Shown one piece after another: positions 1 through 64,000 of a DNA stretch of 64,000 bases. Each line of letters opens with the position of its first letter. Within the stretch, counting starts at the first letter, position 1. This DNA is from Terriglobia bacterium (GTDB taxonomy: Bacteria > Acidobacteriota > Terriglobia > 20CM-2-55-15). The notes under the pieces were generated by a model. It was not told where the DNA came from. It saw only the letters and a list, made by a program, of their open reading frames with translations, and did not search any database. The stretch lies in NCBI GenBank assembly GCA_965198225.1, contig CBDAOY010000009.1, positions 224,001 to 288,000 on the forward strand, in the 5' to 3' direction. Position numbers and translations under genes: made by a program.

Positions 1-534
1 GGAAAGACTGTCGCTTTCTTACGAGGGATCAACGTCGCGGGCCATAGGATGACTGCGATGGCCGACGTCGTCCGAGTATTCGAGTCGCTCGGATTCGCGA
101 ATGTCAGAACGTACATCCAGAGTGGAAACGTTCTGTTCGACACACGGGCCAGGAGCCTCGGACGATTGCGTCTGAAGACCGAACAGGCACTCGGCGACCA
201 ACTGGGTGCGGAGGTCACGGTCCTGCTAAGGACGCTGTCGGAGATCGTGAGAATCGTGGAGCGCGACCCGTTCAAGAAGAACCCGGTGGCCAGTGCCAAG
301 CCGTTCGTGACGTTCATGTCCGCGGCGCCAGCCAGGACTCCGGCACTGCCACTGCGTTCTCCGAAGGGCGATGTCGAAGTCTTTGAGATCGTGGGGACCG
401 AAGCGTTCTCGCTCTCGATCGAAAAGAAAGGTCGTTTCGGATTCCCGAACAACTTCATCGAAACGAAGTTCGGAGTTCCCAGCACGACCCGCAATTGGAA
501 CGCGGTACGCAAGGTGGCGTCTCTGGGATCCTGA
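1..534 (+). CDS. DUF1697 family protein (5' end outside window)
   Basis: Frame open from base 1 (GKTVAFLRGINVAGHR); motifs VRTYIQSGNV and T-RNWN. Confidence 0.85.
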   Translation, partial: GKTVAFLRGINVAGHRMTAMADVVRVFESLGFANVRTYIQSGNVLFDTRARSLGRLRLKTEQALGDQLGAEVTVLLRTLSEIVRIVERDPFKKNPVASAKPFVTFMSAAPARTPALPLRSPKGDVEVFEIVGTEAFSLSIEKKGRFGFPNNFIETKFGVPSTTRNWNAVRKVASLGS

Positions 535-571
535 ATCAGAAGCGACGATCCGGGAATTCGCGAACTCTCGC

Positions 572-1132
572 ATGCACCCTCAGCTACAGACGATCCGCGA
601 TGACTTTGCGGACGCTGACCAGCGACTTCATCACCTACGGGATGAGGTACCCGAGGACCGGTGGCTCGAGCGTGTGAATCCCAGCCGCTGGTCAATCGCG
701 GAGTGCGTGGGCCACCTGAACCTGACAACGAGAAAGTTTGAACCGGTGATCCGCGAGGCATTGGACCGCGCCGGCGCACTGGGCGGCCCGGTGCCCCGCC
801 GTTATCGCCGAAACCTGGTGGGCTGGCTGCTGTGGCGATCCGCGGGCCCGCCGGCAAGACTTCGCGTGAAGACCCCGGCGGCGTTTGTTCCGAGGGACGA
901 CGGCGGGCCGGCGGAATTGATAGCGGAGTTCGACCGGTGGCAGTCCGAACAGCTCGGTTGGGTGGACGCGGCCGATGGCCTGCCCTTGAACCGGTTGCAG
1001 ATCACGTCACCGTTCGACAGCCGCGTACGATATAACTTGTACGCGTGTCTCAGCATCTTGCCGCGACACCAGCATCGCCATCTCTGGCAGGCGGAGCAGG
1101 TGTGGCAAGACCTGAGGACGGGCGGCTTGTAA
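572..1132 (+). CDS. DinB-like family protein
   Basis: WSIAECVGHL near the N-terminus and HQHRHLWQA near the C-terminus; ATG 572. Confidence 0.8.
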   Translation: MHPQLQTIRDDFADADQRLHHLRDEVPEDRWLERVNPSRWSIAECVGHLNLTTRKFEPVIREALDRAGALGGPVPRRYRRNLVGWLLWRSAGPPARLRVKTPAAFVPRDDGGPAELIAEFDRWQSEQLGWVDAADGLPLNRLQITSPFDSRVRYNLYACLSILPRHQHRHLWQAEQVWQDLRTGGL

Positions 1133-1217
1133 CGAGGCTGCCTGTTGACCCTGCAAACCGGGCCGGTCCGAGCTAGGTGTGCCTGAATGATGGCGGGGAG
1201 GAACTCGAGGATCGGGT

Positions 1218-1285
1218 GTAGGTGCGCTCTATGAGCGCACGTGTTACCGGCTCGAAAAGTGTGCGGTCATAGACCGCGCCGACAC
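1218..1285. repeat. GTAG-type REP inverted pair (family A)
   Basis: GTAG-GTGCGCTC-TAT-GAGCGCAC at 1218-1240 and an inverted, slightly degenerate GTGCGGTC variant at 1261-1285. Confidence 0.85.
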
Positions 1286-1339
1286 TTCGTTCGAACACAC
1301 GGCTCTCGAAAAGGCCCACCGTCGAAAGGAGCGTATTCT

Positions 1340-2653
1340 TTGCAAGCACGAGTAGTCTGCATCACGGCTGTTACGATTCTCATTGTTGGTTGCCGAGCGC
1401 CAGACGCGAATATGACATCTTCGGCGACGGACGGGAACGTCGAGGTTTCCGAGTGGCGGGGCTATACCGACGAAGAGATTGAATCTTTCAGCTCCGACCT
1501 CGATCTGGTCAATTGGGACGACGGCGGCGAGATCAGCCGCTTTGCCTTCCTGAATACGTCGTCTTTCTTTCCCACCGCAACGATCGATCGCGGGGTTAGG
1601 GTCGCTCGACTCGATTACTCCCTGGATAGTGAGCTCGCCGCCTATTCTGTGACTCTCGGCGCACGGACCCTGTCGTTCGATGAGTACGTGGACCAGGTGG
1701 CCGTGGATGGCATCGTAATACTTCACCGGGGAAAGGTCACCTACGAGAAGTATCCGCGGATGCGCGCCGACGAGGGTCACCTCCTGTTTTCATTGAGCAA
1801 GATCTACGTATCCACACTCGTCGCGATTCTGGAGGACAAAGGCCTGGTCTCGGTCGAAGAGCCGATCGATAGCTACATACCCGAGCTCGCCTCGAGCGGC
1901 TGGCGTGGTGTCAGGGTCCGCGACATCCTCGACATGGCATCGGGTATCGATTCGCTCGAGTGGATCGACGGGGCCTATACGGATCCGAACCGCAAGCATT
2001 ACCAGTACGAAGCAAGCCTGGGATGGCTTCCGAAGGTCAATTCCCATCCGCAATCCGTACACCAGGGATCGACCTATGCTTTCCTGGCGAAGCTCGCCCG
2101 GCTCACCGGGCCCGGAGAACGGTTCGAATACGTCAGCGTCAATTCCGCAGTTCTCGGCTGGATGGTCGAGAAGCTTGCCGGGAAGAGTTTTGCGGAAGTT
2201 CTTTCCGACGAGATTTGGAGCCGCATCGGTGCCGAGAACGATGGGTTGGTTACGGTGAACGACTCCGGCATTGCCGCGGTCCACGGCGGGATCATCGGGA
2301 ACCTCCGTGACGTCGCCCGGTTCGGACTGTTGTTCACCCCCAGCCGTGTCGCCCTCAGCCCAGAGCAGATCGTCTCCGACGCATACCTTCAGAAGATTCA
2401 GTCCGGGGGACGCCCGGAGTTGATGGCAGATTCCGGCTACGCGAGCCAGAAGCCACCACCACGTTATGTCAGCTACCAGTGGCAGGTATATGAAGACGGG
2501 TCATTCTTCAAGGGAGGTTTCGGCGGTCAGGGTCTCTACGTGGACCCCGGCAAGGATATCGTCCTCGCGTTTGTAGGAACGCATGGATACGGGGAAGAAA
2601 ATCTTCCTCCGCCCCTGGAGGTATGCGTGAAGATGTTCTCCGAGATGTACTGA
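1340..2653 (+). CDS. Serine hydrolase (beta-lactamase class C / NylB-like), probable lipoprotein
   Basis: SLSK (SxxK), YVSVN and LLDM-like ILDMASG motifs; lipobox IVGC; AAAGGAG before TTG 1340. Confidence 0.85.
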   Translation: MQARVVCITAVTILIVGCRAPDANMTSSATDGNVEVSEWRGYTDEEIESFSSDLDLVNWDDGGEISRFAFLNTSSFFPTATIDRGVRVARLDYSLDSELAAYSVTLGARTLSFDEYVDQVAVDGIVILHRGKVTYEKYPRMRADEGHLLFSLSKIYVSTLVAILEDKGLVSVEEPIDSYIPELASSGWRGVRVRDILDMASGIDSLEWIDGAYTDPNRKHYQYEASLGWLPKVNSHPQSVHQGSTYAFLAKLARLTGPGERFEYVSVNSAVLGWMVEKLAGKSFAEVLSDEIWSRIGAENDGLVTVNDSGIAAVHGGIIGNLRDVARFGLLFTPSRVALSPEQIVSDAYLQKIQSGGRPELMADSGYASQKPPPRYVSYQWQVYEDGSFFKGGFGGQGLYVDPGKDIVLAFVGTHGYGEENLPPPLEVCVKMFSEMY

Positions 2654-2684
2654 AACCCGAACGAGTGGCCAGGAGCGCGTAGAG

Positions 2685-3095
2685 ATGGCAGAACTGAAGA
2701 CAAAACAAACCAACCAGAGTGTGACGAAGTTCCTGAACGCGATCGACGACAAGAAAAGACGTCAGGATTGCCGGGTCGTCCTGAAGATCATGAAACAGGC
2801 CACTAAGGCGCCACCCAGGATGTGGGGCAAGAATATAGTCGGATTCGGCAACGATCACTACAAGTACGCAAGCGGTCGTGAGGGGGACTGGTTCGTGGCG
2901 GGATTCTCGCCGCGCAAACAGGATTTGACGCTTTATTTGACGCCCGAATTCGAAGGTCGGGAAGCACTCCTCGGTAAGCTCGGCAAGCACAAGACCGGCA
3001 AGTCGTGCCTGTACATCAAGAACCTGGACGATGTCGACCTGGAAGTACTCGAAAAACTTGTCACACAGTCGGTCCGACAGACCCGATCCTCATAG
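2685..3095 (+). CDS. DUF1801 (YdhG-like) protein
   Basis: MWGxxIVGFG, GFSPRK and LGKHKTGKSCLYIK motifs. Confidence 0.9.
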   Translation: MAELKTKQTNQSVTKFLNAIDDKKRRQDCRVVLKIMKQATKAPPRMWGKNIVGFGNDHYKYASGREGDWFVAGFSPRKQDLTLYLTPEFEGREALLGKLGKHKTGKSCLYIKNLDDVDLEVLEKLVTQSVRQTRSS

Positions 3096-3143
3096 TCCGC
3101 AGTTACGACCGCAAACAATCCCCCGAGAAGAGGAACAACGAAG

Positions 3144-3713
3144 ATGAACGAACTGGGCGCAAACTACGGACCGCTGGCCGGCTTGATTGGGACTTGGGAA
3201 GGCGACAAAGGTATGGACGTCGCACCGGAGCCGGAGGGCGCCGAGGAAAGCCCCTACTACGAGACCATCGTGTTTGAGGGTGTCGGGGACATTGAGAACG
3301 CGGAGTCGCAGGAGCTCACTGCCGTTCACTATCGGCAGAAGGTGCGCCGCAAGTCGAACGACGAGGTCTTTCACCATGAAACGGGATACTGGATGTGGGA
3401 CGCGAAGGCCGGGATCGTGATGCATTCGCTGGTCATTCCTCGCGGCGTGGGAGTGATTGCCGGCGGCACGTGGGATGAGTCCCGTCGGGCCGAGAACCGG
3501 GTCACCCTCGAAGTCGCTGCGAAGCACGACGACCCCGACTGGACCATCATCCAGTCACCGTTCATGAGGGAGAACGCACGAACTCTCGAATTCCGCCACA
3601 CCATCACGGTCGGCGGCGGAAGTTTCGCCTATTCGGAGACCACGATCGTGGAGATATACGGGAGGGTCTTTGAGCACACCGACCAGAACCAACTGACGTT
3701 ACGAGAGGGCTAA
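3144..3713 (+). CDS. Nitrobindin/FABP-like heme-binding beta-barrel (DUF1794)
   Basis: GPLAGLIGTWEG, FHHETGYW and C-terminal FEHTDQNQL. Confidence 0.85.
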   Translation: MNELGANYGPLAGLIGTWEGDKGMDVAPEPEGAEESPYYETIVFEGVGDIENAESQELTAVHYRQKVRRKSNDEVFHHETGYWMWDAKAGIVMHSLVIPRGVGVIAGGTWDESRRAENRVTLEVAAKHDDPDWTIIQSPFMRENARTLEFRHTITVGGGSFAYSETTIVEIYGRVFEHTDQNQLTLREG

Positions 3714-3753
3714 TTTGGCTAAGACTGGATAGAGAAAGCTGTCAGTTGGGATT

Positions 3754-3820
3754 AACCACGGAGGCGCGAAGGCACGGAGGGTTACCTTGTTCTTCTTCGT
3801 GCCTCTGTGCCTCCGTGGTT
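3754..3820. repeat. Intergenic inverted repeat AACCACGGAGGC...GCCTCCGTGGTT
   Basis: About 25-bp imperfect arms flanking a short spacer. Confidence 0.75.
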
Positions 3821-3862
3821 CAAAAGATGTCTCCGTCTATGGCCTCCGGCGCCAGACGACTT

Positions 3863-4273
3863 ATGTACTGTCCAAATCCCGAGTGCCCCGACACCCAGGC
3901 CACCGGGTTTCGAGCGGAATACAGAAGCGACCTGACCCTGTGTCCCTTCTGCGGCGACGGCCTGGTCTCCACGCTGGAGGCCGTAGACCCACCCCAAGGC
4001 AATCGATCGGATGTGGCGGACGACGAGGAGTTTGAAGTCGTTTTTGAAACGGGGAACGCCACGGAAGTCGCCATCATAAAGTCTCTGCTGGAAGCAGAGG
4101 CAATACCCTATCTGACACGCGGCGAAGACCAGTTCGACGCGTTCCGCGGCCTGTTCCGCAGCACGATGTTCAACCCGAGCGGCCGACCGGTCGTTTTCTC
4201 GGTCCCCGCGAGAATGGCACCAGAAGCCAGACAGCTCCTCGAGGAAACAGAGCTGCCCGACGAAGACGCCTGA
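3863..4273 (+). CDS. Zn-ribbon + DUF2007 domain protein
   Basis: MYCPNPECPD...CPFCG followed by IIKSLLEAEAIPY. Confidence 0.75.
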   Translation: MYCPNPECPDTQATGFRAEYRSDLTLCPFCGDGLVSTLEAVDPPQGNRSDVADDEEFEVVFETGNATEVAIIKSLLEAEAIPYLTRGEDQFDAFRGLFRSTMFNPSGRPVVFSVPARMAPEARQLLEETELPDEDA

Positions 4274-4378
4274 TGGTCGAGGCGGATCGGGGGAGCCTCG
4301 TGATAGTCTTGCTGGGCCGGTTGCGGGAAGCCCTTCCGGGCCCTCGTGCCGGCTGGCACCCCAACCAGGAACGATGAT

Positions 4379-5176
4379 TTGGTCGACGATCTCGAACATC
4401 ACGAAGAAAGCTACTCGGCAAAGCAGTCCGGCATCGCCTTGACAGTGGAACAGGCGGCGTTCGGTTCCGAGTCCGGACGTAACGGCTACACCTCTCTCGA
4501 ACAGGCCCAGGCCCTTCTCGACTGTGTCAGTCTGGACGCCGAGGCCTGTCTACTGGACCTCGGAGCCGGGCGGGGATGGCCCGGCACACACATCGCCGAA
4601 ACCAGCGGATGCCGGCTCGTTTCGACGGACATACCGATGGATGCGCTGCGGGCAGCCAAGCGAAAGAGTCTCTCGAGCGACACCCACGTGTGTCGTGAAG
4701 TCGTCGCGGCTGAAGCCCTGGCCCTGCCGTTTTGTGCGGGTTCTTTCGATGCTATCGTACACGCGGATGTATTCTGTTGAATCTCAGACAAGCTCTCCGG
4801 GTGGAGAGAAAGCCATCGGGTCCTGAAACAGGATGGCCGAATAGCGGGCTATACCATTCACACACCCGTTGGACTGAGCCCGGCCGAGGAGCGAAGGGCT
4901 TCGGAGCTGGGGCCGACGCAGGTCAACGGACCAGGTTCGCCCGAAGAACTCGCCCGCACAGCGGGCTTCTCCATTTTGGCTCTGGATGATGTCACGGATA
5001 CTTTTCGGGTCTCGTGTGAATCTCTGCTGCGGGCAAGGGAAGAGCTCGAGGAACAACTTCGGGACGAAGAAGGCGACGCGCCCTACGAAGAGGGGCTGGC
5101 GAACCGGAGAGGGCTGCTGCTCGGGATTTCCGAGGGCCTCCTTTGTCGCTCTTTGATCGTGGCGGTCAAAGTCTGA
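4379..5176 (+). CDS. Class I SAM-dependent methyltransferase with in-frame TGA (probable selenocysteine, CU motif)
   Basis: Motif I LLDLGAGRG; LPFCAGSFDAIVHADVFC-TGA(4778-4780)-ISDKLSGWRESHRVLKQDGR continues in frame to TGA 5176; SECIS-like hairpin follows. Confidence 0.8.
4781..4826 (+). promoter_or_regulatory. Putative bacterial SECIS element
   Basis: Stem CTCTCC(4793-98)/GGAGAG(4803-08) with GGGT loop 18 nt after UGA; possible lower stem TCAGAC/GTCCTGA. Confidence 0.7.
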
Positions 5177-5232
5177 AGACTGACCGGCTGCGGGCTGCTC
5201 GCGTCAGGCCGCGCCCCGGACAAGGAGTTGAG

Positions 5233-5886
5233 ATGATGAACAACGTTGCCAACACCTGGATCAAGCGCGCCGTCCTTATTTTCGCGCTTGTCGGGTTCAC
5301 CCTGTCGTCGGCCGGTGCGCAGACATCAGAGGAAGCTGCCCGGTTGTTTGACGCCCTCGGGCTGGAGCCGGGAATGACCGTGGGTGAGGTCGGCGCCGGC
5401 AGGGGAGAGATGACCATCGAAATGGCGAACCGGCTCGGTCCGGAAGGTCACGTCTACACGAACGAACTCGATGCAGCGCGGTTGGAAGACATTCGCAATA
5501 CCCTCAGACGGGACCGGATCGGGAACGTTACAGTTATCGAATCCGGTGAGAACTCGACGAACCTCCCTGAAGGTTGCTGCGATGCCATCTTCATGCGCGA
5601 TGTCTACCACCACCTCACAAGTCCCGCCGAGATCAACCAAAGCATCGTTGCCGCCCTCAAGCCCGGCGGGCGGTTTGCCGTCATTGACTTCGAGCCTCGG
5701 GCCGGCATGAGGCCTGTCGAGGGGGTGCCGGCGAATCGCGGGGGGCACGGAGTCCGTCCGGACCTGATCGTCGAAGAGCTAAGAGCGGCCGGCATGACGG
5801 TGACCCAGCCGAGCGCGGATTGGGTTGCTCGCGCCAGGGGCAACACCCGGATGTTTGTTGTGGTGTTCACGAAGCCGGTGGGATAG
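5233..5886 (+). CDS. Class I SAM-dependent methyltransferase with N-terminal signal peptide
   Basis: [18 protein letters not shown] and ALKPGGR; hydrophobic N-terminus ending AGA-Q; AAGGAG RBS. Confidence 0.85.
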
Positions 5887-5944
5887 CGTTGAGGGCAAAT
5901 ACGGACGCGAATCCTGTGCAGGAAGATTGAAAGGTGTCGATCCT

Positions 5945-6190
5945 ATGAAAGCAGCGAAAACAGGTCGCAACGAACCTTGCCCATGCGGTAGCGGCCAGAA
6001 ATACAAGCAGTGCTGCGCTAGAAAAACCGACGCGAAATCGGAGTTCATGGGCAAGTGGATCGCCGTGGCCCTCGGCGGGCTAATCCTCATCGCGGCGCTC
6101 GGTTTCGCCGCTTCCCTGTCGGAACGTGACTCGAGCAGGCCCCGCCAGGTGTGGTCTGCCGAGCACGGGCACTACCACGACGTGCCCTGA
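5945..6190 (+). CDS. SEC-C motif membrane protein
   Basis: [18 protein letters not shown], one TM helix, C-terminal [10 protein letters not shown]. Confidence 0.85.
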
Positions 6191-6304
6191 TCGCGCGCTT
6201 CGAATTCCCGCAGCCTCAGCCGGTTTGCGCGGCACCGCGTCTCGTTCGGTGTCAGCATCCGCCTTCGTCGGGTAAAGGGCTCGCGTTTGCCGACAGGGAG
6301 TGCG

Positions 6305-7333
6305 ATGGAAATCGGCAAGCAGTTTCATGGTCAACTGGGCAGGTCCCTCAACGACGAAGTCTGGGCGCTTCTAGGGAAAAGTGACCGGAGCAAAGACGAC
6401 AATCGGCGGATGGTCCACACCGCCCACGCCTCTCACTACCACTGGCTTCAGGCGGGCACCCCGGTGAACGAACAGCGGGGGGAATGGCTCATTTCTCACG
6501 TGTATGCAGAGCTCGGGCTCGCCAACGCCGCGTTGCGTCACGCACAGCGATGCGCAGAGCTCACTGAAACAAACCGGGACCAGCTGGAAGACTTCGATCT
6601 CGCCTATTCGGCTGAAGCGCTGGCGCGCGCTCACGCCATCGCCGGTCACCGGGACGAGGCCCAGGCGCTCAGAGAAAGGGCGCGGGAACTAGGCGATCAG
6701 ATCAATGGACCGGAAGACAAGAAGATCTTCGATGGGGACCTTGCCGCCGGAAACTGGGCAGGCGTGGACGGGCGGCAGGGGAGTGACGAGCGGGGATTCG
6801 GCCCGACCATGATTCGCGAGTGCCGACCCGAAGAGATCGCTTCCATCCTCGAAGTGATCAACGATGCCGCTGCAGCCTACCAGGGAGTGATTCCTGCGGA
6901 TCGTTGGAAGCAACCGTACATGCCCGAGGACGAACTGCGCGACGAGATGGTCGGCGGCGTCGTGTTCTGGGGTTACTACGGCGACGGACAGCTGGCCGGC
7001 GTCATGGGAATCCAGGACGTCGGGGACGTCACCCTCATCCGGCATGCATACGTCCGAACCGAACGCCGGCAAACAGGAATCGGGGGCCGCCTGCTCGAGA
7101 GACTCAAAGAAAAAAGTACGCTCCCGTACCTAGTCGGAACCTGGGCCGCCGCGACCTGGGCGATCGACTTCTACGAGAAACACGGATTCCGACGGCTGTC
7201 TCCCGAAGAGACTGTAAGAGTCCTGAACAAGTACTGGAGTATCCCTGATCGTCAGATCGAGACGTCGGTGGTGCTGGCGGACGAGAGATGGCCGCAACCG
7301 TCTGTTCCGGCATCGGGGAGCGAAGGGACTTGA
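6305..7333 (+). CDS. Helical hypothetical domain fused in frame to a GNAT acetyltransferase (GNAT ATG at 6809)
   Basis: N-part AHASHYHW...RGEWLISHVY; C-part IRHAYVR..RQTGIGGRLL and AIDFYEKHGF. Confidence 0.7.
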   Translation: MEIGKQFHGQLGRSLNDEVWALLGKSDRSKDDNRRMVHTAHASHYHWLQAGTPVNEQRGEWLISHVYAELGLANAALRHAQRCAELTETNRDQLEDFDLAYSAEALARAHAIAGHRDEAQALRERARELGDQINGPEDKKIFDGDLAAGNWAGVDGRQGSDERGFGPTMIRECRPEEIASILEVINDAAAAYQGVIPADRWKQPYMPEDELRDEMVGGVVFWGYYGDGQLAGVMGIQDVGDVTLIRHAYVRTERRQTGIGGRLLERLKEKSTLPYLVGTWAAATWAIDFYEKHGFRRLSPEETVRVLNKYWSIPDRQIETSVVLADERWPQPSVPASGSEGT

Positions 7334-7387
7334 CCTGAACGGGCATTGAGGTGTTTCCGCCGAGGCACCCCGAAAAGGAGACTGGGA

Positions 7388-8905
7388 ATGATTCACGGTA
7401 AAACAAGAACCGCGGTGGGCTGGTTGATTCTCCTGTTGCTTCCGGTCGCCTGCCGGAACTCCGGCAGTGGTGAGGCCGAAGCGGTGCGCTTATCGCCGCT
7501 CGAGACCATGCTCGCGCGCGCCGAGGCGCTCGAGCTCGACACGGATTACGTCCCACCGCCGGGTGACGCGCTCGAGCACCATACCTCAGGGTTCGCAAAG
7601 ATCCTGTGTTCGGCCGTGTTCATCACGGGGCTGGATCCGGATTTTGCAGCGGAAAATGTCGGCTATTTTTCCAGCCCCTACGAAGAGCGCTCAAAGGTCA
7701 GCGAACGGGTGGTCGATCGCGAAAACAAGGCCGTCCACCTGACGCTGCCGAACGGCGTCACGCGTACCGCGAAGTACCTTGGCGACCAGGGATGTGTGAC
7801 CCTGCCGAAAGGAGAGGACGCGGTCCATTACGAGCCGGTCGAGATCGAAAGCACGCTTCCGGACCCGGCAAACCAACGCTGGCCCATGGGAGACGTTCTA
7901 GTCGATGATCCGATGCTGCCTCACGAACTCGACGTCGAGAAAGTCGCTGAGGCAGTCGATGCTGCTTTCGAACCGGCCGAAGGCATGACAGCAGCCTTCG
8001 TCGTGACGTGGAAGGGGCGGATCATCGGCGAACGCTACGGCGAGGGGATCACCATGCACACGCCCCTGGAGGGCTGGTCGATGGGAAAGAGTCTGACGGC
8101 CACTCTAATGGGTGTCCTCATCCAGCGGGAAGTCTACGATCTCTACCAGCCCGCACCCGTCCCCGAGTGGCAGGATGAAGGCGATCCACGTGCCGAGATC
8201 CGAATCGCGGACATCATGCACATGTCCAGCGGTCTGCGCTTCCGCGCGCCTCAAGATCCGGACTTCGATCCCGCGGCAGGCTATCCGGACCATCTCTATG
8301 TCTACACGGGCAGCGTGAATTCATTCGAGTGGGCGGCCACGCGTCCGCAGCAGTGGCCGCCGAACAGTGTAGGACGCTACCGCAATTCCGATCCGGTACT
8401 CACGAACTACCTCATCCGTCTCGGCGTCGAGAGCCAGGGCGAGGAGTACCTCTCGTTTCCGCAGCGCGCTCTCTTCGACAAGATCGGAATCCGCAACATG
8501 GTTCTAGAGACCGACCCTTACGGCAACTTCCTGCTCCAGGGCTACGAACTGGGATCGGCGCGTGACTGGGCGAGACTGGGCAACCTCTACCTCCAGGACG
8601 GCGTGTGGAATGGGGAGCGGATCCTGCCGGCAGGTTATGCTGAGTTCGTGAGCACTTTGGCGCCCGCGTGGGAAGCCGACGGGCGGCCGGAGTACGGAGC
8701 GTTTTTCTGGATCAACGGAACCGACGCGTACCCGATCCCCCGAGATTCGTATTACATGGCCGGGGCCGGAAACCAGAAGACCATCATCATTCCGTCGCAC
8801 GCCCTCGTTGTGGTCCGGCTTGGACACTACAAGGGCGGCGGTCCCGGCGACGATGGACTGACCGACGCGCTCGCTCTGTTGATGGAAGCCGTACCGGCAC
8901 GCTGA
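7388..8905 (+). CDS. Serine hydrolase (beta-lactamase family) lipoprotein
   Basis: WSMGKS, YRNSD and ARDWARLG; lipobox LPVAC; AAGGAG RBS. Confidence 0.9.
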   Translation: MIHGKTRTAVGWLILLLLPVACRNSGSGEAEAVRLSPLETMLARAEALELDTDYVPPPGDALEHHTSGFAKILCSAVFITGLDPDFAAENVGYFSSPYEERSKVSERVVDRENKAVHLTLPNGVTRTAKYLGDQGCVTLPKGEDAVHYEPVEIESTLPDPANQRWPMGDVLVDDPMLPHELDVEKVAEAVDAAFEPAEGMTAAFVVTWKGRIIGERYGEGITMHTPLEGWSMGKSLTATLMGVLIQREVYDLYQPAPVPEWQDEGDPRAEIRIADIMHMSSGLRFRAPQDPDFDPAAGYPDHLYVYTGSVNSFEWAATRPQQWPPNSVGRYRNSDPVLTNYLIRLGVESQGEEYLSFPQRALFDKIGIRNMVLETDPYGNFLLQGYELGSARDWARLGNLYLQDGVWNGERILPAGYAEFVSTLAPAWEADGRPEYGAFFWINGTDAYPIPRDSYYMAGAGNQKTIIIPSHALVVVRLGHYKGGGPGDDGLTDALALLMEAVPAR

Positions 8906-8912
8906 TGGCGTG

Positions 8913-9434
8913 ATGACCTCATCGGGCAAACTGCGGGAGAAATGGCCATGGAACGAGGAGTATCTCCGCATCTTTGTCGCCGTACCCGGTGTGATCGGAG
9001 TAGCGGCTGCCCTGGTGCTCTACCCTGTGGCCGGTTTCCATTCGCTCTGGTTTCTGCTCGCAATTCCGTTCGGGCTGCTGTTCCGACTGACATTCGGTAT
9101 TGCCGGAGCCAGGGTGGCAGCTCTGAAGGAGTCGGTTTCACCTCGCGACGGCGAGATCGCCGAGGGGTTGCTCGTCACCGGCAACGTACAATCGCCGGGT
9201 CTGGCCGTGCTGGGATCATCGGATCTCACACTCGTTCCGATCGTCGGGGAGCGGCGCACGATCCCGTTGAGCGAGCTCCGGGTCCTCCGCCAGGGTCGCT
9301 GTCTGCCGGGCAAGTACGTGTGGGGAAAGCTGGCCTTCATTCTCAGCAAGCACGACGGGAAGCGCATCGCGTTTGCCATACCGGAATCTGTCGGCCGACG
9401 GTGGTCGGCCCGTCTCGATGGAGCAGCAGGATAA
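8913..9434 (+). CDS. Hypothetical membrane protein
   Basis: Two N-terminal hydrophobic segments; fits the + strand array. Confidence 0.55.
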   Translation: MTSSGKLREKWPWNEEYLRIFVAVPGVIGVAAALVLYPVAGFHSLWFLLAIPFGLLFRLTFGIAGARVAALKESVSPRDGEIAEGLLVTGNVQSPGLAVLGSSDLTLVPIVGERRTIPLSELRVLRQGRCLPGKYVWGKLAFILSKHDGKRIAFAIPESVGRRWSARLDGAAG

Positions 9435-9528
9435 GGAACCGGATCGTGAAGAATTCAAGACCTGAAACACCCGGGCGAAGCGGCCGAGCGTTGCTGCTTC
9501 CGAACTAATCGAAAGAGGCCGGTTGAGG

Positions 9529-10041
9529 GTGGCTCGAAACATCGAGATCAAAGCCCGAGCGCGCAACTTCGACAGGCAATCGCGGTTGGCCGAGGACCTG
9601 GGGACCGGAGTCGCTGAACATCTCTTCCAGGAAGACACGTTCTTCGACGTTCCGAGAGGTCGCCTCAAACTCCGGACCTTCGAGAATGGTGCTGGGGAGC
9701 TGATTCAGTATGACCGTGCCGACATCACCGATCCCACGGAGTCCCGGTATGTGCTCGCTCCGACGGATCAGCCCCAGACCCTCAAGCAAGCACTGTCCAA
9801 TGCGCTCGGGGTTCGGGCGGTTGTCCTAAAGAAACGCGTGGTTCATATGGTCGGTCGAACGCGGATCCATCTCGACCGGGTTGAAGGCCTGGGTGAATTC
9901 ATCGAACTCGAAGTGGTCCTCGATCCGGATGAACCGGCTACCGACGGCATCCGGGTGGCGGAAGAACTGATGTCTAAGCTCGAGATCCGGAAAGCGGATC
10001 TGATCGAATCGGCGTACGTGGACCTGGCGACACGAGATTGA
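9529..10041 (+). CDS. CYTH / class IV adenylate cyclase family protein
   Basis: ARNIEIKAR (ExK), GRLKLR and RIHLDRVEGLGEFIELEVVL. Confidence 0.9.
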   Translation: MARNIEIKARARNFDRQSRLAEDLGTGVAEHLFQEDTFFDVPRGRLKLRTFENGAGELIQYDRADITDPTESRYVLAPTDQPQTLKQALSNALGVRAVVLKKRVVHMVGRTRIHLDRVEGLGEFIELEVVLDPDEPATDGIRVAEELMSKLEIRKADLIESAYVDLATRD

Positions 10042-10475
10042 GTCTGGTGGAAGGCATGGTCACCGCGGCCGAATTCAAGAAACGACTGGCCGCTCTGTGC
10101 CTGAGCGGAGGGGGTCACACCTTGCCCCGGAGGCAGCGGGATCGGCTCATTCTCCTGCGAAGCGTTCTCCAGACCCTGGATGCGAGCCGAAGCTATCCGG
10201 AAAAGGAGCTGAACGCCAGCTTGAAGGGCTGGCTCTCTGACATCGGCACGTCGTTCAAGCTCGACCACGCCAGCCTTCGCCGGTATCTCGTCGACGAAGG
10301 ATATCTGGTCCGAAACTCTGAGGGCTCCGTCTACGAGGTTCATTTCGAAGGTCGTGGAGAGACGATGTTCGAAGATTCGGTTCAGGAACTCAACCCCCGA
10401 GCTGTTCTCGAGCAGGCACGTGAAGAAGCCAGGGATCGGAAACGCGCACACGCTCGAAAGCTGGAACAGCCATGA
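10038..10475 (+). CDS. DUF2087 domain protein
   Basis: SYPEKELN...DHASLRRYLVDEGYLVR. Confidence 0.8.
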   Translation: MSLVEGMVTAAEFKKRLAALCLSGGGHTLPRRQRDRLILLRSVLQTLDASRSYPEKELNASLKGWLSDIGTSFKLDHASLRRYLVDEGYLVRNSEGSVYEVHFEGRGETMFEDSVQELNPRAVLEQAREEARDRKRAHARKLEQP

Positions 10476-10650
10476 CTCCGCCGCAGGAGGTGGCGTGCCC
10501 GGGATGCGGCCTGCGGATGCCGGAGAGCGCGAACGCGAGTTACGACGGGTATTTCAAATCCGGGAGTGGGCAAACCTCGTCTGGGCCACATGGTCCGCAC
10601 ACCACGGAGGCGTCGCGGATGTCGTCGGAAAGCATCTCGATTTTGATTGA
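10472..10650 (+). pseudogene. DUF5946-like gene with internal deletion (N- and C-termini joined out of frame)
   Basis: CPGCG..YDGYF in one frame and QIREWANLVWATWSAHH...stop 10650 in another; junction near 10555. Confidence 0.6.
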
Positions 10651-10931
10651 ATCCCGCGCATCCCGCCTTGTCGGCCCGTTTGATTGACACCTCCCTCCCG
10701 CGGCGCTAGGATGGCCCACGATGCCCCCGGAGGGGCCGATGGGCGAAGAGAACGTGCCCCCCATTGATGGCCTGGAACGCGACGCTGGTTCCGGGTCATA
10801 CCGTCAGCGGGTTGGATACCCTTCGGCGATTCGATCCGGGAACGAATCTACGGAGAAGTCCTAAAACAGAACTCGAGACCCCTCAGGTCTCGAAATCCGC
10901 GAGGGATCAACCCTCGCCAGGGGAGCGAACG

Positions 10932-11492
10932 ATGGTTGGAATAATGTCACTGTGGCTTCCGATCTTGCTGTCGGCAGTGTTGGTCTTTGTCGCCAGTTCT
11001 GTCATTCACATGTTCCTGCCGTACCATCGCTCCGATTTCGGCAAGGTTCCCGACGAGGACGGTGTGATGGACGCGCTTCGCGGGTTCGACATCGCGCCCG
11101 GTGACTACGTGATTCCCTGTGCCGGAAGCCCGAAGGAAATGGGTTCACCGGAATTCATCGAAAAGACGACCAAAGGGCCGGTCGGATTCCTAACGATGAT
11201 GGAGAGCGGGCCGCAGTCGATGACGATGAGCCTGATCCTGTGGTTCGTCTACTCGCTCATCGTCGGAGTCATCGCGGCTTATTTTTCCGGTCGGGCGCTC
11301 GGACCAGGTGCCGACTATCTGGACGTGTTCCGTTTTGCGGGCACCGCCGCGTTCGTCGCTTATTCGCTGGCGCTGCCGCAGAATTCCATCTGGTACAAGC
11401 GCAACTGGAGCATGACGCTCAAGTCGATGTTCGACGGGTTGGTGTACGGCCTGTTCACCGGTGGAGTCTTCGGGTGGCTGTGGCCGTCTTAG
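10932..11492 (+). CDS. Conserved multi-pass membrane protein
   Basis: [24 protein letters not shown]; about 4 TM segments; GGGGAG RBS. Confidence 0.75.
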
Positions 11493-11502
11493 GAGACACC
11501 AC

Positions 11503-12120
11503 ATGAAGAACGCTTCACCCCAGGTCGACGCCTATATCGAAGAGTCCGCAGATTTTGCCAAGCCGGTACTCGTCAAGCTGCGGAAGCTCGTCCACAAGGG
11601 CTGTCCTGTGGCTGAAGAAACCATAAAATGGGGCAACCCATACTTCGTACACAAAGGAATGCTCGCGGGAATGGCGGCGTTCAAGGCGCATGTCGGCTTC
11701 AGTTTCTGGAAAGGCAAATTGCTTTCCGACCCGCACGGCCTTTTCGATGGGGTCGGCAATACCGGCATGACCGCCATCAAGGCGACGGACGTCTCAGAGC
11801 TTCCACCGGACAAGGTGATGCTCCAGTACATCAGGGAAGCCGTCGAGCTCAACGACGCGGACGGGAAACCCAAGGAAACGAAGCCCAAGAAGAAAGCCGC
11901 GAAGCTGAAGGTTCCCGACTACTTCATCGCCGCGTTGAAGAAGAACAAGAAGGCGCGCGCCACCTTCGAGAGCTTCAGTCAGTCACACCGCAACGAATAC
12001 GTCGAGTGGATCGTGGAAGCCAAGCAGGAGGCCACGCGCACGAAGAGGCTGGGGACCGCGATCGAATGGATGGCGGAAGGGAAGCCGCGTAACTGGAAGT
12101 ACATGAAGAGCTGGAAGTAG
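11503..12120 (+). CDS. DUF1801 + YdeI/OmpD-associated protein
   Basis: EETIKWGNP...HRNEYVEWIVEAKQEATR...GKPRNWKY. Confidence 0.9.
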   Translation: MKNASPQVDAYIEESADFAKPVLVKLRKLVHKGCPVAEETIKWGNPYFVHKGMLAGMAAFKAHVGFSFWKGKLLSDPHGLFDGVGNTGMTAIKATDVSELPPDKVMLQYIREAVELNDADGKPKETKPKKKAAKLKVPDYFIAALKKNKKARATFESFSQSHRNEYVEWIVEAKQEATRTKRLGTAIEWMAEGKPRNWKYMKSWK

Positions 12121-12151
12121 CGGCTGCAAGACGACCCAGCTACCTAATACC

Positions 12152-12691
12152 ATGCCCCGACATCCGGATGCCGACGCCGCCCTGGTCCGCAGGCTGCACC
12201 AACTCGTGTTCGAAGATGAGGAGTTTCGCTCGGCGGTAGCGGAGGCGTTCGAGAGGGCACAGGCTGAGCTCGAAAGCGAAGAGAACACGCTTCCCTATTC
12301 CAGCGCCGAAGTCCCACTCGCTGCGTTCAAGAGCAAGCTTGCGGAAGACCTGCGCGACAAGGTCAACCTGTGCAGGGTGTTCATCCTCCGGAAGGGAAGG
12401 CGGATGGAAACGCCCGAGATCCACCGAAACAGCATCCAGCGGCTCACGTCCTACCAGGGTCGTGGCACCATCCACTCCGCCGCTCCGGGCGGCCAGGACA
12501 TGGATTTCAAACCCTACGCGCTGGACGATCCAGAGCAGTCCCTCGTCGCGGACCCGAACCAGGTCTGGGACGTCGTCCCCTTGAACACATGGCATTTTCC
12601 GGAGGCATCGGCCGAGGGTGACTGGCACACGGTCACGTTCCACAGCGCCGACAGTGCGGAGATCGTCGACGAATACACCACGCCACGGTAG
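12152..12691 (+). CDS. Hypothetical cupin-like protein
   Basis: PEIHRNSIQ and VVPLNTWHFP resemble cupin metal motifs. Confidence 0.55.
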   Translation: MPRHPDADAALVRRLHQLVFEDEEFRSAVAEAFERAQAELESEENTLPYSSAEVPLAAFKSKLAEDLRDKVNLCRVFILRKGRRMETPEIHRNSIQRLTSYQGRGTIHSAAPGGQDMDFKPYALDDPEQSLVADPNQVWDVVPLNTWHFPEASAEGDWHTVTFHSADSAEIVDEYTTPR

Positions 12692-12714
12692 GCGCCACGA
12701 GTAGAATCTCTTCC

Positions 12715-12777
12715 GTGCGCGTTTTCCTGGCACACGAACGCTGGGCTCTGCTGGCTGAGGAGTGGAGGCCGCAATGA
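12715..12777 (+). pseudogene. 20-codon remnant of a RimJ/RimL-type GNAT gene
   Basis: GTG-RVFLA-HERWALLAEEWRPQ-TGA; TAGAAT 7 nt upstream; TGA overlaps the NUDIX ATG. Confidence 0.55.
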
Positions 12778-13259
12778 GCGCCGTCATCCATCGGAACGCG
12801 GTACGCGCACTGCTGATTTCTCCTGAAACGGAAATACTGATGATACAGCTCCGCGATCCGGAGACGGCCCGCCGCTTCTGGATCGCGCCCGGTGGCGGCC
12901 TCCGCGACGAGGAGCCTCCCGAAGCCGGCTTGAGGCGGGAACTGTCCGAGGAAGTGGGGCTGGGGAACTTCACCCCCGGGCCGCTGGTCTGGAAACGCCA
13001 GCACACCTTCAACTGGGCAGGCACGCGTGTCTGCCAGAGGGAACGCTTTTACGCGGTCCGCACCGAGCGATTCGAGCCGGTCATGACCGACTCATACGAG
13101 GCGGGTTTCGTCGAACAGTTCCGTTGGTGGACACTGCCCGATATCGAGCAATCGGCGGAAGACTTCACGCCGCGATCGATCGTCAGAATCGTCAGACGCT
13201 ACGTCGAGCAGGGTCCGCCGGGCGAACAGGAACTGGAGTTCGAAGTTCTGATCGATTAA
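12774..13259 (+). CDS. NUDIX hydrolase
   Basis: Nudix box PGGGLRDEEPPEAGLRRELSEEVGL; GGAGG RBS. Confidence 0.9.
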   Translation: MSAVIHRNAVRALLISPETEILMIQLRDPETARRFWIAPGGGLRDEEPPEAGLRRELSEEVGLGNFTPGPLVWKRQHTFNWAGTRVCQRERFYAVRTERFEPVMTDSYEAGFVEQFRWWTLPDIEQSAEDFTPRSIVRIVRRYVEQGPPGEQELEFEVLID

Positions 13260-13409
13260 CCCCAGCCCGCCCCTAGTGGCTCACGAAGGAGTGCCGGAAG
13301 CGAACTGGACTTCACGCAATCGTTTTCATATCGTCGAAGCCGTTCATTCCAGGAGGTTAATACCGAGTCCGGCTCATCGAGATCCCGCAAAGCCGGCGAA
13401 GGAGAGAAT

Positions 13410-14115
13410 CATGGCGTTCCACGGGTTTCGGGGTATTGGGCTCGGAGCATTGATCCTGGTCCTCACATCGTTCCCAATCGCGGGTCAGCAGGGGGCGACA
13501 GATGGAGAGTGGCGGGTTACCGGAGGCGATCAGGGACACACCCGTTACGCGCCGCTCGATCAGATCAATCGGGAAAACGTCGGGGAACTCGAGATCGCGT
13601 GGACCTGGAAGTCGGACAACTATGGCAGCCGCCAGGAGTTCAAGAACGAGACGACGCCCATCATGGTGGGCGGGGTTCTCTACTTCACGGCCGGGGACCG
13701 GAGGATCGGTCGTGGCAGCCGATGCCGGCTCGGGCGAGACGCTCTGGATATGGCGGATCGACGAGGGAGAGCGATTTGACAGGGCGCCCCGAAAGAACGC
13801 ACGCGGTGTAGCCTACTGGACGGACGGTCAAGAAGAGAGGATTTTCACAGTCACACCGGGCTTCCACCTGGTCGCACTGGACCGAGCGACCGGCGACCCA
13901 GTCGAGGGATTCGGTCGGAACGGCGTCGTGGATCTGTTTGCCGAACTGGGCGTCGACTTCGATCCCATCGGCTCGATCGGCAACAGTTCGCCCCCCGTCG
14001 TGGCCCACGATGTGGTCGTTGTCGGGCCGGCGCTGGTTCCCGGCGGCAGACCCCCTTCACGCCGAAACACCAAAGCCGACGTGATGGCGTTCGATGCGCG
14101 CACCGGTAAGAAGGT
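13410..14115 (+). pseudogene. PQQ-dependent (glucose/quinate-type) dehydrogenase fragment, frameshifted and truncated
   Basis: Signal peptide, GHTRYAPLDQINRENV and TPIMVGGVLY; extra base near 13703; similarity ends after AFDARTGKK. Confidence 0.75.
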
Positions 14116-14190
14116 CTCGGCGGATGCCGCATCGATACTCCTTTACGCTAGGCGATCCCTTATAATCATGCGGTTCCCACGGGATACACC

Positions 14191-14919
14191 ATGCGGATCG
14201 CCCTCATCTCCGACCTCCATGCGAACGAAGTCGCCCTGGGGGCGGTGCTGGAGGATATCGAGCGGTCCGACGTCGACGAGGTCGTGTGCCTGGGTGACGT
14301 GGCGACGCTCGGCCCGCAACCGGAAGCGGTAATCGACCGGCTCCGCCGGATGGAGTGTCCCTGCATCATGGGAAACCACGACGCGTTCCTGTTGGATTCC
14401 GAGCTGATCCACACCTACACGGAAGCACCGGTCGTCGTCGATGCGGTGGACTGGTGTCGAGACCAGATCTCGGATGAAGACATGGAGTTTCTGGGTTCGT
14501 TCGTCTCGTCGCTGGAGATCGAGCTGGAAGCAGAGAAGAAACTCCTGCTGTTCCACGGCTCGCCGCGATCGCACATGGAAGATCTGCTGGCCACGACCCC
14601 GGCCGAGGATCTGGATGTGATGCTGGACGGAAACCAGGCCGCTGTCATGGCGGGCGGCCATACCCATCTTCAGATGTTGCGCCAGCATGGAGAGACGCTG
14701 CTCGTCAACCCGGGCAGCGTCGGCCTGCCGTTCAGGGAGTATTCGCCGGGTCGCGCACCGACGGTGCTCGATCACGCGGCCTACGCAATCGTGGAGGCTA
14801 CAGACGGGCAGATCAACGTGAACCTGCGTCGCGTTCCGCTCGAACGACACCGGCTGTGCGAGGCGGCCGGGGGGAGGGATCACCCGCTGCGGGAGATGCT
14901 GCTCGATCAGTATTCGTGA
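14191..14919 (+). CDS. Metallophosphoesterase (calcineurin-like, YfcE type)
   Basis: SDLH, LGD, GNHD, FHGSP, GHTH and NPGSVG motifs. Confidence 0.92.
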   Translation: MRIALISDLHANEVALGAVLEDIERSDVDEVVCLGDVATLGPQPEAVIDRLRRMECPCIMGNHDAFLLDSELIHTYTEAPVVVDAVDWCRDQISDEDMEFLGSFVSSLEIELEAEKKLLLFHGSPRSHMEDLLATTPAEDLDVMLDGNQAAVMAGGHTHLQMLRQHGETLLVNPGSVGLPFREYSPGRAPTVLDHAAYAIVEATDGQINVNLRRVPLERHRLCEAAGGRDHPLREMLLDQYS

Positions 14920-14925
14920 GGAAAC

Positions 14926-15795
14926 ATGCTGACGGACTCGCAAACCCGACAGTTCTGGGACGACGGCTACCTCGTCGTCGAAGACGCGGTCCGCAGCGAG
15001 GAGCTGTCGGCCATCAAGGTCCAGCTCCAGGATTGGGTCGAGGAAAGCCGCTCCCACACCGAGCCGTTCGGGTCACCGACCGTCGACAACCGGCCACGAT
15101 TCGACATGGGATCGGAACATTCCCACGATCATCCGGCGCTCCGTCGGGTCAACAACCCCTCGGAGGTCAGTCCGGCGTACTTCCAGGTCATGAGTCGGTC
15201 CGCCATGGTGGACATGGTCGCGGATCTTGTCGGTCCCGACGTCAAGTTTCACCACTGCAAGATCAACCTCAAGTTGCCGGGCTCGTTCACGTCGGTCGAC
15301 TATCACCAGGACTTCGCCTACACCCCCCACACGAACGACGACGTCGTCACGGCTTTGCTGATGCTGGACGACATGAGGACCGACAACGGGTGCCTGACCG
15401 CCGTGCCCGGCTCGCATCGGGGTCCGATCTACTCGCTCTTCGATGGAGCCACTTTTTCGGGGAGGGTCAGCGCCGAAATCGGGTCGACGGCGCTTGAGGG
15501 GGAAGCGCCGATTACCGGAAGGGCAGGCAGCGCTTGCCTGATGCACACGCGCCTGCTGCACGGGTCTCGCGCAAACGAATCGGCGCAGGCTCGCGGTCTC
15601 TACATCTGCGTCTACGCTGCGGCTGACGCCTTTCCCATCGCGCGGAATCCCATGCCCAACCCGCAGGAAGGGATGATCGTCCGGGGTAGAAGGTCTCGGG
15701 TGGCGCGCCTGATGAAAGCCGAAATCGAACTTCCCGAACAGCCGAAGAGCGCTTCGTTCTTTACCGTAATCGGACAGGACTCGGCGAAAGGCTAG
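14926..15795 (+). CDS. Phytanoyl-CoA dioxygenase (PhyH) family protein
   Basis: YHQD, NGCLTAVPGSH and LLHGS facial-triad motifs. Confidence 0.9.
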   Translation: MLTDSQTRQFWDDGYLVVEDAVRSEELSAIKVQLQDWVEESRSHTEPFGSPTVDNRPRFDMGSEHSHDHPALRRVNNPSEVSPAYFQVMSRSAMVDMVADLVGPDVKFHHCKINLKLPGSFTSVDYHQDFAYTPHTNDDVVTALLMLDDMRTDNGCLTAVPGSHRGPIYSLFDGATFSGRVSAEIGSTALEGEAPITGRAGSACLMHTRLLHGSRANESAQARGLYICVYAAADAFPIARNPMPNPQEGMIVRGRRSRVARLMKAEIELPEQPKSASFFTVIGQDSAKG

Positions 15796-15869
15796 CCCGT
15801 TATGCCTGTCGAAACGATAATCTTGTGCCAGTTACTTGCATAACGGGCCAGGCGCCGAAGGCGCGGCGA

Positions 15870-16021
15870 GGAAGCGGCGCGCGGCTGGTTAGCGCCGCGC
15901 AAGCGAACGAGCCGGGGTTCCGGGGCAGAGCCCCGGCTAATTGGAAAGCCGGAAGCGGCGCGCGGCTGGCAGCGCCGCGCAAGCGAACGAGCCGGGGTCC
16001 GGGGCAGAGCCCCGGCTAATT
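15870..16021. repeat. Tandem duplication of a ~72-bp hairpin-rich unit
   Basis: 15870-15942 and 15951-16021 are near-identical; each ends CCGGGGCAGAGCCCCGGCTAATT. Confidence 0.9.
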
Positions 16022-16034
16022 AGCGGAGGAGGAA

Positions 16035-16844
16035 ATGACGATGAAGATACAGCTGACGGCTCTGATTCTGGTCCTGGTCGCGATCGCCGCGGATGCTCAA
16101 CAGGAAGAAACACGCTGGGCCGACTCCCTCCTCGAAGCGCATGCCAGCGGCACACACCTGCCGATGGTTTCGGTCGAGGTACCGGCCATGAGCGCGGAAG
16201 AAGCATACGCGATCCAGCGCGACTACGTGCAGGGACGACTCCGAAACGACAGGATCGCCGGATTCAAGGGTGCGAGTATGTCTTCGGCCAGCCCGCTGAG
16301 CGGTGTGCTGTTCGAGTCCGGCGCACGAACCCAGAACGCCACGATAGGCCGATCGGCTTTCATAGCGCCGATGATCGAAACCGAACTGGGCATCCTCATC
16401 GGGAAAAGGATCACGGAACCGATACCCACCGAGTCCCGGCTTCGGGACGCGATTTCCGGTTTCATGCCCGTGATCGAACTGCCGGACGCAGCGCTTGCGG
16501 ACATGGCTTCCGCCCAGCCGGTCGACATCATCGCCGCAAACACGCTGTCCACCCAGTACATCAAGGGCTCAGCGGTTCCCCGATCGACCATCGACCCGAA
16601 CGAAATCCAGGTGGCCCTGCTCCGCGACGGCATGCCTGTAGGCCGGGGTGCGGCGACCGATTCGATGGGCGATCAATGGACGGCCGCCCTGTGGCTCGTG
16701 AACGAAATCGTCGGCCGCGGCTACGAGATCAAAGTCGGCCAGATCCTACTCACCGGGGCCCTCGGGAACATCATTCCGGGTCAACCCGGGACCTACGTGG
16801 CGGATTACGGCGACCTGGGGCGGATAACGTTCCGGCTCCGCTGA
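16035..16844 (+). CDS. 2-keto-4-pentenoate hydratase/FAH-family protein with signal peptide
   Basis: AYAIQ, GFK, IETELG, IELPD and ILLTGAL; N-terminal signal ending ADA-Q. Confidence 0.8.
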   Translation: MTMKIQLTALILVLVAIAADAQQEETRWADSLLEAHASGTHLPMVSVEVPAMSAEEAYAIQRDYVQGRLRNDRIAGFKGASMSSASPLSGVLFESGARTQNATIGRSAFIAPMIETELGILIGKRITEPIPTESRLRDAISGFMPVIELPDAALADMASAQPVDIIAANTLSTQYIKGSAVPRSTIDPNEIQVALLRDGMPVGRGAATDSMGDQWTAALWLVNEIVGRGYEIKVGQILLTGALGNIIPGQPGTYVADYGDLGRITFRLR

Positions 16845-16872
16845 AGGCTGTTGAATCTTTTTGGGGGAGATG

Positions 16873-17136
16873 ATGGCGACACGCCCGTCCGAAAACCCGA
16901 TGCGCATCCAATTATCGGAGGATCGGAAGCAGGCTCTCCTCGACTCACTCACTAAATTCTACCTTGGAGAATTCGACGAGGAGTTGAGCGACTACCGGGC
17001 ACGGAGGATCCTGGCATTTTTCGTCAAGGCCCTCGGACCTCCAGTCTACAACCAGGCGATCGGCGACGCTCGATCTTTCATGCTTGAGAAACTGGAAGAC
17101 CTGGACGCCGAATTCTACGAGCCGGAGGATCAGTGA
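16873..17136 (+). CDS. DUF2164 family protein
   Basis: FFVKALGPPVYNQAIGDA motif. Confidence 0.85.
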   Translation: MATRPSENPMRIQLSEDRKQALLDSLTKFYLGEFDEELSDYRARRILAFFVKALGPPVYNQAIGDARSFMLEKLEDLDAEFYEPEDQ

Positions 17137-17237
17137 GCAACGCGAAAATCATCGGCAGCGCACCCGTCCTGTTGGTGGAGGATGTCGTGCAGTCGGCAAA
17201 TCATGACATCGGCTTCGGTCAGGACCTCGCATCCTGA
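17133..17237 (+). pseudogene. 34-codon remnant of a VOC/glyoxalase gene (in-frame internal deletion)
   Basis: MSNAKIIGSAPVLLVEDVVQSANH joined to DIGFGQDLAS*; GTG overlaps the upstream TGA. Confidence 0.65.
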
Positions 17238-17253
17238 AGAGCTTGCCGCCGCG

Positions 17254-18042
17254 ATGGAAGCGACTTTGACGCCAGATGAGATTATCGAGCGATCGTTCGG
17301 GGATTACTTCTGGGTTCCCGAGGACGTCACCGTCGTCGACAGACCCGAGATCATCTACTACTCGTGCCCACGCGATGTGGGCTATCTGAATATGGTAACC
17401 CGGATCCGTGCCGGCGCGGATCAGGTCGCCGGCCTGATCGAGGAGGTCCTAGCGGCGCACCGCGGGCGGCGTTCCACCTGGGTCGTCCCGTCAAACGACC
17501 GGAACAGGGATCTCGAGCGGCGACTGCTGGAAGCCTCCTACTCGTCGCACGAGTACCGCGTGTGTACGGCGCCGGTCGACGAATATTCCTGTGCCCGCGA
17601 GAACACAGAAATCGTCGTCCGGGTCATCGACGGCATGGAGCGACTGCGGGACGCCGTGTGGGTCGGAGCCCGGGCTTTCGGAGAACCGGCCGATATCACC
17701 GACGCACAGTTCGAAAGCGATCTTCGGCTGTGTACGGGGGCCGAACCGAGAGTCTACCGGTTTGTTGCCTACGAAAAGCGAACCGAGCGGCCGGTATGCA
17801 CGGGAAACATGACACTGTTTCGCGACCACGCCTTCGCCTTCTTCTGGGGCGGCGGAACCGTTCCCGAAGCACGTCGGCGCGGTTTCTATTCGGCGGTCTT
17901 GACCGCCCGGGTGGGCCTGGCCCGGAACCTCGGGATATCGACGGTCGGTATGTGCGCGCGAAGCGACACATCCGCCCCCATCGTCACCCGCTTCGGGTTT
18001 CGGCCCTCCGGCGTTTTTCACCTCTGGGACCGCGTCGCATGA
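17254..18042 (+). CDS. GNAT family acetyltransferase
   Basis: FFWGGGTVPEARRRGFY and SAPIVTRFGF. Confidence 0.8.
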   Translation: MEATLTPDEIIERSFGDYFWVPEDVTVVDRPEIIYYSCPRDVGYLNMVTRIRAGADQVAGLIEEVLAAHRGRRSTWVVPSNDRNRDLERRLLEASYSSHEYRVCTAPVDEYSCARENTEIVVRVIDGMERLRDAVWVGARAFGEPADITDAQFESDLRLCTGAEPRVYRFVAYEKRTERPVCTGNMTLFRDHAFAFFWGGGTVPEARRRGFYSAVLTARVGLARNLGISTVGMCARSDTSAPIVTRFGFRPSGVFHLWDRVA

Positions 18043-18504
18043 CAAGGACGGGTTTCATCCTCCGGCGGGTACAGACGCCCGATGAACTCGCCGAAGCTCT
18101 TGCGATTCGCAGGGAAGTCTTCGTCAGCGAGCAGGGCATACCGGCCGAGTTGGACGCCGACGGCCGCGACACGACCGGGCTTCACGTTCTGATCTACGAC
18201 GGCGAAATCGCGGCGGCAACCGGGAGAGCCTGTCTGGAGAACGATGAGGCGACACTGGCCCGAATCGCGGTTCGCCGCGAATACAGGGGGCATGGTCTTG
18301 GGGGTCGGGTCGTGCGGGAGTTGGAGAGATGGGCCGTCGAAGAAGGGGCGAACCGGTTCGTGCTCTATCCCCACGCCTACCTTGAAAGCTTCTACGAGCC
18401 TCGGCTATCGGAAAACCTCCGAGGCTGGAACAGTGGGCGAACACCGGCTGATAGAGATGGAAAGAACATCCGGCCTGCAAAGAGAAGGTCAGGGAACTAC
18501 CTGA
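18039..18504 (+). pseudogene. ElaA/YjcF-type GNAT with frameshift near 18397
   Basis: IRREVFVSEQGIP..ELD..D and RIAVRREYRGHGLG; expected FYxSLGY is split across frames. Confidence 0.7.
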
Positions 18505-18510
18505 AACGCC

Positions 18511-20073
18511 ATGGGTAATATGAAATCTGAAGTCTTTCGACAGGAACTCACCCCGATCCATTTTCTCGAGCGCGCCGGAGAAGTGTACGCCGACCGCGTG
18601 GCCGTCGTCGATGGCGAAGTCCGCTACGACTGGCGCACGATGCGGGCCCGCTCGCGGCGGCTCGCTTCCGCGCTCCGGGCATCCGGGCTCGAGAAGGGCG
18701 ATCGCGTCGCGTTTCTGGCAGTGAACTCCGAACCGCTTCTGCTGGCGCACTTCGGAGTACCGCTCGCCGGCGGCGTGTTGGTGGCCGTCAACATCCGTCT
18801 TTCTCCTGAGGAAATCAACTACATCATCACGCAGTCCGGATCGACGATGATTTTTTACAGCCCGGAGCTCGAACACCTGCTCTCAAAGGTGTCGACCGAC
18901 ATCAAACGAATCGACACGGCAGCCGGTTTCGACAACCTGCTGAACCGGGGTGGCGAGGGAGCCATCGAGTTGCGGCTTGACGACGAATACGACCTGATTT
19001 CCATCAACTACACGTCGGGCACGACCGGTCGGCCCAAGGGAGTGATGTATCACCATCGGGGCGCCTACTTGAACGCCCTGGCCATGGCGCTGGACCATCA
19101 TCTCACCGCTGACAGCGAGTATCTCTGGACACTCCCGATGTTCCACTGCAACGGCTGGACTTTCGCCTGGGCCCTGGCGGCGGTCGGAGCCCGGAGCATC
19201 TGCATCCCGAAAATCGATCCTGCCCGGACATGGCAGCTCTTCGGCACGGGCGTGACGCACTTCTGCGCCGCGCCCACGGTGCTGACCATGCTCGCGAACG
19301 ATCCGGCTGCCCATCGACTCACGCGACCCGTCCGGCTGTTCACCGCCGGCGCCCCGCCCTCGCCGACCCTCATCGAACAGATGTCGGATCTGAATTTCCA
19401 ACTGGATCACGTCTACGGCCTGACGGAAACCTACGGGCCTTTCACCATCAAGATTCCACCTGTCGGATTCGAGAACCTCGGAGTCGAAGAACAGGCCCGC
19501 CTCCGATCTCAGCAGGGGCTGCCAAACGTCTGCGCTGGGGAGGTGCGTGTGGTGGACGGTGCGATGAACGACGTGCAAGCGGACGGCCGGTCGATGGGAG
19601 AGGTCGTCATGAGGGGCAACGTGGTGATGAAAGGTTACTTCGACGATCCGGACGCGACCGCGACAGCTTTCGATCGAGGCTGGTTTCACAGCGGAGACAT
19701 CGCCGTCCGTCATCCGGACGGGTCGATCGAGCTCCGGGACCGCAAGAAGGACATCATCATTTCGGGCGGCGAGAACATCAGTACGGTTGAAGTGGAACAG
19801 GCCGTGGTCAGCCATCCGGCGGTCATGGAATGCGCGGTGATTCCGATACCTCACGAGAAATGGGGCGAGGTCCCGAAAGCGTTCGTCACCCTGAAACCGA
19901 ACGCGCAAGCTAGGGCGGAAGCCATCATCGAACACTGCCGAACACGCCTCGCCCGCTTTAAGGTTCCGAAGGCGATCGAGTTCGGCGACCTGCCCAAGAC
20001 CTCGACGGGCAAGATTCAGAAGTACGTCCTGCGCAAGCGTGAATGGGCGGGGCGCGACAGGGCGATCAACTGA
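18511..20073 (+). CDS. Acyl-CoA synthetase (AMP-binding)
   Basis: YTSGTTGRPKG, YGLTET, GWFHSGD, KDIIISGGENI and PKTSTGK. Confidence 0.95.
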   Translation: MGNMKSEVFRQELTPIHFLERAGEVYADRVAVVDGEVRYDWRTMRARSRRLASALRASGLEKGDRVAFLAVNSEPLLLAHFGVPLAGGVLVAVNIRLSPEEINYIITQSGSTMIFYSPELEHLLSKVSTDIKRIDTAAGFDNLLNRGGEGAIELRLDDEYDLISINYTSGTTGRPKGVMYHHRGAYLNALAMALDHHLTADSEYLWTLPMFHCNGWTFAWALAAVGARSICIPKIDPARTWQLFGTGVTHFCAAPTVLTMLANDPAAHRLTRPVRLFTAGAPPSPTLIEQMSDLNFQLDHVYGLTETYGPFTIKIPPVGFENLGVEEQARLRSQQGLPNVCAGEVRVVDGAMNDVQADGRSMGEVVMRGNVVMKGYFDDPDATATAFDRGWFHSGDIAVRHPDGSIELRDRKKDIIISGGENISTVEVEQAVVSHPAVMECAVIPIPHEKWGEVPKAFVTLKPNAQARAEAIIEHCRTRLARFKVPKAIEFGDLPKTSTGKIQKYVLRKREWAGRDRAIN

Positions 20074-20118
20074 TGCTCAAATCTGTTTCGGCCGCTCTTT
20101 GGAGACGAGTAAGATAAC

Positions 20119-20770
20119 GTGAACCATCCAAGAGATAGTACCCGAATCCTACACGATCGAGAACGAGCATATGCGGATCTATTCCGACGGTCTGAACATC
20201 TTCGATCATGCCGTCAACCAGCCGCCCGAGATTCCGCCCAACACACAGTGGCGTTACCGCAACAGCGACCCCCTGACGCTGGGAAAGATCATCCGGGAAA
20301 CCGTCGAAGCGCGGGGTGAAAGCTACCTCCAGTTTCCGCAGAAGGCGCTGTTCGACCGGATCGGTGCGCGCAACTTCGTACTCGAGACCGACGCGTGGGG
20401 CAACTTCATCATGACCGGCTACGACTACGGGGCGGCGCGGGACTGGGCCCGGTTCGGGCTGCTGCACCTCTGGGATGGCGTCTGGAGGGGCGAACGGATC
20501 CTGCCCGAAGGTTGGGTGGATTTCATTTCCACACCCGCTCCGGCCGATGAGAGCACAGGCTACGGGGGCCTCTTCTGGCTGAACCGGGGCGGCGCCATGG
20601 GTCGTATTCCCGCAGACGCGTTCTGGGCTTCAGGGTTCATGGGTCAGACAACGATGGTCATCCCGTCCCGGAACCTCGTTCTCGTCCGGATGGGCCCCAG
20701 CCCGGGGGGCTCGGACGGCTATATCAATGAGCTCGTCGGCCGGATACTCGAAGCGCTGCCTCCCGGATAG
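20119..20770 (+). pseudogene. Serine hydrolase lacking its N-terminal half
   Basis: From about 20141 matches the C-half of 7388-8905 (YRNSDP, FPQKALFD, ARDWARFG); no SxxK; stop at 20137 in that frame. Confidence 0.75.
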
Positions 20771-20775
20771 GAGCG

Positions 20776-21105
20776 ATGGCATACGACGAAACAGTCACGC
20801 GCCGCCTGCGGGCGGCGATGGACGCTGAAGGGAACGTCGTCGAGAAGAAGATGTTCGGCGGCCTGGCGTTCATGATCGGCGGCAACATGTGCTGCGGAGT
20901 CACCGGTGACGAGTTGATGGTCCGTGTCGGAGGTCAGACCTACGAAGACGCTTTAGATCTTCCACACGCGAGAGAGATGGATTTCACAGGCCGACCACTG
21001 AAGGGGTTTGTTTACGTGGCGTCGGAGGGTTTCGCTGCCGAGGCGGACCTGAACGCCTGGGTCGCACGCGGAATCGCTTTTGCGAAAAGCCTGCCCCCGA
21101 AGTAG
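20776..21105 (+). CDS. TfoX N-terminal domain family protein
   Basis: MAYDE..EKKMFGGLAFM...MDFTGRPLKGFVYV. Confidence 0.9.
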   Translation: MAYDETVTRRLRAAMDAEGNVVEKKMFGGLAFMIGGNMCCGVTGDELMVRVGGQTYEDALDLPHAREMDFTGRPLKGFVYVASEGFAAEADLNAWVARGIAFAKSLPPK

Positions 21106-21140
21106 CGCAGCAGGGTCGGACGGACGAGAGGAGAAGCGTA

Positions 21141-21494
21141 ATGATCAAAGGCGTTCACACGATGTTCTATTCTTCCCAGGCTGAGGAGTTGCGCGCGTTC
21201 ATACGCGACAAACTGGGGTTCCCGTATACCGATGTCGGCGAAGGGTGGCTCATATTCAACGCGCCCGAAGCCGACATGGGCTGCCACCCGTCCGGCACGG
21301 AAGACGGCAAGACTTCCGGCACCCACGCTATTTCCTTCTACTGCGACAACATCGAAGACACCGTGCGTGAACTGAAGGACCGGGGCGTCGAGTTCGTCGA
21401 GGGCATTTCGGATCAGGGATTCGGCCTGGTAACCCACTTTCGGATGCCGGGCGACGTGATCGTCCAGCTATACCAGCCGCACTATTCGAAGTAA
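21141..21494 (+). CDS. VOC/glyoxalase family protein
   Basis: IKGVHTMFYS, DVGEGWLIF and ISFYCDNIE. Confidence 0.85.
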   Translation: MIKGVHTMFYSSQAEELRAFIRDKLGFPYTDVGEGWLIFNAPEADMGCHPSGTEDGKTSGTHAISFYCDNIEDTVRELKDRGVEFVEGISDQGFGLVTHFRMPGDVIVQLYQPHYSK

Positions 21495-21501
21495 GGGTGG
21501 T

Positions 21502-21810
21502 TTGAATCAGGAGTTGGACAGGTTGTGGAAGGACCCGCGAAACTGGCGGGGCGGGTTCATCTACCACTGCGCCGAAGACTCGCGGTTGATCGTCAGCCAG
21601 AGGTCGGCCTGGGCCGGATACAGCTTCAACCACGCCCACCGTGCTGCTCTACCGGCGCTGTTCGGATTCCTGGCAGCCATGGGAGCCCCGTTTCTGTTCC
21701 TGGTCTGGATGGACTTGCCATGGAGCGCCGTCTGGGCCCTGCTGACTTTCACGCTGGCGATCGTGCTGCTCAGCGCGATCTGTCATTGGGAGTTCACACG
21801 ACCGAGATGA
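21502..21810 (+). CDS. DUF5808-like membrane protein
   Basis: DPRNWRGGFIY..DSRLIV...GYSFNHAH plus 2 TM segments; TTG start. Confidence 0.65.
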   Translation: MNQELDRLWKDPRNWRGGFIYHCAEDSRLIVSQRSAWAGYSFNHAHRAALPALFGFLAAMGAPFLFLVWMDLPWSAVWALLTFTLAIVLLSAICHWEFTRPR

Positions 21811-21938
21811 GGCGTGGTAACCATTAGAGAGGAGAGCAAATGCGAATACTCGTCGATATCGATGAGCGTCCGATACCCAGTGGGGCGGTTAGAAAGGGAA
21901 TTCCGGCACGCCTGAGACAACGAGATTCAAGGGTCGGT

Positions 21939-22004
21939 GTAGGTGCGCTCTATGAGCGCACAAGACAGTGAGAGAAGATGTGCGGTCATAGACCGCACCT
22001 ACAC
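21939..22004. repeat. GTAG-type REP inverted pair (family A)
   Basis: GCTC variant on + at 21939-21961; GGTC variant on - at 21980-22002. Confidence 0.9.
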
Positions 22005-22123
22005 GAGCGTGGGGGGACCGGCCGGCGCCTGCGCTCCGTCGACGTCGGATTCCGCATCCCCGTTAGTGCTCTCTCGCGGACCAGGCCAGGGGGGGCGGTG
22101 GGCCCGACGCTAATAGATGTTCT

Positions 22124-23380
22124 TTACTCGATGGACGCGATCACCTTGCCGATGAAGTTGTCCAGCGCCGGCCCGCCACGGATCCACCGGACGACGACGA
22201 CCAGGTCGTTCTCCCAATCGATGTAGATGACGTTGCTGCCTGAACCGACGAAGCGCACGGAGCTTTCCGGGGCGCTCGGCAGCGACCGCCGTAGCGTACC
22301 GTCCGGGCGGGCCACCGCCGGGTTCAGGAACCAGTTCATGAACCCGTAGGACGGGTTGGCGGTCCCGGGTGTTCGAGCCATGTCGATCCACTCGGTCGAG
22401 ACGATCCGGCGGTCCTTCCACTTCCCGTTCCGCAGGAACAGGTATCCGAATCGCGCCATGTCATGGGCGTTGATGAACATCCCTCCGCCCCAATGCCCAC
22501 CTCCAGTCACTGACTGCATCTGCTGGCCGTCGAGCATGACCCAGGAGTTCTCGTAGCCATGCCACCGCCAGGTGTTGGACGCCTCGATCGGATTCATGAG
22601 CTCGTCGCGCAGCACCTGCGGCAGCGGCTTCCTGAAGACGTTTAACGCGGCCAGTGCGAGGATGTTGACCCGTACGTCGTTGTACTTGTAGACCGTGCCG
22701 GGCTCGTTGAGCGGCATGTTCGGCCAATCTTTCTTATCCACGTCCCGCGGAGGCCGGTCCGCCCATGCCCGCTTGCCCCACAGCGTCCCTCGCCAGTCAC
22801 TGGTCTGGCGCAGCAGGTGGTCCCAGGTGATCTTGGCGTTGTGTTCGGAGTCGAACAGAGTGTCGTCCGGCATGTAGTCCACTGCCCGATTGTGAATGTC
22901 CTGGATCAGCCCTTTCTGCCAGGCAAGGCCGACGGTAGTCGACAGGAAGGTCTTCGTGACACTGAAAGTCATGTCGACCTGCTTCGTGTCCCCCCATTCG
23001 GCGACGATATATCCGTTGCGGATCACCATTCCGCTCAACGGGGCGCGGGTTTTCGTCGGACCGATTGCCTCGGCGAACGGTTCGACCATCCGGGTCTCGA
23101 GATAAAACCCGAGATCCTTCGGATTGGAGCTTTCGCTCGCGATCGCCATCTCGACCGCCTCGTTCAGGATGGCGGAGCTCATGCCGACTTCTTCGGGCGT
23201 CTTCTTTTCCCAGGTGTGTCGAGACGGGTAATAGGTGTCGCCTTGCCCCTGGCCGGACTGGGCGAGGGCAACGCCGGGCCAGTTCACCGCTGCGGTCGCA
23301 ACGAGGAGCGCGGTCAGCGACACGACCACGGCCGTGCGCCGGCCCTTGATGCCGACGCTCCAGGTCGACGTGATTCTCAT
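22124..23380 (-). CDS. Serine hydrolase (beta-lactamase family), exported
   Basis: FSVTK, YKYND and GGHWGGGM; signal ending ALA-Q; AGGAGG RBS. Confidence 0.9.
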   Translation of the reverse strand: MRITSTWSVGIKGRRTAVVVSLTALLVATAAVNWPGVALAQSGQGQGDTYYPSRHTWEKKTPEEVGMSSAILNEAVEMAIASESSNPKDLGFYLETRMVEPFAEAIGPTKTRAPLSGMVIRNGYIVAEWGDTKQVDMTFSVTKTFLSTTVGLAWQKGLIQDIHNRAVDYMPDDTLFDSEHNAKITWDHLLRQTSDWRGTLWGKRAWADRPPRDVDKKDWPNMPLNEPGTVYKYNDVRVNILALAALNVFRKPLPQVLRDELMNPIEASNTWRWHGYENSWVMLDGQQMQSVTGGGHWGGGMFINAHDMARFGYLFLRNGKWKDRRIVSTEWIDMARTPGTANPSYGFMNWFLNPAVARPDGTLRRSLPSAPESSVRFVGSGSNVIYIDWENDLVVVVRWIRGGPALDNFIGKVIASIE

Positions 23381-23479
23381 AGAGCCTCCTGTTTCGTTGC
23401 AGGTTTTGTCCGAATCGAATCCTAACACCCGCAGACCAATCCCGCACCGCTATTCGAAACCGGACACGGTGACGGTAAT

Positions 23480-23623
23480 ATGGACATGATGAATGGCGCC
23501 GACGTTGAGGACAATGAGTCTACCCTCGGCACAGTCGCCGGCGATGTGGCGCACATCCTCGCGATCTGTAAGGAGTCGATGGAGGCAAGCTACCAATCCT
23601 TCATCGACACAGATCGGACGTGA
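23480..23623 (+). pseudogene. Possible N-terminal fragment of a GNAT gene
   Basis: 47-aa ORF with DVAHILAICKESMEASYQSFID resembling the first GNAT helix. Confidence 0.3.
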
Positions 23624-23650
23624 CAAGTTGTCTGACGAAAAGGTTACTTG

Positions 23651-24820
23651 ATGACTGACATACGCATCGGGCTTCTCGCTTCTCACAATGGCACAACGAT
23701 TCAAGCGATTCTCGATGCTGTCAGCGGTCGGCGGCTCGACGTCGAGCCTGCAGTCGTGATCAGCAACAATAGTCAGTCCGGCGCAATCGTGCGCGCCCGC
23801 GACAACGGTGTTCCGGCAATCCACATCAGCGGAAGAACACATCCCGACACACGGGAGGAGGACTCAGCGCTCTGTCAGGCACTGGCCGACCACGGGGTCG
23901 ATCTGGTGTTCCTGGCAGGCTACATGAAGAGATTGGGTCCGTTGACCCTTGCCCGCTTCCGCGGGCAAATCCTGAACACGCATCCCGCCCGGTTGCCGAA
24001 GTTCGGGGGAAAGGGAATGTACGGAAGCCGTGTTCACGAAGCCGTTTTAGCTTCCGGCGATAGGACAACCGGCGTTTCGATTCACATCGTCGACGCCGAC
24101 TACGACACGGGCCAGGTGATTGCGCGGCGCGAGGTGGCGGTGATGGCCGATGACAACCCGGAGACCTTGGCAGCCAGGGTCCGGGAACGGGAGCGAGAAT
24201 TTGTGGTCGAAACCATACAAGCCATCGCGATGGGTCGGATCAACCTCCCCGGATACTCCCATGGAGGGCGAGGCCGGCGCCTGCACGACGACCCGCCACG
24301 AGCGAGTACCGTCACTATCGCCGACTACGATCGGCGATGGACGATGCTTTTTGATCAAGAGAAGACCAGGCTGGCTCGCATTATTCCAGAATCGATGATC
24401 GAGCACATTGGAAGCACCTCCGTGGCGGGCCTGGCGGCGAAGCCGGTCGTCGATATAATGTTAGGCGTCGATCAACTTCCACGGATTGAACGGGCGCTGC
24501 CGCAACTCGAGGCAAGCGGTTACGAGTACGTGCCGGAATATGAGGTCTATCTTCCCGAGAGGCGGTATTTCCGCGGCTCAGTCGAAGGCACCCGGACCCA
24601 TCTGCACGGGGTGGAGCTTCAGGGGGATTTCTGGATCCGCCATCTCGCGTTCCGCGATTACCTCAGACGCACTCCTCAAAGAGCGACCGAATACGCAAAC
24701 CTCAAGCGACGCCTGGCCGAACAATACCGTACGGACTCGATGGGCTACACCGAGGCGAAGTCCGAATTCATCGAAAGTTGCCTTAAGCACGCCGGAGGTG
24801 TCTCAGAAGAGGCCGAGTGA
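23651..24820 (+). CDS. purN: Phosphoribosylglycinamide formyltransferase fused in frame to a GrpB (UPF0157) domain
   Basis: LAGYM, ILNTHP..LPKFGGKGMYG and YDTG, then IEHIGSTSV.GLAAKPVVDI and HLAFRDYLR. Confidence 0.75.
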   Translation: MTDIRIGLLASHNGTTIQAILDAVSGRRLDVEPAVVISNNSQSGAIVRARDNGVPAIHISGRTHPDTREEDSALCQALADHGVDLVFLAGYMKRLGPLTLARFRGQILNTHPARLPKFGGKGMYGSRVHEAVLASGDRTTGVSIHIVDADYDTGQVIARREVAVMADDNPETLAARVREREREFVVETIQAIAMGRINLPGYSHGGRGRRLHDDPPRASTVTIADYDRRWTMLFDQEKTRLARIIPESMIEHIGSTSVAGLAAKPVVDIMLGVDQLPRIERALPQLEASGYEYVPEYEVYLPERRYFRGSVEGTRTHLHGVELQGDFWIRHLAFRDYLRRTPQRATEYANLKRRLAEQYRTDSMGYTEAKSEFIESCLKHAGGVSEEAE

Positions 24821-24821
24821 G

Positions 24822-25667
24822 ATGACCGACAAGCCGACCACTCTCGTTTCCGTCCACGGAGGCCACAGCGCCGAGTTCTGCAGTCACGCCCAAGACACTC
24901 TCGAGGAAGTCATCCGAGCCTACATCGAACGGGGGTTCTCCTGGGTCGGCATCACCGAGCACATGCCGGCGATCCGGGACGAATTGGTCCCCGACGAGGA
25001 AAAGGAGGCCGGTCTCGACTCGGCTGGCATGTACGAACGGTTCGCACGCTACATCGCGACGTGCCGGACACTGCAGCAAAAGTATGCCGCAAGCCTGGAC
25101 ATCCTTGTGGGCTTCGAAACCGAGACATGTGAGGGATACGAAAGCTTCGTCGGAAACCTCCGGAACGAGTTCAAGCCGGACTACATCGTCGGATCCGTGC
25201 ACCATGTCGACGATATCTCCATCGACACGTCCCGGGAGCTGTACGAACGGGCGGCCGGAGGGCGTGGCGGCATCGATGGCCTCTACTGCGCGTATTTCGA
25301 CCACCAGTACGAGATGATCCGGGCCCTACACCCTGCGGTCGTCGGACACTTCGACCTGATACGGATCTTCGACCCGGGCTACAGCGAGCGACTCGAGCGA
25401 CCCGAGATCCGGAAGAGGGTCGAGCGCAACCTTGCGGCGGTCCGGGAACTGGACCTCATACTGGACTTCAATGTCCGCGCGATGACGAAAGGTCAGTCCG
25501 AACCCTACATCGCGCCTTCGATCCTTCGGGCCGCCCAGAACATGGGGATCGCCGTCGTGCCCGGTGACGATTCGCACGGCGTGAGGAATGTCGGACGCTA
25601 CTGCGATGAAGGCGTTCGCATCCTTGCGGAATACGGCTTCGAGACGGCCTGGCGCAAGCCCGTCTAA
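24822..25667 (+). CDS. Histidinol-phosphatase, PHP (HisJ) family
   Basis: SVHGGHS..FCSHA, GITEH, GSVHH, GHFDL and GDDSH. Confidence 0.85.
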   Translation: MTDKPTTLVSVHGGHSAEFCSHAQDTLEEVIRAYIERGFSWVGITEHMPAIRDELVPDEEKEAGLDSAGMYERFARYIATCRTLQQKYAASLDILVGFETETCEGYESFVGNLRNEFKPDYIVGSVHHVDDISIDTSRELYERAAGGRGGIDGLYCAYFDHQYEMIRALHPAVVGHFDLIRIFDPGYSERLERPEIRKRVERNLAAVRELDLILDFNVRAMTKGQSEPYIAPSILRAAQNMGIAVVPGDDSHGVRNVGRYCDEGVRILAEYGFETAWRKPV

Positions 25668-25687
25668 AAAAAGGGGCAGAGCCCCCT
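25667..25687 (-). terminator. Intrinsic terminator-like hairpin (T-tract on the - strand)
   Basis: A7 followed by GGGGC-AGA-GCCCC. Confidence 0.4.
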
Positions 25688-25751
25688 GAATTCTGATCGG
25701 TGCTTGACTGATCGAGCGTCCGGCCGTACCTTCCCCTTAAAGGAAACCTGC

Positions 25752-26402
25752 ATGAGTCAGACCACCGCACTCGAGGGACGACCGATTTCCTGGACCGGGC
25801 TAATCGCCCTGGGACTCGGCTCCGTAATGGCGGTCGCGTTCATCGCGGGCTTCGCCGTGCCGTAGCTGATGTTCAGCGCAGAAGTGCTGGAGCGGTTTGC
25901 GGGGCGGGAGCCGTGGGTATTCGCGCACGTCCTGGGCGGTTCGATCGCGTTGGTCATTGGCCCCGTGCAGATCTGGTACGGGTTGAAACGACGCCGGCTC
26001 AGACTCCACCGCTTGCTCGGCTTCGCCTACCTGGCGACGGTCGGCCTCGGTTGCGTCGCCGCCTTCTACCTGGCATTCACGACCGAGATCAGCTGGGTGT
26101 TCGGCATGGGCCTTGGCGGGCTGGCCGTGGCCTGGGTCATCACGACCGGGATGGCTTTCATAGCGATCAAGAAGCGGTTGATCATCCAGCATCAGGAGTG
26201 GATGATCCGCAGCTACGTAACGACGTTCGGGTTCGTGACGTTTCGCGTGATGGTCGGGATCTTCCAGGTGACGGGGGTGGGCACGCTCTTCGAACAACTG
26301 GTTGCAGCCAGCTGGTTCTGTTGGGCGGTCCCGCTGCTGATCACCGAAGCGATCATTCAAGGCCGCAAGGTCCTCGGATCGGCCCAGACGCACAGCACCT
26401 GA
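25752..26402 (+). pseudogene. DUF2306 membrane protein with in-frame TAG at 25863-25865
   Basis: AAGGA RBS, ATG 25752, TM helix, FAVP*LMF, then AHVLGG, LHRLLGFAY and HQEWMIRSY. Confidence 0.7.
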
Positions 26403-26411
26403 CGACTCACG

Positions 26412-26789
26412 ATGCCGCATCTGACTCTCGAACACACGGGAAACGTCGATCCCAACGTCGAGTTCGAAGCCGTTTTTCTTCGCTTGCATTCCGTCCTCGC
26501 CGATGCGGGCATCAAGCTGGCCAACTGCAAGAGTCGTGCCGCGGAACGCGATCGCTTCTGTGTCGCCGACGGCAGCCGGTCTTCCGCTTTCGTACACCTG
26601 GACGTGCGATTCATGGAGGGAATACCCGACGAATCGAAGCAGAAGATCGGACAAGGCACGCTCGCGGTACTGCAAGAATGCTTCAAGACGCCGGAGGGTA
26701 TCGACGATCTTCAAATTACCGTCGAGATCCGGGACATCCAACGCGACGCCTACTTCAAGTTCCCGGCGGGCACCCTGAATTATCGTTAG
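26412..26789 (+). CDS. 5-carboxymethyl-2-hydroxymuconate isomerase/tautomerase family
   Basis: N-terminal catalytic Pro (MPHLTLEH), KSRA and AFVHL. Confidence 0.85.
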   Translation: MPHLTLEHTGNVDPNVEFEAVFLRLHSVLADAGIKLANCKSRAAERDRFCVADGSRSSAFVHLDVRFMEGIPDESKQKIGQGTLAVLQECFKTPEGIDDLQITVEIRDIQRDAYFKFPAGTLNYR

Positions 26790-26850
26790 GCGTTTTTTGG
26801 GCGTTGCGCCCACAGGAGAGCTTTCACGTACGTCCTCGCGTAGTCGAAAG

Positions 26851-26890
26851 CCCGGGGACAGGGCCAGGCCCCCCTCACATGGTTTCTCTC
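26851..26890. repeat. Palindromic repeat family B (GGGGACAGGGC..GCCCTGTCCCC), degenerate copy
   Basis: Matches copies at 28878, 37472 and 60882, including flanks. Confidence 0.7.
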
Positions 26891-26924
26891 ACGGACCACT
26901 TGGCGAAACGAAAGCTGACGAGAA

Positions 26925-27191
26925 TCAGTGAACTCGGTAGGACGGGTCGACCTGAGAAGCGGAAAGGCTGGTTACGATATCGATCCGGTAGAGCAGGTGG
27001 CTGGCGAGTTCCTCAAAATTATCAACCTGCGAGATCTTGTCCATCTCGTCGATGATTTTGTCCAGGACCGATTCGATCTCTTCGTAGGTCTGTTCGGCGA
27101 AGAAAGCGCGTTGGTGTTCGAGCCGGGATCTGTGCCGAATGAACTCCTGGCGATAGAAATCTGAAATCTGTTTCTTGCGCTCAACGCCCAT
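26925..27191 (-). CDS. Small helical hypothetical protein
   Basis: 88 aa of normal composition downstream of gatB; TATAGT 9 nt before ATG. Confidence 0.65.
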   Translation of the reverse strand: MGVERKKQISDFYRQEFIRHRSRLEHQRAFFAEQTYEEIESVLDKIIDEMDKISQVDNFEELASHLLYRIDIVTSLSASQVDPSYRVH

Positions 27192-27218
27192 TTGCCCGCG
27201 ACTATACCCCCAAAAATT

Positions 27219-28682
27219 TTAGCTCGCAAGTTTCTTTCTGAGGGCTTCGTTTACACTCTTCGGGTTGGCGCGGCCACCGGTTGCTCGCATCACCTGGCCG
27301 ACAAACCAGCCGATCGTACCGGTCTTACCGGAGCGGTACTGCTCGACCGGCCCGGGGTTCGCCGCGATGATTTCATCGATGATTCCTTCGATCTTTCCGG
27401 CGTCGGTAATCTGCGAGAGATCCTTTTCCTCGATGATGTCTTCCGGCGACTTCCCGGTTCGATACATCTCCTCGACTACGGTCTTCGCGATCTTCCCGGA
27501 GATTGTTCCTTCCTCGACGAGCTCGATCATGCGGGCGAGCATCCCCGGGTTCAGAGCGAGCCCGGAGAGGTCCGTCAAATCGACACCGTCGTCCTTCATG
27601 AGGCGCAGCAGATCTCCCATCATCCAGTTCGCGACAGTCTTGGGTTTTCCGCATTCTGTGACCGCGGATTCGAAGAAGTCCGCCAACGCCCGTGTAGAGG
27701 TCAGAATGCCTGCGTCGTAGTCCGACAGCCCGTACTCTTCTACGAAGCGTCCGCGGCGCGGAGCCGGCAATTCGGGCTGCGTCCGTCGGATCTCGTCGAT
27801 CCACGCCTGTTCCAGCTTCAGGAGCGGCAGATCCGGTTCCGGAAAATACCGGTAGTCGTGGGCTTCTTCCTTGCTCCGCATCGACACCGTGTGCTGCTCG
27901 ACACTGTTCCACAGGCGGGTTTCCTGCACGACTCTGTCGCCAGCTTCGACGACATCAATCTGTCGTTCGATCTCATACTCGATCGCCCTTCGCAGGAAGC
28001 GGAATGAGTTGATGTTCTTCAGTTCGGTCCGCGTCCCGAGTTCCGAAGACTCCGGAAGGCAGATGGAAACGTTCGCATCGCACCGAAGACTGCCTTCCTC
28101 CATGTTTCCATCGCACACCCCCAGGTACTCCAGTATCTGCTTCAGACGAGTGAGGTAGGCTGCGGCCTCGGCGGCGGAACGCAGGTCGGGTCTCGTCACG
28201 ATCTCGACCAGCGGCACTCCGCTGCGGTTGAAGTCAACCTGGGTATGGCGGTCCGAGTCGGGAAATCCCTCATGGAGGGACTTCCCGGCGTCCTCCTCCA
28301 TGTGAATACGCTCGATGCCGATCTTCCGGGTTTCTCCTTCGACTTCGACCTCGAGGCGGCCGTGTTCAGCTATCGGCCTGTCGAACTGCGATATCTGATA
28401 GCCTTTCGGGAGGTCGGGATAGAAGTAGTTCTTGCGCGCCCATTGGGAAACGGTGTTGATCGTGCAGTCCAGGGCGATACCTGCCCGGATAGCCATAGCC
28501 ACCGCCTCGCGGTTCAAGACAGGCAACGCGCCGGGTAGACCGAGGCAAACCGGACAGGTATTCACATTCGGGGCCTGGCCGAAGCGCGTGGAACACGAGC
28601 AGAACAACTTGGAGCGAGTCAGGAGCTGCGCGTGGCACTCCAGCCCGATCACCGTCATGTATTTGGCGGTTGCTGATTCCAT
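27219..28682 (-). CDS. gatB: Asp/Glu-tRNA amidotransferase subunit B
   Basis: VIGLECH, RKNYFYPDLPKGYQISQ and HDYRYFPEPDL. Confidence 0.97.
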   Translation of the reverse strand: MESATAKYMTVIGLECHAQLLTRSKLFCSCSTRFGQAPNVNTCPVCLGLPGALPVLNREAVAMAIRAGIALDCTINTVSQWARKNYFYPDLPKGYQISQFDRPIAEHGRLEVEVEGETRKIGIERIHMEEDAGKSLHEGFPDSDRHTQVDFNRSGVPLVEIVTRPDLRSAAEAAAYLTRLKQILEYLGVCDGNMEEGSLRCDANVSICLPESSELGTRTELKNINSFRFLRRAIEYEIERQIDVVEAGDRVVQETRLWNSVEQHTVSMRSKEEAHDYRYFPEPDLPLLKLEQAWIDEIRRTQPELPAPRRGRFVEEYGLSDYDAGILTSTRALADFFESAVTECGKPKTVANWMMGDLLRLMKDDGVDLTDLSGLALNPGMLARMIELVEEGTISGKIAKTVVEEMYRTGKSPEDIIEEKDLSQITDAGKIEGIIDEIIAANPGPVEQYRSGKTGTIGWFVGQVMRATGGRANPKSVNEALRKKLAS

Positions 28683-28877
28683 CGTTTTAGCGTCGGGCCC
28701 AACGCCCCTTTCATTCCCAACTCTCAAGAGTGCACTTACTTGGCTCGACCCTAAGATCGCGGGCAGGCCAACGCCGGATGGTCCCGCACGCTTATTCTCG
28801 AAGAACACCAAATGTAGCACAACCGTAGACCGAGCCCCGCCGACCCACAGTCGGGAACGTTTCTGCGCGCCGAAACA

Positions 28878-28922
28878 CCCGGGGACAGGGCCGGGCCCCT
28901 GTCCCCCTCACATTGGTTCTCT
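28878..28922. repeat. Palindromic repeat family B
   Basis: CCCGGGGACAGGG-CCGGGC-CCCTGTCCCCCTCACATTGGTTCTCT. Confidence 0.8.
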
Positions 28923-28955
28923 AGCGAACCCCTCGCTTGATAGAATAGATAGTTT

Positions 28956-30022
28956 ATGATCAAAACCATCGAATGGACGGACGAAGGCGCATGATCGACC
29001 AGACGAAGCTGCCGACGGTGGAAGAGTACCCGGTCTTTTCCACTTACGAGGGCGTCGCTGAAGCGATCCGTTCGATGATCATCCGCGGAGCACCAGCTAT
29101 CGGCGTCGCCGCGGCGATGGGAATTGCCCTGGGGATGAAGAATTCCAGCGCGACGACTCTGGAACAGGCCCGGACGGATTTCGAAACAGTAGCGGAAAAC
29201 ATCACCGCGACGCGGCCGACGGCGGTGAATCTGTTCTGGGCCGTGGAAAGGATGAAAGTCCGTTTCGCCGGACTGGTTGCCGACGGCCTCGGGCTTGATG
29301 AACTCCGCGAACGACTGGTCCAGGAAGCGCTGGACATACAGCGTGAAGACATCGATTCCAACATGCGTATGGGTCGGATCGGGCAGGAATTAATGCCGTC
29401 CGGTGGAACGGTCCTGACCCATTGCAACGCCGGCGCACTGGCGACGGCCGGTTACGGAACCGCTCTTGGTGTCATCCGCGCGGCCGTCGAAGAGGGTAAA
29501 CGCATACGGGTGCTCGCCGATGAGACCCGGCCGTTTCTACAGGGAGCGCGCCTCACCGCCTGGGAGTTGTGGAAGGACAACATCGATGTCCACGTGATCT
29601 CCGACAACATGTCCGGCGCATTCATGCGTCAGGGATTGATTGACTGCGTGATCGTGGGAGCCGATCGGATCGCGGGCAACGGTGACGTGGCCAACAAGAT
29701 CGGAACGTATACCGTCGCCGTCCTGGCCGCCCAGCACGAGATCCCTTTCTACGTGGCGGCTCCGGTGTCGACACTGGACCTGTCGATCGCCAGCGGTTCG
29801 GAGATTCCCATCGAGCAGCGCGACCCATCGGAAGTGACAAACTTCGGTGGTGTCCGTGTCGTGCCCGAAGACGTCTCGGCCTTTAATCCCGCCTTCGACG
29901 TGACGCCTAATCAATTTGTGAGCGCGATCATCACCGACCGCGGCATCGCTCGACCGCCCTACGACGAGTCGCTGACCAACCTGGTGGCGGAAACCGACAG
30001 GGCCACGACCGGAAAGGGATAG
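28956..30022 (+). CDS. mtnA: S-methyl-5-thioribose-1-phosphate isomerase (frameshift near 28989; main frame from ATG 28991)
   Basis: [22 protein letters not shown] and [12 protein letters not shown]; N-terminal [11 protein letters not shown] lies in a different frame. Confidence 0.9.
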
Positions 30023-30038
30023 CGGAGGCCGAGCCGCG

Positions 30039-31121
30039 ATGGTAGTGCTGGGCATCGAAACCTCCTGCGACGAGACCGCGGCAGCCATCGTCACCGACGA
30101 AGGCCGGATCCTCTCCAACGTCATCCATTCCCAGGTGGACACCCACAGGCTCTACGGCGGGATCGTTCCCGAGCTCGCATCCCGTGAACACATCAAGAAG
30201 ATCCGGGCAATCGTCGACGAAGCTTTCTCGGTCGCAGGAATCGAATTGGCCCAGCTCGACGGCATCGCGGCGACTCGTGGCCCGGGACTAGTCGGCTCAC
30301 TACTCGTCGGACTGACTTACGCGAAGGCCATAGCGTTCTCGACCGGCAAGCCCCTGATCGGCGTGGACCACATCGAAGGCCATATCTACTCGGTTTCCCT
30401 GGAGCATCCGGCGGTCGAGTTTCCGGCCGTAGCACTCGTGGTCTCGGGTGGTCACACGAATCTCTTCTGGGTGGAGTCGAAAACCGGGAGCTGGTCGCAC
30501 CTTATCTACAAACTGATCGGAAAGACACGCGACGATGCAGCCGGAGAGGCATATGACAAGGTCGCGAAGTTGCTGGGTCTTCCCTATCCTGGCGGTCCGG
30601 TAATCGATCGTCTCGCCTCGCTCGGCACCCGCGGCACGATCCGCTTTCCGGTGGCGAGGATCTCAGACCAGACGATGGATTTCAGCTTTAGCGGAATCAA
30701 GACGGCCGTGTTGAGGAAGGTTAAAGACGAAGACCTGGAACCGAAGGACGAAGGCCAGAGCCGGGAAGACTCCGATCGACTGAACCTGTTGACCGGATTC
30801 CAGGAGTCGGTCGTTGAAGCCCTGATCTCACGAACGATGAAGGCGGCGCAGATGTACCATCCCCGTTCGATCATGCTGTCGGGCGGCGTCGCAGCAAACA
30901 GCCGGTTGAGGGAAGCGATGGCCCAAGCAGTCGCCGAACGAGACCTGGCCTTCTATTACCCCAAACCCGCCTTCACCACCGACAACGCCGCGATGATCGC
31001 CGCTGCCGGCATGTTCAGGTTGAAGCGGGGAGAGCGGGACAGCTACGATGTGAGTCCCGATCCCACCTTGAAACTGGCGCCGGCCGCCAAACCATCGAAG
31101 GCCGGCCGCTGGAAGGATTGA
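30039..31121 (+). CDS. tsaD: tRNA t6A threonylcarbamoyltransferase
   Basis: LGIETSCDET, HIEGH, DDAAGEAYDK and TDNAAMIA. Confidence 0.97.
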   Translation: MVVLGIETSCDETAAAIVTDEGRILSNVIHSQVDTHRLYGGIVPELASREHIKKIRAIVDEAFSVAGIELAQLDGIAATRGPGLVGSLLVGLTYAKAIAFSTGKPLIGVDHIEGHIYSVSLEHPAVEFPAVALVVSGGHTNLFWVESKTGSWSHLIYKLIGKTRDDAAGEAYDKVAKLLGLPYPGGPVIDRLASLGTRGTIRFPVARISDQTMDFSFSGIKTAVLRKVKDEDLEPKDEGQSREDSDRLNLLTGFQESVVEALISRTMKAAQMYHPRSIMLSGGVAANSRLREAMAQAVAERDLAFYYPKPAFTTDNAAMIAAAGMFRLKRGERDSYDVSPDPTLKLAPAAKPSKAGRWKD

Positions 31122-31177
31122 GTAGATCTTGATGGGTACGATCTGTGAGCATCGTCGTCGAGATATCGGAAGGCCGT

Positions 31178-31357
31178 GTAGGTGCGGTCTATGACCGCAC
31201 ACTGTTCCAGCTTGAGGGAGGCGTGGGGGAACCGGACCAGCTATCTTTCTCCACACACCCGCGCACCGCGATCGGTATTCGAACGCTCAAACTCTCGTCG
31301 GGAGAGGGACGGTGGGCCCGACGCTAATGAATGGTTCCGCTCATAGAGCGCACCAAG
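31178..31357. repeat. Family A REP pair enclosing a family C element
   Basis: REP on + at 31178-31200, degenerate inverted REP near 31335-31357, CGGTGGGCCCGACGCTAAT at 31310-31328. Confidence 0.75.
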
Positions 31358-31370
31358 CAGCCCGTGGCCG

Positions 31371-31931
31371 CTAGACCGTCAGGATCTCTTCTTCCTTCTT
31401 CTTCGCAATCTCGTCCAGCTTTCCGATGTAGCTGTCGGTGAGCTTCTGGATCTCATCGAGAGCGCGGTGTTCGTCGTCTTCGGACATCTCCTTGCTCTTG
31501 AGATGCTTCTTCATGACGTCGTTGCCGTCCCGCCGGATGTTCCGGACTGCCGTCCGGTGGTCCTCGAGAACCTTGTGGACGTGTTTGGCCAACTCCCTGC
31601 GCCTCTCCTCGTTCAAGGGAGGTATCGGAATGCGGATCAATCGCCCGTCGTTGGCTGGATTCAACCCCAGGTCGGACGCCAGGATCGCCTTCTCGACCGT
31701 GGCGATCATCGTGGCGTCGTAAGGTTGAACCGTCACCAGAGTCGGCTCGGGTACCGCGAGGGACGCGACTTGATTGATCGGCGTCATGGTGCCGTAGTAA
31801 TCGACTTGAATATTGTCGAACAGAGAGACCGACGCCCGACCGGTCCGTATCGACGACAGTTCCCGGCGCAGGTCTTCGACGGCTTGCTCCATCCGGTGCT
31901 TGACGTTCGCGAGTTCTTCCTTGGTCGGCAC
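31371..31931 (-). CDS. frr: Ribosome recycling factor
   Basis: IRTGRAS, PPLNEERR and VRNIRRD. Confidence 0.97.
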   Translation of the reverse strand: MPTKEELANVKHRMEQAVEDLRRELSSIRTGRASVSLFDNIQVDYYGTMTPINQVASLAVPEPTLVTVQPYDATMIATVEKAILASDLGLNPANDGRLIRIPIPPLNEERRRELAKHVHKVLEDHRTAVRNIRRDGNDVMKKHLKSKEMSEDDEHRALDEIQKLTDSYIGKLDEIAKKKEEEILTV

Positions 31932-31953
31932 GACCCTTACCTCCGGTGAGACC

Positions 31954-32667
31954 CTATTGAACGAGTGACCCGATCTTTTCGCCGAGGATCACGCGCTTGA
32001 TATTTCCCCGCTCCCTGATGTTGAAGACGATGATCGGCAGGCTGTTGTCCATGCAGAGCGATATGGCGGTGGTGTCCATGACCCGGAGCCCCTGAGTCAA
32101 TACATCGATATAGGAGATCTCCGGAAACAACTTGGCGTCTGAGGTGGTCTCGGGATCGGCGCTGTACACTCCGTCGACTTTAGTCGCCTTCAGGATGACC
32201 TCAGCCTTGATCTCCATCGCTCTCAAAGCGGCCGTCGTGTCTGTGGAAAAGTAAGGGTTCCCCGTTCCGGCGGCGAATACGACAACCCGCCCCTTCTCCA
32301 GATGACGCACGGCGCGGCGGCGGATGTAGGGCTCTGCGACCTGGCGCATCTCGATCGCGGACAGGACCCGGGTATGGACGTCCGTGTTCTCGAGCGCATC
32401 CTGCAGCGCTAGCGCGTTGATCACCGTCGCGAGCATACCCATGTGATCGGCCGAAACGCGGTCGAAGCCCTGCTCACTGGCCGCCAGGCCCCGGAAGATA
32501 TTGCCACCACCGATCACGATACCGATCTCCACGCCAAGGTTGTGGATCTCTTTGACTTCAGCGGCGATACCCAGAACGATCTGCGGGTCGATGCCAAACG
32601 GCTGGGAACCCATCAATGCCTCACCGCTCAGCTTCAACAGGACCCGGCGGTATTTAGGCTCGGACAT
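31954..32667 (-). CDS. pyrH: UMP kinase
   Basis: [16 protein letters not shown] and GNPYFSTD. Confidence 0.97.
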
Positions 32668-33012
32668 CGGTCTGTGCTTTCTCTTGCGGCAGTTTTTGCC
32701 GCATGCGGGAGCAGAAACGCTCCCTGGCGGGATGCGAAACGCTCAGCCTTCCAGTGTGGCCCAGCAGACCTTGGCAGAAGTCTGATGGCTCGCGTTACGG
32801 CGGCGTTGCGCCAGATGCTAGGCGCCGGGCCGACCGGCCTGCGGGTCCGGAGAAATGTCGCGCGGCAATAACGCCCGCGAGTAACGGCGCCGTAACCCTC
32901 CGGGCGCACGGGGGTTGCGGTCGGATACTTTGTTGCTCGTCGTCATGATGAAACAGCATCAGTTCCTCCTCGCGCCTCGTCTCCGCCTCGCAAGACCCGT
33001 GCGCGCGAACCA

Positions 33013-33666
33013 TCAGACTTCTGCCAAGGTCTGCTCAACTTCGGCGGCCAGGTCGGCCGTCCTCTTCTCGATACCCTCACCGGTCTGGAAGCGGGCGAAC
33101 CTGCGAACCCTGATGTTTTCGCCGATCTTTCCGATCAGGTTAGTGATAAGTTGTTCGATCGTGACCGACGTATCCTTGACGAACTCCTGTTCGTACAGGC
33201 AGGACGTCTTGAAGAAAGCGCCCAGCTTACCCTCGGCGATTTTATCGATAATGTGGTCCGGCTTTCCAGAAGAACGTGCATGATCCCTGTATATCTCGCG
33301 TTCCTTCTCGACAACGTCTTCGGGAACCTCTTCGCGGCGCACGTATCCAGGATTCTGGGCAGCGATGTGCATTGCCACGTCCTTTACCAGGCCCCTGAAG
33401 TCGTCGTTTCGGCTCGCGAAGTCGGTCTCGCAGTTGACTTCGACGAGAACGCCGATGGTGCCTTGACCGTGGATGTAGTGGCCGATCATGCCTTCGGCCG
33501 CGACTCGTCCGGCCTTCTTCTGGGCCGTTGCAAGGCCTTTCTTGCGGAGGAATACAATCGCCTTCTCGATGTCGCCGTCGGTCTCGACCAGGGCGTTCTT
33601 GCAGTCCATCATTCCAGCCCCGGTTTTCTCGCGTAATTCCTTAACCTGCTGGGCGGTGATTGCCAT
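33013..33666 (-). CDS. tsf: Elongation factor Ts (short form)
   Basis: LREKTGAGMMDCK and EVNCETDF. Confidence 0.97.
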   Translation of the reverse strand: MAITAQQVKELREKTGAGMMDCKNALVETDGDIEKAIVFLRKKGLATAQKKAGRVAAEGMIGHYIHGQGTIGVLVEVNCETDFASRNDDFRGLVKDVAMHIAAQNPGYVRREEVPEDVVEKEREIYRDHARSSGKPDHIIDKIAEGKLGAFFKTSCLYEQEFVKDTSVTIEQLITNLIGKIGENIRVRRFARFQTGEGIEKRTADLAAEVEQTLAEV

Positions 33667-33777
33667 CGCTGTTCAACTCCTTACAAAAATCGGCGAAAAT
33701 TCTCGACTTCGGCCCTTGCTTCCGCACCCGACGTTGTCGTTCCCAGCGCGAGAACTTGCTTCGACTCGATCGCTTGT

Positions 33778-34002
33778 ATAGGTGCGCTCTATGAAAGTGT
33801 GAATTGTGGGAACGGAAATTCAGGTGGCGGGGCTTTTCACATGTAGGTGCGGTCTATGACCGCACAACTAGTGGTTCCGCGGGCATTTGTGCGCTCATAG
33901 AGCGCACCTACACTCGAGGATCGCGGTCTTCTTAGTGAAAAGTCCCGCCACCTGAATTTCCAACAAATTACATTCGTTCGCACCTTCATAGAGCGCACAG
34001 AC
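33778..34002. repeat. Nested ~220-bp inverted-repeat element with four family A REP units
   Basis: Outer half-REPs, 27-bp IR 33814-33840/33935-33961 (1 mismatch), inner REP pair 33843-33865/33889-33911. Confidence 0.9.
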
Positions 34003-34072
34003 AAGGGTTGGTGAGAAAAGCGGGTTAGGCGTCTGAAATCGGTGCGTTACTCCGTTGCGGGAAGCTTCGAGA

Positions 34073-35029
34073 CTATGTCTCGACGGACTCCTCTTGCTTC
34101 GATTCTTCGGCCGATTCGGCTTCTGTGGCTTCGACCGTCGGAGTGGTTTCTTCGCCACCTCCAGCGGCCTGGGTGGCCGCGTCTTCGGCGGTAACAGCTT
34201 CACTTTCGGGCGCTTCCTCAGCAACTGCCGACGGTGTCTCGACCGGTGCGGGAGCGGCTTGCGCTACTGGGGAGGCGACCTCCCCCTCTATCGCAGGCGC
34301 CCCTTCGGACGGAGCTTCAGCAACAGCGGGCGCGTCCTTCTTGGCCGCCATCGCCTGGCCCTCGAGAATGGCGTCGGCAACGCGCGAGCTAAAGAGACGG
34401 ATCGCGCGCAGGGCGTCGTCGTTGCCCGGGATCACGTAGTCGATGGAGTCCGGGTCACAGTTGGTGTCTACGATCCCGATAATCGGAATTTTCAAACGAC
34501 GGGCCTCGGCAACGGCGATCTCTTCCTTCCTGGAGTCGATTACGAAAATCGCGTCGGGCAACCGCGGCATGTCCTTGATGCCCGAGAGGTTCTTATCCAG
34601 CGAAATGCGCTGGCGTTCGAGCCGCAGGACTTCCTTCTTGGTCAGGAGTTCGTAGCGACCATCCTCCTTCATGGCTTCCAGGTCCTTCAGCCGCTGGATC
34701 GACTTCTGTATCGTCTGGTAGTTCGTCAGCAGGCCACCCAGCCAGCGCTGGTTCACGAAGAACATGCCGCATCGCGCGGATTCCTCCACCACGGCGTCCT
34801 GCGCCTGCCTCTTGGTGCCGACGAAAAGGAAGATCTTTCCCTGGGACGCGAGCTCCGTGATGAACTGGGTAGCTTCCTTGAAAAGACGAAGGGTCTTCTG
34901 GAGGTCGATGATATAGATGCCGTTACGTTCCCCGAAGATATAAGGTCGCATCTTCGGGTTCCAGCGCTTCGTCTGGTGACCGAAGTGGACGCCGGCCTCC
35001 AGCAGCTCCTTCATTGTGATTGATGCCAA
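34073..35029 (-). CDS. rpsB: 30S ribosomal protein S2 (acidic low-complexity tail)
   Basis: [20 protein letters not shown] and IPGNDDA; TTG start with GGAGG. Confidence 0.97.
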
Positions 35030-35123
35030 CTAAACCTCCGTTTCAACGATTCGTTAATCGCCATGACGGGCAATGATCCCCAAACAGGCTCGCCCGGAAA
35101 GAGCAGGTCCGGGCAGCCGGCTT
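35030..35123 (-). promoter_or_regulatory. Structured rpsB leader (possible S2 autoregulatory RNA)
   Basis: Hairpin GCCCGGA/TCCGGGC at 35092-35114 upstream of rpsB; function inferred. Confidence 0.35.
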
Positions 35124-35516
35124 CTATCGTTTGGAGAACTGGAATCGTTTACGGGCACCCGGCTGGCCGTACTTCTTGCGCTCCACCATCCGGGGATCCC
35201 GCGTCAGAAAACCGGCCTTCTTGAGAATGGGCCGGAATTCCGGATTAAACTCCACCAGGGCACGAGAGAGACCGTGCCTGACGGCGCCTGCCTGTCCTGT
35301 AACTCCGCCGCCCTGTACATTGATAAGAATGTCGAATTTGTCCAGGGTCTCGGAGAGCTGGAGCGGTTGCCGGATGATCATCCGGTGCATCTCGTCGAAA
35401 AAGTACTGCTCGAAAGGTTTCTTGTTGACCTTGACGGCCCCGCTTCCCGGTCTCAGAAAAACGCGGGCCGTGGAGGTTTTCCGTCGCCCGGTGCCATAGT
35501 ACTGAACTGTACTCAA
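35124..35516 (-). CDS. rpsI: 30S ribosomal protein S9
   Basis: YGTGRRK...[19 protein letters not shown]; TTG start after GGGAGG. Confidence 0.97.
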
Positions 35517-35559
35517 TAATCCTCCCAACGCCGGGGATGTCGGCGCGGACCATCTATCA

Positions 35560-35997
35560 CTATAACTTTTCGATAACTTCGGGTTTCTGCGCGGCATGCG
35601 GGTGCTCGCCGCCCGCGTAAATGCGCAATCGTTTCGCCATCTTCTTGCGCAGCTTGTTTTTCGGAAGCATGCCGAGTACGGCCTCCTGAACGATGCGCTC
35701 CGGCCTGGTTTCATACAATCGCCGTGCCGAGACTTCCTTCAGGCCGCCAGGATAGCCAGTGTGCCGGCGATAAATCTTCTGATCCATTTTCTGTCCGGTC
35801 AGTCTAACTTTACCGGCGTTGATAATGACGACGTGGTCGCCCGTGACAAGAAACGGAACATAACCGGGCTTGTGCTTCCCGCTCAACAGCGTCGCTGCGC
35901 GCGTCGCCAGACGGCCCAGTACCTGATCGGCAGCATCGATGACGTACCAGTTGTCGTCGGCGTCGGCTTCGGCCCGGGTCAAGAATCGTGTGGACAT
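35560..35997 (-). CDS. rplM: 50S ribosomal protein L13
   Basis: WYVIDA, LGRLAT, GKHKP and HTGYPGG. Confidence 0.97.
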
Positions 35998-36034
35998 ACT
36001 CTTAGCTGTCTCCCAGCGTGTGCACAAAATCATG

Positions 36035-36064
36035 ATAATATACTGAGGCTAAACAAGATGTCAA
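36035..36064 (-). promoter_or_regulatory. Sigma70 promoter for the rplM operon
   Basis: TTGACA (36064-36059), 16-18 nt, then TATATT/TATTAT on the - strand. Confidence 0.65.
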
Positions 36065-37425
36065 GATGCCTACTCCGTCTGGCAGGGGCCTTCTTAGTTG
36101 TTCTGGGGCTCCAATTCTCCCTCCACGGAACCCAAAGTCAGGCCGATGCGCTCGGCACGGTTTCGGACCTCTTGCTCCGCGACGAATTCGAAGAGGCCGA
36201 AGCCCTTCTCCAGGATCTTCCGGACAGCCCCCAGGTTGCTGCCTTCGAAGGGGAAATTGCGTTTCGAAGGGGCCATTTCGGCGAGGCGCGCGACCAGTAC
36301 TCGGCGGCCCTGGACCAGGAACCCGACACGGCACGCGCCCATTTCGGTCTCGGCAAACTCGCTCTAGGGAAGATGCGGGCCATGGAGGCCGTTCAGTACT
36401 TGACGCGAGCGGTCGAACTCGCACCCGAGGAGCCGCTCTATCGGTTGACGGCTGCCGAAGCCTGGGGAATCGACCAGAATCTGGAAGAACAGAGACGCCA
36501 TCTCGAAGCCTACCTCGCGCTGGAACCCACGTACAACCCGGACCGGGTCACCGAAGTCGAGGCCGCGCTGGAAGTCATCCGGGCCTTTGGCTCCGACAGG
36601 ATGGGCATCTATGACATCGGCGAAAGCCAGCAGCCGATACCGATCTCGAAAGGCATCAACCTTATATTTGCCAACGTCATGATCGGCGAACAGGGGCCGT
36701 TCGAGTTCCTCGTCGACACGGGCGCGTCCCAGACCGTTTTCACCGAGAAACTCGTCGGACAGCTCGATCTGACGCCGATAACGACCACACTCGTTCACGG
36801 CATCGGCGGTGATGGACAGGTCGAAACGAGCATCCACCGAATAGACCACTTCACGTTTGGGGATATCGAAGTCCTGAACCTGCCGGTCGGCACGATATCC
36901 GATCCCCTCCTGAGCGAGATCGCCGACGGAATCTTCTCGACGGCGACCTTCAGCGATCACGTCCTCACCATCGACTACCCGCAGAGTCGAATCGAATTCG
37001 ACGCGACGGAAGAGGCCGCCCTCGACACGATCCCCTCCTGGTTCTTCAACAACCTCGTCCTGCTACCGCTGAAGGTCAACGGCGAACACGAGGGTCTCTT
37101 TCTGGTCGACACCGGTGCGGTCACCACTGTCGTTTCCCACAGCCTGGCGGCCACGCTGGGTGTGGATGAAGACACGCCGGGGGCGAAGATCGATCTCGGT
37201 CTTGCCGGTATCACCGGGTTTGAAGGATCCGTGCTTCGCGTCGACGACGTCACGTTCACGACCCCGAAGAACCGGGAGGAATACTCCTACGTCGTTTCGA
37301 TCGACATGCGGGAGATCTCGAATATGCTCGGGACCGAGATCAGCGGGGTTGTCGGATACGACTTCCTGGAAAACTACCGCGTCACCATCGACTTCCAGAA
37401 AGCGGAAGTCCGCCTGTCAAAGTAG
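36058..37425 (+). CDS. Exported TPR + twin retropepsin-like aspartyl protease
   Basis: Signal peptide, TPR helices, two FLVDTGA motifs, SGVVGYDFL. Confidence 0.85.
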   Translation: MSRCLLRLAGAFLVVLGLQFSLHGTQSQADALGTVSDLLLRDEFEEAEALLQDLPDSPQVAAFEGEIAFRRGHFGEARDQYSAALDQEPDTARAHFGLGKLALGKMRAMEAVQYLTRAVELAPEEPLYRLTAAEAWGIDQNLEEQRRHLEAYLALEPTYNPDRVTEVEAALEVIRAFGSDRMGIYDIGESQQPIPISKGINLIFANVMIGEQGPFEFLVDTGASQTVFTEKLVGQLDLTPITTTLVHGIGGDGQVETSIHRIDHFTFGDIEVLNLPVGTISDPLLSEIADGIFSTATFSDHVLTIDYPQSRIEFDATEEAALDTIPSWFFNNLVLLPLKVNGEHEGLFLVDTGAVTTVVSHSLAATLGVDEDTPGAKIDLGLAGITGFEGSVLRVDDVTFTTPKNREEYSYVVSIDMREISNMLGTEISGVVGYDFLENYRVTIDFQKAEVRLSK

Positions 37426-37471
37426 GCGCATTAGCCTACTTTCCTGCATCAGCGTCGAGCGAAACGTACCG

Positions 37472-37518
37472 AGAGAGAGCCAGTGTGAGGGGGACATAGC
37501 CCTGTCCCCGGGTCTTCG
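37472..37518. repeat. Palindromic repeat family B
   Basis: GTGTGAGGGGGACATAGCCCTGTCCCCGGGTCTTCG between convergent genes. Confidence 0.75.
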
Positions 37519-37541
37519 CTAAGCAGAAAGGGCCGCGGGCG

Positions 37542-38375
37542 CTACGCTTCAGCCTTCTCCAACACATACAACGCCTGACGTTGGGGGGTGTCGACCAGCA
37601 TGAAGTCGGTCATCACGTAGCCTCGCTCGAAATAGTGGCGGCAGGCTGTCCGAACTTTCTGCTGCCAGTCCCGGGCAAGTTGCTGGTCGGCCTTCTGGAC
37701 AGATGGGAAGTCGGAAGGGATCTCCAGAAGGATCGGGCTCTCGTCCAGTTCCAGGTCCGGCGACCCGGGCTGACGGTCGTGGACTTCGATGATCCGGAGG
37801 AGTCGATCGAAATCGCGCAGGATCACCGGGGCTTCGCCGCTGGTACGATCTTCGACACGCTCGGAATTCAGATGCCATTCAGCAACCAGCCGGTCCGTCG
37901 GCATGCCGTGGTGAAGCGGACTGCTGCTGACTCCGTACACGTTCTCTTCGTACTCGCAGACGATGGCACCAAGTTTCCGGAGATTGAAGTGGGCGTTCAT
38001 CGCTTGTAACGGGTCGAAGGTCCACCAGATTTCCGGGATGCCGTTTTCGAGCGCGTCTTCGCGCTGCGCCAGCTTGAGGCGGAAACCGATGTCGCGACCC
38101 CGGTAATCTCGGGACACACCGGTCATGTGAGACCACCAGATCAAGCCGCCGTCCGGCCTCCGCCCGAGCATTGCGAACGCAAAACCGACGACCCGCGATC
38201 CAGGTTCTTCGGCCACCAGCACGCTGCCACCGTACTCGTTTCCGATCAGGAGCAACGGCTGAGCGGCGATGTCTTCGGTGTCGGAGAAACTCCAGACTTC
38301 CTTCTGCAATTCGACACATGCCCGGTAGTCCTCCAGTCCGCGAGCACGGCAGATGTGAACGTCGACCTCTGACAC
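37542..38375 (-). CDS. GNAT acetyltransferase (COG3375-like)
   Basis: SHMTGV, LKLAQR, WTFDPL..NAHFN..KLG and TDRLVAEW. Confidence 0.85.
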   Translation of the reverse strand: MSEVDVHICRARGLEDYRACVELQKEVWSFSDTEDIAAQPLLLIGNEYGGSVLVAEEPGSRVVGFAFAMLGRRPDGGLIWWSHMTGVSRDYRGRDIGFRLKLAQREDALENGIPEIWWTFDPLQAMNAHFNLRKLGAIVCEYEENVYGVSSSPLHHGMPTDRLVAEWHLNSERVEDRTSGEAPVILRDFDRLLRIIEVHDRQPGSPDLELDESPILLEIPSDFPSVQKADQQLARDWQQKVRTACRHYFERGYVMTDFMLVDTPQRQALYVLEKAEA

Positions 38376-38510
38376 GGCTGCTAGAATAGCAAATCGACCT
38401 CCATGAACACCGAAAACAGAAATGCCAAGTCCGAGGCCATCGACAGCCTCGATACGCAGTGGTCGAACCGCCTTTGATAGACTCCAGTAAAGAGTGAGTC
38501 CGAAGACGCT

Positions 38511-39764
38511 ATGGACAAGCTGCGAATCAGGGGCGGAGCAGAACTCGAAGGAAAGGTCAGCATCAGTGGTGCGAAGAACGCGGCCTTGCCGGCTATGGCA
38601 GCCGCACTACTCACCCCCGACCCCGTCCACCTGGAAAACCTCCCCTTCGTCAACGACATACTGACGACGCGAAAGCTCCTGGGCGAGCTTGGAGCGTCCG
38701 TTGAGCTCCGCCCGGACCATTCCGGGACAGTGAACGCTGCGGTTATCACGTCTTGCGAGGCTCCCTACGAGCTGGTGAAGACCATGCGCGCGTCAGTGCT
38801 GGTGCTGGGACCGCTGCTGGCTCGGATGGGACGAGCCCGCGTTTCACTTCCCGGGGGGTGCGCTATCGGGGCGCGCCCGATTAATCTCCACATCAAGGGG
38901 TTTCAGAAGCTCGGCGCCGAAGTGCGGACCGAACACGGGTACATCGAGGCGAGGACAGACCAGCTCAAAGGAGCTGACATTCTCTTCGATCGCATTACGC
39001 ACACCGGGACCGAGAACCTGATGATGGCCGCCACCCTGGCCAGCGGCCACACGACCCTGCGGAACGCCGCTTGCGAACCGGAAGTGGCCGACCTGGCTGA
39101 GCTGCTCAACTCGATGGGAGCCCGAATTCGAGGAGCAGGAACGTCCACTGTTCACATCGACGGCGTCTCCGAACTCCACGGCGCCACCCACCGAGTCCTC
39201 CCCGACCGGATCGAAACCGGTACGTTCCTCGTCGCCGGAGCGATGACGAACGGAACGCTCGAACTCGACAACGTAGATACGTCGCTGCTTGAAAGCACAG
39301 TAGAAAAGTTGAAAGAGACGGGCGTCCGGATCGACGTGTCACGCGAGCGTCTCCGGGTGTGCGGGGTGAGGGATCCGGTCGCCGCCGACGTCAACACCAA
39401 GGAGTACCCCGGCTTCGCGACCGACATGCAGGCCCAATACATGGCTTTCATGACGCAGGCTCGGGGAACTTCCGTTATCACCGAGAACATCTTCGAAAAC
39501 CGGTTCATGCACGCAAGTGAGTTGATACGGATGGGCGCAGATATTAAGATCGAAGGATCCCGGGCAATCGTAAGGGGAAAGACCCCGCTCAGCGGCGCCA
39601 ACGTCATCGCCTCCGATCTGAGGGCGAGCGCGTCGCTGGTGCTGGCCGGACTCGTCGCCGACGGAGACACCGTCATCGACCGCGTGTACCATCTCGACCG
39701 CGGCTACGAGAGTATCGAAGAAAAGCTCCGCAGCATCGGAGCCCGCATCGAACGCCTCAAGTGA
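38511..39764 (+). CDS. murA: UDP-N-acetylglucosamine 1-carboxyvinyltransferase
   Basis: [21 protein letters not shown] and DLRASA. Confidence 0.97.
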
Positions 39765-39795
39765 ACCCTGCGGGGAAACGGAAGGGCCGTTAAAG

Positions 39796-41598
39796 ATGAC
39801 GCGACCAACACGTCGAGCAGCGCTAATTCTCACCCTCATTCTGTTTCTGTCTCTCCCTGCGGCAGCTCAGGTCGAGCTCCCGACGCCCCTGGATCACTAC
39901 GAGACGTTCGATGCCAACGATATCGGTCTCGGTTTGTTCACCACTCTCTCCTCGCAACTGGACTTCGCCGCACAGATGACGGTGCAGCAGTTCATGAGCC
40001 CGCGTGGGGAGGGAGAGAGGCCGAGCGTCCCGCGTGAGGACGTCCTGGCCGTGCTGAACTCTCTGGATCTGGATGCGGTGTATGGCGATATTCTGGAGCT
40101 GATCATCCATCAGTCCAGCGTGCTCGACGTCGTTCCCGAGAATGCCTCACAGTGGATCCCGGTCGTCCACGACTCCCTCCTGTTCTTCATCGACGGCCTG
40201 GGTCGGGAACGGCTGTTCGAGCGGATACTGAACCTGATCTACCTGCCGGGCGGCTCTGGAAGAGGGGATCGGCTGCTGGAGTTCACCGACCGGACGGCAA
40301 GCCTCCAGAAGATCGGACAGATCCTCGCCCGCAACCCGGATCTCCCGGCCGACCTCCGGCAGTCGTTGCAGAATCTGGAAAACGGCATGTCGACTTCGGA
40401 CCGTGATGAGCTCGTCGAGTTCATTGCGGCAGAAGTCGGACCCGACAGCGTGGAAGCTTACCAGGTGGAGTTCGCCGACGAGATTCTGGCAGAGGCCAGC
40501 GTCGGGGCGGTGATCCGCGCCACCCTCACACCGCCGGATGTGGCAGAAAGCCACGATGTGGTGTTCAAGATCGTCAAGCCCTACGTCCTGGACTCGCTGC
40601 CTCAGGAGCTGGCGATCGTGGACGAAATCGCGGTGTTCTTCCAGGAGAACAGCGATTACTACGACCTGGGAAACATCCCTCTTTCGGACATGTTTCGAGA
40701 CGTCCGTACTGCGCTTTCGAGCGAGATCAGGATCGAGGATGAACAGAGCAACCTGATTCTCGCCGAAGCTTACTACGGCGACAATCCCCGCGTGCACGTT
40801 CCCCATCTGTATCCGTTCTCGACGCCCAACGTGACGGTGATGGAGTTCATTAGAGGCGAGAAGATTACCGACGCCCACCCGGGGCGAGTCCAAGCGCGAG
40901 CCGAGATGGCCCGACGCCTGAGCGATGCGTTGACGGTTGACGTCGTGTTCTCGACCGAGGAGGAAGCAATCTTCCATGGGGATCCGCACGCTGGCAACGT
41001 GTTTCACGTCTCCAGCGACCCATCCGACCCGTACCGCATCGCGCTACTGGATTGGGGGCTCCACGGAAGCTTCCCGCGGGCCCAGCGCGAGCAACTGGTC
41101 CAGCTCATGCTGGGGGTTTACCTCGGAAACGCCAAGCGTATCCGCAACAACGCCGGAGCCCTGTTAGAGGAGGGATTACCCGAGGAGCCCGGGGAGCTGG
41201 CGAAGGTCCGACGCATCGTCGACGAGTGCCTGGAAAACCGGGCCGAGACCTTCCCAACCCTGCAGAATCTGATCCTCGAACTCGCGAAGGAAGGGTTCCA
41301 GACCCGTTTCAACATCGCCTTGTTTATCAAATCACAGCTTACGATTGCCGGAATACTCAACGAGCTGGATCCGGAATTCGATCAGGACGCCTATTTCATG
41401 GGGCGTATAAGAGGGCTCGTCTGGCGCGAGTTCCCGAAACACCTGCTCAACACGGCATGGTTCCCCGGCTGGAACTCGCACGCCTACCGCAGCATGCTCT
41501 CCAACGAGGACATTCGGGACATCTGGACGAAGCAGTTGACGGGCTTTTTCAAGAGCATTGGCATCGGCATCGGTCGGGCGTTTGCCGCCGTTTTTTAG
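39796..41598 (+). CDS. ABC1/AarF/UbiB atypical kinase family protein with signal peptide
   Basis: KIGQ, EASVGAV, VFK, HGDPHAGN and LDWG; N-terminus RRAALILTLILFLSLPAAA-Q. Confidence 0.85.
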   Translation: MTRPTRRAALILTLILFLSLPAAAQVELPTPLDHYETFDANDIGLGLFTTLSSQLDFAAQMTVQQFMSPRGEGERPSVPREDVLAVLNSLDLDAVYGDILELIIHQSSVLDVVPENASQWIPVVHDSLLFFIDGLGRERLFERILNLIYLPGGSGRGDRLLEFTDRTASLQKIGQILARNPDLPADLRQSLQNLENGMSTSDRDELVEFIAAEVGPDSVEAYQVEFADEILAEASVGAVIRATLTPPDVAESHDVVFKIVKPYVLDSLPQELAIVDEIAVFFQENSDYYDLGNIPLSDMFRDVRTALSSEIRIEDEQSNLILAEAYYGDNPRVHVPHLYPFSTPNVTVMEFIRGEKITDAHPGRVQARAEMARRLSDALTVDVVFSTEEEAIFHGDPHAGNVFHVSSDPSDPYRIALLDWGLHGSFPRAQREQLVQLMLGVYLGNAKRIRNNAGALLEEGLPEEPGELAKVRRIVDECLENRAETFPTLQNLILELAKEGFQTRFNIALFIKSQLTIAGILNELDPEFDQDAYFMGRIRGLVWREFPKHLLNTAWFPGWNSHAYRSMLSNEDIRDIWTKQLTGFFKSIGIGIGRAFAAVF

Positions 41599-41676
41599 GC
41601 CTCTCGGCCGACAGGAATTAAACCAATTCACCTCCTCTGGCCGTGTGCAAAACCGCGAGGGGAGGCAAACAGAGGT

Positions 41677-42036
41677 GTAGGTGCGGTCTATGACCGCACA
41701 ACTAGTTACAGGCCACTTGACCTGTAACAGTATGAGTGTACGACGCCACCACATCCTTTACGCATGACGTCAGGATATCCTTTTCAGCTTTGGAGTGGAA
41801 TCAGTTGACACAGCGTCGGCAAGCGAAACTCTAGGATTGGGTGTAGGGGCGCTCTATGAGCGCACAGATTCCAGCCAAACCACCACTAGCTAGTGGCCTG
41901 TAACAGTGCTATCGGCCCGAAGGGTACCGATAGCTCCGTGCGAAGCCAAGAATTGTGCGGTCATAGACCGCACCTACACTTGCCTGATCTCTCGCCCGGG
42001 TGTACGGGCATTTGTGCGCTCATAGAGCGCACCTAC
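41677..42036. repeat. Nested REP cluster (four family A units plus extra hairpins)
   Basis: REPs at 41677(+), 41843(+), 41955(-) and 42014(-). Confidence 0.9.
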
Positions 42037-42183
42037 ACAGGATTGAGTCACGGAAGTTCTCATGCCTGACTACGCGGCAGTCTGGATTTCTGTAAGAAAT
42101 CCAGGCTAAACTCCAAGAGATTTCGGACGATCGAGCCGTTTCCGGTTCGAAAAGAGAACCAGCAGCCCAAGGATGACCTCAGA

Positions 42184-42705
42184 ATGCTCCAAGGCGGTCT
42201 GACAGCCTTTCTGGCATTGATCCTGGCATTCGGCCAGCAAACCGCAACAGCGCCTCCCGAAGAGGCGTTGGGCACGATCACGGGCCGCGTCGAAACCCCG
42301 GCGGACGAAGAGATCGGCGATCCGATTCAGGCCGTTCTTCTGGCCCCCCGGTGGGTCGATCTCTGGAACGGCGACGTCCAGAAAAGGCTCGACACCTATT
42401 TCGACCGCTACCGCCAGGCGTTCGCCCGCAACCCGGAATTCTTCAGTCAGGTCTCGAACATGGCGCACCGGGATGCCATCATCTTTGTGATCGGCCGCAT
42501 GCAGCGGGAGTTGGGGGAGCAGTTCACCCAGCTCGTCAAGGGGGTTTCCCCGGAAGGCCGCTTTGAGTTCGGCGACGTCCCGCTGGGCGAATACAAGGTC
42601 ATCGTTGTGGCGTCGGCCGACGCCCGAAACCTGATCTGGGCCGAGACCATCAAGCTCACGAGTCCCATTCCGCAATTCATCGAAATTCGAAACCGAATCC
42701 AGTAA
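42184..42705 (+). CDS. Exported hypothetical protein (carboxypeptidase-regulatory-like fold)
   Basis: Signal peptide, GTITGRV and GRFEFGDVPLGEYKV. Confidence 0.65.
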   Translation: MLQGGLTAFLALILAFGQQTATAPPEEALGTITGRVETPADEEIGDPIQAVLLAPRWVDLWNGDVQKRLDTYFDRYRQAFARNPEFFSQVSNMAHRDAIIFVIGRMQRELGEQFTQLVKGVSPEGRFEFGDVPLGEYKVIVVASADARNLIWAETIKLTSPIPQFIEIRNRIQ

Positions 42706-42708
42706 CCC

Positions 42709-43863
42709 GTGCAGGCTAACCAGTTTGTAATCGTCGCCGGCGAAGCGTCCGGAGACATGTACGGAGCCGAGGTCGCTCGCGCCCTGAAGAAAAAGTTTCC
42801 CGGCGCCCGGATCTTTGGACTCGGCGGAGATCGGATGCGCGAGGCGGGCGTGGAGCTCGTCGGCGACATCAGCCATACCGCGGTCGTGGGCCCTTTCGAG
42901 GCCGTGGGTTACTTCGGAACGCTTTATGGCGTATTCCGAAAGATCGCCGAACGGATGGAGTCGGCTGCGCCAAAGGCCGTCGTCCTGATCGATTTCCCAG
43001 ACTTCAACCTGCGCCTCGCGGGACGGGCCAGGGCGGAGGGAATCCCGGTGGTCTACTACATCAGTCCCCAGATCTGGGCCTGGCGTGAGGGTCGGGTGCG
43101 TCAGATCCGGAACGTCGTCGACAAGATGCTCGTGATCCTGCCCTTCGAGGAGGCCATCTACCGCAGGGTCGGCGTGGATGTGGAGTTTGTCGGCCATCCG
43201 CTGCTCGACATGGTCCACGCCAGGATGTCGAAAGGGGTGTTCCTCACAAAGTATCGCCTGGACGGCGGAAAGCCGCTCGTAGCCATCCTCCCGGGAAGCC
43301 GCCGCAAGGAGTTACGCTTTATCCTGCCTACCCTGTGCCGGGCCGTCGACCTGATCCTGAACGAGAAACCCGAAGCCCAGTTCGTGCTGCCTGTCGCCTC
43401 GGGGCTCGACGTCGACTTTGTCGGACGCTTCGTCGGTTCCCGCCCGATCCGTCTGATCACCGGGGACACCTACGACGCGATCCGCTACTCCCGGGCCGCG
43501 ATCGTGGCGAGTGGCACCGCCACGCTGGAAACAGCCCTCCTGGGCACTCCGGAAGTGATCGTCTACCGCATCGGACGGGCGACCTGGTTGCTGGGAAAAT
43601 TCCTTCTGAAGGTGCGCATGTTCGGTCTCGTCAACATCATCCTCGGCGAGGAAGTGGTCCCGGAACTCTACCAGGACAAAATGACGCCCGAGAACGTGTC
43701 CCGCATGACCTTGAAACTGATGGATGACGTCTGGACGCAATCCCAGATCCGCGGAAACTACGAAAAGCTCCGACGGCAGCTGGGTCGAGGCAACGTGGCG
43801 GAGAAGGTAGCCGAGGCAGTCTACGAAGTGGTTAACTCGTCACGCCGACGAAAGAAAGGATGA
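42709..43863 (+). CDS. lpxB: Lipid-A-disaccharide synthase
   Basis: AGEASGD, IDFPDFN, SPQIWAWR, LPGSR and SGTATLE. Confidence 0.97.
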   Translation: MQANQFVIVAGEASGDMYGAEVARALKKKFPGARIFGLGGDRMREAGVELVGDISHTAVVGPFEAVGYFGTLYGVFRKIAERMESAAPKAVVLIDFPDFNLRLAGRARAEGIPVVYYISPQIWAWREGRVRQIRNVVDKMLVILPFEEAIYRRVGVDVEFVGHPLLDMVHARMSKGVFLTKYRLDGGKPLVAILPGSRRKELRFILPTLCRAVDLILNEKPEAQFVLPVASGLDVDFVGRFVGSRPIRLITGDTYDAIRYSRAAIVASGTATLETALLGTPEVIVYRIGRATWLLGKFLLKVRMFGLVNIILGEEVVPELYQDKMTPENVSRMTLKLMDDVWTQSQIRGNYEKLRRQLGRGNVAEKVAEAVYEVVNSSRRRKKG

Positions 43864-44548
43864 TCCTGGACCCCACGGGTCGACCGAACACAGTCGCAGG
43901 GGTGAATTCAGCGAAGTAGAGCAAATCCCGCAACCACCTGTCGATCTGCGGATTGCTCGGTCCGGATACGATCTCGTAGTGAATGACTCGGCCGCTGTCA
44001 CTGATGTGAGTCTCCACCGTGAGCGTTTCCTCCAGATACCGTCCGTTTCCGTTCCCCGCAAATCGAGTCATCGTCGGACCCGTCACGCTGACACGCTGGT
44101 AGAGCAAGGGGGCATCCGAGACGCTATTATCGGCAGCGATGACTTCCGGCGCACCCAAACTACCCAGCAGGATCGTGAAGAACACCGCCGTGAAGAAGAC
44201 ACCGGCGATCGCTGGCAACGCGATCGGCCCGACGACATTCGCAAACTTGGTCTCGAGTCGCAGCAGGTAGTTCGTGTTCCGTTCCCGCGACAGCCGGACG
44301 CGGGTTCGGAGAGCAAGATCGACCGGAACTTCGGGTTCGGCCGCCGAGAGCAGCAGGTTCTTTACCGAAATGTAGGACTGGAGCTGCCGTTGACACGGGA
44401 CACACACCGAGACGTGGGCCTCCAACCGGCTGACTTCATCCCCACTCGCCATCGAGTCGATGAACGGGCTCATCAGGCCTTCGGCTTCGTTACAGCCGAT
44501 TCTTTCCGATAGCCGAAACGCCTTTCGTATCGATGCCAGAGTGTTCAT
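43832..44548 (-). CDS. Zinc-finger anti-sigma factor (HxxxCxxC), TM helix, TonB-C-like C-terminus
   Basis: HVSVCVPC, hydrophobic segment, FTPATVFGRPV; directly downstream of the ECF sigma. Confidence 0.8.
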   Translation of the reverse strand: MNTLASIRKAFRLSERIGCNEAEGLMSPFIDSMASGDEVSRLEAHVSVCVPCQRQLQSYISVKNLLLSAAEPEVPVDLALRTRVRLSRERNTNYLLRLETKFANVVGPIALPAIAGVFFTAVFFTILLGSLGAPEVIAADNSVSDAPLLYQRVSVTGPTMTRFAGNGNGRYLEETLTVETHISDSGRVIHYEIVSGPSNPQIDRWLRDLLYFAEFTPATVFGRPVGSRIILSFVGVTS

Positions 44549-44622
44549 GTTAGCCTCCCGGTAACGGAAAACATTAAGATCCGATTCCGCTACCAGTTCT
44601 TCCAGACCTCATCTGCCAGACC

Positions 44623-45258
44623 TCATCCGATGCGTTTTACCGACAGGTATCGCATCAGACACTTCTTTAGATCTGCGCGCGCCCGAGCCAGGCGCGACTT
44701 CACCGTTCCGATCGAAATACCGAGGATCTCGGCGATCTCCCCGTACGAGAAGCCTTCGATATCCCGGAGGACGATGATCGAACGGTGTTGGCTCGACAGC
44801 TTCCAGATGGCCTTCTGTATCTCGGTCTCCCGTTCCTTCGATTCCAGAATCGCATCCGGCGTGGGATACTCGTCTCTCACCTGAATCGTTCCGTTCCCGT
44901 TGCCGTCCGCATCATCCAGTGAAACGGTCGAATGCCGGTAGCGCCTCCTGAACCAGCGCAGGCGGTTCAGAACCTCCGAGAACGCGATTCGGTATATCCA
45001 GGTCTTCAAAGCAGCCTCACCCTTGAAACGGGCGATGTTCCGAAACACCTTCACGAAGATGTCCTGCGTGACGTCCGCAGCTTCGCCCGGATCACCGAGC
45101 ATGCGACACGCGACGTGATAGATCGAGGCGTGATACGTGCGGACCAGTTCGTCGTAGGCGGCATCTTCGTTCGCCCGCAGGCGAAGAACAAACAGGTTTT
45201 CCTCGGCGGATAATCCGACGGCCGCATCCAGCTCGGAGTATGAGATCTCCCTGCGCAT
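44623..45258 (-). CDS. ECF RNA polymerase sigma factor
   Basis: DVTQDIF, KTWIYRIA and YGEIAEILGISIGTVKSRLARAR. Confidence 0.95.
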   Translation of the reverse strand: MRREISYSELDAAVGLSAEENLFVLRLRANEDAAYDELVRTYHASIYHVACRMLGDPGEAADVTQDIFVKVFRNIARFKGEAALKTWIYRIAFSEVLNRLRWFRRRYRHSTVSLDDADGNGNGTIQVRDEYPTPDAILESKERETEIQKAIWKLSSQHRSIIVLRDIEGFSYGEIAEILGISIGTVKSRLARARADLKKCLMRYLSVKRIG

Positions 45259-45319
45259 TCTCGAAAGGCATCCCCCCGGAGGAACTTGAAACCTATCCTA
45301 ACATTAGCACCGTTCTTAC

Positions 45320-46732
45320 TTACGAGACACCGTCGGAGCCGATTTGTTCCACGAATCGGACGCCGGCTTCGAGGATCTCCTCAGCGGAAGCGCGGCTCGG
45401 AGCTTCGCAATAGACCCGCAGCACCGGCTCAGTGCCGGAGCGCCGGAACAGGATCCAGCTTTCCGGCCCCAGCATCAGCTTGACGCCATCGAGCGTCCGA
45501 ATTTCGGTAACTGGCTTTCCTGCAAATACTTCCGGGCTGTCACTTTCGAGCGAATGGATCAGACCAGCGCTTGTTTCCATCGGCAGATGCAGGTCCCGCC
45601 GATCGTAGTGGTATTCGCCGAATTCGGCCCACATGTCCCGAATCAGAAGGCTCAGTGGCTTCTGCTCCCAGGCGAGCAGATCCAGCATGAGAAGGTTCAC
45701 GAGGAGCCCGTCTCGCTCGGGGAGGTGTCGGGAGACCCCGACGCCTCCGCTCTCTTCTCCCCCGATTAGAATCTCCTGTTCGAGCATGAGCTCAGCAATG
45801 TTCTTGAATCCAATAGGTGTTTCGAGGACTTCAAGATCCAGAGCCGCCGCGATGCGCCCGACGAGCCTGCTCTGAGAAAACGTATGGGCCACTGCACCCC
45901 GCCACCCTCTGTTCCGGTACAGATGGAGGAGCAGTAGCGGCAGCACCTGCAAGGTGGGGATGAACGCACCTGTTTCGTCGATGATTCCAAGCCGGTCGGC
46001 ATCTCCGTCGGTCGCCAGGCCGACGGCACTGCCCGACTCGCGGACGGCATCCCGTAGAGGCTCCAGCTGCGGCATCATCGGTTCCGGGTCGACACCACCG
46101 AAGAAGGGGTCCGGCTCGCCACGGATCGTCCGAACTTCGCAGCCTGTGTCCAAGAGCAGGTCCTCCAACAGGCGACCGCCGCTTCCGTGCATGGAATCGA
46201 CCACCATACGGAATCCGGACTCCGAAATCCTCTCCCAATCGACGAGTGTTCGCAGGTGGGCCGAGTAGTCGGGGGTCGGCTCCACCGTCTCGATCCCTTC
46301 CGCCGACGAACGAACCGGACTGCGTCCCAACAGGGTCTCGATTTCGGACGTGATCGCGGTAGTAGCGCTTCCGCCGAAGGACGCTTTGACCTTGAAACCG
46401 TTGAAGTCCGGCGGGTTGTGGCTGGCAGTGATCACCACACCGCCAGCAAGGTTGCGCCGGCGCACTTCGAAGGAAACGTATGGGGTCGGGTAGGGTCGAT
46501 CCATCAAGAGCACCCGGAAACCGTTGCCCGCGAAGACTTCGGCGGTCGCGCGAGCGAACTGCGGGGAGAGAAAGCGGACATCGTAACCGATGAAAACACC
46601 GCGCTCACCGCCAGGCACCGAATGAAAGCAATCCGCCGTGGCTTGCGCTGCCACCCGCAGGCTTTCGAAGGTGAAGTCGTCGGCGATCACACCGCGCCAG
46701 CCGTCGGTGCCGAACTTTATTGGGGAGTTCAT
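45320..46732 (-). CDS. Phosphoglucomutase/phosphomannomutase
   Basis: FGTDGWRG, TASHNP, DGDADR, GEESGG and R.SGTEP. Confidence 0.95.
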   Translation of the reverse strand: MNSPIKFGTDGWRGVIADDFTFESLRVAAQATADCFHSVPGGERGVFIGYDVRFLSPQFARATAEVFAGNGFRVLLMDRPYPTPYVSFEVRRRNLAGGVVITASHNPPDFNGFKVKASFGGSATTAITSEIETLLGRSPVRSSAEGIETVEPTPDYSAHLRTLVDWERISESGFRMVVDSMHGSGGRLLEDLLLDTGCEVRTIRGEPDPFFGGVDPEPMMPQLEPLRDAVRESGSAVGLATDGDADRLGIIDETGAFIPTLQVLPLLLLHLYRNRGWRGAVAHTFSQSRLVGRIAAALDLEVLETPIGFKNIAELMLEQEILIGGEESGGVGVSRHLPERDGLLVNLLMLDLLAWEQKPLSLLIRDMWAEFGEYHYDRRDLHLPMETSAGLIHSLESDSPEVFAGKPVTEIRTLDGVKLMLGPESWILFRRSGTEPVLRVYCEAPSRASAEEILEAGVRFVEQIGSDGVS

Positions 46733-46758
46733 CGGGAAGTAGTCGGTATTTCGTTGGG

Positions 46759-46976
46759 CGTAGGCCGTAGGCCGTTAGTCGGCCAGCCAGTGCTATGCGA
46801 ATCGAGTCGCCCTTCACTGACACCTGACCACTGGCCACTGACCGACCAGAAGTGACGAGTGACGAGTGACAAGTAACAAGTAAGAAGCCGGAGCGGGGAC
46901 ACGCCTGGGTAGAAACCGCTGAGACGTGTGTTCAAGGCACGATCCTCCGACTCGTCACTCGTCACTTGTCACTTCC
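46759..46976. repeat. Heptanucleotide tandem-repeat cluster with inverted arms
   Basis: (CGTAGGC)n, (CCACTGA)n-like, (GTGACGA)n near 46852-46888 and its complement near 46950-46976. Confidence 0.8.
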
Positions 46977-46981
46977 CGGTA

Positions 46982-48016
46982 TCACAGAGACGAATAGTCG
47001 GTTACGACGGCCTTGCCGCCCAACAAAGTGCCGGGGCTCAGGATCGCGGCCCGACCGATGTAGCAGCCGCGTCCCATCAGGGTGCCCGAGATGCGGGCGT
47101 CGGCATCGATCGTGTTGCCGGACCAGATCACCGAGTCCACGATGTGTGCACCGGCGTCGATCTTGCAGTTGCTGCCGATGACGGAGTTCTCGACCCGTGC
47201 ATTTTCGCGGATCGTCACGCCATCGCCAATGATCGACGCGTCGTCGACGAAAGCCCCTATAGGCAGGCTGTCGCGGTCGAAACCGTTCGATGGAATCTCA
47301 GGCGAGCGGAACTTGCCGTTCAGAATATCGCGGTGGACTTCGAGATACTTGGAAGGTGTTCCGATGTCGATCCAGTAATTGTCGGTAACGACGGAATACA
47401 TCCGCTCTTTCCGCTCCAGAAGCGTCGGGAAGAGCTCCCGCTCGAAGGAACACGGTTTTCCCTTTGGCATGTGCTCGAGCACTGAGGGCTCCAGCACGTA
47501 GACACCCGCGTTGATCGTATTGCAAGTGATCTCATCCATGCTGGGCTTCTCCAGGAACCGGTGGATCCGTCCCTGATCATCGGACTCGACCAGGCCGTAA
47601 GCGGTAGGATCGTCCACCGGCGTGAGGACCAGCGTCGCGACGGCCTTCTTGCTGCGATGGTTTTCGATCACCGAATTCAGATCCAGCGATGTCAGGACAT
47701 CGCCGTTGAAGACCACAGTCGTCGAATCGATCCACTCTTCCGCGTTCTTGAACGCGCCACCGGTGCCGAGCGGTGTCGACTCGACGGCATAACGGATCAG
47801 AACATCGAAATCGGCTCCGTCTTTCAGAAGGTCTTCTATCTTTCTGGGCTGGTAGGACAGGCTCAAGACTATCTCGGAGATTCCAGCACTCTTCATGAGA
47901 TCGATCTGGTATAGGAGAAATGGCCGGTTCGCAACCGGAACGATAGGCTTGGGTGTGTTCAGCGTCAGAGGCCGGAGTCGCGTTCCCTTCCCGCCCGCCA
48001 GAATGAGGCCTTTCAT
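46982..48016 (-). CDS. NDP-sugar synthase (mannose-1-phosphate guanylyltransferase-like)
   Basis: ILAGGKGTRLRPLT..PKP, PLGTGG, WIDIGTP and hexapeptide repeats. Confidence 0.92.
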   Translation of the reverse strand: MKGLILAGGKGTRLRPLTLNTPKPIVPVANRPFLLYQIDLMKSAGISEIVLSLSYQPRKIEDLLKDGADFDVLIRYAVESTPLGTGGAFKNAEEWIDSTTVVFNGDVLTSLDLNSVIENHRSKKAVATLVLTPVDDPTAYGLVESDDQGRIHRFLEKPSMDEITCNTINAGVYVLEPSVLEHMPKGKPCSFERELFPTLLERKERMYSVVTDNYWIDIGTPSKYLEVHRDILNGKFRSPEIPSNGFDRDSLPIGAFVDDASIIGDGVTIRENARVENSVIGSNCKIDAGAHIVDSVIWSGNTIDADARISGTLMGRGCYIGRAAILSPGTLLGGKAVVTDYSSL

Positions 48017-48151
48017 GATGAAATCTATAATACCGCAGGCGTCGGAAACCCACTCATAGAGGACGTGTTTCGCACGCGTCATTCGGCGGGTTGGGGCCGG
48101 TATCCGAAGTGGCCGCTCCTGCCCCAATCTGATAAACTTGCCATCCACGCT

Positions 48152-48748
48152 ATGAATCTGCCCAACGCAGTAACGCTGTCCAGGATCTTCCTCGTTCCGG
48201 TGCTCGTAACGCTGCTCTTGACCAAGTACAGCGTCCTGATCGCCGCGATCGTGTTCCTTGCCGCCTCGCTGACCGACCTTCTGGACGGTTACCTCGCACG
48301 CGCCCGCAACGAGGTGACGACTCTTGGCATGCTTCTGGACCCGGTAGCCGACAAACTGCTGATTTCCGCCGCGTTCATCTCGCTGGTTCAACTGCAGATC
48401 GTTGCGGCGTGGATGGTTGTTGTCATCATTGGCAGGGAGTTCGCCGTAAGCGGTCTGCGCAGCATCGCGGCTTCCCAGGGCTTTACGATCGACGCCTCGG
48501 AACTCGGCAAGCTCAAGATGTTCTTCCAGGTGGCAGCGATTACGCTGCTGATTCTCGGAAGCCAGTACCCCGTCTTCTTCAACGCCGGTTACATCGCCCT
48601 CTGGATGGTCGTTCTGTTCGCGATTCTTTCCGCCGTCGACTACTTCCGCACTTTCTGGTCGAAGATCGACGACCGGTTCAAAGCCCAGGAACGCCGCCGC
48701 GACATTCTTTTGAAGAAGAGGCCGGGCCGGCATGTTCCAACTCAGTAG
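48152..48748 (+). CDS. pgsA: CDP-diacylglycerol--glycerol-3-phosphate 3-phosphatidyltransferase
   Basis: MNLPN.VTLSRI and TDLLDGYLAR...LGMLLDPVADK. Confidence 0.93.
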   Translation: MNLPNAVTLSRIFLVPVLVTLLLTKYSVLIAAIVFLAASLTDLLDGYLARARNEVTTLGMLLDPVADKLLISAAFISLVQLQIVAAWMVVVIIGREFAVSGLRSIAASQGFTIDASELGKLKMFFQVAAITLLILGSQYPVFFNAGYIALWMVVLFAILSAVDYFRTFWSKIDDRFKAQERRRDILLKKRPGRHVPTQ

Positions 48749-49298
48749 CCGCGAACAACAATTGCTGCTGGAGATCGCGCGGGGAGCCGTTCGCGCTCAC
48801 CTGGCGAAGGCAAAGCCGCCGGTTCACGAGATTCCAGACGGAACACTCCGGCAGCCCCACGGCGTTTTCGTCTCCATACACCGGGCTGGGGAACTCCGTG
48901 GCTGCATCGGCCGCGTTGAATCGGACAGACCGCTCCACCAAGCAACGGCCGAGTGCGCGATTTCCGCAGCAGTGGCAGATCCCCGCTTCATGCCGGTGGA
49001 AGTCGACGAGCTGGGCCACGTCTCGTTCGAGATCTCGGCCCTGACCGCGTTGACAACGATCGAAGGCGCGGACCAGCTCGAAGTCGGACGCCATGGCCTG
49101 ATGGTCGAAAAAGGTTCCAGCCGGGGGCTTCTGCTGCCACAGGTCGCCTCTCGATACGGATGGGACCTCCAGGAGTTTCTGAGTCAGACCTGTCTGAAAG
49201 CGGGGCTGGGCCCCGGCGAGTGGCGGTCCGGCGCCAACCTGTTCGTCTTCGAGGCGATCGTCTTCGAGGAGCCCTCGAACCGGTCGGCGCATCCATGA
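48732..49298 (+). CDS. amrA: AMMECR1 domain protein
   Basis: GVFVS, LRGCIG, DPRF and GLLLPQVA. Confidence 0.88.
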   Translation: MFQLSSREQQLLLEIARGAVRAHLAKAKPPVHEIPDGTLRQPHGVFVSIHRAGELRGCIGRVESDRPLHQATAECAISAAVADPRFMPVEVDELGHVSFEISALTALTTIEGADQLEVGRHGLMVEKGSSRGLLLPQVASRYGWDLQEFLSQTCLKAGLGPGEWRSGANLFVFEAIVFEEPSNRSAHP

Positions 49299-50137
49299 TT
49301 CTCCAGCTTCCATTCCACGACATCGACCCGGTCTTCCTGAACATCGGAGGAATCCAACTTCGATGGTACGGGTTGATGTACATGCTCGGTTTCATCGTCG
49401 CCTACTTCATCATGCGACGCTTGGTCCGGCAAAGACCCCTGCCTTTGTCCCGAGATGACATCTACGATCTGCTCTTCTACCTGATCCTCGGCCTCATGGG
49501 CGGCGGACGGATCGGCTACGTCCTCTTCTATGACATCGGCACCTACCTGGAAAACCCGCTTTCGATCGTCGCGATCTGGCAGGGCGGCATGTCGTTCCAC
49601 GGCGGCCTGATCGGCATGACGCTGGCGGCGATCCTGATCGTGCGCAAGAAGGGCTGGAAGTTCTGGGAGATCGCCGACCTGACCGCCGTCGCGGTACCGA
49701 TCGGTCTGGGTCTGGGACGGATCGGCAACTTCATCAACGGTGAGCTCTATGGGCGCGCCAGCACGCTGCCATGGGCGATGGTGTTTCCAGATGGAGGCGG
49801 CGTCGCCCGACACCCGTCACAACTCTACGAAGCCCTGCTGGAGGGCCTGGCGCTCTTCCTGATTGTGCGTTGGGTCTACCACCTGAACCTGCGTCCCGGA
49901 GCTGCTTTGTGGACTATGGTCTCCGTCTACGGTCTCTTCCGCTTCTCGGTGGAATTCCTGCGGGAGCCAGATGCGCACATCGGGTTCGACCTCGGCCCGT
50001 TCACGCGCGGGCAGTTGCTCAGCTTTCCGATGTTGCTGGTTGGAACCTACTTCCTGGTGAGGACCCTACGTCAGGAACCCGAGTCTACCGCAGCTCCACA
50101 AAATCGCCCGCAGAAACGCCGTCCGAAGCGAAAGTGA
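49295..50137 (+). CDS. lgt: Prolipoprotein diacylglyceryl transferase
   Basis: RWYGLMY, GGMSFHGG, GRIGNFINGE and RHPSQLYE. Confidence 0.97.
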   Translation: MILQLPFHDIDPVFLNIGGIQLRWYGLMYMLGFIVAYFIMRRLVRQRPLPLSRDDIYDLLFYLILGLMGGGRIGYVLFYDIGTYLENPLSIVAIWQGGMSFHGGLIGMTLAAILIVRKKGWKFWEIADLTAVAVPIGLGLGRIGNFINGELYGRASTLPWAMVFPDGGGVARHPSQLYEALLEGLALFLIVRWVYHLNLRPGAALWTMVSVYGLFRFSVEFLREPDAHIGFDLGPFTRGQLLSFPMLLVGTYFLVRTLRQEPESTAAPQNRPQKRRPKRK

Positions 50138-51389
50138 TGATGGCGGTGGCGGCGCGCTCTTCGACCTTGAGGACGATGAGCTCCCCGATGACCTGTCGCT
50201 GGGTGCCCAGGATCCGGGCGGCCTTCGATGAGAGATCGTAGAGGCTGTTGTCGACGTTGAGAGGACGATAGATCAGGAAGATGTCGCCAATACGAACGCC
50301 GTCACGATTGCCGAGATCAATGTAAACGATCTGTCCGTCGGCGGCCATGCCTGCAGAGAGGCCGCTCAGGTGTGTCCCCGCTGGTCCGGGAAGCCGCGTG
50401 CTGGTGCCGAAGACCGTGGACGCCGCGTTGAACAAAGCCGTCTGCGACATTGCGACGGCGCCTGTGATCTTCCCGCTGCTGGGCATGGTCGGGCTGAACG
50501 GCCGGTTCTTGGGCAATTCAGGAAAGTCGATCAGCCTGAAGCCAACGACCGTGTCTCCGATCTCGATGGAATCGCAGGAGTTGATCACGCGGGCGAGCGA
50601 GAAATCGGATTGGACCAGGACAACCCTCAGCTGACCCAGTTCCAGGTAGTGCATCCCCAGGGCTCCGACCGCGGCTCGCGGACTGCGGATCGCTATCGTT
50701 GGTCGAACGACTGTGAGGATTTGCCCGGCTTCAATCCCCGCGGCCGAACCCTCGCTCACATACACGTAGTCGGTTTCGCGGGCCATCGCGGAAACGCCCT
50801 GGGGGAACAGGGCCATGACGTTGAGATCGCTGGACAGGGTGCGCGTCGTGACGAAGCCGGAGCAGTAAAGATCAGCGGCTTTCACTTCCGGCGTTGGAAT
50901 CGGATCCGGCAGGTCGAACCCGATCGGGGGCGGGGCCGGACCGGCGCTGTCGGCCAGCCTCGGTGTGGCGGGCAGTCGGACAGGCCGGATCGGTCGCGGC
51001 TCGGGTTCAGGAGCGGGCTCGGGTTCCGGTTCGGCCGCCGGCGGCTGCGGAGGCTCGGCCTCGGTGATCCGTGTGAGCGGGCGGATCAGTATCTTGTCTT
51101 CGGGGTAGATCCAATGAGGATTGACGATGTGTTCGTTCGTCTCCCATAACTGCGGCCAGAGGAAGGGATCGTTGAGCAACCGCTCGGCGAGAGCCCAAAG
51201 CGTGTCGCCCTCCGCGACCACATAGACTTCGAAGTCCTCGGCGCCTTCTGGCGCATTGTTTGCGGTCCAGTGCCCGTCTTGTTCGCCCAGATTCGGCGGC
51301 GCGCCCTGCTCGGGAGAGGGTCGCTGTTGGGCAACCACAGCCGAACCGCACAAAACGACAAGCGCCAACGTCAAAGGTAAACGTCTCAT
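50085..51389 (-). CDS. Exported LysM peptidoglycan-binding protein
   Basis: Signal peptide, YVVAEGDTLWALA..DPFLWPQLWE.N..IVNPHWIYP and Pro-rich linker. Confidence 0.88.
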   Translation of the reverse strand: MRRLPLTLALVVLCGSAVVAQQRPSPEQGAPPNLGEQDGHWTANNAPEGAEDFEVYVVAEGDTLWALAERLLNDPFLWPQLWETNEHIVNPHWIYPEDKILIRPLTRITEAEPPQPPAAEPEPEPAPEPEPRPIRPVRLPATPRLADSAGPAPPPIGFDLPDPIPTPEVKAADLYCSGFVTTRTLSSDLNVMALFPQGVSAMARETDYVYVSEGSAAGIEAGQILTVVRPTIAIRSPRAAVGALGMHYLELGQLRVVLVQSDFSLARVINSCDSIEIGDTVVGFRLIDFPELPKNRPFSPTMPSSGKITGAVAMSQTALFNAASTVFGTSTRLPGPAGTHLSGLSAGMAADGQIVYIDLGNRDGVRIGDIFLIYRPLNVDNSLYDLSSKAARILGTQRQVIGELIVLKVEERAATAIITFASDGVSAGDFVELR

Positions 51390-51687
51390 TGGATCTCATT
51401 AGTAACAGAAGCGCTTGCGGCAGTCAACATATTGATAACACGCACTTCGAGGACAAACCCAAGATGGTGTATCTCGCATTGGGTGGGACCCGACCGGTGG
51501 TTGTCGGAGCTGGATCTGTGAGTCGACGAACGCTCGGCCCACCGCGCTTACGGGTTCACCCGAAACGGGAGCCGCGAACGGAGGGAAGACGCCCATACGC
51601 AATATTTGCGCTCCCGGGGCGGATGCCTCGCCCTCGTAGCCGGAGAGAAAGGCCGTGAAGGCCCTATCTACCAATGGATTGAACCAT

Positions 51688-51716
51688 TTGAACCCGATTT
51701 GTGATATTGTTATAAG
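51688..51716 (+). promoter_or_regulatory. Putative sigma70 promoter for the cysK cluster
   Basis: TTGAAC-17 nt-TATAAG with extended TG in an AT-rich patch. Confidence 0.45.
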
Positions 51717-51808
51717 TTTCTGCACCCGTCGGAGTGCCGGGTTGTGCAGGTTGGACCCGTCGCCCCCGACGCCGTTGGAGTGAGAGGTAAGCTCGGAGAA
51801 AGATAAAG

Positions 51809-52732
51809 ATGGAGAATCGGATCTACGACAACATCTGCGACCTGGTCGGCCGGACTCCGATCGTCCGGCTCAACCGGATCCCGGAGGCCGGATGGGCCGA
51901 GATGCTCGTCAAACTCGAGTTTTTCAACCCGGGAGGCAGCGTCAAAGACCGGATCGGCCTGAACATGATCGAAGCCGCGGAAAAGAGCGGCCAGCTCAAA
52001 CCCGGCGGGACCATCATCGAGCCGACCAGCGGCAATACAGGAATCGGCCTGGCAATGGTCGCCGCTGCAAAGGGATACCACGTAGTCCTGACGATGCCGG
52101 AGGACATGAGCGTCGAGCGACTCAATCTCCTCAGGGCTTTCGGGGCCGATATCGTCCTCACGCCTCGTAACGATGCCATGCAGGGAGCGATCGACAAGGC
52201 GGAGGAGATTCTCGCGGAAAACCCCGACTACTACATGCCTCAGCAGTTCCAGAATCCCGCAAATCCGGAAGCCCACCGCCGGACGACCGCCCGGGAAATA
52301 CTGGAGGTCGTAGGAGACCGCCTTGACGCTCTTGTCGTGGGTGTCGGGACAGGCGGCACCGCGACTGGAACTGGAGAGGTATTGAAGAAAAGCATCCCCG
52401 ACATGAAACTACACGTGGTCGAGCCGGCGGAATCCGCGGTGCTTTCGGGCGGCCCACCCTCACCACACCGGATCCAGGGAATCGGCGCCGGCTTCATCCC
52501 GCAGATCTTCAACCGGGAGGTCGTCGATAGGTTGGTGGCTGTCGAATACGAAGACGCCCGGGCCGGAGCCCGGCTGCTTGCGGAAAAGGAAGGCATCCTT
52601 TGTGGTGTTTCGTCCGGCGCGATCCTGCACGCAGCCCTGGACGTGTCGAAGACACTGGGCCCCGGCCAGAGAGTGCTGGCAATTCTATGCGACACAGGCG
52701 AACGCTACCTGAGCACGGAGCTGTTTTCTTGA
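51809..52732 (+). CDS. cysK: Cysteine synthase A
   Basis: NPGGSVKDR, EPTSGNTG, GVGTGGT and IQGIGAGF. Confidence 0.95.
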   Translation: MENRIYDNICDLVGRTPIVRLNRIPEAGWAEMLVKLEFFNPGGSVKDRIGLNMIEAAEKSGQLKPGGTIIEPTSGNTGIGLAMVAAAKGYHVVLTMPEDMSVERLNLLRAFGADIVLTPRNDAMQGAIDKAEEILAENPDYYMPQQFQNPANPEAHRRTTAREILEVVGDRLDALVVGVGTGGTATGTGEVLKKSIPDMKLHVVEPAESAVLSGGPPSPHRIQGIGAGFIPQIFNREVVDRLVAVEYEDARAGARLLAEKEGILCGVSSGAILHAALDVSKTLGPGQRVLAILCDTGERYLSTELFS

Positions 52733-52733
52733 A

Positions 52734-54143
52734 ATGCTTCCCGGGCCCATCTGCGTTTCTCTGACTCCGCGCCGGGTGGAGGAGATATTCTCCACCGATA
52801 TCGACGGCGCAGACTGCGTCGAAGCCCGACTCGACTATCTCGAAGATCCCGAAGAATCGACACATACCCGATGGGACAGATTGAGGGTGCCCCTGATCGC
52901 GACGTGCCGGGGCCGGGAGCGCGGCGGGATGTTTGGCGGTTCCATCGCTGACGAGTTTCGGATTCTCGACCGTGCAGTGGACAACGGCGCCCGCTTCGTC
53001 GACGTGGACTACCGGTTTGCGAGGCCGTTCGACGGAGCCGAAGTCATCGGATCGTTCCACAGTTTCGAAGAGACTCCCTGGGATCTGGAAGGGTTGATGG
53101 AAGCAGTCTGCGAGAGCCCCGTGTCTGTTGCCAAGGTCGCAACGATGGTTCGCAGCTGGGGGGACAACCGGCGGCTGCTCGATCTGCTTGGGAAATCCTG
53201 GCCGAAACCGGTTGTGGTGGTCGGTATGGGCGAAATGGGCCAGCCCACTCGAATCGTCGCTCCTCTCCACGGCAGCGCCCTCACCTACACGAGCTCAGGC
53301 CGTCGATCGGCGCCGGGTCAGCTCTCCCTGGAGGAGGTGAGGAAAACCTACCGGCTCGCCAAACTCTCCAGCGCGAGCCGGTTGGTCGGGGTTATCGGTA
53401 AACCGGTCAGCCATTCCCGCTCGCCCGAACTGCACAACCGTGCCTTCGAAGCCCTGGGGATCGACTATGTCTACCTGAAGTTTCCGGTCGAAGACCTCGA
53501 CGAATTCCTGGCCAACGCGGACGGAATCGGGATTGAAGGCTTTTCTGTGACGATTCCCCACAAAGTGGAAATCGTGAAACGGCTCTCCCGCTTGACCGCA
53601 GAAGCCGAACAGACGGGCGCGGTCAATACGGTGTTTCGCGAAGGCGGCGGATGGGTCGGAGACAACACGGATGTCCACGGAATCCGGCGGGCGCTGGCCG
53701 GCTTCGACACCCAGGGCTGGAAAGTCGTGATCCTGGGGACCGGGGGCGCTGCCCGGGCTGCGGTCGCGGCGTTGGAGGGAGCTCAGTCCATCACGCTGCT
53801 TTCGCGCCGGCAGAAACCCGGCGCGCTCCGCTGGTCCCGGGAGGTTCGCCTCGATCGACTGGACCGGATCGCCGACTATGACTGCGACCTGTTGATCAAT
53901 GCCACTCCAGTCGGCATGGCACCCGGTGAGGACCGCTGTCTGGTCGAGGGCCCGATTGGTGCCGCCGTGGTTTTCGACATGGTCTACAACCCGGCTGAGA
54001 CACGGTTACTGCAGGCAGCGGCCGGGCAGGGGAAACGAACGATTTCCGGGAAGAAGATGTTCCTGGCACAAGCCGGCCGCCAGTTCGAAATCTGGACCGG
54101 GAGACCGGCTCCCGAGGAGGTATTCGGGGAGGAACTCCAATGA
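52734..54143 (+). CDS. aroE: Bifunctional type I 3-dehydroquinate dehydratase/shikimate dehydrogenase
   Basis: E.RLD, IATCR, SFH and APGQ, then HSRSP, SVTIPHK, GAVNT, DNTD and GTGGAAR. Confidence 0.9.
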   Translation: MLPGPICVSLTPRRVEEIFSTDIDGADCVEARLDYLEDPEESTHTRWDRLRVPLIATCRGRERGGMFGGSIADEFRILDRAVDNGARFVDVDYRFARPFDGAEVIGSFHSFEETPWDLEGLMEAVCESPVSVAKVATMVRSWGDNRRLLDLLGKSWPKPVVVVGMGEMGQPTRIVAPLHGSALTYTSSGRRSAPGQLSLEEVRKTYRLAKLSSASRLVGVIGKPVSHSRSPELHNRAFEALGIDYVYLKFPVEDLDEFLANADGIGIEGFSVTIPHKVEIVKRLSRLTAEAEQTGAVNTVFREGGGWVGDNTDVHGIRRALAGFDTQGWKVVILGTGGAARAAVAALEGAQSITLLSRRQKPGALRWSREVRLDRLDRIADYDCDLLINATPVGMAPGEDRCLVEGPIGAAVVFDMVYNPAETRLLQAAAGQGKRTISGKKMFLAQAGRQFEIWTGRPAPEEVFGEELQ

Positions 54144-55069
54144 GCAAGTGCTTTCGGATACCCGGCAGCTCGTCGAACCTCGGCCCCGGCTTCGACACGC
54201 TGAGCCTGGCGCTGCAGATCTACCTGCGAGTGGAAGTCGCGGCGGGGGAAGGTCCGGGCGGTCTGTGGGTCAACCCGACAGGCGTCGACTCTGAAAAAAT
54301 GTCCGACGGTGAGGACAATCTGATCGTTCGCGTGATCGCCTCGATCGCCCGGAAGAGGGGACAGAGCCTGGGGTCGGCAAACCTGACAGTCCGAAACGAG
54401 ATTCCGCTCTCCAGGGGGCTGGGAAGCAGTTCTGCCGCGATCATCGCGGGTATAACGAGCTACGAACTCCTGAGCAAAGAACAGCTGTCGGTCGATGAGA
54501 TCTTCGACTACGCCCTCGAATTCGAGCCGCATCCTGACAATCTCGCCGCCGGTCTCTTCGGAGGCTTGGTCGTTTCGGCGACTGATGAAAACGGAAAGAC
54601 GGCCTTCTCTCGGGTCCCGGTCCCGGACGGCTTCGCTCCGGTCGTCGTCATTCCGGAATTCGAACTGTCCACAGAAGAGGCTCGCAGGGTCCTGCCGGGC
54701 GAGTATTCACGAGCCGATGCCGTGTTCAATGTCCAGCGGTCGGCCATGGTGGTCGCGACACTGTCCTCCGGGAACTGGGATCTGCTCGCCGAGGCGATGC
54801 GGGATCGACTTCACCAGCCGTACCGGGCTCCGCTGATCCCCGGGCTGGAACAGGTGCTTCGGATGGAGGAAGATGGGCTGTTCGGCGTCGCCTTGAGCGG
54901 CGCGGGGCCGACTATCCTAGCGCTGGCCGCCCCCGAGAAGGCGACATCCGTCGGGCAGTCGATCGTCGAGGTATTCGCCGCGCACGGGGTGGTTGCCAAG
55001 GTGCTTGTGTTACCGATCGATACAGTGGGTCGCTTTTCTGAAGACCGATCGCTCACCGTCGAGTTGTAA
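54140..55069 (+). CDS. thrB: Homoserine kinase
   Basis: SSNLGPGFD, IPLSRGLGSS, HPDN and SGAGPT. Confidence 0.95.
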   Translation: MSKCFRIPGSSSNLGPGFDTLSLALQIYLRVEVAAGEGPGGLWVNPTGVDSEKMSDGEDNLIVRVIASIARKRGQSLGSANLTVRNEIPLSRGLGSSSAAIIAGITSYELLSKEQLSVDEIFDYALEFEPHPDNLAAGLFGGLVVSATDENGKTAFSRVPVPDGFAPVVVIPEFELSTEEARRVLPGEYSRADAVFNVQRSAMVVATLSSGNWDLLAEAMRDRLHQPYRAPLIPGLEQVLRMEEDGLFGVALSGAGPTILALAAPEKATSVGQSIVEVFAAHGVVAKVLVLPIDTVGRFSEDRSLTVEL

Positions 55070-55099
55070 TGAGTGGGCTGTAGTGACAGCGTAGGAGCT

Positions 55100-56155
55100 A
55101 TGAAGATGATCAAGACTGCGATTCTCGGGGCGACCGGCACGGTCGGCCAACGTATGATCCAGATGCTGGAAAACCATCCGTGGTTCGAGATCTCCGCTCT
55201 CGCCGCCTCCGGCAACTCCGCGGGAAAAGCCTACGGCGATGCTGTCCACTGGCAGCTCGACACGCCGATGCCGGCAGCGGTCCGGAGCATGAAGGTCGAG
55301 GAGTGCCGACCCGGTCTGGACTGCGACTTCGTCCTTTCCGGACTGCCGTCGTCGATCGCCCGTCAGACCGAGCTGGATTTTGCCGCGTCGGGATGCGCCG
55401 TGATAAGCAACGCCAGCAGTCATCGGATGGGCTCGGACGTGCCGTTGTTGATCCCGGAAATCAACCCCGACCACGTCGAGGCGGTGGAGGTCCAGAAGCA
55501 ACGCCTGGGCGGCGAGGGCTTTATCGTCACGAACCCGAACTGTTCGACGATCGGTTTGGCCATACCGCTGGCTGCTCTGGAGCGAAGTTTCGGCCTCGAA
55601 GCGGTTCACGTCGTGACGATGCAAGCGCTGTCGGGCGCCGGATACCCGGGAGTCTCCTCGATGGACGCGATCGACAACATCCTTCCGTCGATCGCTGACG
55701 GCGAAGAAGAAGAAAAGATGGAGACCGAACCCCAGAAGATCCTGGGAACGTGGAACGGGGTCGGGTTTGAGGACGCCCGGATCCGTATCAGCGCGCTGAC
55801 TCATCGTGTAAACGTCCGCGACGGTCACCTCGAAGCCTGCTCGGTCGAGCTCAAGTCGAAGGCTTCCGCCGCAGAAGTCGAGAATGCGTTCGCGAGCTTC
55901 ACTTCACCAATCGACGAGCTGGATCTACCGTCCGCGCCCTCTCCGCTGATGATCGTCGAACGGGATCAGACGCGGCCCCAACCCCGCTTGGACCGGGATC
56001 GCGCCAACGGTATGGCCGTCATCGTCGGACCGGTCGCCCCTTGTCCGGTGCTCGACTACAAGTTCCGGCTGCTGAGCCACAACACTATTCGGGGCGCGGC
56101 CGGAGCGGCCATCCTGAACGCGGAACTCTTGCACAAGCAGGGGCTGATCGAATGA
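55100..56155 (+). CDS. asd: Aspartate-semialdehyde dehydrogenase (archaeal/fungal-like type)
   Basis: GATGTVGQR, NPNCST, QALSGAG and HNTIRGAAG. Confidence 0.95.
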   Translation: MKMIKTAILGATGTVGQRMIQMLENHPWFEISALAASGNSAGKAYGDAVHWQLDTPMPAAVRSMKVEECRPGLDCDFVLSGLPSSIARQTELDFAASGCAVISNASSHRMGSDVPLLIPEINPDHVEAVEVQKQRLGGEGFIVTNPNCSTIGLAIPLAALERSFGLEAVHVVTMQALSGAGYPGVSSMDAIDNILPSIADGEEEEKMETEPQKILGTWNGVGFEDARIRISALTHRVNVRDGHLEACSVELKSKASAAEVENAFASFTSPIDELDLPSAPSPLMIVERDQTRPQPRLDRDRANGMAVIVGPVAPCPVLDYKFRLLSHNTIRGAAGAAILNAELLHKQGLIE

Positions 56156-57224
56156 ACTCGCTGACCCAGATTCCGCCGGGAACCCAGATTCTGATCGGGG
56201 ACACCGCCCGACGGCGACGCGCGGTGGAAGCGACGATCTTCTCCGTGTTCGAGGGCTGGTCCTACGAGGAGATCATCCCGCCGATGTTCGACTACTTCGA
56301 CGTGTTCATCAAGGGGATGGGCAACGACCTGGAAGATCGGATCTATCGGTTCATCGATCGTGAGGGGAACCTGCTGGCGCTCCGTCCCGAGTTTACTTCC
56401 CTGCTCGCGAAAATGTCGGCGACGCGCCTGTCTGGCCTCCCGAAACCCGTGCGTCTATCCTACTCAGGTGAAGTACTGAGGTTTGAGACACCAAAGGGAG
56501 GACGAGGTCGCGAGTTTGCCCAGATCGGCATCGAACATTACGGTGGGGACACGCGGTCGGCGGACGTCGAGGTGCTGCTGGTCTGCATGGAGGTGCTCGA
56601 GAAACTGGGCGTTTCCGACTTCCAGGTCAACCTCGGCAACGTGGATTTTTTCGGAGGCATCGTCGACCGGATCGATCTCCCGGGGGAGCGCATCAATGCA
56701 CTCAAGGACGTCCTGGACGTCAAGGATCAGACAGGACTGGAACGACTGCTGGGAGACATGCCCTTCGACCAGAGGCAGAAAAAAATCCTGCGATCGATAC
56801 CTCACCTGGTGGGCGGCCGGGAAGTCCTGTCGGAGATGCGCAGTCTGATCCGCAACGATCGCTCCAGGAGCGCGCTCGACCATCTGGACGAGATCTACGA
56901 TGTCTTCGCAGGCCTGGGACTCGAACGGCACCTCACGATCGACCTCGGGGAGGTCCGCGGCTTCGACTACTACAGCGGCATTCTGTTCCGGGCATACGTT
57001 CCCGGCCTTGGGTTCGAAGTGGCCCAGGGTGGGAGATACGATGGCCTCCCGGCGCAGTTCGGACATGATACGCCGGCGGTCGGCTTTTCCTTTACACTGG
57101 ATCGGCTCGAACGGATCGTCACCTGTGACGTCGAGACGACGAAGGCCGAAGCCCTCGCCTCATCGGCCGAGAACCGGTTCGCGGAGGCGGTCCGCCTCCG
57201 GCGTCGGGGCAAGGCGGTGAAGCT

Positions 57225-57231
<7 letters not shown>
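56152..57231 (+). CDS. hisZ: ATP phosphoribosyltransferase regulatory subunit
   Basis: HisRS-like (LRPEFT, EFAQIGIE, YYSG, GGRYD) directly upstream of a short hisG. Confidence 0.9.
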
Positions 57232-57850
<619 letters not shown>

Positions 57851-57851
<1 letters not shown>

Positions 57852-59134
57852 TGCGAATCGTTGACCTCACCGACACGCTCGACATGGACGCCGTGGATGC
57901 ACTACTGCCTGGCGCAAAACGGGAGGACGATGTCGATGAGATCGTTTCAGAGATCGTCGAGGCCGTGCGTGACCGAGGCGACGAAGCCCTGTTCGAGTAC
58001 ACGTCGATGTTCGACGGTTTCGATCTGAAGACCAGTGCGATCGCCGTTTCAGCGGACGAAATCCGCGACTACGCCAGCGGTGCCGACGACGAGTTGGTCG
58101 AGATCCTGCGCATCGCGATGTCCAATATCCGCCAGTTCCACGAGGAGCAGCTCCAGGATTCGTGGGAGATCTATGCCGGCGACGGCGTCCACCTCGGACA
58201 ACGGATCACTCCGCTTGAAAGGGTCGGACTGTGCGTACCGGGCTTTACGGCAGCTTACCCCTCGTCGGTGTTGATGAATGCGATTCCGGCCCAGGTTGCA
58301 TCCGTCGGGCGAATCATCGTGGTCACGCCGCCCCGGTCTCTCCAGGAGAACCCTCTCGTGGCGGCCGCTCTCGACATGCTGGGCCTGCACGAGGTGTACC
58401 GGGTCGGTGGCGCGCAGGCAGTGGCGGCCCTTGCGTTCGGAACTGACTCCGTCCCGAACGTCGACAAGATCGTCGGACCGGGAAACCGGTATGTCCAGGC
58501 AGCGAAGCGACGGGTCTTCGGAACCGTCAGCATCGACATGACCGCCGGACCCAGTGAGGTGGCGATCATCGCCGACGGGACCTGCGACCCGGCCTGGATT
58601 GCCGCCGATCTGCTCGCGCAGGCTGAACACGACGAGATGGCCAGCGTGTGGCTCATATGCTGGTCAGAGGACGTGGCAGCCGCGGTGTTCGACCAGGTTC
58701 AGATCCAGCTGGAAACGTTGGACCGGGACGAGATCGCGAGAATGGCGATTGCCAACAACGGCATCAGCTTCATCGTCGCCGACGAGGACGACGCGCTCGA
58801 ACTGGTCAACCACATCGCGCCCGAGCACGTCGAGGTCCTGATGGCGGAACCCGATCGCATCGCTGACGGGATCAGGAACGCCGGAGCGGTGTTCATCGGG
58901 CGCTACTCGCCCACAGTCGTTGGGGACTATTTCGCCGGTCCGAGCCACGTTCTGCCGACTGGGCGCACGTCACGATTCTTTTCGCCGCTGGGAGTCTACG
59001 ATTTTCTGAAACGCACGAGCGTCGTGCGCTATTCGGGCCGGGCGATCGAGCGTTCCGGCAACATGATTGAAAAGTTCGCCATCGCCGAAGGCCTGACGGG
59101 ACATGCCAGATCGCTCACAATTCGAAGTCATTAA
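57851..59134 (+). CDS. hisD: Histidinol dehydrogenase
   Basis: AGPSE, LAQAEH, APEH and GPSHVLPT. Confidence 0.96.
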
Positions 59135-60182
59135 GCACGAAGTCCGAGCAGCGGCCGCGTACCACCTCGAGCACTTTGTGGCGGACGTCAAGCTTGATCA
59201 GAACGAGAATCCGTACGAACTGCCCGACGAGTTGAAACGGGAGGTTGTCGATCGTGTGCTCGGTCGCACCTGGGGCCGGTATCCCGACCTCGTGCCGGAT
59301 CATGTCATCGAAAAGCTGGCCGGCTTCACGGGATGGGCTCGTGATGGCATTCTGGTGGGCAACGGCTCGAATGAACTGATCAACGCCACGCTGGCGGTGA
59401 CACTGCGGCCCGGCAGCACGATAGCCATGCCCCAGCCGACTTTCACCCTCTACAAGTTGATGGCAACCACCCTGGGGGCGAGGGTGGAGGACGTCTTCCT
59501 GAACGCCTCCGACATGAGCTTCGATGTCGGAGCGCTGATCGAGGCGGCGCGAACGTCGGACCTGCTGATTCTGTGCTCGCCCAACAATCCGACCGGAACT
59601 CTCCTGGAGCGCTCCGAAACCGAGCGAATCATCGAAAACGCCCGAGGTCTGGTGATCCTGGACGAGGCGTACCACGAATTCAGCGGGCAGACGGCGCTTC
59701 CGCTGCTGGAGCGGCACGAGAACCTGATCCTGCTGCGTACGTTCTCGAAGGCGATGTCGATGGCGGGTCTGCGGTTTGGCTACCTGCTGACACACCCCCG
59801 AATAGCGCGTGAAGTCGAGAAGGCAAAGCTGCCTTACAGCGTCAACATATTCACCCTGGCGGCCGCCGAGGTCGCCCTGGACCGCGCGGAGGTTCTCCGG
59901 GACGCAGTCCGGAAACTGATTGACGAACGCGGGCGACTCGCTCGGGAACTCGAGGGCCGAACCCGCGTCGAGGCGTTTCCCTCCCGGGCTAATTTCATCC
60001 TCATAAGGACGGCCCAGCCGGCGCGTCGACTATTCGATGCTCTCTACGCGGAAGGTGTTCTGGTGCGGGATGTGAGCCGCTACCCCCTGCTCGATCGAGC
60101 CCTTCGAGTATCGGTCGGAACGCCGGAGGAAAACACCCGATTCCTAGCCGCCCTGGACCGGGCAATGGAGACACTGGAATGA
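59103..60182 (+). CDS. hisC: Histidinol-phosphate aminotransferase
   Basis: KLDQNENP, NGSNE, PNNPTG, DEAY and RTFSKA. Confidence 0.95.
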   Translation: MPDRSQFEVIKHEVRAAAAYHLEHFVADVKLDQNENPYELPDELKREVVDRVLGRTWGRYPDLVPDHVIEKLAGFTGWARDGILVGNGSNELINATLAVTLRPGSTIAMPQPTFTLYKLMATTLGARVEDVFLNASDMSFDVGALIEAARTSDLLILCSPNNPTGTLLERSETERIIENARGLVILDEAYHEFSGQTALPLLERHENLILLRTFSKAMSMAGLRFGYLLTHPRIAREVEKAKLPYSVNIFTLAAAEVALDRAEVLRDAVRKLIDERGRLARELEGRTRVEAFPSRANFILIRTAQPARRLFDALYAEGVLVRDVSRYPLLDRALRVSVGTPEENTRFLAALDRAMETLE

Positions 60183-60769
60183 GTGCGCGTGTATCGGAAA
60201 AAAAGCGGAAAACGAACGAGACCGATATCCGGGTTCGCCTGAACCTGGACGGGACCGGACGGCACGAAATCTCGACCGGAATCCCGTTTTTCGATCACAT
60301 GCTGGCACAGCTGGCGCGACACGGGCGAATGGACCTGGAGATCGACGCAAAGGGAGATCTTGAAATCGACGGGCATCACACGGTCGAAGATGTCGGTCTG
60401 ACGCTGGGACAGGGGCTGGACGAGGCCTTGGGCGAGCGCCGGGGTATCACCCGATTCGCGCACGCCTACGTACCTCTGGATGAAGCTCTGAGCCGCGTCG
60501 TCGTCGATTTCTCGGGACGGCCTTACCTGGTTTTCAACGCCAGGTTCGAGTCTTCCAGGGTTGGTGATCTCCAGACCGAGCTCATCGAGGAGTTTTTCAA
60601 GGCGATGGTTCAAGAGGGTCGGCTCAACATGCATGTGGAATCCATCTACGGACGGAACCAGCACCACATTGCCGAGACGATCTTCAAAGCGGCGGCGCGA
60701 GCCCTGCACCTAGCGACGCGCATCGAGCCCGGATATCAGGAGATACCATCGACGAAAGGGGTGCTGTGA
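60179..60769 (+). CDS. hisB: Imidazoleglycerol-phosphate dehydratase (monofunctional)
   Basis: FFDHML, HHTVED, HHIAE and PSTKG. Confidence 0.96.
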   Translation: MSARVSEKKRKTNETDIRVRLNLDGTGRHEISTGIPFFDHMLAQLARHGRMDLEIDAKGDLEIDGHHTVEDVGLTLGQGLDEALGERRGITRFAHAYVPLDEALSRVVVDFSGRPYLVFNARFESSRVGDLQTELIEEFFKAMVQEGRLNMHVESIYGRNQHHIAETIFKAAARALHLATRIEPGYQEIPSTKGVL

Positions 60770-60774
60770 GGGGA

Positions 60775-60930
60775 CGTAGGCCGTTGTTGTGGCCCTTCGG
60801 GGCCACGGTCGTAGGCCGTAGGCCGTTGGGCCCCTTCGGGCCCTGTTGTCCGTAGGGTCTACTCTTGGCGGAATGTGCCGCGAGAGAACGGACGTGAGGG
60901 GGACAGGGCTTGCCCTGTCCCCGGGTCTTC
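60775..60930. repeat. CGTAGGC heptamers, two TTCG-loop hairpins and a family B repeat inside the his operon
   Basis: GTGGCCCTTCGGGGCCAC, GGGCCCCTTCGGGGCCC and GTGAGGGGGACAGGGCTTGCCCTGTCCCCGGG. Confidence 0.8.
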
Positions 60931-60955
60931 AGTACGTAGAAAAGTCTATTTGAGA

Positions 60956-61555
60956 ATGCTGACAGTAATCGATTACCACCTGAACAATCTCCGGAGCATC
61001 GAGAACACGCTCCGCAGGCTCGGGCATGAGGTGCGGGTCACCTCGGACGCTGATGACGTCCGGTCGGCCGCCAAGCTGATCCTCCCCGGCGTGGGAGCCT
61101 TCCCTGATGCCATGCACAACTTGGACGAACTCGGTTTGACCCAGGCGGTGATCGAAAAAGTCACCTCGGGCACGCCGATCCTCGGAATCTGCCTCGGAAT
61201 GCACCTCCTGTTCACCGAAAGCGAAGAGTTCGGCAACCATCGCGGTCTGGGCCTCATCGAAGGCGATGTTCGACGCCTTCCCAGCGGGGTCCACGTTCCA
61301 CACATGGGATGGAACCAGCTTCACCTGACACGGAAGGACCCGATCCTCGAAGACGTCCCGGACGGAAGCTTCGTCTATTTCGTCCACTCCTACTACACGG
61401 CGCCCGCCGACGTGGGCGTCGTGACCGCGACAACCGACTATGGAATGGACTTCCCGGCGGTCGTGTCGTCGGACAACGTCTGGGCAACGCAGTTTCACCC
61501 CGAGAAGAGCCAACAGGTCGGTGAACGAATCCTGGACCGGTTTGCCCGCTCATGA
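60956..61555 (+). CDS. hisH: IGP synthase glutaminase subunit
   Basis: LPGVGAF, GICLGM, PHMGWN, YFVHSY and QFHPEKS. Confidence 0.96.
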   Translation: MLTVIDYHLNNLRSIENTLRRLGHEVRVTSDADDVRSAAKLILPGVGAFPDAMHNLDELGLTQAVIEKVTSGTPILGICLGMHLLFTESEEFGNHRGLGLIEGDVRRLPSGVHVPHMGWNQLHLTRKDPILEDVPDGSFVYFVHSYYTAPADVGVVTATTDYGMDFPAVVSSDNVWATQFHPEKSQQVGERILDRFARS

Positions 61556-62277
61556 ATCTCTATCCAGCTATCGACATCTACCAGGGCAATGCTGTCCGGC
61601 TCCGCCAGGGCCGACGCGAGGAGGCAACCGTCTACGGAAGCCCACTGGAAATGGCCCGGCGCTGGAGCCACTCAGGCGCCCGGTGGCTGCATGTCGTCGA
61701 TCTGGACGGAGCGTTCGAGGGGCGCCCCCACAACACGGGCACGATCGAGGAAATCCGTTCGGAATGTCCCGGCATGAAGGTGCAAGTCGGCGGTGGCATC
61801 CGCGACATGACGGCGGTCGAGTCCGTGCTGGGCCTCGGAGTGGAACGGGTCGTTCTCGGCACGGCGGCCGTCGAGGACCCGAACTTTCTCGGAAAGGCTC
61901 TGGATCGTTTCGGGGATCGGATTGCGGTCGGCATCGACGCGCGGGATCAAACGGTCCGACTGGCAGGCTGGACCACGAGCGCGGGCATTAGTGCCGTGGA
62001 ACTCGCATCGACTCTTGAAGAGGCAGGCGTCGGGCTGATCGTCTACACCGATATCTCTCGCGACGGCGAGCTGCGGGGAATCAATCTCGAAGCCAACCGG
62101 GAAATGCTCGAATCGACCGGGTTGCGCATCATCGCTTCCGGCGGGTTTTCAAGCATCGAGGATCTTGACCGTCTCAAAGCGCTGGCTCACCCGAGACTGG
62201 ATGGCGTCGTCATCGGCAAAGCCCTGTACGAAGGCCGATTGCGGCTCGACGAGGCCCTGGCTGGAGCTCAAAACTGA
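61552..62277 (+). CDS. hisA: ProFAR isomerase
   Basis: [17 protein letters not shown] and TDISRDG. Confidence 0.96.
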
Positions 62278-63044
62278 TGCTGGCAAAACGGATCATCCCC
62301 TGCCTGGACGTTAAAGACGGACGAGTCGTCAAGGGTGTGAACTTCGTGGATCTCCGGGATGCGGGGGACCCCGTAAAATCCGGCCTGCAGTACTCGGAGG
62401 AAGGCGCCGACGAGCTGGTTTTTCTCGACATTACCGCCTCGTCGGATCGACGAGATATCGTCGCCGGTATGGTCCAGGACGTGGCCGACACCATCAACAT
62501 CCCCTTCACGGTCGGTGGTGGACTGCGGTCGGTCGCCGATATCCAACAAATTCTGCGATCGGGAGCCGACAAGGTGTCCATCAATACCTCGGCGGTGGAA
62601 CGTCCGTCGCTAGTCGCCGAAGCGGCCGGACGTTTCGGCAGCCAGTGCATCGTCGTTGCCATCGATGCCCGTCGCGAACCGCGGGACGGAGGAGCTCTTC
62701 AATGGAACGTCTACACTCACGGGGGCCGGACCCGGACTGATCGAGACGCGATTTCCTGGGCCGGTGAGGTGGCTTCACTCGGAGCCGGCGAAATACTGCT
62801 GACCAGCATGGACGCCGACGGAACCAACGCGGGCTACGACATCGAGCTGACTCGGCGGATTGCCTCCGTCGTCGCGGTCCCCGTCATCGCATCGGGGGGC
62901 GCCGGATGTCTGGATCATCTGGTCGAGGCCCTCACTGACGGCGCTGCCAGCGCAGTCCTTGCCGCGTCGATCTTCCACTTCGGGAAACATACGATCGCGG
63001 AGGCCAAGGACTATCTGCGCAAGAAGGGGGTTGTCGTTCGATGA
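62277..63044 (+). CDS. hisF: IGP synthase cyclase subunit
   Basis: [19 protein letters not shown] and TSMDADGT. Confidence 0.97.
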
Positions 63045-63673
63045 CCGAGGGCGCGCCGAACATCCTCGAAAACGTGGCGTTCGACGAACAGGGGCTGGTG
63101 CCGGCGATCGTCCAGGACGCGTCGACGCGCGAGGTGCTCATGCTCGCCTACATGAACCGGGAATCCCTCGAACTGACGATCGAGCGGGGGGAGACCTATT
63201 TCTACAGCCGGAGCCGGGGAGAGCTCTGGCACAAGGGCGCCACATCGGGCAATCTCCAGTCGGTAAGCAAGATCCGCCTGGACTGCGACTTCGACACCGT
63301 CCTGATCGAAGTTGCGCCTCAGGGACCGGCGTGCCACAAGGGCACGTACTCCTGCTTCGAGGTTGAACCGCAACTGGGGGGACTCCTCGGGTACCTTTAC
63401 ACACTGATCGAGAAACGGAAAGAAACACGCCCCGACGACAGTTACACCTCGTACCTTTTCAACAGCGGACTGGACAAGATCTTGAAGAAAGTCGGCGAAG
63501 AGGCAGCCGAGACTATCGTCGCTTCGAAAAACCCGGGCTCGAGAGAACTGATAGCCGAGGCTTCGGATCTGCTGTATCACCTGCTGGTGCTTCTGGTCGA
63601 GCGTGGGATCTCGCCCGACCAGTTGAGGGACGAACTGAAAAACCGACATGCATCCAAGTCTGGAACAGATTGA
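63041..63673 (+). CDS. hisIE: Bifunctional phosphoribosyl-AMP cyclohydrolase/phosphoribosyl-ATP diphosphatase
   Basis: [26 protein letters not shown] and DLLYH. Confidence 0.96.
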
Positions 63674-64000
63674 GGAACTGTGCTCCGACGGGAATGTCAT
63701 CCCGGTCTATAAATCGGTCGTGGCCGATTTTCTGACGCCCGTTTCCGCGTACCTCAGACTCCAGGAAGGCCGCCCCTACGCTTTCCTCCTTGAATCGGTC
63801 GAAGGCGGCGAAACCGTGGGGCGCTATTCCTTCCTGGGCAGCGATCCGTTTCTGGTCTGCAGCATCGGTGGTAAGAGACTGGATGTGGACACGACAGCGG
63901 GCCGTAACCTCCACTTCAGCGCCGATGACCGCCACGGCTTTTTCGCGGCGCTTCGGAGCACGATGGCTCGCTTTCAGTCCGTCCGGCTTCCCGATCTCCC
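63648..64000 (+). CDS. trpE: Anthranilate synthase component I (3' end outside window)
   Basis: Own translation from ATG 63648: ...[13 protein letters not shown]...[19 protein letters not shown]. Confidence 0.88.

What the first reader, a model, noticed from the sequence alone, without database searches (positions are those of the whole stretch)
1..26789. 27-kb co-oriented accessory gene train that appears to lose genes by internal deletion while keeping start/stop coupling
Seen: about 40 small unrelated genes, all + strand except one, from families typical of integron cassettes (GNAT, VOC, DinB, NUDIX, TfoX, DUF1801, MTases), yet no attC-like sites and many genes overlap by ATGA/TGATG. At least four remnants keep only the first and last parts of a gene (10472, 12715, 17133, 20119), with two in-frame fusions and several micro-ORFs. 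The neighbouring 37 kb of core genes is nearly intact. Inference: a fast-turnover polycistronic array in which short-homology deletions remove gene interiors and selection keeps the translation signals for downstream genes. The way genes are added is unknown and does not look integron-like.
Basis: partly seen in the sequence, partly recalled or inferred. Interest (0 to 1): 0.72.

Follow-up and report, generated by a model that had tools for sequence, protein, structure and literature searches.

The report
Accessory gene train between gatCA and gatB
About 45 small, unrelated enzyme genes have piled up head-to-tail in the gap between two essential operons that face each other, forming a fast-changing gene-exchange hotspot with clear deletion scars; it is a clean example of a known kind of region, not an integron.

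Summary
The observation largely holds. From about 4.8 kb upstream of base 1 to 26789 there are about 45 co-oriented small genes of unrelated families. One real gene lies on the minus strand. No attC-like sites were found.

This is the second-longest same-strand run in the genome (39 genes, of 1716 runs). Among the six long or small-gene runs I annotated, it is the only one made of miscellaneous enzymes.

- 10472 keeps the first ~28 and last ~30 codons of a 170-aa DUF5946 gene.
- 17133 is an in-frame fusion of the first 24 and last 10 codons of a ~130-aa VOC gene.

The other two differ. 20119 is a plain 5' truncation, and 12715 is only a shortened upstream remnant. Contigs from four studies bridge every junction.

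Gene spacing and start/stop overlaps are no tighter than the genome average. Base composition is native.

Across the family, the convergent gatCA-ompH / gatB gap ranges from 1 kb (empty) to 37 kb here and 68 kb in a congener.

Best reading: a hotspot of gene gain and loss without mobile elements. Added genes share the upstream operon's orientation, and deletions are bounded by the neighbouring genes. How genes enter is still unknown, and polycistronic transcription is untested. This is a new member of a known kind; interest is moderate.

The parts
1..534 (+). DUF1697 gene. The frame is open at base 1; likely start at 49 or 58. The train continues upstream to window -4779.
   Evidence: Pfam PF08002 3-137/137; upstream genes
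572..1132 (+). DinB_2 family gene
   Evidence: 49% aa to a DinB gene in a different small train of G012
1185..1330 (.). Palindromic repeat element, up to 378 overlapping blastn matches genome-wide. A second copy lies at 21904-22037.
1412..2653 (+). Beta-lactamase-family serine hydrolase. Also present in the trains of G002 and G003.
2685..4273 (+). DUF1801, nitrobindin-like (THAP4_heme-bd) and DUF2007 genes. In the relatives searched their homologues lie at other loci.
4346..5176 (+). Methyltransferase pseudogene with an in-frame stop at 4778-4780
   Evidence: Frame continues as methyltransferase after the stop. The G032 homologue aligns across it. The stop is present in contigs of 4 studies.
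5233..10041 (+). Methyltransferase, SEC-C protein, GNAT (6305-7333), serine hydrolase (7388-8905), unknown (8913-9434), CYTH
10038..10475 (+). DUF2087 gene. Closest homologues found are in other phyla, at 50% aa or less.
10472..10650 (+). DUF5946 remnant. First ~28 codons (10472-10555) joined out of frame to the last ~30 codons (10558-10650). Its ATG overlaps the DUF2087 stop (ATGA).
10932..13259 (+). Unknown 186-aa gene, DUF1801-OmdA, unknown 179-aa gene, a 20-codon micro-ORF (12715-12777) and NUDIX (12774-13259)
13276..14332 (+). PQQ-dehydrogenase remnant. It covers profile positions 1-202 of 595 in two frames. The gene is full length (641 aa) in the trains of G001 and G002.
   Evidence: a further 17-nt deletion at 13613 in run X7
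14191..17136 (+). Metallophosphoesterase, PhyH, an 80-nt tandem repeat (15891-16021), a FAA-hydrolase-like gene and DUF2164
17133..17237 (+). VOC (glyoxalase-family) remnant. In-frame fusion of codons 1-24 and the last 10 codons. Its GTG overlaps the DUF2164 stop (GTGA).
17254..20073 (+). Unknown 262-aa gene, GNAT and AMP-binding acyl-CoA ligase. The GNAT / AMP-binding pair is shared with G001 and G003.
20123..20770 (+). 5'-truncated serine hydrolase. It matches residues ~275-485 of the full 484-aa gene in the gat train of G032.
20776..21810 (+). TfoX_N, VOC and a conserved 102-aa gene
22124..23380 (-). The only minus-strand gene: a beta-lactamase-family serine hydrolase
23651..24820 (+). PurN-like / GrpB fusion gene. 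The same fusion is present in the gat train of G032.
24822..26789 (+). HisJ-type PHP phosphatase, a 53-codon ORF, DUF2306 and CHMI. This is the end of the train.
26925..28808 (-). Conserved 88-aa gene and gatB. This convergent core flank is present in all relatives examined.

Best explanation
The train is a lineage-specific expansion of a gene-flux hotspot without mobile elements. It sits at the tail-to-tail junction of two core units: dciA-gatC-gatA-ompH(-TDO) reading rightwards, and the 88-aa gene with gatB reading leftwards.

**Shown**
- In other genera of the family this junction is 1-2 kb and holds no accessory gene.
- It holds 10.7-16.7 kb of co-oriented small genes in one sister genus, 37 kb here and 68 kb in a congener.
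- The added genes almost always point the same way as gatCA.
- In this genome they are compositionally native.
- Of about 45 units, about 13 are shared at this locus with at least one of five relatives. About 17 have homologues only at other loci of those relatives, some of them in other small trains. About 15 have no close homologue there, and the one traced further has its closest homologues in other phyla.

**Inferred**
- Genes enter singly or in small blocks, by recombination with DNA from the family gene pool and beyond.
- Only insertions co-oriented with the upstream operon persist. These can be expressed by read-through transcription and avoid head-on transcription.
- Genes are lost through the ordinary deletional bias of bacteria: nonsense mutations, frameshifts and short-homology deletions.
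- Deletions that run into a still-useful neighbour are removed by selection. The surviving scars therefore lie inside single genes and often keep the few codons that overlap the upstream gene's stop.
For: **Size of the gatA-gatB gap across the family (gene content)**
- About 1.0 kb in G004, G014, G041 and G044. In G004 and G044, the two I fetched, it holds only ompH and the 90-aa gene.
- 1.8-1.9 kb in G043 and G045, with TDO added.
- 3.6-5.9 kb in G030, G008 and G009.
- 10.7 kb in G012, 16.7 kb in G032, 36.9 kb in G000 and 68 kb in G003.

**Orientation and content**
- Added genes are co-oriented in G001, G002, G003, G012 and G032.
- Turnover: about 22% colinear DNA match to G003 for window 1-20000, against about 86% for core 28900-48899.
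- Homologues at 64-81% nt lie at other loci of relatives.
- The DUF2087 gene's closest homologues are in Latescibacterota and Ignavibacteriales, at 47-50% aa.

**No mobile-element signature**
- No recombinase gene in the train.
- The integron-integrase-like gene is on another contig.
- No shared junction repeats and no attC-like pairs above chance.
- GC, GC3 and codon score equal the genome.

**Decay lesions of several kinds**.

**Short homology**: in the G033 homologue, both end points of the VOC deletion follow a His codon.

**Literature**: many hotspots lack mobile elements and are proposed to diversify by double recombination at flanking core genes (PMC5635113, abstract and passages read).
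Against: - The direction of change (growth or shrinkage) is inferred from the distribution over genera, without a rooted tree. The 1-kb state could equally result from deletion.
- Single-gene order swaps with orientation kept (PhyH/PQQ, and HisJ relative to its neighbours) are not what flank-mediated block replacement predicts.
- Neither is a replacement that starts at codon 3 of a gene and ends 40 nt after its stop.
- Read-through transcription is unshown. No RNA data were available.
- If the replication origin lies at dnaA (C9:429.5 kb), the train is head-on to replication. If it lies at the GC-skew minimum near C9:200 kb, the train is co-directional. Replication bias as the cause of co-orientation is therefore unresolved.
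- Gene calls come from my own crude caller.
Confidence: 0.6

Rival explanations
1. A dedicated gene-capture mechanism that does not use attC. It would move single genes from elsewhere in the genome or pangenome into a fixed chromosomal platform in one orientation. Possible routes are copying through an RNA or single-strand intermediate, or template switching at gene boundaries.
For: - Units the size of one gene differ between close relatives, with borders near start and stop codons.
- Gene order changes while orientation is kept.
- About 17 train genes have their only close homologues at scattered loci of relatives.
- Genes from unrelated sources abut with a 4-nt overlap. DUF2087 and DUF5946 are not neighbours in the 32 loci fetched from other genomes.
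Against: - No recombinase, reverse transcriptase or conserved junction motif is in or beside the train.
- Borders are not uniformly at gene ends. The NUDIX unit carries about 45 nt or more of an older upstream sequence.
- Spacing is like the rest of the genome.
- The other loci in relatives are themselves unsyntenic mosaics. General shuffling of small genes therefore explains the pattern without a platform-specific machine.
Confidence: 0.08
2. A decayed integron cassette array (a CALIN-like cluster) whose attC sites have all been lost, leaving fused cassettes.
For: - The gene families resemble those I recall as common in integron cassettes, and the genes are co-oriented and small.
- The genome carries an integron-integrase-like gene scoring 446 bits against a cut-off of 265.
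- Loss of attC giving fused cassettes is reported for class 1 integrons (PMC4670013; only the search listing and the start of the abstract were seen).
Against: - The integrase-like gene is on another contig, has an internal TGA, and has no cassette-like neighbours.
- attC-like core pairs are at chance level, and none has inner pairing. This scan is crude, and the genome offered no positive control.
- 46% of spacers are 50 nt or shorter.
- No junction repeat was found.
- Sister genera show the same site empty or holding a few genes, with no integrase.
Confidence: 0.03
3. A functional super-operon. The genes would be kept together and co-oriented because they form one co-regulated stress or detoxification regulon. 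The turnover would then reflect swapping of redundant members, not a hotspot as such.
For: - Many members are small hydrolases, transferases and dioxygenase-fold proteins of the kind I recall as linked to stress or xenobiotic handling.
- There are no plus-strand terminator-like sites above chance. The counts on both strands together were 18 against 15.5 expected in 1-20000, and 21 against 15.7 in 20001-40000.
- Spacers are short and operon-like.
Against: - No pathway logic links the families.
- Only about 13 of 45 units are kept at the locus in relatives.
- 5-6 units are dead.
- Repeat elements and spacers of 150-410 nt break the array into several blocks.
- The site is empty in four family genomes (gene content checked in two of them).
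Confidence: 0.15
4. An assembly or binning artefact produced the remnants and odd junctions.
For: The genome is in 9 contigs with 2.75% estimated contamination.
Against: Contigs of runs from 4 different studies tile 4001-24000 at near identity and bridge every remnant junction. For example, X7 record 25 spans 4001-14441 and record 31 spans 19011-22003. X3 record 14 and X6 record 22 span the PQQ remnant.
Confidence: 0.01

Closest known systems
Horizontal-transfer hotspots without mobile elements (Oliveira, Touchon, Cury and Rocha 2017, PMC5635113; abstract and passages read)
   Same: - A short interval between conserved core genes concentrates accessory genes.
- It turns over far faster than its flanks.
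- It carries no recognisable mobile-element genes.
   Different: - Those hotspots were defined within species. Here the pattern is traced across genera of one family, with a size series from 1 to 68 kb.
- Near-complete co-orientation with one flanking operon is, as far as I recall, not a stated feature of those hotspots.
- Recombination at the flanks was not tested here.
Sedentary chromosomal integron cassette arrays and CALINs (Cury et al. 2016, PMC4889954; search listing and abstract only)
   Same: - A long array of small, co-oriented, functionally unrelated genes with high turnover and short spacers.
- Gene families overlap with those I recall from cassettes.
   Different: - No attC sites, no adjacent intI or attI, and spacers often too short for an attC.
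- Several members are locus-conserved housekeeping-like genes (TDO, HisJ-type phosphatase).
Deletional bias and pseudogene erosion in bacterial genomes (Mira, Ochman and Moran 2001; recalled, not read here)
   Same: Dead genes shrink through deletions. Lesions at different stages coexist: a nonsense codon, a frameshift and short-homology deletions.
   Different: The scars are confined within single genes in a tightly packed array. Three of the seven overlapping junctions involve remnants, which makes the constraint from neighbouring genes unusually visible.
Flexible or hypervariable genomic islands of free-living bacteria such as Prochlorococcus, SAR11 and Salinibacter (search listing only)
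   Same: Fixed chromosomal sites with strain- or species-specific gene content.
   Different: As I recall, those islands are often next to tRNA genes or carry integrative elements. This site is a convergent junction of essential genes, with no tRNA gene in the window.

Membership tests
Integron (complete, or CALIN) | attC recombination site after each cassette | tested here: not met
   - No shared junction repeat.
- Core-site pairs: 4 observed against 3.7 expected, none with inner pairing.
- 46% of spacers are 50 nt or shorter.
- Caveat: the scan used a consensus typed from recall, not IntegronFinder's covariance model. No positive control exists in this genome.
Integron (complete, or CALIN) | Integron integrase (intI) with attI next to the array | tested here: not met
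   - The only TIGR02249 match above cut-off is at C6:488798-489706, on another contig, with an internal TGA.
- A 59-codon frame holding a recombinase C-terminal fragment lies 17.5 kb upstream, beyond core genes.
Integron (complete, or CALIN) | Co-oriented, mostly promoterless single-gene units | tested here: inconclusive
   Co-orientation is met. Promoterless status is unknown: there is one sigma-70-like hit in 20 kb, below chance, and no RNA data.
Hotspot of gene flux without mobile elements | Interval bounded by core genes conserved in relatives | tested here: met
   gatC-gatA-ompH and the 88-aa gene with gatB flank the interval in the family genomes where both lie on one contig in convergent orientation.
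Hotspot of gene flux without mobile elements | Much higher gene turnover than the flanks | tested here: met
   About 22% colinear match for the train against about 86% for the core flank in G003. 13 of about 45 units are shared at the locus.
Hotspot of gene flux without mobile elements | No integrase, transposase, phage or conjugation genes inside | tested here: met
   None in G000's train. G032's train holds one IS transposase with an rve domain. G003 has an extra 417-aa minus-strand gene beside gatB that I did not annotate.
Hotspot of gene flux without mobile elements | Raised homologous recombination in the flanking core genes | not tested
   This needs population-level alignments of gatA and gatB from close relatives.
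Classical genomic island | tRNA-adjacent, integrase, flanking direct repeats, atypical composition | tested here: not met
   - No tRNA gene in the window.
- No integrase in the train.
- GC 0.607 against 0.604 and GC3 0.747 against 0.736 for the genome.
Operon or super-operon | Co-transcription and functional coherence | not testable with these tools
   No RNA holder was listed. The families share no pathway.

The most novel reading that the evidence does not exclude
This bacterial family has an undescribed way of building 'operon extensions' without integrase or attC. Single genes would be copied or moved from scattered loci, from other trains and from foreign DNA into the tail of the gatCA-ompH unit, always in its orientation. 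Unit borders would fall close to start and stop codons. This would act as a chromosomal gene-capture platform, doing the job of an integron by a different mechanism.
Probability: 0.07. Interest if true: 0.85.

Novelty: new member of a known kind. Interest (0 to 1): 0.4.

Why it matters
The locus gives a graded natural series: the same junction is empty, or holds 1, about 5, about 13 or about 45 genes, or 68 kb, within one family. Such a series can be used to study how accessory genes are added to and removed from a bacterial chromosome when no mobile element is involved, and why they end up in one orientation.

The verified scars show at base level how neighbouring genes limit where deletions can end. 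If read-through expression from the upstream essential operon is confirmed, the locus would be a simple model for how promoterless newcomers get expressed.

For annotation, it shows that micro-ORFs overlapping a neighbour's stop codon can be the fused ends of dead genes.

Tried and rejected
- **RNA evidence.** The look-up of sequencing runs listed no RNA holder, so expression and operon structure were not addressed.
- **Rfam and tRNA scans** of the window found nothing.
- **Pfam on 58 stop-to-stop pieces from the gaps**, at E up to 0.5, named no remnant beyond the methyltransferase and PQQ pieces. The DUF5946 and VOC remnants were found only through full-length relatives.
- **tblastn of the short ORFs against the own genome** gave nothing.
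- **IS91 landing-pad palindrome.** I re-derived a half-site from the element flanks. In the 60 kb around the train (C9:200000-260000), of which the train is about half, only five one-mismatch matches occur (502 genome-wide), and I read them as chance. The strict pattern has 2 matches, both on other contigs. I dropped this lead.
- **Integrase fragment** 17.5 kb upstream is a lone relic next to a ~200-nt repeat and is not linked to the train.
- **PurN-like/GrpB fusion** as an in-situ deletion product is rejected. The same fusion occurs in G032's train at 57% aa identity.
- **ORF 20119-20319** is an alternative frame of the hydrolase remnant, matched only through DNA similarity.
- **Replication-strand bias** as the cause of co-orientation is unresolved. 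The GC-skew minimum lies near C9:200 kb but dnaA is at C9:429.5 kb, and G002 and G003 differ in the orientation of the locus relative to dnaA.
- **Relocation of the SDR and NUDIX genes.** The loci in relatives are themselves unsyntenic, so the direction of movement could not be told.
- **Joints** have sides of 20-34 nt inside the AMP-binding and hydrolase genes. I read them as other organisms' homologues, not as variants of this locus.
- **** was an empty script.


Full report
**What is there**

The window is G000:C9:224001-288000 in a 6.4-Mb genome of 60% GC in 9 contigs. Earlier notes of this scan call the organism an uncultured soil acidobacterium. I did not verify that label.

Pfam and NCBIfam scans confirm a plus-strand series of small genes from unrelated families between base 1 and 26789. 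The series does not begin at base 1. It continues upstream to window -4779 with DUF488, tryptophan 2,3-dioxygenase (TDO), a cupin, an SDR, an inorganic pyrophosphatase and others.

Further upstream lie one minus-strand metallo-beta-lactamase-fold gene, a 278-aa gene and a cupredoxin gene. Beyond them is the core unit dciA-gatC-gatA-ompH. On the right the train ends at 26789, facing a conserved 88-aa gene and gatB on the minus strand.

The only real minus-strand gene inside the train is a serine hydrolase at 22124-23380.

**Is it more than chance?**

With a simple gene caller of my own, the run is 39 genes long. That makes it the second longest of 1716 same-strand runs, whose mean length is 3.1. 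The longest and third-longest runs are the flagellar cluster and the ribosomal-protein/rpoBC cluster. Three further runs of 15-17 genes with small median gene size (from the list) are a toxin-antitoxin island, a translation-gene cluster and the nuo operon. Among these six annotated runs, the train is the only one without a common function.

Its genes are short: median 177 aa against 290 aa for the genome (p 2.6e-5).

It is not more tightly packed than the rest of the genome:
- Median same-strand spacer is 56 nt against 68 nt.
- 46% of spacers are 50 nt or shorter in both.
- Overlapping pairs are 9.8% against 21% (Mann-Whitney p 0.76).

GC, GC3 and codon-usage score match the genome, so there is no compositional sign of recent foreign origin.

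**Not an integron**

- There is no shared junction repeat.
- attC-type core-site pairs occur at chance level: 4 against 3.7 expected. None has paired inner arms.
- Nearly half of the spacers are shorter than any attC I recall.
- The scan is crude, and the genome gave no positive control.
- An integron-integrase-like gene exists (446 bits, cut-off 265). It lies on contig C6, has an internal TGA, and has no cassette-like neighbours.
- A 59-codon frame holding a recombinase fragment lies 17.5 kb upstream, beyond core genes.

**The remnants**

*10472-10650.* This matches a 170-aa DUF5946 protein (P0001) in two pieces. Residues 1-31 match at 77% identity, and residues 119-170 match in another frame. 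The middle ~108 codons are missing. The ATG overlaps the stop of the DUF2087 gene.

*17133-17237.* This is a 34-codon ORF. Its first 24 codons match the N-terminus of a 130-aa glyoxalase-family (VOC) protein of G033, and its last 10 codons match that protein's C-terminus. The fusion is in frame. In the G033 homologue both deletion end points follow a His codon, which fits a short-homology deletion. The GTG overlaps the stop of the DUF2164 gene.

*20119.* The real feature is a 5'-truncated serine hydrolase at 20123-20770. It is 77% identical in DNA to the last ~210 codons of a full 484-aa gene in G032's own train. The 67 nt before it show no similarity to that gene's start. The 20119 ORF is just another frame.

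*12715.* This 20-codon ORF shares sequence with the stretch upstream of the NUDIX homologue in G002, minus about 21 codons. It is an older remnant that travelled with the NUDIX gene. Its parent gene is unknown.

- A methyltransferase gene is interrupted by an in-frame stop at 4778-4780.
- The first third of a PQQ dehydrogenase survives in two frames. The gene is 641 aa and intact in G001 and G002.

**Assembly check**

Contigs of four runs from four studies cover 4001-24000 at near identity and bridge all these junctions. One population (X7) has a further 17-nt deletion inside the PQQ remnant, as expected for a dead gene. The array itself is stable at this scale.

**Relatives**

The three congeners share about 80% gatB identity with G000. 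They have trains at the same place with largely different content.

Of about 45 units in G000's train, by my tally:
- 13 are shared at the locus with at least one of five relatives.
- 17 have homologues (64-81% nt) only at other loci.
- 15 have no match in those five relatives.

The searches were DNA-level searches of five whole genomes, plus tblastn against the loci I had fetched.

Summing the listed matches, about 22% of window 1-20000 matches G003 colinearly, against about 86% of the core stretch 28900-48899.

Some of the 'elsewhere' homologues sit in other small co-oriented trains of G012 (L037, L039). Others sit in small islands inside otherwise syntenic blocks (L031, L033). Others again sit in regions that are themselves unsyntenic.

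The DUF2087 gene has its closest homologues in other phyla, at 50% aa or less. DUF5946 is not beside it there. The two genes were therefore brought together in this lineage.

Gene order differs between genomes while orientation is kept. Examples are PhyH/PQQ, and HisJ relative to the PurN-like/GrpB gene.

The PurN-like/GrpB fusion is not a local accident. G032 has the same fusion in its train, and every genome with a match has an ordinary purN-like gene elsewhere.

**Recent events**

G002 and G003 are about 95% identical in DNA here. They differ by gene-sized changes:
- An AMP-binding gene is replaced, from its third codon to 40 nt past its stop, by 175 unrelated bases.
- A dCTP-deaminase-like gene is reduced in G003 to codons ~3-18 plus its stop region.
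- A cupin gene is reduced in G002 to its last 22 codons.

G012 lacks 4.3 kb that G032 has. The junction fuses the first 67 codons of hisJ to DUF2306.

Deletion scars are thus common in these trains, but they are of several kinds.

**The family series**

gatA and gatB face each other in much of the family. The gap between them and its content are:
- About 1.0 kb in G004, G014, G041 and G044. It holds only ompH and the 90-aa gene in G004 and G044, the two I fetched.
- 1.8-1.9 kb in G043 and G045, with TDO added.
- 3.6-5.9 kb in G030, G008 and G009.
- 10.7 kb in G012 and 16.7 kb in G032.
- 36.9 kb in G000 and 68 kb in G003. The G003 interval includes a 25-kb minus-strand block of large genes.

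In two other genera gatB is inverted and lies 57-162 kb from gatA. For five other-family genomes where both genes lie on one contig, my arithmetic puts them more than 200 kb apart.

The added genes point the same way as gatCA in all the trains I examined.

**Reading**

The simplest account is a hotspot of gene gain and loss without mobile elements, at a tail-to-tail junction of essential genes. This is of the kind described by Oliveira et al. (PMC5635113; abstract and passages read).

Two filters would act on it:
- Insertions persist when they extend the upstream transcription unit.
- Deletions persist when they spare the neighbours.

In both verified cases the retained start overlaps the stop codon of the upstream gene. 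The constraint is therefore on that neighbour's 3' end, not on signals for downstream genes.

The mode of entry remains open. The single-gene order swaps and the start/stop-precise replacement are not predicted by flank-mediated block exchange. They keep a small probability for a dedicated mechanism.

Direction of change, transcription and replication strand are unresolved.

Noticed in passing
window 1185-1330 and 21904-22037: A palindromic repeat element of about 140 nt gives up to 378 overlapping blastn matches genome-wide. Two copies sit in the larger gaps of the train. Related copies occur in all five relatives searched, most numerous in G001, G012 and G032.
   Followed up: partly
window 32760-33040: A repeat of about 275 nt between the pyrH-like and tsf genes matches dozens of sites in G012 and G032 at 77-86% identity.
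   Followed up: no
L001 (G000:C6:487298-491206): An integron-integrase-like gene scores 446 bits against a cut-off of 265 and has one in-frame TGA. Its neighbours are not cassette-like, and my crude scan found no attC-like cluster nearby.
   Followed up: partly
L009:11000-12613 (window -9000 to -7387): Contig C3 binned with G032 is 100% identical to G000's gatA-to-cupredoxin stretch. It carries about 1.3 kb extra after the cupredoxin gene, flanked by a 10-nt repeat of the query. It is probably a mis-binned contig from a G000-like strain with an insertion sequence.
   Followed up: partly
L009:2020-4956 (window -17980 to -15044): A second decaying patch lies upstream. It holds an AHSA1 fragment (profile positions 50-124 of 125), a 59-codon frame holding a tyrosine-recombinase C-terminal fragment, and the last ~50 residues of a glucose/sorbosone dehydrogenase.
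   Followed up: partly
window 23651-24820: A PurN-like formyltransferase domain is fused to a GrpB domain. The fusion is conserved at 57% aa identity in G032. It is distinct from the housekeeping purN-like gene, which has its own internal TGA at C6:109165-109788.
   Followed up: partly
window 15891-16021: Two tandem copies of a GC-rich unit of about 80 nt lie between the PhyH gene and the next gene. blastn shows up to three matches elsewhere in the genome.
   Followed up: no
L037:1-8800 and L039:6900-12600: G012 has other small co-oriented trains at non-gat loci. They hold homologues of G000 train genes (GNAT with DinB; DUF1801, a 278-aa gene and an SDR). One is inserted in a block that is syntenic with G000 C7:550-562 kb.
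   Followed up: partly
window 13613: Run X7 has a 17-nt deletion inside the PQQ remnant. Minor contigs of X3 and X6 carry +1, -3 and +2 indels at 10760-10821, in the spacer before the gene at 10932.
   Followed up: no
window 8910-9508: Two overlapping ORFs in different frames (8910-9434 and 8942-9508) have no family match and no homologue in the five relatives. This may be another frameshifted gene.
   Followed up: no

Follow-up and report, generated by a model that had tools for sequence, protein, structure and literature searches.

A widespread bacterial methyltransferase family with a predicted selenocysteine at the position of the catalytic histidine

ArsM methyltransferases are recognized by a Cys in an S-N-C-V-I-N-L segment and a Cys or selenocysteine (Sec) in a later W-x-G-C/U segment. 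Enzymes of the Sec-ArsM type (NCBIfam NF008823, with NF041536, NF041537, and NF047649 as fusion forms) are class I SAM methyltransferases whose UGA specifies a Sec close to the SAM site, with a SECIS element just downstream. Table 1 of a May 2026 review, which lists 119 prokaryotic selenoprotein families, gives Sec-ArsM, with the Sec motif UxxG, as experimentally verified (PMC13188914). The methyltransferases in that table are ArsM, MGMT, MduS, methyltransferase/UXPK-star, and two ArsM fusions; MduS (NF045649), a methyltransferase-domain selenoprotein, is entered with a CxxU motif and two Sec (PMC13188914). The same table contains selenoproteins with adjacent Cys and Sec residues, namely SaoL, HgcA, SaoC, MbdU, and KCU-star (PMC13188914). 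Several of them have been assigned by their describers to organometallic or metal-binding chemistry. None of the 119 families in the table is a Cys-Sec methyltransferase.

Here we describe a gene within a 64,000-nucleotide stretch of DNA from a Terriglobia bacterium (the window, in what follows) that is predicted to encode such a protein. Like SaoL, HgcA, SaoC, MbdU, and KCU-star, it has adjacent Cys and Sec, but those five have unrelated folds and none is a SAM methyltransferase. Its fold, with N-terminal helices and a C-terminal helical cap, is shared with RebM, AtmM, MitM, TleD, and the phosphoethanolamine N-methyltransferases (PMTs), to which it is 15–22% identical, with HMM E-values of 4.6e-25 to 1e-20. 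In both the family and these solved relatives, the residue at position -4 relative to the catalytic site is conserved as acidic; the catalytic His (or His-His) of the relatives is replaced in the family by Cys-Sec, Sec-Sec, or Cys-Cys. A preliminary description of this DNA had put the gene forward as a hidden selenoprotein candidate, and the comparative evidence supports that proposal strongly. Judged from sequence comparison, it is very probable that the locus encodes one full-length class I methyltransferase in which the UGA at 4778–4780 specifies Sec at the catalytic position.

The gene lies on the forward strand at 4379–5176 (265 codons plus the stop) and is open except for the TGA at 4778–4780. 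Two ORFs, 4346–4780 and 4976–5176, which begin 630 bases apart, share one frame, and this TGA is the sole stop between them, as the preliminary description had also seen. It immediately follows a TGT (Cys) codon at 4775–4777. When the TGA is read through, a single open frame results that ends at TGA 5174–5176. The likely start is TTG at 4379, with AGGA 8 nt before it, and GTG at 4346 is an alternative. The TTG start gives a protein of 265 residues containing Cys133 and Sec134, reproducing the earlier readthrough product of about 265 residues with U near residue 134. The Pfam family Methyltransf_11 matches residues 70–167 of the GTG-start protein with 52.3 bits, above its cut-off of 21.2, so the domain spans the TGA. 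SAM-binding motif I (L-D-x-G-A-G-x-G-W-P, residues 59–68, positions 4553–4582), where Pfam methyltransferase domains also match, is invariant in a 57-row alignment of the family (A2), as is Asp130 (4766–4768), four residues before Sec. Orthologues in this alignment extend along the whole length of the window protein, with a mean column identity of 45%. With the Pfam match above its cut-off, motif I invariant, and a structural model and fold matches (described below) in agreement, the protein belongs to the class I SAM-dependent methyltransferases.

One simple explanation of the interrupted frame is a sequencing or assembly error in a TGC or TGT Cys codon. The stretch is present in sequencing runs from six studies. 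A DNA-assembly contig from another study (X5) spans 4462–5085 with 0 differences, TGA included, and a contig from an RNA library (X16) spans 4762–4928, likewise with 0 differences, crossing both the TGA and the hairpin described below. TGA is one base from TGC and TGT, but nothing else favors an error, and the TGA stands unchanged in these two contigs and in 50 other assemblies, making this explanation extremely improbable. X16 is also a weak hint of transcription; contigs of this kind do not prove it, because DNA may occur in RNA libraries, and the uncovered parts of X14 and X16 are uninformative either way. In run X2, a second contig (record 5) matches only 38 bases of the window, 4772–4809, and differs on both flanks. 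It is probably another organism's orthologue with a conserved recoding cassette.

We surveyed 60 related genomes, including the window's own, at E <= 1e-10, and seven matched. The sole close full-length orthologue among them (G020, another genus of the same family) is 60% identical and has TGA at the same column. A genome of the same genus, G001, contains a remnant (locus L027, contig C121, around 1300–1700) in which about 55 N-terminal and about 60 C-terminal residues are joined, without the entire Rossmann core and the Cys-Sec site. The other two genomes of the genus had no match at E <= 1e-10. Given the single close orthologue, the remnant, and these absences, the gene is accessory in the window's lineage.

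When species-representative genomes were scanned, there were 206 matches to the pattern; 97 of them were confirmed as relatives, and 80 were kept (L029–L108). We set aside 26 loci (L082–L095 and L097–L108) that match over the Rossmann core only, at 26–51% identity; these mostly carry an '...HH...' motif, and L083 is broken. The window and the remaining 54 loci made up the census of the vicinal pair, in which 53 genes were readable at the pair and two were not (L078 is frame-broken and L079 lies at a contig end). The pair is Cys-Sec in 40 genes, the window's included, Sec-Sec (TGA-TGA) in 10, Sec-Cys in one (L072, TGA-TGC), and Cys-Cys in two (L063 and L064). The Sec-Sec genes (L039, L041, L048, L051, L053, L059, L068, L073, L076, and L096) all come from Chloroflexota or from records without a phylum name. 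Of the 53 genes, 42 thus have Cys and 11 have TGA at the first position of the pair (Cys133 in the window). Altogether, 51 of the 53 have TGA at the pair, and the carriers are metagenome-assembled genomes (MAGs) labelled Acidobacteriota, Gemmatimonadota, Chloroflexota, and Actinomycetota. Past the pair, the frame stays open for about 125–135 codons in every readable gene except L043, where it closes after about 40. The family therefore shows the conserved in-frame UGA, with open frame on both sides, that is expected of a selenoprotein.

These counts bear on the possibility that the TGA is a genuine stop, leaving a pseudogene or two independent ORFs. Gene callers do split the gene, and many database entries end on the Cys or are C-terminal fragments. 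TGA also serves as an ordinary stop in the window's genome, both for this gene (5174–5176) and for the gene upstream (4271–4273), and the same-genus genome keeps only the L027 remnant, its Rossmann core deleted. However, decay would not be expected to leave 51 of 53 readable genes, spread over four phyla, with a stop at one shared column and with open, conserved frame flanking the TGA on both sides in all but L043. Moreover, neither half by itself is a complete Rossmann fold, and the RNA-level constraint beside the TGA is confined to the TGA forms. A genuine stop is thus very unlikely.

Protein collections contain the other side of this pattern: full-length homologues are Cys-Cys, and several entries terminate exactly on the Cys. 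Searching 1.84 billion representatives with a profile yielded 243 proteins at E <= 1e-30, and the best 150 of these gave 161 aligned rows. Among these rows, 96 span the site with Cys-Cys, 30 are N-terminal fragments that finish exactly on the Cys, five finish just before the pair, 12 are fragments that begin past it, two are Cys-Trp, seven have other residues, and nine are alignments that stop before the pair. The best-150 list is biased toward full-length, and hence Cys, forms because such forms score higher. Cys homologues are therefore represented by L063 and L064, by proteins P0003–P0012, and by the 96 rows from the best 150 representatives, so that TGA-bearing and Cys-bearing homologues share the column, the pattern that the preliminary description had named as a check. 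In A2, the pair is C/U-C/U in all 57 rows. The entries of P0002 and its cluster are without exactly the segment around the pair. Such gaps, and the Cys-Trp rows, may be gene-caller artefacts in which a stop was skipped or TGA was read as Trp.

A tree of 55 rows was built by maximum likelihood. Its alignment does not include L043 and L096, and L077 and L080 were omitted because parts of their frames are broken. The window groups with a Terriglobia MAG (support 100/99). Cys-Cys forms are nested among Sec forms, with at least three changes, and the Sec-Sec state likewise involves at least three changes on the tree.

Directly 3′ of the UGA is a candidate SECIS (4793–4808) that starts 12 nt after it. 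The 6-bp stem is formed by a 5′ arm, CUCUCC (4793–4798), and a 3′ arm, GGAGAG (4803–4808), and encloses a GGGU loop (4799–4802) that begins 18 nt after the UGA; stem and loop are found just as first described. The folding energy of this hairpin is ordinary (z = -0.60, with 52 of 200 shuffles folding at least as well), and the evidence that it exceeds chance is comparative, not energetic. Across the family, a 5-bp core sits 11–12 nt after the TGA. Its five pairs are kept in 51, 50, 50, 51, and 51 of 51 Sec-form rows, including eight A-to-G changes that retain a U-G pair. These 51 rows contain no two-sided covariation, because the stem hardly varies. In the 50 Sec-form rows counted for codon usage (all but L029), the third positions of the five codons CTC TCC GTG yTG AGA have an entropy of 0.00 bits, compared to 1.3–1.9 bits elsewhere in the gene; these invariant-wobble codons span 12–26 nt past the second codon of the pair. 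The Arg codon in the hairpin is the rare AGA or AGG, in genomes that are GC-rich. The Cys-Cys gene L063 retains all five amino acids but uses different codons that destroy the stem, and in L064 the stem is likewise lost. Thus, the hairpin, whose conservation the preliminary description had suggested checking, is kept in Sec forms, whereas both Cys-Cys genes have changes in the codons that form the stem.

The usual loop in the family is C-G-U-G-Y-U. In the window, changes of Val to Gly and Leu to Trp add the sixth pair and leave the GGGU loop. The register of the hairpin is unchanged in the Sec-Sec and Sec-Cys genes, so that the first UGA lies three bases farther from the hairpin than the second. 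We also tried an extended lower stem (columns 13–18 with 35–40 of alignment A3), which had been mentioned as possible; its counts were no better than those of shuffled or slid controls, and we rejected it. Rfam had no family matching the hairpin, and a search of 4600–5000 gave only a CRISPR-repeat match, below threshold and on the opposite strand. As a stem-loop 3′ of the UGA with G in its apical loop, constrained as RNA, the element has the properties of a bacterial SECIS.

The window's genome (6.4 Mb, nine contigs, 97% complete) encodes the machinery that such an element would serve. The preliminary description had proposed a genome-wide search for selA, selB, selD, and tRNA-Sec, and all four were found above their family cut-offs: tRNA-Sec at 72.9 bits (called SeC(tca) by ARAGORN), selB at 387 bits, selA at 537 bits, and selD at 372 bits. 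The selD gene has its own in-frame TGA (L018, G000:C9:419380-420303, minus strand), in a G-U-A-G-K context with a hairpin about 12 nt downstream; a narrower script found no SECIS there and a broader one located the site. In further genomes with Sec forms, selA was above cut-off in seven of eight, the eighth having only a 58-bit C-terminal piece. Neither selA nor selD was above cut-off in the two Cys-Cys genomes, which may be incomplete. We propose that the UGA at 4778–4780 would be decoded by the genome's SelA/SelB/SelD/tRNA-Sec system, with the small hairpin that starts 11–12 nt past the UGA as the guiding SECIS.

Alternatively, the UGA could be read as Trp, Cys, or Gly, by a near-cognate tRNA or through reassignment. 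The two library representatives with Cys-Trp at the pair would fit this reading, although gene callers translating TGA as Trp may account for them. Several observations argue against insertion of a standard amino acid: TGA serves as a stop in the window's genome; at SECIS distance lies a dedicated hairpin whose loop contains G-U; the homologous residue in genes read from DNA is Cys and never Trp; and selA accompanies the TGA forms, with none found in either of the two Cys-form genomes. We regard readthrough with Trp, Cys, or Gly as highly improbable, and Sec remains the preferred reading.

To place Sec134 in the protein, we used an AlphaFold2 model made from the 57-row alignment, with Cys substituted for Sec (pLDDT 90.3, pTM 0.88). 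The best structural matches, with TMq of 0.7–0.8, were PMTs, AtmM, RebM, TleD, and MitM, together with a putative sarcosine/dimethylglycine methyltransferase. A profile search of the PDB gave E-values of 4.6e-25 for MitM, 1e-22 for RebM, and 2e-21 for AtPMT2. In the HMM alignments, the Cys-Sec pair stands opposite the 'HH' of RebM and AtmM, and Sec stands opposite the single His of MitM and AtPMT2. Asp130 aligns with the Asp or Glu of the D/E-x-x-x-H motif in AtPMT2, RebM, AtmM, and MitM; it also aligns with the ArsM-type Cys position in an ArsM-like protein encoded next to one family member (L046). The protein lacks the catalytic His after beta4 that marks small-molecule O/N-methyltransferases of the RebM, PMT, and MitM type; it has Sec there and Cys before it.

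In PfPMT, Tyr19 and His132 form a catalytic dyad located between the SAM and substrate sites, according to excerpts of PMC6705855. The titles of PDB entries for PfPMT mutants, H132A and D128A, reveal the same i/i+4 spacing. The equivalence of Sec134 to His132 was drawn through the plant PMT alignment and this D(i)/H(i+4) spacing, not from a direct alignment. Tyr12, in the N-terminal helix, is nearly invariant in A2 and may correspond to the Tyr of the dyad. Since Sec aligns with the catalytic His, it is most likely at the center of methyl transfer; the earlier placement of Sec at a post-beta4 active-site position thus gains support from alignments to solved methyltransferases. In the alignments and the model, Cys133 and Sec134 would occupy the post-beta4 site of the relatives' catalytic His, beside the SAM methyl group.

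The described selenoprotein methyltransferases differ from this family. It had been anticipated that curated HMM libraries might already hold Sec-containing methyltransferases; NCBIfam does have such models, but the window protein and all 18 family members in alignment A1 score below the cut-off of every NCBIfam model. In the Sec-ArsM type, Sec lies in a W-x-G-U-I-A-G segment about 60 residues later than the post-beta4 Sec of the window family. The window protein scores 19.6 bits with NF008823 (cut-off 263), has Asp130 at the first ArsM motif position, and belongs to a family with no equivalent of the second ArsM segment in A2. Its identity to the ArsM-like protein at L046 is 33% over 113 residues only. 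The MduS model (cut-off 380 bits) does not match the window protein at E <= 1e-5 and matches four of 18 family members weakly (best E 4e-7); as compared through this HMM and the review table, MduS, with its two Sec, differs from the single Sec and Cys-Sec motif of the window protein. The best NCBIfam match is the DVU_1556 family (NF045667); it runs over profile positions 10–192 of 213, taking in the Rossmann core and some of the C-terminal cap. The score is 52.6 bits, below the cut-off of 155, and 17 of the 18 members match below cut-off.

A full-text literature search found no description of a Cys-Sec methyltransferase family, and the word 'methyltransferase' is absent from the main texts, supplements aside, of deep-Sep and BSepDB. 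The literature search turned up no paper on consecutive UGAs combined with a SECIS, and, among titles and abstract openings on adjacent or tandem Sec, none concerned bacterial tandem Sec. This widespread family of predicted bacterial selenoproteins is missing from the selenoprotein inventories examined, namely the review table and those main texts.

We next consider what the pair may do. In the window, the neighbors are unrelated small genes (beta-lactamase-fold, DUF1801, THAP4-like haem-binding, DUF2007, SEC-C, GNAT, and CYTH proteins), along with a second, apparently secreted methyltransferase. The latter, at 5233–5886 on the forward strand after the selenoprotein gene, is an unrelated class I methyltransferase with a signal-peptide-like N terminus. 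A Terriglobia relative also has a methyltransferase just downstream (L029:3958-4557). Because our first clustering of ORFs was confounded by antisense ORFs of high-GC DNA, neighbors were recounted with a GC3 filter. Among 135 neighboring proteins from 51 loci, the top Pfam families were methyltransferases (nine), Glyoxalase_6 (seven), and Cupin_2 (seven); no partner was common to the loci, and no ars or mer operon recurred.

An ArsM-like methyltransferase with its own in-frame TGA lies directly upstream on the same strand in 12 of 55 sources (L046:2215-3000, L047, L049, L055, L056, L060, L062, L071, L075, L078, L080, and L081). Two of these are Chloroflexota, and the rest are Actinomycetota-labelled save one without a phylum label. 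The Sec motif of this neighbor is W-S/T-G-U-I-A-G; it scores 216.9 bits on NF008823, under the cut-off of 263, and has Gly at the Cys of the ArsM S-N-C motif. Several of these loci also hold an MFS transporter (eight), a metallo-beta-lactamase/rhodanese fusion (seven), or a Glyoxalase_6 protein. Elsewhere in the window's genome, a separate ArsM match above cut-off (L109, G000:C8:946569-947384, 335 bits) has one TAA within its matched range.

The preliminary description had suggested metal, metalloid, or thiol methylation. That suggestion goes beyond the evidence, as the neighborhoods offer only weak hints. A selenolate is a poor base and an excellent soft ligand and nucleophile. As the pair is always Cys or Sec, and a selenolate is soft rather than basic, a thiophilic acceptor is favored. 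We suggest that the Cys-Sec pair could bind such a soft acceptor, for example a trivalent metalloid or a sulfur or selenium species, and present it for methyl transfer, and that the pair could also accept two electrons by closing a selenenylsulfide. That a thiophilic acceptor is held by the pair next to SAM is a tentative proposal, possible but short of probable.

Alternatively, Sec may be real and the Cys-Sec pair may be a redox switch, in which a reversible selenenylsulfide gates an ordinary O- or N-methyltransferase. Vicinal Cys-Sec pairs are known redox centers, as in thioredoxin reductase, and, among solved structures, the nearest relatives are small-molecule methyltransferases acting on O or N. 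Against a switch, the pair replaces the catalytic His itself, with no alternative base evident, and it is invariant as C/U-C/U in the 57 rows of A2; the repeated switching among Cys-Sec, Sec-Sec, and Cys-Cys also fits a chemically essential soft pair. On balance, we consider a redox switch unlikely.

The soft-acceptor proposal can be extended to a broader reading that joins three elements: replacement of the catalytic His by a vicinal chalcogen pair that would have switched repeatedly between Cys-Cys, Cys-Sec, Sec-Cys, and Sec-Sec, tandem-UGA decoding to Sec-Sec, and a thiophilic or Se-methyl role. In the ten Chloroflexota-type genomes, two consecutive UGAs would be decoded as Sec-Sec off one 5-bp SECIS hairpin, which would need SelB to be reloaded on the same hairpin after the ribosome had moved one codon. 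The pair could then act as both ligand and two-electron donor, or could carry the methyl group as a Se-methyl intermediate. That all three elements hold jointly is doubtful.

In most carriers, annotation splits or truncates the gene, and an entire selenoenzyme family has thus been hidden. The family would put selenium at the catalytic center of a SAM methyltransferase, at a position unlike that of the known Sec-ArsM type. Sec at this center would point to methyl-transfer chemistry that is done less well by His or Cys, and the Cys-Cys, Cys-Sec, and Sec-Sec versions form a natural series for gauging the contribution of selenium. The Sec-Sec versions bear on how one bacterial SECIS may serve two adjacent UGA codons, and the very short, nearly invariant hairpin would be a compact SECIS of use for recoding assays.
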